Assembly (NCBI GenBank): GCA_964611475.1 | Contig: CAZTAB010000317.1 | Coordinates: 1-39,446 of the forward strand | Reading direction: 5' to 3' | Length of the DNA stretch: 39,446 nt | Source of the DNA: an uncultured Verrucomicrobiota bacterium | Lineage (GTDB): Bacteria; Verrucomicrobiota; Kiritimatiellia; SLOV01 | Part shown: positions 1 to 39,446 of the stretch, in pieces | Position numbering within the stretch: the first letter of the stretch is position 1 | How the letters are laid out: each line of letters opens with the position of its first letter | Program-made: the position numbers and the translations under genes | The notes under the pieces: generated by a model | What the model saw: only the letters and a program-made list of their open reading frames with translations | Databases searched by the model: none | What the model was told of the DNA's origin: nothing

Positions 1-77
1 ACACAGGCAGCGGCACGGTAATTCTTCGCGATGCGGACGCTCCTCCGGGACGCGCCTGGACCGCGTACACCAAACCG

Positions 78-1796
78 ATGAAAATCCTGCGGGCGGATGA
101 GCCGTCACAAATCGCCCCACTCCTAGCTGAAATCGAGCAAAGCACCGCCCGAGGCCGCCACGCGGCCGGGTTCCTGGCGTACGAAGCCGCCCCGGCATTC
201 GACAATGCCCTGTCCGTTCACCCTCGCTGCCCGGTCCCGCTCGCCTGGTTCGGGATTTACGAATCTGCGCAGCCGATCCCGCCGCCAGGCTGGAATCATT
301 CTCCCGTCGCACCGCAATGGAGCGCGACCCTATCACGGGACGAATACAGGCACGCTGCGGCAAGGATCCTCGAGTACATTGCAGCGGGCGACACCTACCA
401 GGTGAACTTCACCTCCCGGCTGACGGCTCCCTTTCCCGACGATCCCTTCGAGTTGCTTTCCACTCTCCAGTTGTCGCAGCCAAAGGCCTACACCGCGTTC
501 GTGCACACCGGCGACCACACGATATGCTCGGTCTCGCCCGAGCTTTTTTTCCGCCTGGATGACCGGCGGATACTTTGCCGCCCCATGAAGGGGACAGCCG
601 CTAGGGGCGCAACCCTCCGCGAAGACCGCCGCCGGGCGAACTGGCTGCAGGAGTCGGAAAAAAACCGAGCCGAAAATGTCATGATCGTGGACATGGTGCG
701 AAACGATCTGGGGAAAATCGCAAGACAAGGGTCGGTGGAAGTTCCGGCACTCTATGATATAGAGCGCCACGAAACCCTCTTCCAGATGACGTCGACCGTG
801 CAGGCAGACACAGGGGAATCACTATCCACTATCTTCGGCGCCCTCTTCCCAAGCGCCTCGGTCACGGGCGCCCCCAAGGTGCGGACCATGCAGATCATCC
901 AGGAATTGGAAGAAGCGCCACGCGGCGTCTACACAGGCTGCATTGGCTGCGTGGGCCCGAATCGACAGGCTCGATTCAACGTGGCGATTCGCACGGTTCA
1001 CGTGGACCGGCAACGCAACGTGGCGCCCTATGGAACGGGCAGCGGAATCGTCTGGGATTCGCTGCCGGACAAGGAATTCGACGAGTGTGGAACCAAATCG
1101 CTGATCCTTCAACCTGCCTCGCCGCCGTTCAAGCTGCTGGAGTCCTTGAGAAGGGATCCCGGGCGGGGATATTCCTTTCTTTCCCGTCACATTCGGCGAC
1201 TACGCGACTCAGCCGCCTATTTCGAGTTCGACATCGACACGCGCGAGGCACTTCGTGAACTCCAGTCTTTTGAGGAAAAACTGGGCGGCGGATCCTTTAA
1301 AGTCCGCCTCCTGGCTGGTCGCAGCGGCAAGATTCACATCGAGTCCGAACCAATCACCGACGGGGAATTTCAATTCACACCAGATGTCGGGCCGGCCGTG
1401 CGCACCGCCTGCATCGCTCCTCATCCGGTTGAAAGCGAGAATCCGTTCCTGCACCACAAGACAACCCGACGATCGGTTTACCGACAAGCTGCGCTGGGAT
1501 GCGAAAACTTCGACGACGTGATCCTTTGGAATGAGAACGAAGAGCTGACGGAAACCATGGTCGGGAATCTCGTTCTCCACATTGCTGGCGGGTTCGTGAC
1601 ACCTCCTACGCAATGCGGCCTTCTAGCCGGAACTTTTCGGGCAGACCAATTGGAATCGGGAATAATTGAGGAACAAACGCTAACAATTCGGGATTTTGCA
1701 GGAACGGACGGAGTCTATATGATTAATTCAGTACGCGGGTGGACTCGATTGAACGTCAGCCCCCGGGACAGATCTGCGCCAGGTTGTGATGGTTGA
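78..1796 (+). CDS. pabB: Bifunctional aminodeoxychorismate synthase component I / class-IV aminotransferase (PabB-PabC type fusion)
   Basis: 572-aa ORF starting at ATG 78. The N-terminal ~345 aa carry chorismate-binding enzyme signatures: GDTYQVNF, SPELFF, PMKGTAARG, ENVMIVDMVRNDL, PSASVTGAPK, RGVYTGCIG. The C-terminal ~220 aa look like class-IV aminotransferase/ADC lyase: FLHHKTTRR with a candidate PLP lysine, and VILWNENEELTE. Motif recognition only. Confidence 0.85.
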   Translation: MKILRADEPSQIAPLLAEIEQSTARGRHAAGFLAYEAAPAFDNALSVHPRCPVPLAWFGIYESAQPIPPPGWNHSPVAPQWSATLSRDEYRHAAARILEYIAAGDTYQVNFTSRLTAPFPDDPFELLSTLQLSQPKAYTAFVHTGDHTICSVSPELFFRLDDRRILCRPMKGTAARGATLREDRRRANWLQESEKNRAENVMIVDMVRNDLGKIARQGSVEVPALYDIERHETLFQMTSTVQADTGESLSTIFGALFPSASVTGAPKVRTMQIIQELEEAPRGVYTGCIGCVGPNRQARFNVAIRTVHVDRQRNVAPYGTGSGIVWDSLPDKEFDECGTKSLILQPASPPFKLLESLRRDPGRGYSFLSRHIRRLRDSAAYFEFDIDTREALRELQSFEEKLGGGSFKVRLLAGRSGKIHIESEPITDGEFQFTPDVGPAVRTACIAPHPVESENPFLHHKTTRRSVYRQAALGCENFDDVILWNENEELTETMVGNLVLHIAGGFVTPPTQCGLLAGTFRADQLESGIIEEQTLTIRDFAGTDGVYMINSVRGWTRLNVSPRDRSAPGCDG

Positions 1797-1948
1797 AACG
1801 GCTAATCCCGAACAGCTTGAATCGCTCGAGGATACGGAGACCGACATAGGCGTCCGATTTAACCGGACTGGATCCGGCAGAGCTTCCCGTTTATTCAAAC
1901 CGGGGAAATTCGGGCGGCAAAGGCTCGAGCGGGCGCCTGCGGCGCGGA

Positions 1949-2371
1949 TTACAACAACGAACCAGGCGTTTCGTCCTCCCCACTCTTTTGCTCCGGAGGC
2001 GGTTCGGGGGCCTTTTCGAAGGCCCCGCAGGGGTTTGTTGCTTCCACCTCCTTCTTGTGCACCCCGCACCACTGCATGAAGGGATTGAGGACATAGTGCT
2101 TACAATATCGGCACAGCCGGGCCGCCTCGTTTTCCTCAAAAATCTCAGGGTCGATGGACCGGTCGGCATCGGTAAACACCTGAACCGTTTCCCGTCCCGC
2201 AAACGGAACGCCCTCCTCCCCCTCGAATACGTGGCCGCACGATGAACACTTCAGCGTCTCCCCAGTCTTCTGAAACCCTTCATATACAGGCTCCCGGAGC
2301 AGCAACGCGTCCTGGTTGCACCCCGGGCATCGAATTTCGCCTGAACGCTGAGCAGCCATGGGTTGACCCAT
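1949..2371 (-). CDS. Small Cys-rich (double zinc-ribbon-like) hypothetical protein
   Basis: 140-aa ORF with ATG at 2371 (second ATG at 2359). CxxC pairs are RCPGCNQ...KCSSCGH, plus a second cluster LCRYCKH...WCGV...NPCG. Divergent from dprE1 across a ~100-bp AT-richer spacer. No recognised family. Confidence 0.55.
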   Translation of the reverse strand: MGQPMAAQRSGEIRCPGCNQDALLLREPVYEGFQKTGETLKCSSCGHVFEGEEGVPFAGRETVQVFTDADRSIDPEIFEENEAARLCRYCKHYVLNPFMQWCGVHKKEVEATNPCGAFEKAPEPPPEQKSGEDETPGSLL

Positions 2372-2470
2372 ACAAGGGTTTATTTAAGACTTTGCAGAAG
2401 TCCCTCTCGTACTCTCTATCGTGCGTTTTGTCGATTCCTGATTGGAGACCGGGGTTTAGATGCATCTTTC

Positions 2471-3811
2471 ATGAAAAAACGGCTGGCAAACTGGGGAAAC
2501 TTTCCGGTGGTCGACGCGAGGATCCGGTCCCTCGCCGACGCAGGGGACGTCGCCGCGGACATTGAGGAGAACGGCCGGACGATCGTCAGAGGCATGGGCC
2601 GAAGCTATGGGGATGCGTCGCTCGGCCCGAACGTCTTGTCGAGCCTGAAACAAAACAAGATCCTGGCCTTTGACGAGTCGGGGGGCATTGTCACGTGCCA
2701 GTCCGGCGTAACACTCGCGGATCTGCTCGAGGTGATCGTCCCGCGCGGATGGTTCCTTCCCGTGACGCCCGGAACAAAGCACATTACGGTTGGGGGTGCC
2801 ATCGCGGCGGACGTACACGGGAAAAATCATCACTGCGACGGATGCTTCAGCCGGTTCGTCCGGAGGATCCGTCTTGCGCTGGAAGACGGCCGGGTGCTGA
2901 ACTGCTCGCCGGACGAGAGCGGGGAACTATTCCGGATGACCTGTGGAGGAATGGGTCTTACCGGCGCGATTCTCGAGGCGACCATCGTCCTTCGCCCCGT
3001 CGAAACCGCGTACATCCGGGAGGAGATCCTCAAAGCCGCGAATCTGGATGAAATAATGGCGCACTTTGAGGCGTCTGCGGACTGGAGCTACACCGTCGCC
3101 TGGATCGACTGCCTTGCAACCGGCGAAGACCTTGGGAGAAGCCTTTTGATGCGAGGCGAGCACGCGACCCGCAACGACCTCGATACGCCACCGCGCCGGG
3201 CAGATCCCCTGTCCCTGCCCCGCGGGCGCGCGGTAACGGTACCGTTCCCGATGCCCGGATGGGTGCTGAACCGGCACACAGTGAAAGCATTCAACTCCCT
3301 CTACTACCGAAAATACTCACGGGTACGCGGCGCCCACATAACGGATTACAACGCGTTCTTTTATCCACTTGATTTTGTTCACGAGTGGAACAGGATCTAC
3401 GGGAAATGTGGTTTCACTCAATACCAGTTCGTCCTTCCGCTCCGGGAAAGCCGGCAGGGGCTGCAGAAAATCCTCGAGCGGATCAACCAGAAGGGATGGG
3501 GAAGTTTCCTCGCCGTATTGAAACTCTTCGGCAGACAGGAGGAGAATCCGATGTCCTTTCCGATGGAAGGATACACCCTGGCCCTCGACTTCCCCGTCCG
3601 CGACGGCCTTCTTCCGTTTCTTGACGAACTGGACGAATTGGTGATTGGGTACGGGGGTCGCGTTTACATGGCAAAGGATGCCCGCATGGGCCGGGATGCC
3701 TTTGTCGCGGGGTATCCGAACGCGGAGGAATGGAAAGCCTTCATCCGGCGCCGCAATGCGCAGTCGCCGTTCCGGTCCCTGCAATCGGACCGGTTGGGAA
3801 TCACGGAATGA
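2471..3811 (+). CDS. dprE1: FAD-dependent decaprenylphosphoryl-beta-D-ribose oxidase-like protein (DprE1 family)
   Basis: Colinear with the remembered M. tuberculosis DprE1 sequence: GMGRSYGD, ADVHGKNHH, GGMGLTG, FFYPLDFVHEWNRIYG, GFTQYQFVLP, FLAVLKLFG, RVYMAKDAR. The track ORF opens at 2363, but the first plausible start is ATG 2471 (MKKRLANWGNFP). The stop TGA at 3809-3811 overlaps the next gene's ATG. Confidence 0.9.
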   Translation: MKKRLANWGNFPVVDARIRSLADAGDVAADIEENGRTIVRGMGRSYGDASLGPNVLSSLKQNKILAFDESGGIVTCQSGVTLADLLEVIVPRGWFLPVTPGTKHITVGGAIAADVHGKNHHCDGCFSRFVRRIRLALEDGRVLNCSPDESGELFRMTCGGMGLTGAILEATIVLRPVETAYIREEILKAANLDEIMAHFEASADWSYTVAWIDCLATGEDLGRSLLMRGEHATRNDLDTPPRRADPLSLPRGRAVTVPFPMPGWVLNRHTVKAFNSLYYRKYSRVRGAHITDYNAFFYPLDFVHEWNRIYGKCGFTQYQFVLPLRESRQGLQKILERINQKGWGSFLAVLKLFGRQEENPMSFPMEGYTLALDFPVRDGLLPFLDELDELVIGYGGRVYMAKDARMGRDAFVAGYPNAEEWKAFIRRRNAQSPFRSLQSDRLGITE

Positions 3812-4539
3812 GCAGCGTACTGATACTCGGGGCCCACTCGGACATCGCCCAAGCGATCGCCCACCGATTTGGACGCGAGGGATACGACCTGGTTCTGGCC
3901 GCCCGCCGCGCGGGGGAGCTTCATGCGACAGTGAAAGACTTGGAGATCCGACACCGGGTGGTAGTGCGAGCCGTCGAATTCGACGCGCTTGCGTTTGCCG
4001 ACCATCAGGCCTTTTACGACGCGATCAACCCAAAACCGGATGTCACGGTCTGCGTGTTCGGACTGCTGGGCGACCAAGACTCGGCGCGGCGCGACTTTTC
4101 CCTGGCACACCGGATCATCGACACAAACTACACCGGCGCTGTCTCCATCCTCGGTATCGTCGCCAATGAATACGAGAAACGGGGGGGCGGAACCATCATC
4201 GGCATCGGTTCCGTCGCGGGAGACCGGGGCCGACAGAGCAACTACGTCTACGGCAGCGCGAAGGCAGGCTTCACCGCGTATCTCGCGGGCCTGCGAAACC
4301 GGCTTGCCCATGCCGATGTACACGTCATGGCGGTAAAGCCAGGCTTCGTCCAAACCACCATGACAGAGGGAATGGATCTCCCCGGCGCCCTGACCGCGCA
4401 GCCCAGCCAGGTCGCCGCTGCCATCTACAAGGGGTTCACCAGAAAACGCAACACGATCTACACCCTCTGGATGTGGCGGCACATCATGCTGGCCATTCGC
4501 CACGTCCCGGAGTTTGTATTCAAAAAATTATCGCTGTAG
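3808..4539 (+). CDS. dprE2: Short-chain dehydrogenase/reductase, DprE2-like (2-keto-ribose reductase partner of DprE1)
   Basis: ATG 3808 overlaps the dprE1 stop (ATGA). SDR features: VLILGAHSDIAQAIA, FGLLGDQ, NYTGAV, and the catalytic YxxxK in YVYGSAKAG. The C-terminus MLAIRHVPEFVFKKLSL parallels the remembered Mtb DprE2 tail (RHIPRSIFRKLPI). Confidence 0.88.
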   Translation: MSSVLILGAHSDIAQAIAHRFGREGYDLVLAARRAGELHATVKDLEIRHRVVVRAVEFDALAFADHQAFYDAINPKPDVTVCVFGLLGDQDSARRDFSLAHRIIDTNYTGAVSILGIVANEYEKRGGGTIIGIGSVAGDRGRQSNYVYGSAKAGFTAYLAGLRNRLAHADVHVMAVKPGFVQTTMTEGMDLPGALTAQPSQVAAAIYKGFTRKRNTIYTLWMWRHIMLAIRHVPEFVFKKLSL

Positions 4540-4574
4540 GGAGACTTCCGTGCTCCGGCATGGGAACAGTCTCC
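4540..4574. terminator. Hairpin in the dprE2/rlmD convergent gap
   Basis: GGAGACT (4540-4546) pairs with AGTCTCC (4568-4574), with a 21-nt loop that has further partial pairing. No U-tract. Confidence 0.25.
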
Positions 4575-4659
4575 GAACTTCACCCACCTTCCCCGATGCA
4601 TGGGAAATCAATCGTGGGGGGCACTTCAAACCGAAGCCCCTGTACGGCCTGCGGCGCCA

Positions 4660-6234
4660 TCAGTCGCGTCTGGTCAATACAGCCGCGGCTTCCACGTGAT
4701 TGGTATGGGGAAACATGTCCACAGGTTGAACCGTGCCCAGGCGATACGCCCCGTCTTTGCAGAGCACCGCAGCATCACGCGCGAGGCTTGAGGGCTTGCA
4801 ACTCACGTAAACAATTCGCTGCGGCGCGATTTGCAGGAGCGCTTTCACCGTTTTCGGATGCATCCCGGCCCTGGGAGGATCAGCGATGACAACATCGGGG
4901 AATTCGGTCCGCCCCTCAGACACGACGACTTTGCCAAGATCCTTCAGATCCATGGTTTGAAACTCACAATTTTCCACGCCGTTCAGGGACGCATTCTCGA
5001 CTGCGTTACGAATGGATACCTCGTTCAGTTCGATGCCCAACACGCGACGACAGCGGCCTGCGACATGCAAGGCAATCGACCCGGTCCCGCAATAGAGGTC
5101 GAGCAAAAAATGCTCCGGCGCGGGGTCAGCAAGGCGCACGACAACATCGTAGAGAATACCAGCCTGCGACGTGTTCGTCTGGAAAAACGAGTTGGCCGCG
5201 ATTTCAAACCTGTTGTCTCCGATCCGATCCCGAATCACGGACCGTCCCAGGATCAGATGCTCCCGGTCCCCAAGCGCCACCAGGTTCTTGCGTTCCGTCA
5301 CGTTATTCACAAAGGACACTAGCGAAGGGCCCAGCGCGCGTGCCAATTCGACCCCCAGCGCCTCCATGGTGGACGCATCATGCCAGGACGTGACAAGGTT
5401 GACCATGACTTCGCCTGTTTCCTCCCCCTCCCGCACGACAAGATTCCGGAGGTACCCCTGGTGGGTCTTTGTGCTGTAGACCGCAAGACTTCGTCGCATG
5501 CAGAACGACCGGACCACCTCCAGTACCCGATTCATCGCGGGGCTACCCAGGTAGCAGTAATCAATATCAATCGCTTTTGCATATCGCAGCGGCGCGTGAA
5601 AACCCAGCGCGAAGTCCACGGGCTTGTCCAGTTCCTCCGGTGACAGCCCATTCTCTTCCTCCAGCAGAAAGCGTTTGTCCGAAAACGAGAAGTCAACCTT
5701 GTTCCGATATCCAAACTGCCGGCCCGCAGGCAACACCGGCTGAACATCAGGAGATGTGAAGCCGCCGATATGCTCCAGCACATCCGAGACCTGCTTGCGC
5801 TTGATACGCAGCTGCTCTTCATAGCGGACGTGCTGCCACTTGCAGCCGCCGCAAACTCCGAAGTGACTGCACGTCGGCCGCGTCCGATCGGGTGATGGCG
5901 TCAGAACGGAGACGAGCTTGGCCTCCAGGTACGCCTTCTTAATCTTGTAAATTTCGGCGATCACCCGGTCGCCAACGGCAACGTGTCCGCGCACAAATAC
6001 CGCAACGCCGTCGGCGATGCGCCCAAAACATTTCTCGGATTCACCTGCGTCCACGATCTCCACCTCCACGCGCTGACCTTTCTGAAAGATCGCCTGGAGG
6101 GGCTTCTGCTCACGGGCTGCGGATTCGGCTTTCACGACATGATGGACTCTGACAGGGATCGCCCCCGGCGACAACCAGAACCGGGAGCGGTCTACAAGCC
6201 CCCCCGGCAGATTCGCTGCCGCGATTTCTTCCAT
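4660..6234 (-). CDS. rlmD: 23S rRNA (uracil-C5)-methyltransferase, RlmD/RumA family
   Basis: TRAM-like N-terminal domain (QRVEVEIVD...VFVRGHVAVGDRV). Fe-S cysteine cluster CSHFGVCGGCKWQH. SAM-MTase motifs LDLYCGTGSIAL, ADPPRAG, YVSCKPSS. There is a ~50-aa N-terminal extension, so the exact start is uncertain. Confidence 0.85.
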   Translation of the reverse strand: MEEIAAANLPGGLVDRSRFWLSPGAIPVRVHHVVKAESAAREQKPLQAIFQKGQRVEVEIVDAGESEKCFGRIADGVAVFVRGHVAVGDRVIAEIYKIKKAYLEAKLVSVLTPSPDRTRPTCSHFGVCGGCKWQHVRYEEQLRIKRKQVSDVLEHIGGFTSPDVQPVLPAGRQFGYRNKVDFSFSDKRFLLEEENGLSPEELDKPVDFALGFHAPLRYAKAIDIDYCYLGSPAMNRVLEVVRSFCMRRSLAVYSTKTHQGYLRNLVVREGEETGEVMVNLVTSWHDASTMEALGVELARALGPSLVSFVNNVTERKNLVALGDREHLILGRSVIRDRIGDNRFEIAANSFFQTNTSQAGILYDVVVRLADPAPEHFLLDLYCGTGSIALHVAGRCRRVLGIELNEVSIRNAVENASLNGVENCEFQTMDLKDLGKVVVSEGRTEFPDVVIADPPRAGMHPKTVKALLQIAPQRIVYVSCKPSSLARDAAVLCKDGAYRLGTVQPVDMFPHTNHVEAAAVLTRRD

Positions 6235-6273
6235 TGCCGAATCAGGGTGGGGTCATTACTATAAAGGAAGGCA

Positions 6274-6969
6274 TTGAAGAGGAAAACCAACAGGATGGTC
6301 ATCCGGCAAGGTCCGGACCGCGAAACGGTCCTTCGCGCGCGCCGGCTTTATCGTGGGCTGGGAAAGCTCTATCCGGACGCGCATTGTGAGTTGAATCATG
6401 AGAATCCCTACCAGCTTCTTGTTGCGACAATCCTCTCGGCCCAGTGCACGGACATCCGGGTCAACATGGTGACGCCTTCTTTGTTCGAGCGTTTCCCTGC
6501 CCCATCGGACATGGCGGAGGCAAAGGTCGAGGAAGTCGAGAATCTCATTCGCTCCACCGGGTTCTACCGCAACAAGGCCAAATCGCTCATCTCCTCTTCC
6601 CGAGACATCTCGATATCACATAAGAACAGGGTTCCCAACACGATGGAGGAGCTTCTCCGATTGAAAGGTGTCGCGCGCAAAACGGCGAACGTGGTCCTCG
6701 GCAACGCCTACGGAAAAAACGATGGCGTCGTGGTCGACACGCATGTCTCCCGGCTGTCGACGCGCATGGGCTTGACCCAGGAGAAAGCACCGGAAAAAAT
6801 CGAGGTCGACCTCATGGCCCTGTTCCCGCGCAAAAACTGGTGTCTTCTCTCCCACCTCCTGATCTGGCACGGGCGCAGGATCTGCAACGCAAGAAAGCCG
6901 AAGTGCAGCGAGTGCGCACTGCGGAGGAATTGCCCTCGGGCCGGCGTATGCGACCCCGACAAGCAATGA
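6274..6969 (+). CDS. nth: Endonuclease III (DNA glycosylase/AP lyase)
   Basis: Motifs NPYQLLVATILSAQCTD, GVARKTANVVLG, VDTHVSRL, and the C-terminal 4Fe-4S cluster CNARKPKCSECALRRNCPRAGVC. The track start at 6274 is TTG; ATG at 6295 (MVIRQG) is an alternative. Confidence 0.9.
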   Translation: MKRKTNRMVIRQGPDRETVLRARRLYRGLGKLYPDAHCELNHENPYQLLVATILSAQCTDIRVNMVTPSLFERFPAPSDMAEAKVEEVENLIRSTGFYRNKAKSLISSSRDISISHKNRVPNTMEELLRLKGVARKTANVVLGNAYGKNDGVVVDTHVSRLSTRMGLTQEKAPEKIEVDLMALFPRKNWCLLSHLLIWHGRRICNARKPKCSECALRRNCPRAGVCDPDKQ

Positions 6970-7481
6970 GCGCAATCTGGCAGAATGCCGCCTCCTTTGC
7001 GGCCCGGGCGCACGCCGGCCAACTCAGGAAGGACGGGGAAACACCGTATATCGCCCACCTGTTCCGGGTCGCGATGACCGTGCGAAACGTATTTGAAATC
7101 TGCGATCCGGACATCCTCGCGGCCGCTCTACTTCATGACACCATCGAAGATACGACGGTCGATTATGACGAGTTATTCGACGCCTTTGGCCCAAACATTG
7201 CATCGCTTGTTGTGGCGCTGACCAAGGACAAAAGACTTAAAGAGGACCGGCGGGAACAGGCGTACATGAACCAGCTGTTAAATGCCCCCTGGCAAGCTCG
7301 CCTCATCAAACTCGCCGACGTCTACGACAATCTTTCGGATTCCCCGAATGCCTCCTCCATGGAGGCAACCTCACTTCAAAAAGCAAGGGACGCACTGCAA
7401 CTCGCAGGGACCGGCGAGCCGGAACTGTGCCGCGCCGCCACACACCTGGGCTCCCTGATCCGCAAACACCAAAGCGAATAA
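6966..7481 (+). CDS. HD-domain hydrolase of the RelA/SpoT (p)ppGpp-hydrolase type (stand-alone small alarmone hydrolase-like)
   Basis: ATG 6966 overlaps the nth stop (ATGA). Motifs AHAGQLRKDGETPYIAHLFRVA, LLHDTIEDT, LIKLADVYDNL. About 171 aa with no synthetase domain. Confidence 0.8.
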   Translation: MSAIWQNAASFAARAHAGQLRKDGETPYIAHLFRVAMTVRNVFEICDPDILAAALLHDTIEDTTVDYDELFDAFGPNIASLVVALTKDKRLKEDRREQAYMNQLLNAPWQARLIKLADVYDNLSDSPNASSMEATSLQKARDALQLAGTGEPELCRAATHLGSLIRKHQSE

Positions 7482-7703
7482 GAAGCGACGCCGCAGGCAT
7501 TCGTTCGCCGCAGGATCCGCATCAGGGGCACCTACTTGACCCACCCACCGGTTCGGCCTCCCTCCACATGCCGGATGAGCGGAATCACTGCCGGGTGACA
7601 GGATATGAGGGAAAAGAAAAGCCGCCGTACTGCGAAATTCTCCTTCGCGTGTTTTTGCATACTTTCCCCCTTTCGGAACGGGCAGGTGGACGGATGCGCA
7701 AAA

Positions 7704-8660
7704 TCAAGGCGTCTCCGGCGGCGCCGAGCGCCGCAATCCGCGGACCATCAACCCCATGTCATCGGCAGCCTTCTCCACCCTGGGATTGGCCTCCGCCTTC
7801 CGTCGCTCCTCGGTATTCCCGACATCCATAACACAAAAATCGTAGGCGGCACGATACCTCTGAATGAACACAGGGCGCGGACGGCTGGAGCGGTTGGCCA
7901 GCGATCCGTGAACGGTCAACCCGCTGAAAAGAATGGCGTCCCCCGCCTTGCCCGGAACTAATACCGCGCGATCGAACCAGGAATCATCCAGGCAAAACCC
8001 GGCGAATGCATCGTCAATGTGCTCGACCGGGCCGAGTTTGTGCGATCCTGGAACGACCTGAAGGGCCCCATTGGCTTCGTCGGTGTCAATGGCGTACGTC
8101 AACACGCCCACCGTGGTGTTGTACTTGTGCTGGAAGTAGTACTCGTCCTGATGCATGCTCTTGGGAACACCCGATTCGGGATGCTTGTAGATGCACTGCC
8201 CCCACTTCCACAGCTCGAGATCGGGCCCGATCAAGGCCTCGACCACGTCGAGCAGTCGCGGGTTCATCAGCGACACGGTGAATGCGCCACTCACGAGCCC
8301 ATTGAACCGCAGCGAATTCACGACTTTCTCTCCCGGACGATCCGGATCTTCGTTGAACATGGTTCCATCGGGCGTGACCCAGGCATTCCTGTGGATCGCG
8401 TGGGGCCTCGCTTCCGGAAGAAGAGACTGGGCCTCCTCCAGTACCCGCTCCATGTCTTTGAGGATTCGCCCCACATATTCCCGGGCAACGCCACGCAGCA
8501 CAAGCGCCCCACACTCTTCGTATATGGCCTTCGCCTTCCGAAAGTCTACATCTTCATTCGGCCACTCGAGATCTTCCACTGCAATATCGGAGAACCTCAT
8601 ATTTTCTGCCTCGCCATTCTTGTCCCGCACACAATTCGCGTTCGTTCTAGGTATTGCCAA
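7704..8660 (-). CDS. PhyH-family Fe(II)/2-oxoglutarate dioxygenase (paralogue 1)
   Basis: HxD in SMHQDEYYFQ, NGALQVVPGSHKLG, distal His in GDAILFSGLTVHGSLAN, then RPVFIQRYR. Internal ATG at 8600 (MRFSDIAVED) is a likely alternative start. Confidence 0.85.
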   Translation of the reverse strand: MAIPRTNANCVRDKNGEAENMRFSDIAVEDLEWPNEDVDFRKAKAIYEECGALVLRGVAREYVGRILKDMERVLEEAQSLLPEARPHAIHRNAWVTPDGTMFNEDPDRPGEKVVNSLRFNGLVSGAFTVSLMNPRLLDVVEALIGPDLELWKWGQCIYKHPESGVPKSMHQDEYYFQHKYNTTVGVLTYAIDTDEANGALQVVPGSHKLGPVEHIDDAFAGFCLDDSWFDRAVLVPGKAGDAILFSGLTVHGSLANRSSRPRPVFIQRYRAAYDFCVMDVGNTEERRKAEANPRVEKAADDMGLMVRGLRRSAPPETP

Positions 8661-9191
8661 TGTCTTCTATCCGCGGCCAGACGCCGCAGGAAAGGATATT
8701 TTTCCGTGTCCATCTCTTGAACAATCAAACCACAAGCACTAGCGTTCTCAAAATAGAGAGATCCGCTACATGCCTGCAAGTAGTCTAGTTTGTCAAAAAA
8801 ACCGGAACCGATTCAAGACGAGGACCAGAATCACTTCCATGTCGAGGCAACCCGGCCCGTTCGGCCTTTCACGATCCGGGCCTACGACCATTCCATCCCC
8901 CGGGGTCCACCCCTGGGCCAAAGGCTCTGCCGAAAAAACTTCACGGCACGCTTCCCGGTGAAATGTGGCAGCCTGTCGCCAGTGGTACCGGCCCGCAGCA
9001 GATCGCCAGACCTGTTTGCAGGCAGGGTTTTCGTCTGATTGATCACCCTTTGCCTGGCCAAACGATTCGCGCTAGACCCGCCCCAATGCGGCCATAATTT
9101 ACTTGATCTGCCGCAGCTGAATCCTCGAAGATGAGATCCATATGTAGGGAAACTCCAGTTTTCGGATGACACCGTCTTACGAGGAATAGCA

Positions 9192-9866
9192 ATGCCCATC
9201 CCAAAGAAAGCACAGCCGGCTGCCATCGGCATTAGCATCGCCGTGCTCGCGGCATGTATCACCTTCATCGCCCGCGAATGCAGCGACGGGGGGGTTCAGT
9301 ACACAAAAGAACAGCTTGAGCGTCTCGAATCGAACATCGGGTTCAGCGTACAGGATATCGCCGACCGCCTGGGTGACAAAACCGGCGTACTCCTGCTTTC
9401 CATCCAGGTGGAGGGATCGAAAGGCCTCGACGAATCGAGAGCGGTTGCAAAAATCGTACTGGAACGGGCGGGCAAGCAGGTTGCGGAGGAAAACATCAAC
9501 CCAGTAGCGGAGGGAATGTTTTTCAATCCGATCAACTGGGCGATGTCGTGGGATGATTACAATGATGCGGTTCTGAGGCACCCGGACGTGGAGGCCGTCA
9601 TCTCGATCGCTGGCGCTCCAGGAATCACGGATGAGGACGACGTCGCACTCCCCGACACCTATCCGCCGTTATACGTGGCTTTTTCGCCGGGCCGCCAGCC
9701 CGACCTCGGCCCCCTGTTCGACGAGGGAATCCTGGCAGTCGCGGTCGTCCGCAATCCCATGCCCGGCGGCCACAAGGGGGAAACGCCGCGGGAACAATTC
9801 GACGCGACCTTCGAACTGGTAACGACAGAATCGGAAGAGCTACCAATCTTCCAGGCTATGCCCTGA
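9192..9866 (+). CDS. Hypothetical membrane-anchored protein
   Basis: 224-aa ORF. GAGGAA lies a few nt upstream of ATG 9192. N-terminal hydrophobic anchor AAIGISIAVLAACITFIA. High third-position GC. No family recognised. Confidence 0.55.
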   Translation: MPIPKKAQPAAIGISIAVLAACITFIARECSDGGVQYTKEQLERLESNIGFSVQDIADRLGDKTGVLLLSIQVEGSKGLDESRAVAKIVLERAGKQVAEENINPVAEGMFFNPINWAMSWDDYNDAVLRHPDVEAVISIAGAPGITDEDDVALPDTYPPLYVAFSPGRQPDLGPLFDEGILAVAVVRNPMPGGHKGETPREQFDATFELVTTESEELPIFQAMP

Positions 9867-9921
9867 CCCGGGATCAGGGCATCTGCGCAGCGCCCCGGAT
9901 CCATTCACCCCCGTTGCAGCG

Positions 9922-11205
9922 TCAGCTTTTTTCTTTGAGAAACTCCGCCTCCTCCGCGCCGCGAAGGGTGTCCATGTTGTCGAATACTTTTGTGAAGGCG
10001 TCCACTGCCTGCTGCATTTCAGCGAGGCCGTTGGGCGCGGAAAGCATCGCCTGGACCAGGCTGAACTCCTCGTTGTGGATTCGCTCTTGGACCGGCACCT
10101 GCACCTTTGAGTAGTCTGGGCGGGTGCCATCCTCGTAATAGAAAGGGTGTCCCTTGCCGTAATAGTCCAAATCGCGGAACACACTCCGGCGGTGCATGAC
10201 ATCGGAAACAACGTTTTCACCGCCCTCCATAAAATACATGTTGGCATGTGAAATATATGCGATCGCCGAGACCCCCTCGGCACGCAAAGCGCGCAGGAAA
10301 AGGTCACGAGAAATCCCTGCCTCCTTTTCGTCGAAGAGTCCCGTCCAGTAGTGGTACACGTGGCGCACTCCAGGCTCGACCCACGGCGGCGTGATGCCGG
10401 GGAACCCGGACAGCTCCTCGGAAAGAAACTCCGCGTTCCGGATCCGCCAGTCGGACCGCGCTTCCGCGCTCTCGAGATCCCGCATTACGTACGGGGTCAG
10501 ACCGATCGGAAAACGGTGGTTGTCGCCGCGACCGCTGAAGTCAAGCTGCCGGCGCAGCTCCGGCTCGGTGATCTTTGGCAGGATGGAAACGCTGTGCTGT
10601 CCGGCAAGGAGCGCCTTCTGGTACAAGGCCCGGTCGTTGGTGGTGAAGAAACCGCCGCCGCCCCAACCGTGGCTGAACGGCTTCCCCGAGCAACTGAAAG
10701 CAGTGATATGCCCGATCCCGCCGAGGGAAACACCGTTGATCGCCGCGCCCCCGGACTGGCAGGCATCCTCCACCACGTAGAGTCCGTGACGTGAAGCAAT
10801 GTCCATGACCTCATAGACCGCAGATGCATTTCCATAAAGATCGACGGGCATGATGGCCTTTGTGCGGGGCGTAATCGCGGCCTCGATCTTGGATGGGGCG
10901 ATCATGTAGGTCCGCGGATCGATATCCACGAAAACCGGAATTGCATTTACCCGCAAAATAGCTGCGATGGATGCGACCCAGGTGTGCCCGACCGTGATCA
11001 CTTCGTCGTGGTTTCCCACGCCGCACGCCGCCAGCGACGCGATCAATGCCGACGTGCCGTTGGATACAGGGTACGAATACTTGGCTCCCGTCAGGGCGCA
11101 GAGCGCTTCCTCTAGATCCTGAAACTTCCACGGGTTCCCACCGTAGGGGCCGATCTGTTTCGGCCGAAGAACGGGGTCACCTCCGAGTATTGCGAGCTTA
11201 GACAT
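9922..11205 (-). CDS. DegT/DnrJ/EryC1/StrS-family PLP-dependent sugar aminotransferase
   Basis: Motifs LAILGGDPV, VSNGTSALIASLAACGVG..DEVI, AIPVFVDID, TKAIMPVDLYGN, YVVEDACQSGGA, and FSCSGKPFS (candidate PLP lysine) followed by GGGGFFTT. Confidence 0.9.
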   Translation of the reverse strand: MSKLAILGGDPVLRPKQIGPYGGNPWKFQDLEEALCALTGAKYSYPVSNGTSALIASLAACGVGNHDEVITVGHTWVASIAAILRVNAIPVFVDIDPRTYMIAPSKIEAAITPRTKAIMPVDLYGNASAVYEVMDIASRHGLYVVEDACQSGGAAINGVSLGGIGHITAFSCSGKPFSHGWGGGGFFTTNDRALYQKALLAGQHSVSILPKITEPELRRQLDFSGRGDNHRFPIGLTPYVMRDLESAEARSDWRIRNAEFLSEELSGFPGITPPWVEPGVRHVYHYWTGLFDEKEAGISRDLFLRALRAEGVSAIAYISHANMYFMEGGENVVSDVMHRRSVFRDLDYYGKGHPFYYEDGTRPDYSKVQVPVQERIHNEEFSLVQAMLSAPNGLAEMQQAVDAFTKVFDNMDTLRGAEEAEFLKEKS

Positions 11206-11499
11206 GAGGCCTCCCTATATCGGGGCATGACGGTATAGTTCGGCCTTGGTCGGTTGTAAACTCTTCTCTGCTCCAGGCAAACATTATACCCGTATAAGCA
11301 TGCGTACTTGCCGGAGAAAATCAGGCGAGTTCTGGCGATATGCACATCGCGAACCACGACCGGACCGACGAGAGCCTGAATGGCCCGCCAGAGTTCGGCC
11401 TGTTGTTCGGTGACGTGGATCTTGCCTGTGCATCGCATTCTTTATCACGCCCTGCCACGATCAGCTTGCATTCACCTCATCTCCACCTATAGTCGAAAG

Positions 11500-12588
11500 A
11501 TGCCCGGGACGAATCAACTCGCAGAATTGCGCGTATCCAACGACATCCTCGGAGACCCGTCGGAATTACGCAGGCGGTTCGACGAGGAGGGATACGTCTT
11601 CATCAAGGGAGTCTTCGACCGGAACGACATGCTGAACCTGCGCCGGGAGATGATGACCACCATCCAACAGGGCGGTTGGCTGGCTGCGGAGACGGATCCA
11701 CTGGAGGGGATCGCCGAATTGTCCGCCCGGTGCACCGAGGGCGACCCCGGTTACACCGATGTCTATTTTGAGGTGTACAAGGTGGAGGACTTCCACCGCA
11801 TTGCGCACAGCCCGGGGGTCATGGAAATTGTCGAAAAACTGATCGGCCGGGCGGCCATTCCCATTCCGCAGAAAATCGCGCGAATCTGGTTTCCGCAGTT
11901 CACAATGCACACCACGCCGATTCACCAGGACTTCGTGCATTTCCAGGGGAATTTCGAAACCTATACAGCGTGGTCGCCCGTGGGCGATTGCCCGATCGAG
12001 CTGGGCGGCCTGGCCCTCCTTCCCGGTTCCCACAAAATCGGCAGGGTCCTGGAACACCACTTTTCACTCGGCGCGGGCAGCCTGAGCCTCGACACCGAGG
12101 CAGAGGCCTCCGTGCATGAAGAAATCAACGTGCCCTGGCACACCACGAACTACGAGGCGGGCGACACCCTCTTTTTCTCTGCCCTGACCGTCCACAAGGC
12201 ACTGGAAAACAAAACGGAGGATCGCCTGCGGCTGTCACTGGATAACCGGTATACCGCCGTCGGCGACACGATCTGCGACTACATGCTTGAACCCCACCTT
12301 GTCACCGATACCGAGTTGCTTGGCTGGGAACAGGTATACGAACGCTGGAAACACGACGACCTCAAGTACTACTGGCGGGACATCGATCACAAGGTCGGCG
12401 ACCGCGACATGAGTTACATCGACAAGGGATTTGCGGAAGCCCTGGAGCTGGGCCGGCAGGGCGACGAACGGGCCCTTATCCGTCTTCGCCGCACCATCAC
12501 ACGATACCCCGGCAGCTCGAAGGCTCAAGCTGCCTGCACGGTGATAAAAGAACTTGGACCGCCAAACCCCGGTCAGACGCCCGATTGA
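11500..12588 (+). CDS. PhyH-family Fe(II)/2-oxoglutarate dioxygenase (paralogue 2, long C-terminal extension)
   Basis: ATG 11500 (MPGTNQLAEL); the upstream part of the track ORF looks non-coding. Motifs GYVFIKGVF, HxD in PIHQDFVHFQG, LALLPGSHKIG, distal His in GDTLFFSALTVHKALEN, RLSLDNRY. Confidence 0.85.
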   Translation: MPGTNQLAELRVSNDILGDPSELRRRFDEEGYVFIKGVFDRNDMLNLRREMMTTIQQGGWLAAETDPLEGIAELSARCTEGDPGYTDVYFEVYKVEDFHRIAHSPGVMEIVEKLIGRAAIPIPQKIARIWFPQFTMHTTPIHQDFVHFQGNFETYTAWSPVGDCPIELGGLALLPGSHKIGRVLEHHFSLGAGSLSLDTEAEASVHEEINVPWHTTNYEAGDTLFFSALTVHKALENKTEDRLRLSLDNRYTAVGDTICDYMLEPHLVTDTELLGWEQVYERWKHDDLKYYWRDIDHKVGDRDMSYIDKGFAEALELGRQGDERALIRLRRTITRYPGSSKAQAACTVIKELGPPNPGQTPD

Positions 12589-13299
12589 TTTCAAGAACCG
12601 TCCCGTCGCGCCCTCCCACACATGCCCAAAGTGACAGTGCGTGAACACGCCCAGCTACCCCATACGTGCGGCCCAAGTATCACATTCGAATTTGCGCGCT
12701 ACTGACGCAAATTTTCGCGACAGGCTGCAGTCCAGGTCAAAGCAGGAACGATCCCCCGAGGTCAGGCCAAATGAGATTTCCCCATCCACCAGCGTGCTCA
12801 CCAAGCTCTATAGCGGCCCGTGCGCACAGAAAACGGGTAGCGGCGCAATGAGTCCCCAAGCTACCATGCCGGGGAACCGGCTCCCTGAAGCCTCGCTCCG
12901 GCGATAAAGGAAAATACGGGTACCATTGCATCACTGATCTCGCGGGCAAGGAGCGACTGGCGCGGCACCAGGCCGGCAAGGAGAACATATACTGCGAACA
13001 GGCCCGCCACTTTGTCTCCTGTATCCAGGGAAAGGCGCGCGGCCTCTGCCCCGGCAAGGACGCCATCAAGGCCGTGGCCGTCGGCGAAGCCGTCCTCAAA
13101 ACCGCCCGCGGAATGCAGGCGAGGAACGTTCGCTGGTAACCGCAGGGCGAACGCCTGGATCAACGGCTCTCATGCCTTCAAGCACACAAGGGACGATGAG
13201 AGCCGGAAGGCCCAAGCACCAATTGAAATTCCGACATCATTTGACATCGGGCATTCCCCCACTCCTCCCTACCGGGTCGCGCTTTTCCAACCTTCCACG

Positions 13300-15216
13300 C
13301 TAAAGGTCCTCACCCTCGGACAATCCGTAGTACTCTCTCAACGCCTTGATGGCCACTGTGGTGTACGCCCCCTCCATGTACACATCAATGCCGTGCGCCT
13401 CACAAAGGTCAAACATCCGGCGAACCAAAGGGCGCAGGCCATTTTTCTCATCGGGCTTGAGAGGAACCAGCTCATTTTCCAGGGTGGTGTCCTTGATAAT
13501 CACCACGCGCCGCGGCGCCTCGATCGCGTTCCAGAACACCGGCTCGATAGCCAGCCGCAAGGCGGTAACCGAGATCTTTTCAACGCGATTCCGGATCTCG
13601 TTGTTCTCCGCCAGTTCCATTGCCTCCTCGAACAGCTCCAAGCCCCTTTCACCCAGTTTTGCGTCCAGCCCGCAGCTCTTCGGAGTGAAATTGATGTTCG
13701 TATGTTTCCCGGACGCCAGGGCCTGATCGTGCACCAGGTCGATCCAGCGCCGGATTGGATCCGACGCCTCGCCGTAGTACAGGCCCAAGAACTCATCGAT
13801 CAGGGTATCGGCGTCGAGGGATGGGTTCCAGATCAACGAGGAAGTCACATACGCCCGAAGATCGCTGAACTCCGTGTTCCGCGCCGGCCCCTGCAGAAAA
13901 ATCGCCTGCCCCCGGTTGCGCTCGAAACTTTTCATCTGGGGACCGATCGCACGCAGGTTCGGCGCAGGAAACAGGTAGTCCCTCGGATTCAGGTCATAGT
14001 GCCAGAAAAGCAGATTCTCGCAGAGCTTCCCCCACCCGTGCAGATACGGGACGGCCTTCCTGTTCACGGGACAGTCGGGATCCTCGAACGCATGCATAAC
14101 GCAGGCATGATACATCGCCATCTGCACTCTCACGTTCGGCAGGGCCCGCATCTTCCGGGGGGGCATCATGGACCAAGAGTAGGCCTCAGTGCCCACGAAG
14201 AGATCAGGACGTTCCTTCCCAACCTGCTCCGCAACGTGATTCACGAAGTCAATGATCACCGCGGAGGGGGGGCCGTTTGAAGGAATGAAGCCCATACCAA
14301 GCGGATTCTGAGCCGGCACGGGGATGTCTTCCGGCGCATCTCCCTCGCGCTGAATCTTAGCGCATCGACGGCACTCACATGCCCCTGGCGCATCGTTTTG
14401 CGCCAACGTGATCGAGTCGCCCTCCGAGTAGTTCGAAAGCTCGCCCAGGACGCGCTCAACGACCGCTTCCCGCACATAGGGATGCGACAGACATGGCTGC
14501 AGTCCTTGCCGCTTCCCCTCGTACAGGCAGTAGTGCTCGGGATTCACATCGAAGCTGCCGTGAAACTGGAAATTGTTGTGAAGGTACACGCCGCCAATCA
14601 CCTCGCCGCCGAGGTGCTCCGTCAGGCGGTGCTCCTCCGACGCGCCCCTGCCCGCCGCATTTTGCCTTCGCCGGACAGCAAAGTCCGGATGAAGCATAAG
14701 TTCCTGCTTCAGGTAAAGCCGGAAGGAAAACGGCGGCTGATAGGACCGGTCCACAGGAGCGATGTCCAGCGGAGAATCCATTTTAGGCACATGCGTCACG
14801 TCGGCAGTCAAAAACCGCACACCCAGATAGTCCTCCAAAAACGTGTACACCCCGTAGAGCGTCCCGCGCGGCCGTCCACCGGCGATCGCAATGTTGCCAC
14901 CCCGAACAACGATTCGAAGTTCCTCATCCCCCATGCCTTGGGTCCCAAATCCCGCCGAGCTCTTGAGCATGGCTTCGCCCGGGCCAATAAAAACATGGCG
15001 ATCTGGTCGATCCACAGCGCTCACGATCGGCAGCCGCAGGCCGGTTGCCTCGGCAAGGAACTCCTGGAATTCCTCCGCAGCATACCGCTCGCTGGGGATC
15101 GCATTTTCGGATACAACAATGTCCCACTCATCCGTGGAGGACACGTCCATCTTCATTGTGGAACAACCAAACGCCCCGATCAAAATAATCCCCGTCACCC
15201 ATCGAGCTACATTCAT
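13300..15216 (-). CDS. DUF4838-like secreted/lipoprotein, glycoside-hydrolase-like (paralogue A)
   Basis: ATG 15216 preceded by AGGAGA. Signal/lipobox-like N-terminus MNVARWVTGIILIGAFGC. Motifs IVVSENAIPSERYAAEEFQEFL, IAGGRPRGTLYGVYTFLEDYLGVRFLT, CECRRC. Clear paralogue of 23415-25274. Confidence 0.85.
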   Translation of the reverse strand: MNVARWVTGIILIGAFGCSTMKMDVSSTDEWDIVVSENAIPSERYAAEEFQEFLAEATGLRLPIVSAVDRPDRHVFIGPGEAMLKSSAGFGTQGMGDEELRIVVRGGNIAIAGGRPRGTLYGVYTFLEDYLGVRFLTADVTHVPKMDSPLDIAPVDRSYQPPFSFRLYLKQELMLHPDFAVRRRQNAAGRGASEEHRLTEHLGGEVIGGVYLHNNFQFHGSFDVNPEHYCLYEGKRQGLQPCLSHPYVREAVVERVLGELSNYSEGDSITLAQNDAPGACECRRCAKIQREGDAPEDIPVPAQNPLGMGFIPSNGPPSAVIIDFVNHVAEQVGKERPDLFVGTEAYSWSMMPPRKMRALPNVRVQMAMYHACVMHAFEDPDCPVNRKAVPYLHGWGKLCENLLFWHYDLNPRDYLFPAPNLRAIGPQMKSFERNRGQAIFLQGPARNTEFSDLRAYVTSSLIWNPSLDADTLIDEFLGLYYGEASDPIRRWIDLVHDQALASGKHTNINFTPKSCGLDAKLGERGLELFEEAMELAENNEIRNRVEKISVTALRLAIEPVFWNAIEAPRRVVIIKDTTLENELVPLKPDEKNGLRPLVRRMFDLCEAHGIDVYMEGAYTTVAIKALREYYGLSEGEDL

Positions 15217-15242
15217 CTGTTATCTCCTGTAGATTGGTCGCG

Positions 15243-15269
15243 CACGCAGCAACACGCAGCAACACGCAA
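15243..15269. repeat. 10-bp tandem repeat, ~2.7 copies (CACGCAGCAA)
   Basis: CACGCAGCAA CACGCAGCAA CACGCAA read directly. It lies ~27 nt upstream of the DUF4838 paralogue A start codon, in its leader on the minus strand. Confidence 0.6.
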
Positions 15270-15298
15270 AAGATCCCGGACTAATACGAAATCCCTCG

Positions 15299-15312
15299 GC
15301 TTGATTTCAAGC
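15299..15312. promoter_or_regulatory. Candidate operator palindrome GCTTGA-TT-TCAAGC
   Basis: Perfect 6+2+6 inverted repeat in the 466-bp divergent region between DUF4838 paralogue A and the CE4-like pair. Confidence 0.25.
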
Positions 15313-15682
15313 TCGAATTATCTACCAAGACACCTTGCCTTCCTTCACAAGACGAAGCGTCTCCACCGAAGCAGTGCACGGATGTTGGGTACCGGCGGAC
15401 AATACGATTCCCAAGAGCATTCGTTGCGATCGCTTTCTCGATCCCGCTGTCTCTGATTGCACCCGTTGCGCGGTCCCAATGGCAGTCCTTCGCAGATCCA
15501 ATCCCCGGCAACCAATCTGCAGCAGGACAAGTATAAAAAACCCGCATCCATACCCGCCGTTCTGCGACGACGATGAATACAAAAGGGGGACGGCGGAAAC
15601 ATGCGTAATCTTCCACTTCTCAAGCGAACGGCGACATCGACCGATTGCCATCCAACCAGCTGTTTGCTATGTTTTTGATAGC

Positions 15683-16618
15683 ATGAACGTCATCTTCACC
15701 TATTGTGTCGAGGCACTCGACGAGTGTGTCCCCAAGATGCACACGATCTGGAATGCACACCGGAGATGGGACGCCCCGCTGACGATCTTCGTGGTTGGAC
15801 GCATCGTGAAGCGCGAGGGCGAAGCACTGAAAGACCTAATCTCCGATCGGCCGGAGCTGTGGGACGTCAACAGTCACGGCTACTCCCACACCCGCGTCGT
15901 ACGCAAGATCCCGTGGTCACGCCCGCAACCGTCCCCCCAACTGATCGAGCACGAGTACGTTCGCGGCGCCGAGGTGATCCGCCGGGTCCTGGACCGGCCC
16001 TGCCGCGGCATGAGTTCCGCGGGTGGCGTCAGCGCTGGGTTCCGGGGCTATCCGGAAAATCTCGCCGCGCTTCGAAAGGCGGGCTGCACCTGGTCTGCCA
16101 GCAATGCCCGGTCAACCTTCGGGGAAACCAACCCCACGGACTGCTGCGGCCCCTACACCTACGAGGATGACGGCTACCCGGACCTGCTGGAAATGCCAAT
16201 GCATGGCTGGCCGGACTGCACATTGAAGGGGTCGTCCGGCCCGCGCCTGGGGGAAAAGGAGCAGCGACACACCCAGTACGTAATCAAATGGCCATCGCCG
16301 TGGTTCACGCCCCAGCAGTTCGTGGAGACACCTGAGGAGGAATTCGAGGCGCACCGGAATACCATTGACGTCACGGAGGAGGTCGGACTGCCTTTCTGCA
16401 CGATCATCTTTCACCCATGGTGCACGGTGCGAAAACAAGATCCTGAAGCGAAGGTCGTCGACCTCCTGCTTCAATACATCGACGAAAAAGGCCACCGGGC
16501 AACCACGCTTGATGCCGAAGCCGCGCGATGCAGGGAGAATCCAGCGCTTCTTGTCCCTGCGCCCCCCATTCCTGACTCGAGACGGGCAGATTTCGATGCG
16601 GGAACGGTGATCGCATGA
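15683..16618 (+). CDS. Polysaccharide deacetylase-like protein (NodB/CE4-type), tandem copy 1
   Basis: ATG 15683 (MNVIFTYCVE). Motifs APLTIFVVG, WDVNSHGYSH (HxxxH metal motif), GLPFCTIIFHPW. About half the residues match copy 2 by eye. The stop overlaps the ATG of copy 2. Confidence 0.8.
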   Translation: MNVIFTYCVEALDECVPKMHTIWNAHRRWDAPLTIFVVGRIVKREGEALKDLISDRPELWDVNSHGYSHTRVVRKIPWSRPQPSPQLIEHEYVRGAEVIRRVLDRPCRGMSSAGGVSAGFRGYPENLAALRKAGCTWSASNARSTFGETNPTDCCGPYTYEDDGYPDLLEMPMHGWPDCTLKGSSGPRLGEKEQRHTQYVIKWPSPWFTPQQFVETPEEEFEAHRNTIDVTEEVGLPFCTIIFHPWCTVRKQDPEAKVVDLLLQYIDEKGHRATTLDAEAARCRENPALLVPAPPIPDSRRADFDAGTVIA

Positions 16619-17523
16619 ATATCATTCTCACATACGACACGGAAGAACCCGGGCAGTGCATTCCAAAGCTGCGAACAATACTTGGCGTGCACACGAAATT
16701 CGATGCGCCTCTTACCATCTTTGTCGTCGGCAACCTGCTTTATCAAGAAGGCGAGGAGCTGAAGGGGCTCATCTCGGAGGCACCGGAACTCTGGGACGTC
16801 AACAGCCACTCTTACAGCCACGCCCGGATGCTCCCGAAAGCGCCCTGGTCGGAAGAGCTGTCGAGTGCGGAGGAAGTATACGAGGAAACGGCAAAGGGCG
16901 TGCAGATCGTGCGGGACATGCTTAACCAGCCGTGCCGTGGATTCCGACCACGCACGGGTGCAGGTGCCGGGTTTCGCGGTTGTCCTACGCATCTGGATGC
17001 CGCCCGTACTGCGGGCTGCCAGTGGACCTCAGCCTACCTTCGCTCGGTCTTTGCCGATGCCCTGCCCGGAGACTTGTCTCCGCCATACACCTATCAGCCC
17101 GACGGTTTCGACGAGATCATAGAAATGCCGGGACACGGCTGGCAGGACTGCATGTTGAAGCAATTCCGGGACTGGTCCACATTTGGCGTGCGCTGGCCGT
17201 CAGAGCACGCGTATCCGCAAAAGTTGTGCAAGACTCCGGAGGAGGAGTTTGCCGTCTACAAGGTGACAATGGATGCGGCGGAAGCCGCGGGCCTGCCCTT
17301 CTGCTGTTTCGTCATGCATCCCTGGACGATGATTCACGACCGGGATCCACAAGGCAAGGCGATCGAGCTTGTCCTTGGCTATGCGAACAAAAAGGGATGG
17401 GGCATTTCCACGCTCGACGCGGAGGCGACCCGCTGCCGGCAGGAACCGGGCCTCCTCACGGAGACCCCGCCCATCCCACCGACCCGAATCCCGGGCTACG
17501 ACGTCGCCCAGCATTTCGCGTAG
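16615..17523 (+). CDS. Polysaccharide deacetylase-like protein (NodB/CE4-type), tandem copy 2
   Basis: ATG 16615 overlaps the upstream stop (ATGA). Motifs MNIILTYDTEE, APLTIFVVG, WDVNSHSYSH, GLPFCCFVMHPW. Confidence 0.85.
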   Translation: MNIILTYDTEEPGQCIPKLRTILGVHTKFDAPLTIFVVGNLLYQEGEELKGLISEAPELWDVNSHSYSHARMLPKAPWSEELSSAEEVYEETAKGVQIVRDMLNQPCRGFRPRTGAGAGFRGCPTHLDAARTAGCQWTSAYLRSVFADALPGDLSPPYTYQPDGFDEIIEMPGHGWQDCMLKQFRDWSTFGVRWPSEHAYPQKLCKTPEEEFAVYKVTMDAAEAAGLPFCCFVMHPWTMIHDRDPQGKAIELVLGYANKKGWGISTLDAEATRCRQEPGLLTETPPIPPTRIPGYDVAQHFA

Positions 17524-17563
17524 ACCCTGGAGCACACCGGGATGGCGTGAAATATTCCCCGGG

Positions 17564-19465
17564 CTACGATCCTTTGTCCGCAGGATAGAACCGTACTTCG
17601 CTCAAGCCGACCTGGACGTTGTTTCGGATGTTCAACTTTTCTTCCACCCAGTTGGCATGACCGTCATCCGCACTGGTGATGACGACGTACCGCGCCTTCG
17701 CCCCGCCGAAGTCGACCCGGAGGTCCCCCGGCTGCAGTAAATGACCGTAGGCACACGGGAGTTCTCCCTCATACACCGTCTGCCACTCTTCCGGTCTCGA
17801 GCCGCCGGTTTCCGAATATTGAATCACGATGTCACGCATCCCCGATGCGGACCAGTAGTAGTGTGGCGGAATGCCGTCGGAACGCTCCGGGTGATTGTTC
17901 TCGTTGTAGTTCCAAATCCACATCTCGCGGAGGGGCACCGCCGTCTTGAACGAAAACTCGATCCATTCACCCCCTTCCACCGTCCCGCCGCGCGCAACGG
18001 CTCCATCCGCGCCCGGACCTCCGGAAAGCCACATCGTGCAGTCGGGTTTGTGCTCGTACGGATAGGGCTTTGAACCCGGGGGCGGGCTGGTTGGATTCAG
18101 ATAGTTCACGTGAAACCTTCCGGTCGGATCGAAGCCTCCGCCATCAATGGTATAGATGGCCTCCCGGGACTTCTTCTCGCTCGAGGCCCTCACCGAAACC
18201 CCGCTGCGGGTGTCCCAACCAGAGCCGGTGTCGCCGACAAAGCCCCGTGGCTCCGGGTTCCGGACGTCGATGCAGACCACCTTGCCCCCAGAATCCCGGC
18301 AATAGATACGACCGCCGTCAAAGGTGGGCGCGGTCCAGCAGGTGCCGGGCAGAACCTTTGCCCTCGCAAGAGGCTGAAACGAATCAGGATTGGGCCTGGC
18401 CACCAGCAACTCCCCTGATTCACTCAAAATCAGAAGGCGGCGCCCGGCCAGGGAGAGAGCACCAACGCCCAGCCCCTCGTGCCTCCACTTCAATTCGCCG
18501 GTCCGGATGTCAAGGCAACGCAGTTCGCCGCCGGAATCCGACACCTGCCCGTCAAATCCATACAGATAACTGTCGTGCAATACACCCGATGAAACATTAT
18601 TCGCAAGGTTCGTGTTCTGCCAAATCACCGTGACCTCCGGGGGCGTCGGCGAAATCAGCGCGCAGCCCGGACCGCTGAAGGACGACAGGAAAATCCGCCC
18701 CTCATGCAGCAAGGGCATTGCCGCATTGACATCGCCATTAGAGTTCCAGGGATATTTACTCAGGAGGGCGCCGGTCTCCGCCTCCACCACGACCAAGCCG
18801 CGGCGCATGAAACAGGCGATGGAGGGTTTCCCGTTTACATCCAGAACCACCGGCGAGGAATAAGCCGCGTTAAAATCGTCCGTGGACCACTTGATATCCC
18901 CCGTCTTGCGATCCAACGCAACGATGCGTCCCACGTCATACACAACCGTGTCCTCGTGGATCAACGGCGAACAGGCCAACCCCCAGTTCGGCAGGGAAAA
19001 ACCAAATTCCTCGTTTACGCCGACATCCGGCAGTGATTTCTTCCAGACCAACTGACCCGAGCGCGCGTTCACGCAGTGCATCTGGCCATTCCAACTCATG
19101 GTGAACACGTAGTCATCGTCAACGGCCGGGGTCGACCGGGGCCCGAAAAACGATTTGCGCTCCTCCGGACAATCATAGGTGAAGGCCCATCGCACCTCCC
19201 CATTTTCCGCGTCCAGACGGTAAACGGTTTCAACGCCGGACTGGTTTCCCATGGTGACAGCGTACCCCTTGTGAACGACGACGGCGGAGTATCCTTTCCC
19301 CACCTGCGCCTCCCACAGCGTGGCAGGCGACTCGCCAATCCAGTGCGTCCAATCGGAATCCCGCACCCGGCCGTCACGATCTGGCCCGCGATACCCATTC
19401 CACTCGATTCCAGCAACCGCGCTTCCGCCGACCAGGATCAGCGAAGTCAGCAAGAAATTCTTCAC
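17564..19465 (-). CDS. Secreted PQQ-like (BamB-type) beta-propeller protein with C-terminal discoidin (F5/8 type C)-like domain
   Basis: Likely GTG start at 19465, preceded by AAGGGGGT, giving the signal peptide VKNFLLTSLILVGGSAVAG; the track ORF extends to 19531. Repeated propeller strands: GEVRWAF, GQLVWKK, GDIKWST, GELKWRH. The C-terminal ~150 aa (WIEFSF...REMWIWNYNE...ARYVVITS...GLSEVRFY) resemble a discoidin/carbohydrate-binding module. Confidence 0.85.
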   Translation of the reverse strand: MKNFLLTSLILVGGSAVAGIEWNGYRGPDRDGRVRDSDWTHWIGESPATLWEAQVGKGYSAVVVHKGYAVTMGNQSGVETVYRLDAENGEVRWAFTYDCPEERKSFFGPRSTPAVDDDYVFTMSWNGQMHCVNARSGQLVWKKSLPDVGVNEEFGFSLPNWGLACSPLIHEDTVVYDVGRIVALDRKTGDIKWSTDDFNAAYSSPVVLDVNGKPSIACFMRRGLVVVEAETGALLSKYPWNSNGDVNAAMPLLHEGRIFLSSFSGPGCALISPTPPEVTVIWQNTNLANNVSSGVLHDSYLYGFDGQVSDSGGELRCLDIRTGELKWRHEGLGVGALSLAGRRLLILSESGELLVARPNPDSFQPLARAKVLPGTCWTAPTFDGGRIYCRDSGGKVVCIDVRNPEPRGFVGDTGSGWDTRSGVSVRASSEKKSREAIYTIDGGGFDPTGRFHVNYLNPTSPPPGSKPYPYEHKPDCTMWLSGGPGADGAVARGGTVEGGEWIEFSFKTAVPLREMWIWNYNENNHPERSDGIPPHYYWSASGMRDIVIQYSETGGSRPEEWQTVYEGELPCAYGHLLQPGDLRVDFGGAKARYVVITSADDGHANWVEEKLNIRNNVQVGLSEVRFYPADKGS

Positions 19466-19712
19466 TCTTACCCCCTTTTTATCTCTCTCATCCTCCAGAC
19501 AACGTGTACAGCCCCTCCCTGCCTGGCCCAACCCGACGGAATGGTAGAACAGGACCGGTGGCCCTGTCCATGAGCTTGAACAGGAGAATCAGGGTACATG
19601 ACAAACCGATACGATTGCTCCACTCCTTCCCTTCTCCAGCCCCGGGGGAGACACCCAATCCCCAGAGTGCCTCAATGGGCCTACAATCGATGTAGAGTGC
19701 GCATCCGTGAGT

Positions 19713-20546
19713 TCAGGGTCCCGGACGCCCCGCTCGCTCACGATTCACCCTCCACTGCTCGAACGTTTCAACCGAGCCCGGTTGGGCCCGGCTTCGGGCC
19801 ACGAACGCGGGATACTTATCAAAAAGCCATTCGAGGGGCTGCCCGGTTTCGCTGTAGCGCAAATCGATGCTCCAACGGACACCCTCGCTGGTATTTATGC
19901 CGGACGAATGAAAGGTCCTTGCCCCGAAAGCCAACACATCTCCCGGCTTCATCCAAACGTCCACGGGATGGCCTCGTGCCTCCACGTCCTCGTCGGGCAC
20001 CAGGGCGCGAACACCCTCCACCTTGTGTACCGGCAACACGCCCCAGGCATGACTGCCCGGAATCACCCGTATGCATCCGTTCCGCTCATCGACGTCGACC
20101 AACGGCAGCCAGAGGCTGAGGATCGGGACATCGTACGACCTCGGCCCGTAGTAGACGCAGTCCTGATGCCAAGGCAGTGAAGTCTGTCCTTCCCCCGGCA
20201 ATTTCGGGCGGACCCAAAAGTCACCATTCGCGGTAATCTCGGGCGTCCCGAGCAAATCCTCCGCGAGGTCAAGCAGCGCCGGGTGGCTCGCCAGGCCGTA
20301 AACAGGTTCACCGAAAACCTCTGAGTTCCAGCTCCGCTTCGTCTGGGCAACCTCCTGGTGCAGGACGGCCAAACGCCTCTCAAGCGGAAGGTCTTCACAC
20401 AGATCATTGATTTCGCCCGTCTCAAAGAGACACCGAGCCCGCTCGTCAACCACCGATTGGAGAACTTTTCGCAACGGATCGAAATCACTGTCGCAGAGCA
20501 CGCCGGGCGCCACCACATACCCGTTTTCGTCAAAAAAGCGCTTCAA
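19713..20546 (-). CDS. PhyH-family Fe(II)/2-oxoglutarate dioxygenase (paralogue 3)
   Basis: Motifs FFDENGYVVAPGVL, HxD in PWHQDCVYYG, NGCIRVIPGSHAWG, distal His in GDVLAFGARTFHSSGIN, WSIDLRY. Confidence 0.88.
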   Translation of the reverse strand: MKRFFDENGYVVAPGVLCDSDFDPLRKVLQSVVDERARCLFETGEINDLCEDLPLERRLAVLHQEVAQTKRSWNSEVFGEPVYGLASHPALLDLAEDLLGTPEITANGDFWVRPKLPGEGQTSLPWHQDCVYYGPRSYDVPILSLWLPLVDVDERNGCIRVIPGSHAWGVLPVHKVEGVRALVPDEDVEARGHPVDVWMKPGDVLAFGARTFHSSGINTSEGVRWSIDLRYSETGQPLEWLFDKYPAFVARSRAQPGSVETFEQWRVNRERAGRPGP

Positions 20547-20629
20547 GGGAAAATGCTCCTCTGGCTCGCCCCTTCAATTCTCCCGTCCGCCAGACGCGGC
20601 CGATCTCCAAACAGCCCGACAGATCATGC

Positions 20630-21613
20630 TCACGATCCGTACTCGTACCTGTACTCCACCGGACCGCCTGCAAGACAACGTTCAATCAATCGCGACTGGA
20701 GGACCCGCGCAAGACACATGGTCCGGTCCGCTGCGCCGTAATAGATTTTTAACTCGTCGGGTTCGCCGTGCGCTATCACCGCGGTGGGGAACACAACCAT
20801 CGGGCAGTTTCCGTTCATTTCATACGGCTCCTCCGGCCACATCAGGCACTCCTGCATCTTGCCGATAATCCGGGAAGGGTCCTCCAGATCAAGCAGCATA
20901 CACCCCATGGAGTACATCAGCCCGTTCATGTGCTCACGGCAGCCGTGGTACAGGACGAGCCAACCTTCAGGCGTCCGCAGCGGCACCGCGCCCGGCCCAA
21001 TTTTCGCGCTCTCCCAATACCGCGCGCCCTTCTGCAGCAGGATTTTCGTACGTCCCCAGTGCTCGAGGTCGGGAGAATAGGATATAAAAATCTCGCCGAG
21101 ATCCCCCTGTCCGTGAGGCCGCTCCAGACGAACATAGGCGTCATCGATCTTCTCCGGAAAGAGCACGCAGTTCCGATGATCCGGGCCCGTAAGGAACCCC
21201 AGATCCTCGATAGTCTCAAAATCCGTCGTCCGCGCCAGCCGGATTCTCCCGCCCGCGCCGGGCGCATAGGTGTTGTAGGTGATGTAATACGCGCCCGCAA
21301 GAGGTGTGATCCGGGTATCAAAAATTCCCGTGTCCGGTTGGTATGGATACTCCCTCGGCGGCTCGATCAGATCGCGGTCCTGGACTTCAAACCGAACGCC
21401 GTCCCGGCTCCGCGCGGCGAGGAAACGGGGAACAAACTCCGCGTCCCACGCGTTCACCAGCATGACAATCTGATCCCCGGCCACGACTGCGCCGCTGTTG
21501 AAGACGCACTGACCGCGGAACGGAAGATCCGCGACGGTCACAATCGGATTCGCGGACTCGCGAACAATTAAGCTCTGCTTTGTATCAACCACGCAAGTAG
21601 CAGAATTCTCCAA
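20630..21613 (-). CDS. GH130-family glycoside phosphorylase/hydrolase (beta-mannoside type fold)
   Basis: TTG start at 21613; in-frame TGA TGA lie just upstream. Motifs NPIVTV, VFNSGAV, ARSRDGVRFEV, YYITYN, LARTTDF, NCVLFPEKI, SYSPDLEHWG, KIGPGAVPL, GWLVLYHG, YSMGCMLLDLEDP, IYYGAAD. No signal peptide. Confidence 0.88.
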   Translation of the reverse strand: MENSATCVVDTKQSLIVRESANPIVTVADLPFRGQCVFNSGAVVAGDQIVMLVNAWDAEFVPRFLAARSRDGVRFEVQDRDLIEPPREYPYQPDTGIFDTRITPLAGAYYITYNTYAPGAGGRIRLARTTDFETIEDLGFLTGPDHRNCVLFPEKIDDAYVRLERPHGQGDLGEIFISYSPDLEHWGRTKILLQKGARYWESAKIGPGAVPLRTPEGWLVLYHGCREHMNGLMYSMGCMLLDLEDPSRIIGKMQECLMWPEEPYEMNGNCPMVVFPTAVIAHGEPDELKIYYGAADRTMCLARVLQSRLIERCLAGGPVEYRYEYGS

Positions 21614-21625
21614 GGACCCCGATCA

Positions 21626-21641
21626 TCAACGGCAACGTTGA
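21626..21641. promoter_or_regulatory. Inverted repeat TCAACG-GCAA-CGTTGA in the GH130 leader
   Basis: Perfect 6-bp arms, 13 nt upstream of the GH130 TTG start, in the 169-bp divergent region. Confidence 0.25.
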
Positions 21642-21751
21642 AAATGCAAGCCTACATTCGGCTCTGGTCATTTGCTTCACCCCCGGTGCCTTCCGGTCAA
21701 CCCAAGGCGACACAGAGTTCCGAAATCCAGAGTCCCTGAACTATTGGTTTT

Positions 21752-21768
21752 TTCAATGTTGGATTGAA
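21752..21768. promoter_or_regulatory. Inverted repeat TTCAAT-GTTGG-ATTGAA ahead of the beta-propeller operon
   Basis: Perfect 6-bp arms ending 15 nt upstream of ATG 21783, just before the G-rich SD. Confidence 0.25.
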
Positions 21769-21782
21769 TCGGGGGGGATTTC

Positions 21783-23384
21783 ATGAGAAGGAAAGCCATG
21801 ACCACGGCAACTCCGATCGATATCGGCGATCGAAAACAGTTATTTCTCGATGAGACATTCTTCGCCGCCCGCGACGGCGTAAATCTGACCGTACACTCGC
21901 CCGTGGACCGGGGGATTGCCATCCAGGCAGACCAGCCGTGGGAAAGCACTGCCGCCTGCAACTGGTGCGTTGTGGTGCACGACCCGAAACTCGGCCACGT
22001 CAAGATGTACTACGAGGCATACCGGGCGCTCCCCAGGAAATCGAACGGCCAGCCAAACTTTGACCGCCGGATGTGCTGTGCCATATCCCATGACGGCGTC
22101 CGCTGGGAGAAGCCAGACCTTGGCATCTATGAGTTCGAGGGCAGCCGCGACAACAATATCGTGTTCATGGGGGAAGAGGACGCGGAGTCCGCCGACGGCA
22201 TCGCCACCTCTGCCGGCCGCCGCGCCTATGACCAGATGGGGAGCGTCGTGATCGACGAGGACGACGAGCCTGGGAGGCGCTACAAAATGCTGTTCTGCGG
22301 GTCGGAGTGCAAAATGCGGGCAGCGACTTCCCCTGACGGATTCCGCTGGACGGTGCTCAATGATTGGAAGCCGGTCTCCGAACAGGGCGCAGATTCAGGG
22401 AACATTTTCTTCAGGGACGATTCCCTCGGCAAGTGGGTGGGCTATTTCCGAATGTGGGATGCCATGCGGCGCATCAGCCGAATCGAGACCGATGACTGGA
22501 CCGCATGGCCCAAGCGCTCCCGGGAAAACGTTATCCTCGGGCCCGACGAGCTGGATGCCTATGACAGGTACCTCGATGCGCCCTGCTTTCGGCCCGGCGA
22601 GTTCATAGACAACGTGATCGACGGACGGCGATACGATCCCGACGGCCCAAGGGAACGATTCGTCTGGTGTACCGACAACGTCGACCAGATCGACGGAATC
22701 GATTTCTACAACCAGCCGGTAACGAAATATACGCATGCGGACCGGGCCTATATCATGCCCTTCACCGCCTTCTGCCACCGGCCGAACCTGATGGAGATCC
22801 AACTGGCGATCAGCCGCGACGGCATTCACTGGAGCCGGCCGGGGAACCGCCAGGCATGGATTCGCCCACCCGTCGACGAGTTCGTCGGCGTCATGTATTG
22901 CGGGCCCGGGATGGTACAGGACGGTCCGCGACTCTACCACTACCACAGCTGTATGCCGGAATGGCACGGCTGGGGAAAACCGGGGCAGCACGAGATCGTT
23001 GAACCACCTCGATTCAGCGGATCGGTCCGCCGCGTGGAACTACGCCTGGATGGATACGTCTCGGCCGCCGCGGAAAACATGGAGGGCGGATTCGTCACTC
23101 CACCGTTCGTCTTCGAAGGAAGCCGGTTAGAACTGAACGTTGATACCGGGGCCAGTGGCCGGGTTGATGTCGAACTGGTTCGTGTCCACGGGGATCCGGT
23201 ACGGGGGTACCGGATCCCGGAGTTCGACCGGGAAAGTTGCGACACGATTGTTTGCAACGAAACCCGCCGAATCGTCACGTGGAATGGAAACAGCGACGTC
23301 TCCCCGCTTGCCGGCGTGCCCATCCGGATGCATGTGCGCATGCGCCGCGCCAACCTCTACGCGTTCCAGTTCGTAAAAGAGTGA
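21783..23384 (+). CDS. Asp-box beta-propeller + C-terminal beta-sandwich glycosidase-like protein, family not assignable (paralogue I)
   Basis: 533 aa with no signal peptide. N-terminus RKQLFLDETFF. Several SxDGxxW Asp-box-like motifs: SHDGVRWEKP, SPDGFRWTV, SRDGIHWSRP. C-terminal tail AGVPIRMHVRMRRANLYAFQF. Paralogous to 30920-32479, and more distantly to 29088-30611. Confidence 0.8.
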   Translation: MRRKAMTTATPIDIGDRKQLFLDETFFAARDGVNLTVHSPVDRGIAIQADQPWESTAACNWCVVVHDPKLGHVKMYYEAYRALPRKSNGQPNFDRRMCCAISHDGVRWEKPDLGIYEFEGSRDNNIVFMGEEDAESADGIATSAGRRAYDQMGSVVIDEDDEPGRRYKMLFCGSECKMRAATSPDGFRWTVLNDWKPVSEQGADSGNIFFRDDSLGKWVGYFRMWDAMRRISRIETDDWTAWPKRSRENVILGPDELDAYDRYLDAPCFRPGEFIDNVIDGRRYDPDGPRERFVWCTDNVDQIDGIDFYNQPVTKYTHADRAYIMPFTAFCHRPNLMEIQLAISRDGIHWSRPGNRQAWIRPPVDEFVGVMYCGPGMVQDGPRLYHYHSCMPEWHGWGKPGQHEIVEPPRFSGSVRRVELRLDGYVSAAAENMEGGFVTPPFVFEGSRLELNVDTGASGRVDVELVRVHGDPVRGYRIPEFDRESCDTIVCNETRRIVTWNGNSDVSPLAGVPIRMHVRMRRANLYAFQFVKE

Positions 23385-23414
23385 ACAGGATTGTTTCCAG
23401 ACAAAGTCTGCGAG

Positions 23415-25274
23415 ATGAAAACCCTCATGAAAAATCGAGATGCCTTGCTCCTTGCAGGCCTGGTCGTTCTTGAATCAGGAACGGCTGCAGCTAGGGCGGA
23501 GCCTTCACCACAGACTTTTCAAGACTGGAACCTCGTCGTCGCAGAAAATGCAATTGCTTCCGAGATCTATGCAGCGGAAGAGTTCCAGCGCTTATTCTTC
23601 GATGCAACGGGTATCAAACTTCCCGTGAGCCGGGATTTTTCCGGAGGAACAAACAGCTTTTTTATCGGAGCCAGCAATGCCCTGACCGAAAGCGCACTCG
23701 GTCACGCCATGAATGACCCGCTCGCGTCGGATGATATCCGCCTTGTGGTTGCAGAGGGAAACGTTGCCATCCTCGGCGGGCGGCCCCGCGGAACGCTGTA
23801 CGCCGTGTACCAGTTTCTGGAGGACCGGCTCGGCGTCCGGTTTTTGACCCGGGACCACACTCATGTGCCAAACCTCCGCGACCCCGGAATCCTGCGGGAA
23901 AAGGATCTGCTTCGACCGCTCGACTACACCCATCGCCCCCAGCTCAAGTGCCGCCTGATCTACTACACGGACGTCATGGATCAACCGGAATTTTCCGCCC
24001 GCCTACGCGTGAACGCCACAGCGCCGGGGTTCTTGTCGAAGCACGAAGAGCGAGCAAGGAAAATTGGCGGCTTCGTGGATCCGAATCCGTTTCTTCTTCT
24101 TCACTCCGTCGGATCATGGGCAAACGGCATCAACAAGGAAAGAGACCCCACGGTCATGGCTTTGTGGAACGCGGCCCGGAGCCCGAATCAGCCCTGCCTG
24201 AGCCATCCGGATGTAATCGAGGCGGTCACCCGAAATGTCAAGGCAGCGGCGAGAAAGGCGGCCCCGGGCAGCCTCCTCCGAGTCGTGCAGGAGGATGCTC
24301 CGAGATGCGAGTGCGACCGGTGCAGGGATGTCTGGGCCCAGCACGGCGACAAGGCTTCTGCCGTCGTGATCCGGCTGGTCAACCACCTCGCCCGGGAACT
24401 GTCGGCAATGGGCCGACCCGACATCACGGTTGGAACCCTGGCCTATGCCTGGTCAGCTCAACCGCCGGACGATCTTCCCGTGGAACCGGGTGTCCGCATC
24501 CAGTTCGCCACCTACCACGGCTGCCTGCAGCATGGATACAGATGCCCCGAATGCCCAACGAACATGGGGATGCACGCCGACATTCAACAATGGAGGCAAT
24601 TGTGCGACGACCTCATCTTCTGGCACTACACGCTAAATTTCTCCGACTACCTCCAGCCACCCGTCAACGTCGAAAGCCTTGGCCTGCAATTAAAGGCCAT
24701 GCACGACACCGGCACGAAGGGAATCTTCCTGCAAGGCCCCGGGTCCGGAATAAACGCGCCGTTCGCGGACATGGTCATCTACGTGGCCGCTCACCTGTTA
24801 TGGGACCCAAACATCGATCCCATGCGACTGGTCAACGAGTTCGTGGACCTGCACTACGGGTCGGCCACACCGCACATTCACGAGTTTCTCGCCCTCATAA
24901 GGCGAACGCTTCAAAACAATCCGGGACACTCGAACTGCAACGGCCACCTCCGGGAGTGGGGCCTGTCCCCGGACGTGGGGTTTCAAGGAATCGAGATATT
25001 CAACCGCGCACTTGCGACGGCGGATTCCCACCATGTGCGCGCCCGCGTGGAAAAGGCGTCCATAGGTGCCTATCGACTCGCCCTTGGAACGTACTTCAAA
25101 AACGAGGAGCCGGTTCCGGAAGAGAAACGGGGAACAATCCGGGACCTGGCGCGAACCCTCTTTCAACTGACTGATGTTCACAACGTGGCGGAGTATTTGG
25201 AAGGCAGGCGCATGGATGTCGCAAAAAGGAATGTGCGCAAAGCATTGGGAATGGCGGAGGACGAGGCATTCTGA
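23415..25274 (+). CDS. DUF4838-like secreted protein, glycoside-hydrolase-like (paralogue B)
   Basis: ATG 23415 gives the signal peptide MKTLMKNRDALLLAGLVVLESGTAAARA. Motifs LVVAENAIASEIYAAEEFQRLF, LGGRPRGTLYAVYQFLEDRLGVRFLT, CECDRC. Starts 30 nt after the upstream gene's stop. Confidence 0.85.
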   Translation: MKTLMKNRDALLLAGLVVLESGTAAARAEPSPQTFQDWNLVVAENAIASEIYAAEEFQRLFFDATGIKLPVSRDFSGGTNSFFIGASNALTESALGHAMNDPLASDDIRLVVAEGNVAILGGRPRGTLYAVYQFLEDRLGVRFLTRDHTHVPNLRDPGILREKDLLRPLDYTHRPQLKCRLIYYTDVMDQPEFSARLRVNATAPGFLSKHEERARKIGGFVDPNPFLLLHSVGSWANGINKERDPTVMALWNAARSPNQPCLSHPDVIEAVTRNVKAAARKAAPGSLLRVVQEDAPRCECDRCRDVWAQHGDKASAVVIRLVNHLARELSAMGRPDITVGTLAYAWSAQPPDDLPVEPGVRIQFATYHGCLQHGYRCPECPTNMGMHADIQQWRQLCDDLIFWHYTLNFSDYLQPPVNVESLGLQLKAMHDTGTKGIFLQGPGSGINAPFADMVIYVAAHLLWDPNIDPMRLVNEFVDLHYGSATPHIHEFLALIRRTLQNNPGHSNCNGHLREWGLSPDVGFQGIEIFNRALATADSHHVRARVEKASIGAYRLALGTYFKNEEPVPEEKRGTIRDLARTLFQLTDVHNVAEYLEGRRMDVAKRNVRKALGMAEDEAF

Positions 25275-25392
25275 CCGCTGCGGCGGAAGATCACCCGGAG
25301 GCGCTACCGCAGGAGGCACGGGTTGACCGCATTCTTCCGCGGGGAGACCGCATGATGCCAAGTATATTACAACATGTTAAAGGTTGAATGAA

Positions 25393-26085
25393 ATGATGCA
25401 GAAATCAGATTCTATCGCACCGGAACTCGTTGAATCCTACCGCCAAGATGGTTTCCTGATCGTTCGGAACCTCTACGATCCCACCGTCATGTCGGATTGG
25501 AAGCGGAAAATCATCGAAATCATGCGCGCGGACGGCACGATTAACGATCCGGTTGGGGTGCGGGTCTGGCAACACGAAGCATTGGACTCCGAGTTGCTTC
25601 GAGGCATGGCCGATCCCAAGGTGGTCTGCATCCTGCAGGCCCTGACCAATCCATGCGTCGAGTTTCTAAGCGGCAAGGCCGTATTCAAATCAGCCGACAC
25701 CGATTTCGCATCCCCATGGCACCACGACTGGGCATACTGGAAAGGCACGCACAAGATCTCGATCTGGATTGCCCTGGATCCGGCCGACCGGTCGAACGGA
25801 TGCCTGAAAATGATCCCCGGGAGCCACCGAAAAGCCATGAAGTGCAACTTCACGGAGGAGGGCATCGGCTTTGGCTGGCGGGTCGACCAGGCGGCGGTGG
25901 ACCGACTACCGCTCGAGGTTATCGAAGTGAGTTCAGGCGACGCGGTCTTCTTTCACGACCTCACGGTTCATGCCTCCTACCCCAACACAGCGAAGAAGGA
26001 CCGCTGGTCCTTCATCGCGACTTACAGGGACGCGTCGATTCCAGACGAGTCGACGGTGTGGAAGTCGGGGATGCCAGTGACATAG
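25393..26085 (+). CDS. PhyH-family Fe(II)/2-oxoglutarate dioxygenase (paralogue 4)
   Basis: ATG 25393, with AAGG ~9 nt upstream; the track start 25384 is TTG. Motifs GFLIVRNLY, HxD in PWHHDWAYWKG, NGCLKMIPGSHRK, distal His in GDAVFFHDLTVHASYPN. Confidence 0.88.
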   Translation: MMQKSDSIAPELVESYRQDGFLIVRNLYDPTVMSDWKRKIIEIMRADGTINDPVGVRVWQHEALDSELLRGMADPKVVCILQALTNPCVEFLSGKAVFKSADTDFASPWHHDWAYWKGTHKISIWIALDPADRSNGCLKMIPGSHRKAMKCNFTEEGIGFGWRVDQAAVDRLPLEVIEVSSGDAVFFHDLTVHASYPNTAKKDRWSFIATYRDASIPDESTVWKSGMPVT

Positions 26086-26088
26086 CCC

Positions 26089-26110
26089 GAGGGTCCGGCC
26101 CGGCACCCTC
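26089..26110 (+). terminator. GC-rich hairpin just after the PhyH paralogue 4 stop
   Basis: GAGGGT (26089-26094) pairs with ACCCTC (26105-26110). The loop is itself GC-palindromic. No U-tract. Sits in a 314-bp convergent gap. Confidence 0.3.
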
Positions 26111-26399
26111 AGAACTCGCAGCTTGATGCCAAGATGCGAAACGTCGTCATGCAAAGGTCCTACTGCACAGGCCCTCCGTGATCCTGCTCATTCCCGTCGC
26201 ATTGCAGCAATCGAAAAGAACACGGGATTCGGGCAGGACTTGTCCCCCACGTCCCCCAGAGATAGATCGTCAGATGGTTTGTGTGGGCACTCTAGCTAAA
26301 ATTTACTCCAATAAAGTTCCCAATCACGCCGGAAAAAGGCCTCGTGTCCGATATCCTTCCAAAGGAACCTACGTGAAACGAGTTGTCGCTTCAGGGCTC

Positions 26400-27290
26400 T
26401 CATTTCCCCGTCCGCGATTCCGCCGCCTTCCTGTACTCCCCGGGCGTTTCGCCACGTAAGTGCGGCTCCAAAATGTCTTCGGTACCCTTGTATGCGTAGG
26501 GATCTTCCCCGCATACCATGACGATGTCGCGCATGTCTTCTTTCAACTCAAGGCGGCCGCTGCAACCCCAAGGCAACAGCGACTCGGCGCTCATGGCGTG
26601 AACAACCAGGGCCCGGCGGAACCGATCCCTCGTCGTGTTGTCGAGGGACCGGTGCAGCAGGTACCCATTAAAGAAGATCACAGACCCCTTTCTTACATTG
26701 ACCGGAACAGCGTCCTCTTCGCTGTGTGGGAAACCGTATGAGCTCTGGGTGGGGCCGGAAATCCTCGGATCCCGGTTCGGCCCCATCTGCCAAAGAACAC
26801 CCGAACGGTGCGAGCCGGGAATGACCCACAGTCCCCCGTTCTCCACATCCGCATCGTCCAGGGCGACCCACACTCCGCACAGCGAACGGTCCCGCGTCGG
26901 AACGAAGTACTCGTCCTGATGCCAGCCCTGACCCCGGTTGCCAGGGCCCTTCACGAAAAACTGCGTCTGCATGCACTTGACGTTGGGGCCAATAATCGAC
27001 TGAAGAACACGAACGATCGCGGGATGCCGAATGAAGTCATGAATGATCCCGGAAACCTTGTGCGGATAGTGCAAAGCGAGATATCGGTCGAGTGTTGTCT
27101 CTTCAGATTCACCGGGATCGCCCGGACTCACGCCCCGGATGTCCGCGCGGCCCCTGAATAGAGCCAAAGCCTCCTGCAGCAAAGGGAGTATTTCCCCCCC
27201 TGGAATCAACTCATCGGCAACCACATACCCATTCTCTCGATAGAAATCGGCGTGAGCCACTTGAACATTTCCTCCGGAAATTCTCATCAC
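26400..27290 (-). CDS. PhyH-family Fe(II)/2-oxoglutarate dioxygenase (paralogue 5)
   Basis: GTG at 27290 is followed immediately by ATG at 27287. Motifs FYRENGYVVADELI, HxD in GWHQDEYFVP, NGGLWVIPGSHRSG, distal His in GSVIFFNGYLLHRSLDN. Confidence 0.88.
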   Translation of the reverse strand: MMRISGGNVQVAHADFYRENGYVVADELIPGGEILPLLQEALALFRGRADIRGVSPGDPGESEETTLDRYLALHYPHKVSGIIHDFIRHPAIVRVLQSIIGPNVKCMQTQFFVKGPGNRGQGWHQDEYFVPTRDRSLCGVWVALDDADVENGGLWVIPGSHRSGVLWQMGPNRDPRISGPTQSSYGFPHSEEDAVPVNVRKGSVIFFNGYLLHRSLDNTTRDRFRRALVVHAMSAESLLPWGCSGRLELKEDMRDIVMVCGEDPYAYKGTEDILEPHLRGETPGEYRKAAESRTGK

Positions 27291-27378
27291 CTACCAGAGC
27301 CTACCAAGAAGGCGTTCTTTCGACAAGACAGGCCGGGATGTCATGACAGATCTCCCCGTCTTACCCAATAAATGTCGA

Positions 27379-28416
27379 TCAGGAGCAGGAAGGCTCCGAG
27401 TCCCCCCACTCCAACGGCATCACCATGTTCCACGCATTCTTGGCACCGACAAATCCATTGTTCCCGTCGGATGTGGCGCAGAAAAGATGTGTGGGAATGC
27501 CGTTTCGGATCAGTAGCTGGGGCCGCTCCACCGATCCTTGCGTCGTCACGGTTCCGTCCGACCATCTCACCCTGCGGGAATAGGCTTTCGAAGGATCATT
27601 CAGACGCCAATGGACTCCATCGCCGGAAATCGCGTGCGCGCCCGCACGCGCTTCGCCCGTAAAAACCCCAGACAAGTCGTTGAACAGCATCTGAAACTGG
27701 TCACCCTGCAGCCAGACGTAGGCGTCCTCGTAGGCAACGTCAGGTTGATCAAATACGATCGGGCCGTCGGGGCCGACTCGCCGAAACGGCCCCATAGGAG
27801 ACTCCGCTTTCGCAACGCCGTACCGGATCGGGCCCGCAGCGGCGCCAGACGATTTGTACAGCAACAGAATCCCGCCGTTGGGAAGCACACAGGGCGCGGG
27901 GTTGGTCATCATGAACGAGTCCCAATGCCCGGAGCGGGGTTCCAGGCAGGGACCATCCGGTCTCCGCCAGGGTCCCTCCGGGGACTCCGCAACAGCCAGT
28001 CCGATCCGTTGCCGGGACCGGCACGCCTGATACATCTCTTCTGAAACCACGTCCCCGGGCCCGGGAGGCGGTTCCAAAAACGTTGTCCCCGTATAGAACA
28101 GAAGATAAAGATCGTTCCAGCGGTGAATGGTCGGATTGTGCGTCATGCGTCCATCCCAAAAGGATGCGTGGCGCGGCGGCAAGACATCCCCGCAGTATGT
28201 ATAGGGTCCTTCCGGCACCGGACTCTCGGCGCGGACAATCCTGGAGCTGGTCAACCAGTTGGGCGCAAACGGAACCGATTTCTCCCATGCGGAAGCGAAC
28301 ATATGAAAAAGGCCACAGTCGTCCTCCACAACGGAACCACACCAGGTCCAGAAATCCTCCATACGAAACCCGCCATCAATAAGCGCGGGTCGAATTCGTT
28401 CGATCAATGGTCTCAT
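27379..28416 (-). CDS. Five-bladed beta-propeller glycoside hydrolase-like protein (GH43/GH117-like clan)
   Basis: Likely start is ATG 28416 (MRPLIERI); the track ORF extends to 28521. Blade motifs: WCGSVVEDDCGLFHMFAS, HNPTIHRWNDLYLLFYTG, IGLAVAESPEGPW, NPAPCVLPNGGILLLYK, YGVAKAESPMGPF, EDAYVWLQGDQFQMLF, SGDGVHWRL. No signal peptide. Confidence 0.8.
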   Translation of the reverse strand: MRPLIERIRPALIDGGFRMEDFWTWCGSVVEDDCGLFHMFASAWEKSVPFAPNWLTSSRIVRAESPVPEGPYTYCGDVLPPRHASFWDGRMTHNPTIHRWNDLYLLFYTGTTFLEPPPGPGDVVSEEMYQACRSRQRIGLAVAESPEGPWRRPDGPCLEPRSGHWDSFMMTNPAPCVLPNGGILLLYKSSGAAAGPIRYGVAKAESPMGPFRRVGPDGPIVFDQPDVAYEDAYVWLQGDQFQMLFNDLSGVFTGEARAGAHAISGDGVHWRLNDPSKAYSRRVRWSDGTVTTQGSVERPQLLIRNGIPTHLFCATSDGNNGFVGAKNAWNMVMPLEWGDSEPSCS

Positions 28417-28688
28417 CACAGCCTGATTGGTTCCGATCTCCATCCTGCCCGCGAGTCCTGCCGTACACTGCACGCCGAGCCGAAAGCCGGATCTTCTCCC
28501 CTGTCGTAAGCCCCGCCACACGCTTTGTCGATACCGGGATCAACAATATGCGCGACGACCGCGCAGCTCCAGGGCCTTCGTCAAGGGCCCAAGGAGTTGA
28601 CCGGAAGGATCTAATTCAGGTAGTTTCCCGCCTGGCATCGGGGACCATGGACTGCCATGCCAAACACTCAAACCCAGGAGACATAACG

Positions 28689-29069
28689 ATGAAAATATTG
28701 GCCTTGATTTTGACCCTCACCGCAGGAGTCGTCCTTTTCCAGAATACCGCAATCGCGGGATGTGGCGTCTGTGACGTCAAGAAGAAGTCAAAAACCGCCT
28801 ACCAAGAAGTCAAGGGAGCCAAGCAGGTAAAAGCCGAGGTCGGCTGCGCGAAGTGCATCTACAGCAAGAAAGGCGAGAAAGGGTGCAGGACCGCCGTCAA
28901 GATCGACGACAAGGTCTACATGTTGAAGGCCGCCGCCAAAGAAGGTGAGTGCAACGCACACAAAGAGGGGCTCTGCAAAACCAAAAAGAAGGCAACCCTG
29001 AACGGGAAAGTCGTCGATGACAAATTCCTCGCGACCAAGGTGGAAATCCAGAAAAAAACTAACGGCTGA
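28689..29069 (+). CDS. Small secreted Lys/Cys-rich protein (resembles the DUF6370-type pattern)
   Basis: ATG 28689 preceded by AGGAG with ~9-nt spacing. Signal peptide MKILALILTLTAGVVLFQNTAIAG. The mature part, VGCAKCIYSKKGEKGCRTAVKIDDKVYML...ECNAHKEGLCKTKKKATLNGKVVDDKFLATKVEI, has six Cys plus His. The family recall is from memory and tentative. Confidence 0.7.
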   Translation: MKILALILTLTAGVVLFQNTAIAGCGVCDVKKKSKTAYQEVKGAKQVKAEVGCAKCIYSKKGEKGCRTAVKIDDKVYMLKAAAKEGECNAHKEGLCKTKKKATLNGKVVDDKFLATKVEIQKKTNG

Positions 29070-29087
29070 CACACCGCGACAACGGCT

Positions 29088-30611
29088 CTACACCTGGCCG
29101 AATTGAAACGCATAGATGCGCGCGTTTTGAAATTGAACATGTAACTGGATGGGCTTGCCTGCGACCTCCGGGGCAATGTGTTCCCGCCCGCCCCACACGA
29201 CCGGCGCGTGGATTGCATCTTCGGCCAGGGGCAGGCAGTCGTCGAAGGTGTATCCCGGGACCGGCTTGCCGTCCTCGACGGAAACCAGTTGTGCCCGCAG
29301 CAGAACATCGGCGCCAAGTGGTTCTAGGTTCAGGAGCAGCCGCCCGCCCCCAATCAGCAGCGGTCTGGTAATGAATTGCCCTCCACCGGGATCCGCCTCA
29401 ATCCCGACAATCCGGTCACGCTTGAACGTGACCCGCCCGACCCGACTCACGGGCGTGTACGGCAGCTCGATCGGCCGGGAACCGGAGTGCGGACCGTCTC
29501 CCGATCGGTAGTACAGCGCAAGGGTGTCCTTGTCGATCTCCACAAATCCGGGGGCCACGGATACAATGAAGCAGTCGAACGCGCCTTCCGGCCCCAGGGG
29601 GATGAACGTTTCGCGCGTGGCCCGGAACCAGTTGCGGTTGTCCCGGCTGGTGCAAACCTGCACTTCGAATGTGCCCTCGTAGTGTCGGTAAAAAGACGGG
29701 AACATGAAATGCAGGCGGGGTGAATTCGGATACCGGGAATAGGCGCTGTTGTAGATGTCGGTGTTCAACCCGTCGAGGGAATCGGCCTGCAAAGCAACGC
29801 CGGTGCTCCGCCAGTTCCGGTAATCAGACGATTCCAGCCGCCCCACCGCCCGACCCCGGCCCGTTGAAGGAACCCGGTAGTCTCCGGCTTCAACCCCTCC
29901 GTACTGTGCAGAGGTACGATGATAGGCCACGTACCGTTCCAGCGTCCCATCCCAACTCACCGTATTTTGCGAGTCACAGTACCGGCCAAGAAAATTGTCA
30001 TAGTACCTCGTCCACTGGAGCCCGTCCGGCGACGCCGCGCCGCGCAGGAAACCAACGTTGTGGGTGAACGGGAGCTCGAATGCCTCCGGACCGCCCCAAT
30101 CCGTGTAGATCATCTTGTAGCGTTCACCCTCCAGGGCGTGGGGATCGACAAACACCATCCCCAATTCCGGGCTGACCCCATTCATACCGCCATCGAACAC
30201 CACGTTATTGTCGGTCGACCCTGAGGGATCGACCTGCCCGGGATTCCGGCGTACGAATTCCAGACCGTCCTTCGACTCGGCATAACTGACGTACATCCCC
30301 CTCCTGGCCTTCCGGCTGGAGTTGTACCACATCCTGTAGATCCCCCCCTCGCGCAACACACAAAGCCAGGCGCTCGATTTCTCCCTTGGCGCCTGCCCCT
30401 CGAACAGGGCCCCCGGATGCTTCTCCACCCGCCCCACGCTCCACCGTATCCCGCGCGGATACTGCTCTGCGTTCCGCCCGAGCGAAAGAAGAAAGTCATC
30501 GACCAGCAGCTGACGCTCCGTCCCGACATCGACCGGATGGTCGCACCACGGACCCACATGCGTGTTAACCGCGAGGTTAAAGTTTTTCATATCGTGTCCG
30601 ATGACAGCCAT
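29088..30611 (-). CDS. Asp-box beta-propeller + beta-sandwich glycosidase-like protein (distant paralogue III)
   Basis: 507 aa, ATG 30611, no signal peptide. N-terminus ERQLLVDDFLL. Motifs SKDGLEFVRR...STDNNVVF and SPDGLQWTR. The C-terminal tail AGKPIQLHVQFQNARIYAFQF matches the tails of 21783-23384 and 30920-32479. Confidence 0.8.
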   Translation of the reverse strand: MAVIGHDMKNFNLAVNTHVGPWCDHPVDVGTERQLLVDDFLLSLGRNAEQYPRGIRWSVGRVEKHPGALFEGQAPREKSSAWLCVLREGGIYRMWYNSSRKARRGMYVSYAESKDGLEFVRRNPGQVDPSGSTDNNVVFDGGMNGVSPELGMVFVDPHALEGERYKMIYTDWGGPEAFELPFTHNVGFLRGAASPDGLQWTRYYDNFLGRYCDSQNTVSWDGTLERYVAYHRTSAQYGGVEAGDYRVPSTGRGRAVGRLESSDYRNWRSTGVALQADSLDGLNTDIYNSAYSRYPNSPRLHFMFPSFYRHYEGTFEVQVCTSRDNRNWFRATRETFIPLGPEGAFDCFIVSVAPGFVEIDKDTLALYYRSGDGPHSGSRPIELPYTPVSRVGRVTFKRDRIVGIEADPGGGQFITRPLLIGGGRLLLNLEPLGADVLLRAQLVSVEDGKPVPGYTFDDCLPLAEDAIHAPVVWGGREHIAPEVAGKPIQLHVQFQNARIYAFQFGQV

Positions 30612-30919
30612 GCATTTTCTCCCGCATACAAGAACGAACTACAACCCAGAGATCCCTATTGCCACTCCCCCATCCACGGAAGGGATCATGAAAACCAATG
30701 TCCTGTTTTTTGTAAACACGACGCGCGTGCTTCTGCCACCTCTTCAATGTTAGCACCCGGCAGGGCCCGTACAGCACCTGCGCCTCCAGGTGAAAGTCCT
30801 CCACATCCATCCGGGCAGAAGCTCTGAACCGGCCTCCGAGGTCGGCGTGCCGGGCGCAGCCAAAACTTTGCGGGGGAAGGCGGGCAGGCCGATTGTCCCA
30901 TGCGTTTTCCGTCGTCGGA

Positions 30920-32479
30920 TCAGACGAATTGAAACGCGTACAACTTCGCGTTTCGCATCCGAACGTGCATCCGCACAGGCTTGCCGGCGAGGGAGGAAAC
31001 ATCCTCGTTGCCGTTCCAGCTCACCACGCGAGCGATGGAGTTGCACACGACCTGGTCACACTCCCCGATGGAAAAGTCCGAGACACGGGGCATCCAGGCG
31101 GCGGCGTCCGATTCCACTCTCTCGAGGCCAATCTCGACCAGACCTCGCGCACCGGTATCCGCATTCAACTCGAGACGGCTCCCTGAAAAAACAATGGGAG
31201 GCGTGACAAACTGTCCGCCAGCGTTTCCGGCATCGGCAGACAAATATCCGTCCAGCCGGAGCCGGGCGCGGTGAATAGACCCAACGTATGGCGGGCTCGG
31301 GGCCTTCTCATACACACCGGGCTTGCCGTGGTGATGCCAGCTGTCCATCCGGATGTAGTAGTGGTCAATCCAGTGACCGGTGCGGAGAACCCCGGGTCCG
31401 CAGTAGAGAATACCAGCATGCTCATCGATGGGGGGTCGAATCCAGGCCTGCCGGTCGCCCGGTCGTTCCCAGCGAATGCCGTCACGACTCACCGCGAGCT
31501 GAATTTCCTCCAGGTTCGGACGATGCGCCAGGACAGAAAACGGCATGATGAACACTCGATCCGCCCACGGATACTGCGTGACTGGCTGATTGTAGATGTC
31601 CGTGCCACTCAGATCCTCCAGCTTGTCTGTTCCCCAGATGAATTCTTCCTCCGAGGCATTCGGGTCAAACCGTTTCATCGCCGGCGATCTATCGAACGCC
31701 ACGCCTGGCATGAAACCCGGCCCATGCACCGAGCCATCACGCTCGTCCAATTCGTCGGGCTCCAGGACCACGTTCTTGGGCTCAAGGAACGGCCAGGACC
31801 AGAAATCGTCGGTCTCCACGCGACAGACGCATCGCGTAGGAGCCCAAAGCCGAAAATACCCGACCCACCGGCCCAGATGCTTGTCCCAGAGAACCACGTT
31901 CTGGGAATCAGACACCGCCTTGCTGACGGGTTCCCCGTTATTGCCGACGGTCCAGCTGAATCCGTCGGCCGAATAGGCCCCGAAAATTCCGTGAGGCATG
32001 CCCATGTAAATCGTCTTGTAACGGCGCTCGGGCGTGTCGTTCTCGTCGATCAGCACGCGACCCGGTTCATGAAAACCATGCGGCGGCCCGTTCGAATCGG
32101 CCTGCATGACAATGTTGTTCTCAGTGCTGCCATCAAATTCGCAGACACCAAGGTTCGGCTTCTCCCATTGGACACCGTCTTCCGAAGTGGCGCAGCAGAG
32201 CCGAAAACAGGAATTGCCCTTCCCCTTCGGATCGTCCGGAAGCGTTTCAATCGTGAGGTAGTACAGCTTGACATGCCCCGCGACCGGATCGGGCAACAGG
32301 TCGCAAAAGCTGACAATTCCTCCGTTCTCCCACGGGCGGTCGGCGTGGAGAACCTCTCCGGCATCGACCGGCGGGTTCAGGGTCAGCGTAATGCCCTGTT
32401 GATGGGCAAAAAAAAGATCGTCTACAAACAGCTGTTTCCGGCTGGCAACATGAATGGGGAACTGGCTCTCCGGATCCAT
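30920..32479 (-). CDS. Asp-box beta-propeller + beta-sandwich glycosidase-like protein (paralogue II)
   Basis: Likely start is ATG 32479 (MDPESQF), with GGAGGAG 6 nt upstream; the track ORF runs to 32668. Motifs RKQLFVDDLFF, SEDGVQWEKPNLGVCEFDGSTENNIVM, SADGFSWTV, SRDGIRWERP. Tail AGKPVRMHVRMRNAKLYAFQFV. Confidence 0.82.
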   Translation of the reverse strand: MDPESQFPIHVASRKQLFVDDLFFAHQQGITLTLNPPVDAGEVLHADRPWENGGIVSFCDLLPDPVAGHVKLYYLTIETLPDDPKGKGNSCFRLCCATSEDGVQWEKPNLGVCEFDGSTENNIVMQADSNGPPHGFHEPGRVLIDENDTPERRYKTIYMGMPHGIFGAYSADGFSWTVGNNGEPVSKAVSDSQNVVLWDKHLGRWVGYFRLWAPTRCVCRVETDDFWSWPFLEPKNVVLEPDELDERDGSVHGPGFMPGVAFDRSPAMKRFDPNASEEEFIWGTDKLEDLSGTDIYNQPVTQYPWADRVFIMPFSVLAHRPNLEEIQLAVSRDGIRWERPGDRQAWIRPPIDEHAGILYCGPGVLRTGHWIDHYYIRMDSWHHHGKPGVYEKAPSPPYVGSIHRARLRLDGYLSADAGNAGGQFVTPPIVFSGSRLELNADTGARGLVEIGLERVESDAAAWMPRVSDFSIGECDQVVCNSIARVVSWNGNEDVSSLAGKPVRMHVRMRNAKLYAFQFV

Positions 32480-32562
32480 CTTCATCTCCTCCGTTTTCTC
32501 ATGGTGTCTCGCCGAAAATATACCGAGTCGAAGACCAGAACAAAGATTATTTTCGTGCGGCC

Positions 32563-33069
32563 CTAATCCAAATCTAGACGATATGTCTTCTCGGAGGAAT
32601 AGCCGTCTGGATCGAAGAGGATCTTCATTCCGCCATCGCCCATGACACGTCCGCCGGTGTCGGTCCAAGGGCCGCCGCCGGCTCCGTTGTCCGAGCGTTC
32701 AAGTCGATACAGGACGCCCTGCTGCGTGGCAATGTTGAATCCGTGCGTCTCGATGATGCGCGTGCTCTTGATCGAGAACTCGGGCGGCGCCGTAACGACG
32801 TTGAAGGGAGTCGCTCCGCCCCCTTGGTCCGTATCGAAGTCAAACACGGACTCGTCCATCGCGTTCCCGGCAAACAGACCGTCGCGGCTGAAGGAGTAGA
32901 CTCCGGTGCTCGCCCTGTGAACCGGATTCCCATTGCTGGCGAAAGGCTGGTTCACGCCTGACAAATCCTCCCACTGCATCGCCGGGCGTCCAGGGACAAA
33001 AGGAGGCCCGATTTCCCGCGCAGCGCAAAAAAACCCGCCCACAAAACGACCGAAACCACAGCCAGGCAA
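32563..33069 (-). CDS. Hypothetical protein, possibly secreted; 5' end uncertain (possible frameshift at an A7 tract)
   Basis: 168-aa ORF from TTG 33069. C-terminal pattern GVLYRLERSDNG...KTYRLDLD. A signal-peptide-like ORF in another frame (ATG 33104 or 33125) meets this frame at A7, positions 33027-33033. Confidence 0.5.
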   Translation of the reverse strand: MPGCGFGRFVGGFFCAAREIGPPFVPGRPAMQWEDLSGVNQPFASNGNPVHRASTGVYSFSRDGLFAGNAMDESVFDFDTDQGGGATPFNVVTAPPEFSIKSTRIIETHGFNIATQQGVLYRLERSDNGAGGGPWTDTGGRVMGDGGMKILFDPDGYSSEKTYRLDLD

Positions 33070-33224
33070 TAACGGGGATGATAGCCCCCGTGTTGCCGCT
33101 TCATGAAGCTTTGAGAGTTAGCCATCTTAAACGCCTTGCCCATAACACACAGAACCTTAAAAATAATACCCAGCAAAGACATTATTCTCCCGAGGGAAAC
33201 AACCGTCTGACCGTTCTCAAACCG

Positions 33225-33614
33225 ATCGAAAATTACACCGCCATTTGTTATGGCTTTCAAAAGAAAACAGGGATACATCCCGCGCCGAAACCGGTCCTTT
33301 TTATCGACACTGCAAGCGACTATCGAAGCCGGTTTCCCAAAGGCGGTGAAATCGCGCTGGTCGACCCCAAGACGACCGACGTTCATGCCGTGGCCGATAT
33401 GCTGCGGACATTCAATCGGCAGCCTGGCCCGGCTACATGTCGACATTCATGAGCTGACCGTCGAGGCAGCGCTGAAGGGCAACCGCGATCTACTCCTCCA
33501 GGCCCTCAGCCCCGATCACTCAGCGCGGGCGCGAGTTTCACCGAGATAGGGAACCAGGCCGAAGAATTGCTGCTAGCGAACCGGGAATGGCTAACCAGGT
33601 TAATTCAAAACTGA
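33225..33614 (+). pseudogene. 3' remnant of a GH4-family (NAD/Mn-dependent) glycosidase gene, frameshifted
   Basis: Three frames together spell the conserved GH4 C-terminal half. Frame a gives IENYTAICYG...FPKGGEIALVDPK...AVADMLRTFNRQ. Frame b gives HVDIHELTVEAALKGNRDLLLQALSPD. Frame c (hand-translated) gives LSAGASFTEIGNQAEELLLANREWLTRLIQN, ending at stop 33612-33614. Colinear with the remembered E. coli MelA tail. There is no N-terminal Rossmann part. The 5' boundary is uncertain. Confidence 0.55.
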
Positions 33615-33802
33615 TTCCACCCTGAATCTGCCTGCTCCCTGGCCCGCCCTGGTGGCGTTCTTATTTCGAGTTCGACCCCGTCTCCCCCGACTTCAACGAA
33701 GTCCATGCGTGATTCCACTTGATAAGTCCGGTGTTGCGCCTCCCAGGGACATGACCGCGCGTCACGAGCGGCCGACAGCTTTTGTGTTGTTTGGCAGGGG
33801 CC

Positions 33803-34777
33803 TCATGGCTGGAATCGCCTCACGTGCAGGGAGGAAGATTCGATGTCGTCCAAAAAACGATTCAGGATGGAAGAAATCCCGTCCTCCGAGAAGTAGAGTT
33901 TCCCCACGGCCGACACGCCCTCCCCGGGTTCCAGGGATGGGTATACAGGCTCACTATGCAGGCAGGGAATGCTGGAGCGGGCCATCAACTGGTTCGCATC
34001 GGGCCAGGCAAGGCCGATCGAGCGCAATCCATCCCGGCTCTGCACACAAATCAATCCGTGGTCTACAGCTTCCCGGACGGGCCAACAGTGGTCATGCAGC
34101 TCCTGCTCTTCCAGCGGATTCCCCACCCCGACCCGGACCCACGACAGCCTCTGCATCTCCTCCGGCGTAGGCGTTAATTTCCTGACATTTCGCGCCGTCC
34201 CGCCAGCCCACACAAAGGTGCGCTCATGTCGGCGATCAATAAAATGCGGAGCATTCCAGATCATGAAACAACTGTCGGTCGACGGCCGAATCGCAGCGTC
34301 GGTCCCGTTCACGATACGGTATGAGAACTTGATGTCGACGTCACCTGCTGTCACACCCGCGAAAAGCTCGAGTCCGTCGTAGAAACGGATCTTATAGCCT
34401 GTTTCGGCCTCATCCTCCGCAAGACTCCATTCCGGAGCCGCCTCCGGCGGCACCCCTGCCCAGCACAGCGCCCCGCGCGGCTGCCAGATATAGCGCTGAT
34501 CGTTCACGACAAAGGTCTCCGGCATGCGGTAGAGAAAAAAGCCCCCCGGGTGCCACGGATCATCAATCTGTGCAGCGATACTCCACCGCGAGACGGGATG
34601 CTCATAGTGCCCTCTGACCTTCAAACGGTTCACATCCCACCCTCCGTCATTTCCGACCCTTTCACGCTGAAGAATACCTCGGTCATTGCGATCGATCCCA
34701 TCACTAATTACCCATATCCACCAGCTCCTAATCTTCTTTATGGTTATACACTTTTGATACAAAGCCTTTTTCGTCAA
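33803..34777 (-). CDS. Hypothetical protein
   Basis: 324-aa ORF with balanced composition over most of its length. Its first ~25 codons lie in the low-GC islet, so the true start is uncertain. No family recognised. Confidence 0.6.
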   Translation of the reverse strand: MTKKALYQKCITIKKIRSWWIWVISDGIDRNDRGILQRERVGNDGGWDVNRLKVRGHYEHPVSRWSIAAQIDDPWHPGGFFLYRMPETFVVNDQRYIWQPRGALCWAGVPPEAAPEWSLAEDEAETGYKIRFYDGLELFAGVTAGDVDIKFSYRIVNGTDAAIRPSTDSCFMIWNAPHFIDRRHERTFVWAGGTARNVRKLTPTPEEMQRLSWVRVGVGNPLEEQELHDHCWPVREAVDHGLICVQSRDGLRSIGLAWPDANQLMARSSIPCLHSEPVYPSLEPGEGVSAVGKLYFSEDGISSILNRFLDDIESSSLHVRRFQP

Positions 34778-34985
34778 TTTCAGCCATGCGTCTTCTTAGA
34801 AGTGCTTTACTACCGACAAAGAATGAGGCAAGAGGTTTCACGCCTTGTGTGACTCTTTCAAAATTTTGAGTGTTTTTAGGAATTTCTACACCAGATTCAT
34901 CACGCCAGTGCCAAGCATTGCAATAATTTAGGTTTATATCATTTAACATAACATCCTCACCTTCAATTTTACCGGTCGGGGCCAC
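34700..34985. other. Low-GC islet (~38% GC) inside GC-rich DNA
   Basis: Hand count over 34741-34980 gives 92 G+C in 240 nt. The flanks are visibly much more GC-rich. Confidence 0.7.
34728..34949 (-). CDS. Small hypothetical protein encoded in a low-GC islet
   Basis: ATG 34949 (MLNDINLNYCNAWHWRDESG...) is preceded by AGGTGAGGA ~5 nt upstream. 73 aa. Overlaps the 5' end of the 33803-34777 ORF in another frame. No family recognised. Confidence 0.4.
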   Translation of the reverse strand: MLNDINLNYCNAWHWRDESGVEIPKNTQNFERVTQGVKPLASFFVGSKALLRRRMAEIDEKGFVSKVYNHKED

Positions 34986-35058
34986 GGAAATTGGTCCCGA
35001 CCACCAGAGTCAAAGAAAGACCGGCACAGCCCTTGATAGGGCCGACACGCCTCAAGAG

Positions 35059-35097
35059 AAAATGAACGGGCAGGCCCATGCCCCTCATTTTTTTCTC
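35059..35097. terminator. Orphan intrinsic-terminator-like hairpin with T7 tract
   Basis: AAAATGA (35059-35065) pairs with TCATTTT (35085-35091). The inner stem GGGCA (35068-35072) pairs with TGCCC (35079-35083). A T-run follows to 35094. No convergent gene end is nearby on either strand. Confidence 0.35.
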
Positions 35098-35408
35098 GTG
35101 CCGAACCACACAATGGGCGGCTTCCTTTATTTCACTACGGCGGGATCATCCATTCACGCGGTTTAACGACAATTGGCAATCTCTGACCTTGTGCTCCGTG
35201 GAAGTCGCATGGTAGTTGTGAAGAGGGTTTTATTTTAAAGCGAGGAGGCCTCCACAGGTACAGTTCCGGGCATTCAGCCGCGAAACAACGGAGTACGAAC
35301 TCCGCCTTTACGATGACCCAAGCTTCGGGTCCACGATGCCAATGTAAAGGAGCAGATCCTGACGCCTCACAAAGGGAAAGGCCGAACACTCCCGGGCCGA
35401 ATGAAGAC

Positions 35409-36536
35409 ATGAACACACAGGCACAACAATCGGCGGACTTCCGCAACGACGCAAAGATCCGGTGGCATCGGTCTCATGTCGATCCGGATGTTATGGCCGA
35501 GCTCCTGCGGCGCAGCGACACACGCGGATGGCTCCAGGCGGGGGGGCACCTCGGCCTGTGGATCGCGACCGGTATGTTCACCTACTTTGCCTTTCGGCAG
35601 ATTTCCCCCGACACCTGGGCCTGGGCGGCCCCCCTCCTGCTTCTAGGCCTCTTCGCGCACGGCACGGTTGGCTCCTTCCTGGGCGGGGCAGCGTGTCACG
35701 AACTGGGTCACCGGACCGTATTTCGAACCCGCGCGCTCAGTGAAATCTTCCTGCGCATCTACGCCTTCTTCGGGTGGTGGGACCATGTGTGGTTCCGGAC
35801 CAGCCACATCAAGCACCACCAGGTCACCATCCACAGTGACTACGATGGAGAGGTTGTCCTTCCCCAGCATATCCAGTCAGGGGACTGGAAGTTCTGGCTG
35901 AGCTTGTTCGCCTGGAACCCGGTGGGGACCTGGACCGCATCGCGCAATTATTTCAGCCGGGCTCTAGGCAAAATGGACAACGCATGGTACGAGTTCGTCC
36001 TCCCGGAGGAAAACGAACGTCTTCGCCGTCGGCACCGGAACTGGGCGGGCTGCCACTTGGTGGGGCATGCGGCACTCGCCACCCTGTTCATTCTCACCGG
36101 CCACTGGTTTCTCATCATCATTTTCAACTTTGGCAGCCACTACTGCGGCTGGCTGACATTCCTGTGCGGACACCCCCAGCACTACGGAATGCAAGGCGAC
36201 GTCCCGGACCACCGGCTCTGCACCCGCACCTACATCACCTCGGGACTGCCGGCCTTCCTCTACTGGAACATGCAGTACCACGTGGAGCACCACATGTTCC
36301 CGGCCGTTCCTTTCTTCCGGCTGGGGGAACTGCGCAAGGCCATTGAGCACGACCTCCCGCCGGCTCCACGCGGACTGGTCGCCACGTGGAAGGAAATACT
36401 GGCTGTTCATCGAACCATGCGCGACGACCCCGACTATTTTCTGGTCCCGGAACTGCCCGTCTCCAATGACGCAAGCTACGCATTGGATCCAGTACTCGAG
36501 CGGGAAGCGGCAGGGACGAGGGGCTCCGGCGTTTAG
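35409..36536 (+). CDS. Membrane fatty-acid desaturase-family di-iron oxygenase
   Basis: ATG 35409 (MNTQAQQSADF). Three His boxes: HELGHR, HIKHHQ, HVEHHMFP. Hydrophobic segments: GLWIATGMFTYFAF, WAAPLLLLGLFAHG, ATLFILTGHWFLIIIFNF. Confidence 0.88.
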   Translation: MNTQAQQSADFRNDAKIRWHRSHVDPDVMAELLRRSDTRGWLQAGGHLGLWIATGMFTYFAFRQISPDTWAWAAPLLLLGLFAHGTVGSFLGGAACHELGHRTVFRTRALSEIFLRIYAFFGWWDHVWFRTSHIKHHQVTIHSDYDGEVVLPQHIQSGDWKFWLSLFAWNPVGTWTASRNYFSRALGKMDNAWYEFVLPEENERLRRRHRNWAGCHLVGHAALATLFILTGHWFLIIIFNFGSHYCGWLTFLCGHPQHYGMQGDVPDHRLCTRTYITSGLPAFLYWNMQYHVEHHMFPAVPFFRLGELRKAIEHDLPPAPRGLVATWKEILAVHRTMRDDPDYFLVPELPVSNDASYALDPVLEREAAGTRGSGV

Positions 36537-36813
36537 TGTGGCGCCCCAAGCACCAGGCACGAGGAACCAAGAGCTCATTCCCCTTGTGGTCCCCCCGGTT
36601 TTCGTAGAATCTCTGCCTGCCGCAAACGCCGCTGATTGGAAAATGCCGTGTTGGACGGAAGCCCCTTGGCGACCGGCCCGGAGGAGGCACTTTATGAGCT
36701 TCGCGCCGCACAGGCCATCTACAGGTCGGTCCAATCGAGGCAATGGTAAAAAGTGTAGTCTGTGAAAATCCAGGCTCCATGAAAAACGGGCACACCACAT
36801 TCTGAATCGCGAC

Positions 36814-37725
36814 TTGCACTGCCAGAAGACAAACGACGGGCGCATCGAGATAGACGCCGGGTCGCTTCGCGCCGCGATCCGGACCCGGGGATACGTGTCG
36901 GGCATTGCTGGGAACTCCTTTCTGGACAAGAAAACAGGGGTCGTCGATCCGGGGTTCGGACTCCTGATTATGGATTTCCTCCTGGCCCCCGGCTGGCGGA
37001 AAGACGGGTACGAACGGGAGAAAGCCCTGCACGGGGACCTGGCAAAGCACTTGGTCGAGGGACCCCAGATCTGCACCGGCGCAAGGCAGCTTGAACATGA
37101 AATCATATCCGGCCCCGAGCATCTGGCTGTCCGCCAGTGGTTCACCTACAACGAGCCGGGGAACGGCTACCGTGGCGGATCGCGCTGGGTACAGACGCTC
37201 CTTTTCCTCCCCGGAGTGCGGTACATCTTGGCATGCGAGGCGATTGAGAACGTGAATGACCTGGATTGCATGAGCTACCGGATGGATATTCCAGGGCACA
37301 TAAAGCACGACGCCGGCAACACGTTCCACAGGATCTATCTTTCCTTCCACGGCATGATTGACGCGGTCGATTTTCTTCGGGATTTCCCCCCCGATGGCCG
37401 TTTTCACTACCTCCGCGACGACGGAGCCGTGCCGGAGCGCTTCATACGCGCCATACAACTGCGCGAACCGGGCGGCCAGCCCGGCCCCTGGCTTGCCGGC
37501 ATGACCCTTGATCCCGCAACACCCTCCGAGGCGTGGTGCCACCAGCGCGGATACGTCTGCATGATCCAGGAGAATCATGGCCGGCCGGTGACAAAAGGGG
37601 AAACCATCGGGGCCGCGTACGTCCTTGGGTACTTCGATTCGATCGGCGAAATGGAGGATATATATGACCGATTTCGTGGCGCGAGCCAGCTGCGTGTTGA
37701 CGAAGAAGGCTACCGATTGAACTAG
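36814..37725 (+). CDS. Hypothetical protein (start uncertain)
   Basis: 303-aa ORF with strong GC3 bias on the + strand. The only start in the open stretch is TTG 36814, with no SD. An in-frame TGA at 36763 separates it from an SD+ATG at 36694. Confidence 0.65.
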   Translation: MHCQKTNDGRIEIDAGSLRAAIRTRGYVSGIAGNSFLDKKTGVVDPGFGLLIMDFLLAPGWRKDGYEREKALHGDLAKHLVEGPQICTGARQLEHEIISGPEHLAVRQWFTYNEPGNGYRGGSRWVQTLLFLPGVRYILACEAIENVNDLDCMSYRMDIPGHIKHDAGNTFHRIYLSFHGMIDAVDFLRDFPPDGRFHYLRDDGAVPERFIRAIQLREPGGQPGPWLAGMTLDPATPSEAWCHQRGYVCMIQENHGRPVTKGETIGAAYVLGYFDSIGEMEDIYDRFRGASQLRVDEEGYRLN

Positions 37726-37934
37726 GGGCACGTCGACAAAACGGGCGACACGCGCTCAGGACGGGCCCTCCCGGCCAGGCAACGCCCAGGTTTTGCTGCT
37801 CTTCGGGCATGAGCGGTCATTCTCCCACCAGCGTCGCATCCGGGGCGGATTGAGAAACGACTTCCGGAAAACGCCGTTGCCCCGGTGGGTGCCAGGAGGT
37901 AGCGTAATCGAGGATTCGATCGGCGGCGGCGGGA

Positions 37935-38729
37935 ATGGTAAAGATGGTCAAGGCATTTCAAGCCATTGTAAGAGACGGGAAAGCCCTTTCGGACACTCAC
38001 CTTGAGGCATTCAACAGGGATGGGTATATCATCCTCAAGGGTCTCCTGTGCCCGAAGGAAATCGAAAGGATCAAGAGCTGCCGCGACCGGGCAGAGGCGC
38101 GTGCAGGGGAGGAGGGCGGTTCCTTTATGGAAGGCGTGGCCCACTTCGACCTCGAACCGCTGGGTGGCGATGAATCCTCCGGGGAATTCGCCCTGCGCAA
38201 GGTGCAGGAGGCCTATCAGGTTGACGAAGACTTTCGCCATGTCACAGCCAGTGACAAGATTCTCGATGTGGTAGAGGACCTGATCGGCCCGGACATCTAC
38301 TACTTCTCCAGCAAACTCATGTGCAAGCCCGCCCAAGGCGGGCGCAGGAAACCCTGGCATCAGGACTACGCCTACTGGGAGGGAATGAACACCAAACAGG
38401 TCACCGTTTGGTCCGCGATTGACCACGCCACCACCGAAAACGGCTGCATGCAACTCATCCCCGGCAGCCACAGGCGTGGCCTCATCCCCCACCACCAGCT
38501 CGAGGACTACATGATCGACGAAGCCGGCATTGAAAATGAAAACATCCTCACAGCGGAAATGGATGCCGGCGACGTTCTTTTTTTCAACGTTTTGACCCTA
38601 CATGCTTCAGGGCCGAACCACTCCCACGCCCCCCGCCTCTCGGCCATCATCGATTTCGACTCCAAGCCCAAGCCGAGGAAGGAACTCCCGTTTGGAAGTG
38701 AAACGCCGCTTCGCTCAACCAGCGCATAA
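37935..38729 (+). CDS. PhyH-family Fe(II)/2-oxoglutarate dioxygenase (paralogue 6)
   Basis: Motifs FNRDGYIILKGLL, HxD in PWHQDYAYWEG, NGCMQLIPGSHRRG, distal His in GDVLFFNVLTLHASGPN. Closest in motif wording to paralogue 4. Confidence 0.88.
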   Translation: MVKMVKAFQAIVRDGKALSDTHLEAFNRDGYIILKGLLCPKEIERIKSCRDRAEARAGEEGGSFMEGVAHFDLEPLGGDESSGEFALRKVQEAYQVDEDFRHVTASDKILDVVEDLIGPDIYYFSSKLMCKPAQGGRRKPWHQDYAYWEGMNTKQVTVWSAIDHATTENGCMQLIPGSHRRGLIPHHQLEDYMIDEAGIENENILTAEMDAGDVLFFNVLTLHASGPNHSHAPRLSAIIDFDSKPKPRKELPFGSETPLRSTSA

Positions 38730-38919
38730 ACGCCTGTCCGACCCCTCGGATTAGGCAGTCGATTGATTCTTGCGTTGGAGTGGATTGCTCGAAAGGTCAC
38801 AAGATCAGCCGCGTGCCACGAAGAAGCCACGGGAGGGAGCAGTACACTGTGGAAGGTTGGGGCCGCGTCCTCCAGCATAGAAGAGGAAAGCTCGGTGGAC
38901 TCCTGCCCACGCCCTGGTT

Positions 38920-39446
38920 TCAGGGGACAGCGGTGGCCCGAATCAGCGTGCCCCGGACATCGCCCGGAACACTCATGGTAATGGATTGGGCATTGCCGGT
39001 TGCCGTGATGTTGCTAACCAGGATGGAGTAGTTGGCATCAGACACGGCATTTGTCGATGCTTGCAGGTGGTACGTCTTCCCCTCCACGGCGTCCCAGTCG
39101 ATGCGGAATGATCCGGGCAAACGCCTTGTGAGCGAGGTAACCCGAAGAACGGAGTCCGGATCCAGCGGATGGGTAAGGGCATGATATTCATCCAGGTTGC
39201 TCAAGCCGTCCCCATCGCTATCGACTGTCGGTGCCAGGCTGATGGGCAGGCCGTTCGACAGGAGCCAGCTGTTGGGCGGCCGATCCATGCGCAGGGCATC
39301 CGGGTCGAGGAAGTCCGGAACCAGGTCCCGGTCCTGATCCAGCGTCCCCTCCCCGTGATCCGTGTAGCCGTCCCCGTCGGTGTCTCCGCTTCCCGGGGCG
39401 TGGCTCTCAAAAATCGAAATTGGGATATCAATGATAATTTCGGATG
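38920..39446 (-). CDS. C-terminal part of a large secreted protein with thrombospondin-type-3-like Ca-binding repeats (partial; continues beyond the window)
   Basis: Hand translation upstream of the track ORF stays open to the window edge: ...GDTDGDGYTDHGEGTLDQDRDLVPDFLDPDALRMDRPP...DSDGDGLSNLDEYHALTHPLDPDS, then a beta-sandwich-like tail RIDWDAVEGKTYHLQAS. Confidence 0.75.
   Translation of the reverse strand, partial: SEIIIDIPISIFESHAPGSGDTDGDGYTDHGEGTLDQDRDLVPDFLDPDALRMDRPPNSWLLSNGLPISLAPTVDSDGDGLSNLDEYHALTHPLDPDSVLRVTSLTRRLPGSFRIDWDAVEGKTYHLQASTNAVSDANYSILVSNITATGNAQSITMSVPGDVRGTLIRATAVP

Follow-up and report, generated by a model that had tools for sequence, protein, structure and literature searches.

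Six divergent PhyH-family dioxygenase genes among carbohydrate-related genes of an uncultured Verrucomicrobiota bacterium, with a candidate role on sugar decorations

A massive expansion of PhyH-family (PF05721) genes, their function unassigned, was described in 2014 in Poribacteria, a glycan-degrading phylum in which PF05721 is the most abundant domain and its members are very diverse (PMC3909097). In 2025, PF05721 enzymes including one from Poribacteria were shown to O-demethylate the ribose of 2′-O-methyl nucleosides, an activity that human PHYH, also a PF05721 member, does not have (PMC12709175). A sequence-only reading of the present DNA had proposed that PhyH paralogues remove or modify glycan substituents, a role it held to be not described; the PhyH expansion and this demethylation at a sugar hydroxyl are precedents that reduce the novelty, and that statement has to be qualified. 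The window analysed here is the whole stretch of 39,446 nucleotides, in which the following PhyH paralogues are found (coordinates, strand, PF05721 match).

7704..8660, reverse strand, paralogue 1 (2.1e-27, 97 bits; HQDEYY, TVHGS)
11500..12588 (ORF open to 11380), forward strand, paralogue 2 (1.3e-14, 55.5 bits)
19713..20546, reverse strand, paralogue 3 (1.9e-27, 97 bits)
25393..26085 (ORF from 25384), forward strand, paralogue 4 (2.3e-26, 94 bits)
26400..27290, reverse strand, paralogue 5 (4.6e-35, 122 bits)
37935..38729, forward strand, paralogue 6 (6.4e-38, 132 bits)

The count of six made earlier was borne out by the Pfam search, where all six ORFs exceed the PF05721 gathering score of 22 bits with E-values of 1e-14 to 6e-38, and a custom PhyH HMM run on all ORFs of the window found no seventh. 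The translations also carry every motif quoted before, both HxD (HQDEYY, HQDFVH, HQDCVY, HHDWAY, HQDEYF, HQDYAY) and distal His (TVHGS, TVHKA, TFHSS, TVHAS, LLHRS, TLHAS). On aligning the six proteins, the invariant columns are H150, D152, P184-G185-S186-H187, H231 and R242, that is, the HxD...H iron facial triad, PGSH and the 2OG-binding Arg, which lies 11 residues past the distal His in each case. All six have HxD as opposed to the HxA/G of halogenases. With triad and Arg intact they look catalytically competent, as had been supposed. Signal peptides are not visible in any of the six translations. Paralogue 1 likely starts at the ATG at 8600, giving 298 aa; paralogue 2 has a C-terminal extension of ~100 aa, and paralogue 3 is predicted by AlphaFold to adopt a PhyH-type fold (pLDDT 92.8). 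Pairwise identity is only 19-35%, and therefore these are separate subfamilies rather than recent duplicates; by sequence each appears to represent a PF05721 subfamily of its own that is still uncharacterised.

The characterised EctD, PtlH, PhnY-like, halogenase, KanJ and TauD/AtsK groups include none of them. Of the two examples that had been named, KanJ is a remote relative only, detected at profile level (1.7e-8), and AtsK/TauD make up a different Pfam family, which none of the six matches. The best PDB matches are SnoN for paralogue 1 (41 bits), PtlH for paralogue 2 (50 bits), MysH for paralogue 4 (51 bits) and PHYHD1 for paralogue 5 (70 bits). The top matches by sequence and fold include sugar-acting PF05721 enzymes (SnoN, SnoK, EvdO1/2, AviO1), and there are weak matches to TIGR04324 and TIGR04436 (sporadic carbohydrate cluster 2OG-Fe(II) oxygenase), 17-25 bits for TIGR04324 against a cut-off of 150. 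Paralogue 5 is 30-34% identical to PHYHD1-like 2′-O-methyl nucleoside demethylases and paralogue 6 is 34% identical to an Acidisoma demethylase (73 bits). The two score 66-73 bits against a verified demethylase, compared with 33-47 bits between the two verified demethylase groups. As no characterised enzyme is more than 34% identical to any of the six, homology cannot transfer the substrate.

The genes surrounding the paralogues are as follows.

9922..11205, reverse strand, DegT/DnrJ/EryC1-type PLP sugar aminotransferase (PF01041, 1e-64)
13300..15216, reverse strand, DUF4838 protein a, GH163/GH185-type hexosaminidase domain (PF16126, 7.2e-56)
15335..17523 (15683-16618 and 16615-17523), forward strand, two tandem CE4-like paralogues, polysaccharide deacetylase fold (PF01522)
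17564..19531, reverse strand, secreted PQQ_2/BamB-like beta-propeller with C-terminal extension (PF13360, 1.2e-27)
20630..21613, reverse strand, GH130, beta-mannoside phosphorylase/hydrolase family (PF04041, 7.5e-40)
21783..23384, forward strand, Asp-box-containing protein of an unnamed family, 533 aa, without Pfam match
23391..25274 (start likely 23415), forward strand, DUF4838 protein b (PF16126, 1.1e-47)
27379..28521, reverse strand, weak candidate for a GH43-like five-bladed propeller (PF04616, 1.1e-6)
29088-30611, reverse strand, Asp-box paralogue, 507 aa (family alignment)
30920-32668, reverse strand, Asp-box paralogue, about 520-582 aa (family alignment)
36814..37725, forward strand, 303-aa ORF upstream of PhyH6, with homologues in Poribacteria loci

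Pfam matches agree with the earlier view that these are carbohydrate enzymes and not CoA or lipid genes; by their family matches, GH130, the two secreted DUF4838 proteins, CE4-like and DegT are truly tied to carbohydrates. The DUF4838 function is taken from PMC10570127. Protein a has a lipoprotein-like N-terminus and weakly matches the GH20b and GH67N N-terminal domains, the N-terminus of protein b resembles a signal peptide, and inspection of GH130 by eye showed no signal peptide. An internal start was located in the CE4-like region. The neighbour list drawn up before stands for GH130, DUF4838, DegT and one CE4-like protein (5e-9), whereas the other CE4-like protein (2.6e-4, 21.4 bits, cut-off 23.1) and the GH43-like one (28.7 bits, cut-off 32.2) stay below the Pfam thresholds. 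The call of Asp-box propellers is weak, as none of the three paralogues (30-51% identity) matches any Pfam family; there is a weak NCBIfam match to a GH130 beta-1,2-mannobiose phosphorylase (7.8e-5). These weak or missing assignments count against the catabolic reading given below. The 303-aa ORF has no match in Pfam or PDB, and its homologues (200-307 bits) are in Poribacteria loci L010-L012 and L017. A DprE1/DprE2-like pair is present on the left flank.

Three of the six PhyH genes are co-directional with a glycosidase-type gene and 83-118 bp downstream of it. PhyH3 follows GH130 at 83 bp, PhyH5 follows the GH43-like gene at 88 bp, and the 533-aa Asp-box gene is followed at 6 bp by DUF4838b and then at 118 bp by PhyH4, each group on one strand. 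The PQQ_2/BamB-like gene is 181 bp downstream of PhyH3, PhyH6 is 209 bp downstream of the 303-aa ORF, and paralogue 2 is divergent from DegT. No transporter, regulator or kinase gene was found in the window, which is against the reading of a single pathway.

Orthologues of paralogue 3 (identity up to 57%) occur in Poribacteria, Caldilineaceae, Latescibacterota, Paenibacillus and Opitutales. Their neighbours, at loci that include L005, L006 and L008, are sugar ABC transporters, MR_MLE, GFO_IDH_MocA, AP_endonuc_2, HpcH aldolase, lactonase, UxuA and sulfatases. At 17 loci, 135 neighbouring ORFs gave Pfam counts of PhyH 32, MR_MLE 6, GFO_IDH_MocA 5, AP_endonuc_2 5, ABC permease 4, HpcH 3, sulfatase 3, lactonase 2 and UxuA 2. 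Relatives of paralogue 5 adjoin GH43/32-like, GHL10, FG-GAP and PQQ-propeller genes, with glycosidase contexts at L091, L089 and L096. The one-strand operon of L096 reads Sugar_tr (sugar MFS transporter), ROK/SIS, GH38N-like, PhyH, PhyH, AP_endonuc_2, GH120-like, ROK (kinase), (alpha/alpha)6-GH-like, AKR, MR_MLE. At L091 the order is PhyH5-like, PQQ propeller, GH43/32/130-like, the propeller directly after the PhyH being a 1031-bit homologue of the one in the window. Yet the exact PhyH-glycosidase adjacency is not conserved: GH130, DUF4838, CE4 and GH43-like genes adjoin none of 80 paralogue-3 relatives, and paralogue-5 relatives at 67-77% identity are without a GH43-like neighbour. At ~20 Poribacteria loci and at Moanabacter L088, an orthologue of paralogue 2 (220-240 bits) is found 4-7 kb away from a paralogue-3-like gene, so that these two families occur near each other in three lineages (window, Poribacteria, Moanabacter). 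Paralogue-6 orthologues (55-66% identity) come from Phycisphaeraceae, Lentisphaerae and Planctomycetota MAGs with heterogeneous neighbourhoods, the only recurrent partner being a divergent AraC regulator (L001, L003/L004, L108). To judge by gene content, paralogue-3 and -5 orthologues of several phyla occupy clusters of multiple PhyH genes that also hold sugar transporters, sugar-acid enzymes and sulfatases, with glycosidases in one operon; the functional context is conserved where the exact adjacency is not. The glycan interpretation is partly supported: family, catalytic residues, carbohydrate neighbours and sugar-catabolic contexts elsewhere agree with it, the gene order in relatives does not.

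We give a probability of roughly 50% to the reading that the six are active cytoplasmic Fe(II)/2-oxoglutarate dioxygenases of a carbohydrate-catabolic repertoire whose substrates are decorated sugars taken up by the cell, O-dealkylation being the likeliest chemistry. The operon-like spacing, the settings of paralogue-3 and -5 relatives, the repeated nearness of families 2 and 3, the 2′-O-methyl demethylases and the sugar-acting PF05721 relatives speak for it; the variable gene order, the mixed surroundings of paralogue 6, the low identity to characterised enzymes and the inactivity of human PHYH as a demethylase speak against it. The host is best explained as an aerobic, uncultured marine PVC-type (Planctomycetes-Verrucomicrobia-Chlamydiae) bacterium. 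Outside the cell, secreted DUF4838-type hexosaminidases and propeller proteins would cleave a glycan that contains HexNAc and mannose; the fragments would be imported and then processed in the cytoplasm by GH130, by the GH43-like and Asp-box enzymes, by the CE4-like deacetylases and by DegT. The PhyH enzymes would carry out C-H oxidation on decorated sugars, or on small molecules derived from sugars, that are intractable to hydrolases, probably by hydroxylating the carbon beside a heteroatom, after which the substituent would be lost spontaneously; for an O-methyl group, O-demethylation/O-dealkylation would release an aldehyde such as formaldehyde. Alternatives may be oxidative deamination or the formation of a keto-sugar. 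The data show that the six belong to the family, keep their catalytic residues and are clustered, and that a carbohydrate context recurs in other phyla; the substrate, the chemistry and the co-expression are what we infer.

A rather unlikely alternative is that the co-location is coincidental, the PhyH enzymes hydroxylating unrelated small molecules (osmolytes, amino acids, phosphonates, lipids, xenobiotics) in a loosely organised genome where both they and CAZymes are expanded. Since both kinds of gene are plentiful in such genomes, chance alone should place some of them side by side. The unconserved gene neighbourhoods, the diversity of this top domain of Poribacteria (PMC3909097), the Poribacteria PhyH cluster L023, mixed with DNA methyltransferase, nucleoside phosphorylase, radical SAM and metallo-beta-lactamase-fold genes, and the mostly non-sugar substrates of characterised relatives (PtlH, EctD, MysH, proline hydroxylase H11, ThoJ) fit this. 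But for six PhyH among ~28 genes in 31 kb the binomial P is 1.2e-5, even with a per-gene frequency of 1.9%, the value for the most PhyH-rich phylum known (PMC3909097), three of the six lie <120 bp from a co-directional glycosidase-type gene, and relatives of paralogues 3 and 5 are in clearly carbohydrate-catabolic operons of unrelated organisms. It is improbable that the locus instead modifies surface glycans of the cell itself or a natural product that bears sugars, with PhyH enzymes decorating nucleotide-sugars or glycan intermediates in the manner of SnoK/SnoN, of EvdO or of the sporadic carbohydrate cluster oxygenase of TIGRFAM. DegT-type aminotransferases (PF01041) are usually biosynthetic, the nearest relatives with solved structures include SnoN, EvdO2 and AviO1, and the DprE1/DprE2-like pair and the weak TIGR04324 and TIGR04436 matches point the same way; however, TIGR04324 is far under its cut-off, genes for a glycosyltransferase, nucleotidyltransferase, flippase, polymerase, polyketide synthetase or non-ribosomal peptide synthetase are absent from the island, it holds the degradative GH130, GH43-like and DUF4838 families, the last with export signals, and contexts elsewhere are catabolic (transporters, kinases, aldolases, dehydratases). 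Nucleoside salvage unrelated to glycans, with at least one paralogue (especially 5 and 6) a 2′-O-methyl nucleoside demethylase like PHYHD1/FJS, draws on the PHYHD1 and Acidisoma matches, the spread of this activity across PF05721 (PMC12709175) and the phosphorylase gene of L023, but is hardly probable given only 21-34% identity to demethylases, a window without nucleoside transporter, phosphorylase or kinase genes, and paralogue-5 relatives in sugar/glycosidase operons.

For the catabolic reading on decorated sugars, six PhyH genes among glycan genes, together with carbohydrate operons in other phyla, point to a candidate role of this family in stripping or oxidising sugar decorations.

The window carries six genes for PhyH-type Fe(II)/2OG dioxygenases, as the sequence-only reading had claimed. 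All six ORFs match PF05721 (PhyH) in a Pfam search at 55-132 bits (E 1.3e-14 to 6.4e-38), above the gathering score of 22 bits, and a custom PhyH HMM built from 90 family members and run on every window ORF returned no seventh. The genes are listed with the closest PDB match of each protein; in searches of all PDB sequences with single paralogues the best matches reached 41-71 bits.

7704-8660 (-): paralogue 1, closest to SnoN
11500-12588 (+): paralogue 2, closest to PtlH
19713-20546 (-): paralogue 3, closest to ThoJ (PDB 6ZYK, a natural-product hydroxylase)
25393-26085 (+): paralogue 4, closest to MysH
26400-27290 (-): paralogue 5, closest to PHYHD1
37935-38729 (+): paralogue 6, closest to human PhyH

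The motifs quoted earlier were found in the translations. In the six-way alignment the invariant columns are H150, D152, PGSH, H231 and R242; the HxD...H facial triad and the Arg for the 2OG C5-carboxylate, 11 residues past the distal His, are kept in 6 of 6 paralogues. The same spacing from distal His to 2OG-binding Arg occurs in human PhyH (PAHX), whose residues are H175, D177, H264 and R275. Pairwise identity among the paralogues is 19-35%, which makes them six ancient subfamilies and not recent duplicates; the superfamily is a known one, in which these proteins are new and uncharacterised. The six-PhyH observation is real and non-random. Even at 1.9% per gene, as in the phylum richest in PhyH so far known (PMC3909097), the binomial P for six PhyH among about 28 genes is 1.2e-5, and the six lie in 31 kb, denser than any of 66 comparison loci (maximum 5, mean 2.3 per 20 kb).

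None of the six paralogues reached a curated NCBIfam cut-off.

Best scores of the six paralogues against NCBIfam models, with the cut-off of each model
EctD (TIGR02408): 60 bits, paralogue 6; cut-off 336.5
PtlH/1-deoxypentalenic acid hydroxylase (NF045813): 56.7 bits, paralogue 2; cut-off 550
Methylphosphonate/phosphonate hydroxylase, PhnY-like (NF052437): 71.9 bits, paralogue 6; cut-off 500
Fe/2OG halogenases (TIGR01762): 73 bits; cut-off 226

The halogenase HxA/G is found in none of the paralogues and HxD in all six. The PhnY-like test also required a neighbouring PhnZ-type HD phosphohydrolase; the sole HD protein of the window (6840-7481) is of the SpoT-like HD_4 type and its gene is convergent with paralogue 1, and for these two reasons a PhnY/PhnZ pair was dropped. 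The earlier comparison with KanJ (PDB 6s0r/7cl2) turned out to be remote, as it is matched only by a six-sequence profile (1.7e-8) and is absent from all six single-sequence PDB searches (thresholds 1e-3 or 1e-5). The analogy with AtsK and TauD failed, PF02668 giving no hit at E <= 0.01 in any of the six. Since AtsK belongs to another family, an oxidative sulfatase was dropped as a homology argument; oxidative desulfation by the six paralogues is chemically conceivable, with no homology support. The AlphaFold model of paralogue 3, the only paralogue modelled, has a pLDDT of 92.8 and a double-stranded beta-helix fold of PhyH type. Its top Foldseek matches are SnoN, PhyH, PtlH, H11 and AviO1 (E ~1e-14 to 1e-12), none of them a near structural neighbour (TM ~0.55-0.6, 18-23% identity). 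Because all scores fall below the NCBIfam cut-offs, the best PDB matches reach 41-71 bits and paralogue 3 has no near structural neighbour, the paralogues appear, within the reach of these tests, not to nest in clades of characterised small-molecule hydroxylases, the outcome that the sequence-only reading had named as speaking against it.

The genes around the paralogues were classified by Pfam. A housekeeping left flank is followed by the island, from 7.7 to 38.7 kb, where the six PhyH genes are spread in between the other genes. Values in brackets are those of the Pfam matches.

78-7481: left flank, with PabB/PabC fusion, DprE1/DprE2-like FAD and SDR pair, RlmD, Nth and the HD_4 protein
Island: DegT aminotransferase (1e-64)
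13300-15216 (-) and 23391-25274 (+): two DUF4838 proteins (7e-56, 1e-47), with N-termini that look export-signal-like by eye
Island: tandem pair of CE4-like proteins, of which one passes the Pfam cut-off and the other falls just under it
Island: secreted PQQ_2 propeller (PF13360, 1.2e-27)
20630-21613 (-): GH130 (7.5e-40)
21783-23384 (+), with two paralogues in 29088-32668 (-): Asp-box family, 30-51% mutual identity, no Pfam match
27379-28521 (-): GH43-like protein, weak and under the cut-off
Island: fatty-acid desaturase (2.7e-23)
Island: three further ORFs with no match

Of the glycan-enzyme neighbours claimed earlier, DegT, DUF4838, GH130 and one CE4-like protein stand, whereas the assignments of the GH43-like protein and the other CE4-like protein are weak and the Asp-box family has no Pfam match. 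Three paralogues follow a glycosidase-type gene closely on its downstream side and in the same direction: paralogue 3 comes 83 bp after GH130, paralogue 5 comes 88 bp after the GH43-like gene, and an Asp-box gene is followed by the second DUF4838 gene after 6 bp and by paralogue 4 after a further 118 bp. In Pfam scans of all large ORFs neither a transporter nor a regulator turned up anywhere in the window, and hence it is a CAZyme-rich island and not a canonical polysaccharide utilisation locus, which would combine CAZymes with a SusC/SusD pair or with another dedicated transporter plus a regulator. No excess of promoters or terminators over shuffled sequence was seen at 19-29 kb, and Rfam and tRNA scans returned no RNA genes in the window. 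The six O2-dependent dioxygenases together with the desaturase suggest an aerobic lifestyle.

The complex N-glycan locus of Bacteroides thetaiotaomicron resembles the island in that a DUF4838-type hexosaminidase (GH163, BT1035) and a GH130 (BT1033) co-occur there; it differs in that the window lacks SusC/D and PhyH is not known in the Bacteroides locus. By this analogy, DUF4838 and GH130 together suggest a target glycan containing HexNAc and beta-mannose. DUF4838 is the catalytic domain of GH163 endo-beta-GlcNAcase and of GH185 6-sulfo-GlcNAcase (PMC10570127), and the likeness of the window proteins to GH163 is by the shared domain, with the GH163/GH185 subfamily left undivided.

Several features of individual genes may be recorded here. 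The 533-aa Asp-box protein at 21783-23384 gave a structure model too poor to use (pLDDT 33.6, from a three-sequence alignment), and profile comparison with the window GH130 and GH43-like proteins found no more than Asp-box-level similarity (probability 5-6%). This protein, the DUF4838 protein at 13300-15216 and a 303-aa ORF have no PDB sequence match. The 303-aa protein (36814-37725, +), upstream of paralogue 6, also lacks a Pfam match, and its homologues (200-307 bits) lie near the starts of four poribacterial loci (L010-L012, L017), each ~10 kb from a paralogue-3 relative. Both CE4-like proteins lack the canonical TFDD (TYCVE and TYDTE instead) and keep H-x-x-x-H; in the ORF at 15335-16618 (+) the first 116 codons look non-coding, and the Met at 15683 lines up with position 16615, where the tandem paralogue starts. 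On the strand opposite the GH43-like gene, a cysteine-rich DUF6370 ORF (28407-29069, +; likely start 28689, signal-peptide-like N-terminus) runs into that gene's annotated 5' end; 28443 or 28416 is the probable start of the GH43-like protein. The 1.1-kb stretch 32669-33802 has no convincing ORF, and GC dips locally at 33000-35000, around a 324-aa ORF with no match (~0.55 against ~0.59 elsewhere).

Neighbourhoods of relatives were then compared. Orthologues of paralogue 3, at no more than 57% identity, occur in Poribacteria, Caldilineaceae, Latescibacterota, Chthonomonadaceae, Zixibacteria, Paenibacillus and Opitutales, and a GH130, DUF4838, CE4 or GH43-like neighbour was found in 0 of 80 such loci. 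Where the locus exceeds 15 kb, 40 of 66 carry at least two PhyH genes. Among 135 ORFs adjoining paralogue-3 relatives in 17 taxonomically spread loci, 32 are PhyH, followed chiefly by Pfams of sugar and sugar-acid catabolism (MR_MLE, GFO_IDH_MocA, AP_endonuc_2, ABC sugar permeases and binding proteins, HpcH aldolase, lactonase, UxuA, AKR, sulfatase). Three loci serve as examples.

L005: three PhyH with rhaM, HpcH aldolase and an ABC transporter
L006: ABC transporter, then PhyH, cyclase and a second PhyH
L008 (Paenibacillus): PfkB, DeoC, Dak1/2, aldolase-SDR, AP_endonuc_2, three PhyH, DUF455, three GFO, aminotransferase and a fourth PhyH

Orthologues of paralogue 2 (220-240 bits) lie 4-7 kb from a paralogue-3-like gene in ~20 Poribacteria loci and one Moanabacter (Verrucomicrobiota) locus; counting the window, families 2 and 3 are therefore paired in three lineages. 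Four PhyH genes each fall within 6.5-9 kb in a poribacterial cluster (L023:5113-11630), mixed with genes for a nucleoside phosphorylase, radical SAM/DUF3641, a metallo-beta-lactamase-fold protein, Fe-ADH, MR_MLE and AKR, and in a Ca. Moanabacter cluster (L088:6771-15783), mixed with those for an FG-GAP protein, SDR and sulfatase and flanked by DDE transposases. Orthologues of paralogue 6 (55-66% identity; Phycisphaeraceae, Lentisphaerae and Planctomycetota MAGs) have varying neighbourhoods, in which DUF4838, sulfatases, heparinase and other sugar genes are just loosely near and the sole recurrent partner is a divergent AraC regulator (L001, L003/L004, L108), suggesting a substrate-inducible gene. 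This divergently transcribed AraC gene repeatedly precedes the orthologues, and the window has no such regulator.

Relatives of paralogue 5 come from marine metagenomes, and those at 67-77% identity have no GH43-like neighbour. One (L091) lies beside a GH43/32/130-like gene and a close homologue (1031 bits) of the PQQ propeller in the window, and another (L089) beside FG-GAP/ASPIC and GHL10 proteins. A third, at 52% identity and from another organism (L096, GC 49%), is in tandem with a second PhyH, in the order sugar MFS, ROK/SIS, GH38N-like, PhyH, PhyH, AP_endonuc_2, GH120-like, ROK, (alpha/alpha)6-GH-like, aldo-keto reductase, MR_MLE. The operon (L096:481-19891, JGI contig Ga0206921_10072) has 14 genes on a single strand, with two ROK kinases and the tandem PhyH pair in its middle, and is a cleaner test case than the window for a PhyH role in glycan catabolism. 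Thus the exact PhyH-glycosidase adjacency is not conserved, but the association with carbohydrate catabolism and the clustering of several PhyH genes are.

On the left flank, the window RlmD has relatives at 76% identity, and its best named matches (54-55%) are from Pontiellaceae, Kiritimatiellales, Lentisphaerae and Chloroherpeton, which points to an uncultured PVC-type lineage and not to Poribacteria. Two contigs with the 76% identical RlmD (L106:1-366, L107:1-339) keep the synteny RlmD, SDR, FAD, PabBC. In the window the FAD_binding_4 protein and SDR (2363-4539, +; 82-nt overlap) are DprE1/DprE2 epimerase-like and adjoin the PabB/PabC fusion (78-1796), an arrangement kept in both contigs. 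Both contigs, assembled independently, end ~350 bp past RlmD, exactly at the point where the window goes on into Nth and the PhyH island, so that the island side is not visible in the nearest relatives; the shared end point may be due to variability between strains or to repeats at the edge of the island.

We consider it roughly an even bet (about 0.5) that the six proteins are cytoplasmic oxygenases that would act, alongside the glycosidases, on imported, decorated sugars or sugar-derived metabolites. By analogy the favoured and most likely chemistry would be hydroxylation next to a heteroatom followed by spontaneous loss of the substituent, which with an O-methyl group would amount to O-demethylation or dealkylation. 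For PF05721 such O-demethylation is already proven at a ribose hydroxyl: PHYHD1, bacterial FJS and further members, among them a poribacterial protein, take the methyl group off 2'-O-methyl nucleosides (Stonkus et al. 2025, PMC12709175). These enzymes share the Pfam domain, the HxD...H triad and the type of chemistry proposed here. PHYHD1 is the closest solved relative of paralogue 5, and in a crude neighbour-joining tree paralogue 5 goes with PHYHD1-like and paralogues 4 and 6 with FJS-like enzymes. The two verified groups are merely 22-26% identical to each other, and paralogues 5 and 6 are nearer to one of them than the groups are to each other. Being PHYHD1-like and having the L096 operon context, paralogue 5 is the strongest candidate for O-demethylation or dealkylation. 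Oxidative deamination may also occur, given the CE4 and DegT neighbours, but the case from homology to KanJ is weak.

A functional analogue of this catabolic role is the cytochrome P450 6-O-methyl-D-galactose demethylase reportedly described by Reisky and co-workers in 2018 from porphyran utilisation loci of marine Bacteroidota. There a locus-encoded oxygenase strips O-methyl so that sugar catabolism proceeds, but the enzyme, a haem P450 that works with redox partners, is of an unrelated family, and its locus is a canonical one with SusC/D.

If two expanded families merely lay together by chance, this would account for the missing glycosidase neighbours in the paralogue-3 loci, and the sugar-catabolic genes recurring beside PhyH in other lineages argue against it; we hold it to be unlikely, though worth keeping in mind. 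In Poribacteria, PF05721 is the most abundant domain (>1.9% of genes, 305 sequences in 193 clusters), with function unknown save for a few PhnY-like members for which phosphonate use was proposed (Kamke et al. 2014, PMC3909097). Like the window, these marine heterotrophs have many highly divergent PF05721 paralogues and a large glycan-degrading repertoire (PMC3909097), and both paralogue 2 and paralogue 3 have their best relatives there, within groups of 3-4 PhyH genes. PhyH is not tied to carbohydrate genes in that paper, whereas in the window, which appears non-poribacterial, the six are interleaved with glycosidase-type genes. Biosynthetic tailoring, which we judge improbable here, would resemble the work of SnoK/SnoN, EvdO1/EvdO2/AviO1 and KanJ. 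In these PF05721 enzymes the target is a sugar or oligosaccharide moiety, and SnoN, EvdO2 and AviO1 rank with the best matches by sequence and fold; all are biosynthetic and not catabolic, belong to actinomycete gene clusters and are 18-23% identical. Nucleoside demethylation by a subset of the paralogues, as PHYHD1 and FJS perform, seems equally improbable. The known substrates of those enzymes are free nucleosides and not glycan-derived sugars, their identities to the paralogues are 21-34%, and no glycosidase context has been described for them.

The proposed catabolic, glycan-linked role has gained independent contextual support. That it had not been described holds in so far as literature searches (PhyH with polysaccharide utilisation, CAZymes, sulfatase and fucoidan) found no such proposal; its novelty is tempered by the poribacterial expansion (PMC3909097) and the 2025 precedent for sugar O-demethylation (PMC12709175). 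A broader and tentative extension, which we think rather doubtful, is that PF05721 forms a general class, so far overlooked, of cytoplasmic enzymes that erase glycan decorations during the aerobic breakdown of polysaccharides (O-demethylases, dealkylases or other oxidative removal), the six here each serving a different decoration of one complex HexNAc-/mannose glycan. The family is expanded in other marine glycan degraders too and, twelve years on, almost all of it lacks an assigned function, and the window offers a compact testable set of six divergent enzymes with defined glycosidase neighbours. If true, the eraser class would explain why PhyH is expanded in Poribacteria, Verrucomicrobiota and their relatives among marine and sponge-associated bacteria, and would offer new biocatalysts for selective sugar dealkylation. 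If O-methyl or similar decorations are cleared in this way, an oxygen-dependent step would be added to models of marine polysaccharide turnover, helping to account for the mineralisation of decorated, recalcitrant glycans.

Follow-up and report, generated by a model that had tools for sequence, protein, structure and literature searches.

We identified a 9-kb region in which genes for PhyH-family dioxygenases follow glycosidase-like genes on the same strand, and which quite possibly, at a little short of an even chance in our judgement, lies at the heart of a more extensive CAZyme gene cluster (approximately 7.7-38.7 kb of the window, the whole 39,446-nt stretch of DNA that was analysed), with the PhyH proteins as interchangeable accessory dioxygenases that tailor imported sugars. 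The first-pass annotation had proposed a recurring, functionally coupled module of a glycosidase and a PhyH enzyme. The three co-directional units behind that proposal are present, and its ORFs, coordinates, gaps and strands were all borne out, but none of the three pairs is kept in other genomes, which points to a loose neighbourhood association rather than a fixed two-enzyme module.

Organization of the gene cluster

On the minus strand, GH130 (20630-21613) precedes PhyH3 (19713-20546; TTG start with GAGGAG upstream), leaving a gap of 83 nt (20547-20629). On the plus strand, prop1 (21783-23384) is followed after 6-30 nt by DUF4838 B (23391/23415-25274, likely start ATG at 23415) and, after another 109-118 nt, by PhyH4 (25384/25393-26085), which has candidate starts at 25384, 25393 or 25396 and a 100%-identical database protein of 229 aa. 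The third unit, again on the minus strand, consists of a gene for a GH117/GH43-like five-bladed propeller (27379-28416/28521, likely start ATG at 28416) and PhyH5 (26400-27290), with 88 nt (27291-27378) between them. Terminators between the paired genes had been named as grounds for abandoning the coupling proposal; we searched the three GH-PhyH gaps for terminator-like sites and found none, nor any unusually stable hairpin by folding z-score (+1.09 for GH130-PhyH3, +0.52 for the 109-nt DUF4838B-PhyH4 gap at 25275-25383 and -0.11 for GH43/117-like-PhyH5). An AT-rich stretch lies immediately 5' of PhyH4 within its gap, and promoter consensus scans are uninformative for the host phylum. The 83-118 nt separating GH from PhyH genes exceed the gaps of clearly coupled pairs in this window (-4 nt and 6-30 nt). 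An independent ENA contig of the same population (L183) has an identical prop / GH130 / PhyH3 arrangement.

Across the whole window of about 30 genes there are six PhyH genes and seven glycosidase-like genes. The additional PhyH paralogs are PhyH1 (7704-8660, minus strand; Pfam E 2.1e-27), PhyH2 (11380-12588, plus strand; E 1.3e-14) and PhyH6 (37935-38729, plus strand; E 6.4e-38). PhyH2 is divergent from a DegT aminotransferase gene (9922-11205; Pfam DegT E 1e-64) and convergent with DUF4838 A (13300-15216, minus strand; E 7.2e-56), which encodes a lipoprotein-type paralog of DUF4838 B. Two prop1 paralogs, prop2 (29088-30611) and prop3 (30920-32668), are on the minus strand and are both matched by the prop HMM. 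The window also includes two CE4-like deacetylases, an SDR and an FAD oxidase. In its composition, the proposed cluster consists of six PhyH genes interspersed with genes for cytoplasmic propeller enzymes of glycosidase- or phosphorylase-like type (one GH130, three prop and one GH117/43-like) and for two exported, hexosaminidase-like DUF4838 enzymes of GH163/185 type. No TonB-dependent receptor or SusD family member, and so no SusC/SusD-like pair of the kind that marks a Bacteroidota-type PUL, was found among approximately 40 scanned ORFs. Dense multi-family GH-like genes without SusC/SusD are also a feature of the CAZyme gene clusters of Planctomycetota (Phycisphaerae), from which this window differs in its six interleaved PhyH-family dioxygenases; full-text literature searches turned up no mention of PhyH in the Planctomycetota clusters. 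The best-named hits of a single protein suggest a Phycisphaerae genome as the probable source of the window.

Properties of the PhyH and glycosidase-like proteins

The labels given earlier to PhyH3, PhyH4, PhyH5, GH130 and DUF4838 all hold at Pfam cut-offs. Against a cut-off of 22 for PF05721, PhyH3, PhyH4 and PhyH5 score 97.4, 93.8 and 122.3 bits (E 1.9e-27, 2.3e-26 and 4.6e-35), and PhyH1, PhyH2 and PhyH6 likewise exceed the gathering threshold. The six paralogs share only 21-28% identity with one another, and H170, D172, H251 and R262 (PhyH1 numbering), which correspond to the HxD...H iron triad and the 2-oxoglutarate-binding arginine of Fe(II)/2-oxoglutarate dioxygenases, are invariant in all six. 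Judged by their sequences, these are anciently diverged paralogs with intact active sites, and since the triad aspartate is present they are not of the halogenase type (HxA/G). The PhyH5 subfamily is very widespread and well conserved, with 5325 relatives at E<=1e-10 that are approximately 50% identical across phyla. The closest solved relatives of PhyH5 are PHYHD1 (E 1.8e-18) and PhyH, while the best solved profile matches of PhyH3 and PhyH4 are PHYH (E 1.3e-23) and EctD (E 3.1e-18), respectively.

GH130 scores 137.3 bits on PF04041 (cut-off 26; E 7.5e-40), and among solved structures it comes closest to TM1225 (E 1e-55), UhgbMP (E 4e-48) and a beta-1,4-mannooligosaccharide phosphorylase. The DxR, RN, RP, YHG and YSxG motifs are kept in the alignment to TM1225, and NCBIfam mannobiose phosphorylase (equivalog) models match below their cut-off. 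The protein is described here as beta-mannoside-phosphorylase-like and cytoplasmic. The gene previously called an Asp-box propeller, prop1, encodes a five-bladed beta-propeller-like domain with a C-terminal beta-rich domain and has zero Pfam matches; its AF2 model (pLDDT 32) is unusable. That label is in need of correction: the protein belongs to a very large family (11802 representative clusters at E<=1e-3) for which Pfam has no model and which is distantly akin to GH130 and GH32. The family profile weakly matches PDB 6n1a, GH130 phosphorylases and GH32 and GH117 propellers. Identity to prop1 is 26% for prop2 (E 5e-27) and 51% for prop3.

DUF4838 B and DUF4838 A score 163.3 and 190.1 bits on PF16126 (cut-off 26.6; E 1.1e-47 for B) and are 36% identical by BLASTP; no solved relatives were found by sequence. 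In GH163 BT1035 and GH185 Sp_0475 catalysis resides in a DUF4838 domain, and great diversity within DUF4838 has been stressed (PMC10570127). DUF4838 B is a putative beta-hexosaminidase of GH163/GH185 type (GH20-like). For the gene at 27379-28416/28521, assignment to GH43 was rejected because the PF04616 match reaches 28.7 bits where 32.2 are required, and covers residues 122-190 alone. Its best solved relatives are GH117 anhydro-alpha-L-galactosidases (E 2e-7, partial). The earlier "GH43-like" label is corrected to a GH117/GH43-like propeller of unassigned family.

Inspection of N-termini found no signal peptide in any of the PhyH, GH130, prop or GH43-like proteins. DUF4838 B has a Sec-type signal peptide and DUF4838 A a lipobox-like AFGC. 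As PhyH4 has no signal peptide and DUF4838 B does, the DUF4838B-PhyH4 pair cannot work in one compartment.

Conservation of the pairs and competing explanations

In the simplest account of the three units, each glycosidase and its downstream PhyH would act consecutively on the same glycan as a conserved module. Short gaps free of terminator-like sites and the repetition of GH130-PhyH3 on L183 are consistent with this, as is the gene order: in a label permutation over the approximately 30 genes of the window, three co-directional GH-then-PhyH pairs were observed against 0.67 expected, where the p value of 0.014 is only suggestive since the pattern was chosen after the data had been seen. Synteny in relatives speaks against it. 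A GH43-like partner occurs in 0/78 PhyH5-relative loci (8 at 66-77% identity and 70 genome loci at approximately 50% identity) and a GH130 partner in 0/82 PhyH3-relative loci, and the PhyH4 relatives examined lack an adjoining DUF4838 catalytic domain, their neighbours being unrelated genes or just small ORFs that match the DUF4838 C-terminal tail. Together with the separate compartments of DUF4838B and PhyH4, the missing synteny largely refutes this account, which we regard as improbable. What survives of the module first proposed is the co-directional order, the sugar-related neighbourhoods elsewhere and an occasional adjacency of prop and PhyH3-like genes.

A by-product of gene density, in which PhyH and GH-like families expanded independently and were packed into the same flexible island, has a substantial chance of being correct, though we would not bet on it. 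The PhyH substrates would then have no connection with the neighbouring glycosidases and could be, for instance, osmolytes, amino acids, sulfonates/phosphonates or isoprenoid lipids. In the label permutation, plain GH-PhyH adjacency was observed 4 times against 2.8 expected (p=0.29), as expected by chance where both gene types are so dense, and around PhyH5 relatives the GH families listed were no commoner at +/-1 gene than at +/-6-7 genes, in loci that were all picked via PhyH and so offer no unbiased genome-wide baseline. The failure of all three pairs across 160+ relatives' loci fits this explanation too, as do the chemically very diverse solved relatives and models of the PhyH proteins (EctD, MysH, PhyH, halogenases and a methylphosphonate hydroxylase model) and the TauE sulfite exporters and class-V aminotransferases among PhyH neighbours; some PhyH relatives have unrelated surroundings, such as DNA polymerase III in L179. 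Against it stand the co-directional order and what recurs around PhyH genes elsewhere. CAZymes and sugar transporters lie beside PhyH clusters in many unrelated contigs, including a CUT1-type ABC transporter directly upstream (L010/11), rhaM with an HpcH aldolase (L009), two AXE1 genes with PcRGLX and GH127 (L014), melibiase-like and heparinase II/III genes with AraC and AP_endonuc_2 (L182), GH28 and PL11-like genes (L106) and a pectate-lyase-like gene (L114). An AraC-type regulator adjoins PhyH5 relatives (AraC in 14/70 loci), and SDR, Gfo/Idh/MocA, LamG and ABC permease genes also recur. In addition, prop-family propellers adjoin PhyH3-like genes in a few loci: in L137 the propeller gene comes first, with just 20 nt before the PhyH3-like gene, and in L120 a single ORF combines PhyH and prop, in a cluster where prop domains number three and GH127-like and RHGA-like genes are also present.

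It is also conceivable, but unlikely, that the island serves to make or modify glycans on the surface of the cell itself, with PhyH proteins as biosynthetic tailoring enzymes like the 2-oxoglutarate oxygenases of the "sporadic carbohydrate cluster". The DegT aminotransferase, deacetylases, SDR and FAD oxidase would suit such a role, and there are weak sub-threshold matches to TIGR04324 and TIGR04436; these matches are far below cut-off, however, the scanned ORFs include no glycosyltransferase, flippase or polymerase, and the partner genes encode degradative folds (GH130 phosphorylase, GH163/185-type and GH117-like).

A possible accessory role for the PhyH dioxygenases

The reading that we tentatively prefer, that of accessory dioxygenases in a CAZyme gene cluster, takes in the tendency of PhyH genes to cluster with one another and with genes of sugar uptake and catabolism. 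At least two PhyH genes occur in 42/173 PhyH-carrying loci, and of the 160 genes counted up to two positions away from PhyH3-like genes, 21 are PhyH genes too. We take the three GH-then-PhyH pairs to be, probably, short transcription units or neighbours under shared regulation and not cognate enzyme pairs. We infer co-transcription, a carbohydrate substrate and the following chemistry: in the cytoplasm, each PhyH paralog would act on a sugar or oligosaccharide product after its import and hydroxylate one of its C-H bonds. A decoration that stands in the way (O-methyl, amino or sulfate) would thereby be taken off or converted, or the product would be readied for central metabolism in some other manner.

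A working analogy is offered by porphyran degraders, in which a cytochrome P450, an auxiliary oxidative enzyme of glycan-utilisation loci, demethylates 6-O-methyl-D-galactose (PMC6292453, PMC9400963); there, too, an oxygenase among glycosidases removes a decoration that blocks catabolism. The P450 works with redox partners, whereas the enzymes of the window are non-haem Fe/2-oxoglutarate enzymes, no formaldehyde-detoxification genes were seen in the window, and the PhyH genes have no conserved GH partner. The window's GH130 resembles the beta-1,4-mannoside phosphorylases UhgbMP and TM1225, and its DUF4838 copies share the catalytic domain of BT1035 and Sp_0475, but a PhyH partner is reported for none of the characterised GH130/GH163/GH185 N-glycan and beta-mannoside systems. 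Human PHYH/PHYHD1 and bacterial EctD share the facial triad with the window's PhyH proteins as their best solved-structure matches; the window lacks genes of CoA-ester or ectoine pathways, and identity to these enzymes is too low for specificity to be transferred. SnoK/SnoN (nogalamycin) and EvdO1/EvdO2 (orthosomycins) are distant (profile E 1e-8 to 1e-17) and biosynthetic rather than catabolic, and the window carries neither polyketide nor glycosyltransferase genes. They nevertheless belong to the same Pfam family, are among the solved PhyH relatives and oxidise C-H bonds of sugar moieties.

Gene content of the pairs and of the wider window

We found the open reading frames named in the first-pass annotation at the positions and on the strands given there, with the reported gaps of 83, 109-118 and 88 nt inside the three pairs of a glycosidase-like gene and a PhyH dioxygenase gene. 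Pfam scans identified PhyH3 (19713-20546, minus strand, E 1.9e-27) with GH130 (20630-21613, minus, E 7.5e-40), DUF4838 B (23391/23415-25274, plus, E 1.1e-47) with PhyH4 (25384-26085, plus, E 2.3e-26), and PhyH5 (26400-27290, minus, E 4.6e-35). The GH130 protein resembles the beta-1,4-mannoside phosphorylases TM1225 (E 1e-55), UhgbMP and RaMP2, and the order of propeller gene, GH130 and PhyH3 is identical on a 4.5-kb ENA contig (L183). DUF4838 is the catalytic domain of GH163, represented by BT1035, an endo-beta-GlcNAcase acting on complex N-glycans, and of GH185, represented by the 6-sulfo-GlcNAcase Sp_0475 (PMC10570127). Two labels stood only in part. The partner of PhyH5, called GH43-like (27379-28521), scored 28.7 bits against PF04616, below the cut-off of 32.2, and among solved structures it comes closest to GH117 anhydro-galactosidases (E 2e-7, partial match). 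The "Asp-box propeller" prop1 (21783-23384, plus) is present as an open reading frame, and its Asp-box label needs adjusting given that it has no Pfam match.

The numbering used earlier (PhyH 3-5, DUF4838 B) implied further copies, and these were borne out. We identified PhyH1 (7704-8660), PhyH2 (11380-12588) and PhyH6 (37935-38729) by Pfam scan, giving six PhyH genes in the window, together with DUF4838 A (13300-15216; 36% identical to DUF4838 B) and two prop1 paralogs, prop2 (29088-30611) and prop3 (30920-32668). Also encoded are a DegT aminotransferase, a PQQ-like propeller protein that is secreted, and two CE4-like deacetylases, of which one stays under the Pfam cut-off. The six PhyH proteins share a pairwise identity of only 21-28% and all keep the HxD...H triad and Arg, which argues for old, probably catalytically intact paralogs rather than recent duplicates. 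On inspection of N-termini by eye, no signal peptide was found in the PhyH, GH130, prop or GH43/117-like proteins; DUF4838 A carries a lipobox, and a Sec-type signal was seen in DUF4838 B and in the PQQ-like protein. PhyH5 has its best named relatives in Phycisphaeraceae MAGs (66%), and GC content holds steady at about 59%, from which a planctomycete of the class Phycisphaerae is the probable source. In this class more than half of the GH genes are reported to be co-localised (PMC11131199).

Chance expectation and possible co-transcription

Whether the pairing exceeds chance, as had been claimed, was assessed by shuffling class labels over gene slots, with six PhyH and seven GH-like genes among about 30 window genes. 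The four GH-PhyH adjacencies observed compare with a mean of 2.8 under shuffling (p=0.29), so plain adjacency is no more than chance would give. The three co-directional pairs in which GH precedes PhyH compare with a mean of 0.67 (p=0.014), a value in favour of coupling that is only suggestive because the pattern was picked after the fact. What truly stands out is how densely both families are packed locally.

No terminator-like site was found in the three GH-PhyH gaps, where the first-pass annotation had proposed looking for one, and their folding is no more stable than that of shuffled sequence (z = +1.09, +0.52 and -0.11); co-transcription is thus not refuted by the sequence. Where coupling in the window is clear, the spacing is -4 nt (between the two CE4 genes) or 6-30 nt (from prop1 to DUF4838 B), and the GH-PhyH gaps of 83-118 nt are ambiguous as a sign of coupling. 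The 181 nt that separate PhyH3 from the gene of the secreted PQQ-like propeller (19532-19712) hold the region's only promoter-like match on the relevant strand (19541-19570, minus), consistent with PhyH3 being the end of its unit.

Gene neighbourhoods of relatives

PhyH3 belongs to a small subfamily of 125 proteins. GH130 was found near none of its relatives, neither in five loci that were looked up nor in 77 anchored metagenome loci (59 groups at 90% identity). Their commonest neighbour is another PhyH paralog (23/77 loci), and PhyH accounts for 21 of the 160 neighbours within two genes on either side; LamG, SDR, Gfo/Idh/MocA, ABC sugar permease and AraC genes come next. PhyH4 has 76 relatives. 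Beside the one that is 70% identical (L017, L018 and L019) the DUF4838 catalytic domain is absent, and there are only small ORFs, intact and of 112 and 85 aa (L017:1827-2165 and L017:3556-3813), that match just the last 80-100 residues of DUF4838 B (77%) and DUF4838 A (66%). The corresponding tails in the window (25040-25274 in B, 13300-13550 in A) are outside the Pfam domain, and the DUF4838 C-terminal tail behaves as a separate module travelling with PhyH4. Relatives at about 50% identity adjoin two AXE1 genes, PcRGLX and GH127 in L014, a melibiase-like gene, heparinase II/III and AraC in L182, unannotated genes in L016 and DNA polymerase III in L179.

With 5325 proteins at E<=1e-10, the PhyH5 subfamily is a very large one, and its members share about 50% identity across Chloroflexota, Bacteroidota, Actinomycetota, Armatimonadota and PVC. 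A GH43-like neighbour is absent beside its closest relatives (77% in L001-4, 66% in L005-8) and from all 70 anchored genome loci. The commonest neighbour of the orthologs, at position -1 in 14 of the 70 genome loci (L020-L098), is a divergently transcribed AraC-family regulator of about 279 aa, which is missing from the families listed 6-7 genes away; no AraC-type regulator lies next to PhyH5 in the window. Genes 6-7 positions away served as the control for the immediate (+/-1) neighbours, and among the families listed GH families were about equally rare at both distances, with GH31 (two) and fucosidase (two) at the greater distance and beta-helix/GH120 (three) and sulfatase (two) among those at +/-1.

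At least two PhyH genes occur in 42 of 173 PhyH-carrying loci, and three to five lie within 20 kb or less on contigs with GC from 0.38 to 0.58. PhyH neighbours are often sugar-related: GH28 and PL11-like genes stand beside three tandem PhyH genes in L106, a pectate-lyase-like gene lies near the PhyH cluster of L114, a CUT1-type ABC transporter is immediately upstream of PhyH in Caldilineaceae, and rhaM and an HpcH aldolase gene sit between three PhyH genes in a multi-PhyH locus. Dense multi-PhyH clusters were seen on the unrelated marine contigs L106 (five by an HMM built here and a sixth, weak one by Pfam), L114 (five among 10 ORFs), L122, L099 and L009, and a Tat-signal class-V aminotransferase is among the neighbours of such clusters.

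Based on these neighbourhoods, the claim of a conserved module is not upheld: the pairs are not kept in the loci of PhyH3 and PhyH5 relatives, and no DUF4838 catalytic domain accompanies the PhyH4 relatives in L017-19. Adjacency no better than random in related genomes had been named as grounds for giving up the coupling, and for the specific pairs essentially no enrichment was seen. Throughout the loci surveyed, GH genes are not specifically enriched beside PhyH orthologs. A looser link between PhyH dioxygenases and glycan-catabolic neighbourhoods, recurring with many different CAZyme folds, is plausible.

We also searched for relatives of prop1, which form a family of 11802 representative clusters at E<=1e-3 and 1777 at E<=1e-30. 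The family profile gives weak matches, to PDB 6n1a (E 2e-9), which is described as a "carbohydrate-binding protein", and to GH130 phosphorylases, GH32 fructosidases and GH117. The family is covered by no Pfam or NCBIfam model, and 46 members gave only stray sub-threshold Pfam matches. From these profile matches, prop is best described as a putative, unclassified member of the GH32/43/117/130 superfamily of five-bladed propellers, with a beta-rich domain at its C-terminus; as a family it has the look of glycoside hydrolases or phosphorylases still to be classified. AlphaFold2 of prop1 with its three window paralogs as sole input reached a pLDDT of 32, and a tblastn search against plasmids gave a single, uninformative match on an Isosphaeraceae plasmid with no PhyH nearby.

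Prop-family and PhyH3-like genes come together in four independent loci: in L137 prop is followed by PhyH after 20 nt, in L122 and L130 a GH32/43-like propeller gene lies between PhyH genes, and in L120 the order is GH127-like, prop, prop, RHGA-like, a 757-aa ORF and PhyH3-like. This ORF (L120:7678-9951, plus), on record from three sources (NCBI, Logan and ENA), joins PhyH (residues 12-213) to prop (residues 308-755), and is either a real fusion or the product of a lost stop codon. We did not accept it as solid gene-fusion evidence for coupling, given that it forms a singleton cluster, that its linker holds the twin-arginine-like signal motif SRRSFVKATTIAALAMHAGAGLV and that none of the 150 best prop-family representatives has a PhyH domain; owing to the first two features it is treated as tight adjacency and not as a proven fusion.

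Possible roles of the PhyH dioxygenases

The most economical reading of the region is a Phycisphaerae-type CAZyme cluster working in three steps. Exported hexosaminidase-like enzymes would act first, cytoplasmic exo-acting propeller enzymes would process the imported oligosaccharides, and the cytoplasmic Fe(II)/2OG dioxygenases, as interchangeable accessory enzymes, would act on molecules derived from sugars. Among the solved relatives are the PhyH-fold enzymes SnoK, SnoN and EvdO1/2, which oxidise sugar C-H bonds, as well as PHYH, PHYHD1, EctD, MysH and halogenases, a diversity so great that specificity cannot be transferred. We favour an analogy with the P450 enzyme by which porphyran degraders demethylate 6-O-methyl-galactose (PMC6292453, PMC9400963), to which the PhyH enzymes may be comparable. 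As candidate PhyH chemistries, oxidative glycosidic-bond cleavage, O-demethylation, KanJ-like deamination after CE4 deacetylation and AtsK/TauD-like desulfation were set aside, having nothing behind them beyond scattered neighbours (URO-D-like x4, S-methyltransferase, TauE x2, sulfatase x2, CE4 x2 and DegT), and simple hydroxylation is likewise backed by such neighbours at most.

The chief alternative is that PhyH and GH-like, two expanded families with unrelated substrates, are simply co-located. The unremarkable adjacency count and the absence of the pairs elsewhere agree with co-location, the co-directional order and the sugar-related neighbours with the CAZyme cluster, and we consider co-location only slightly less likely. 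The recurring GH and PhyH module, as a specific claim, does not hold, which leaves a testable lead rather than a demonstrated system. No PhyH-CAZyme association is described in the searchable literature, including that on PULs, Planctomycetes, Phycisphaerae and fucoidan, and such a link, if real, would be a new variation on a known theme, that of auxiliary oxidative enzymes in glycan clusters.

A bolder and rather improbable proposal is that PhyH Fe(II)/2OG dioxygenases are an unrecognised auxiliary class in marine glycan catabolism, forming multi-paralog clusters in Planctomycetota and other marine bacteria and, in the cytoplasm, oxidatively stripping or converting the O-methyl, amino or sulfate decorations of sugars, alongside a very large GH130/GH32-like propeller family that lacks a Pfam model. 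If this is true, marine carbon turnover would gain an oxidative "de-decoration" step like that of the P450 sugar demethylases, and a function would be given to an oxygenase family that ranks among the most abundant unassigned ones in ocean metagenomes. The propeller family itself, with its roughly 11,800 representative clusters, is flagged here as an apparent unclassified GH/phosphorylase family.

Further genes of the window were also noted. A chorismate-binding domain and a class-IV aminotransferase share one ORF at 78-1796 (plus), which is a PabB-PabC type fusion for p-aminobenzoate synthesis, ordinary in kind and marking the housekeeping edge of the island. A small Cys-/Lys-rich secreted protein with a DUF6370 domain (E 7e-15) is encoded at 28407-29069 (plus; likely start near 28692), between the GH43/117-like gene and prop2 and on the opposite strand. 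A fatty-acid desaturase gene (FA_desaturase, 35313-36536) lies 1.4 kb upstream of PhyH6 (37935-38729) with one unknown ORF in between, and in a Verrucomicrobia MAG (L044) a desaturase gene 59% identical to it is directly upstream of a PhyH5-like gene.
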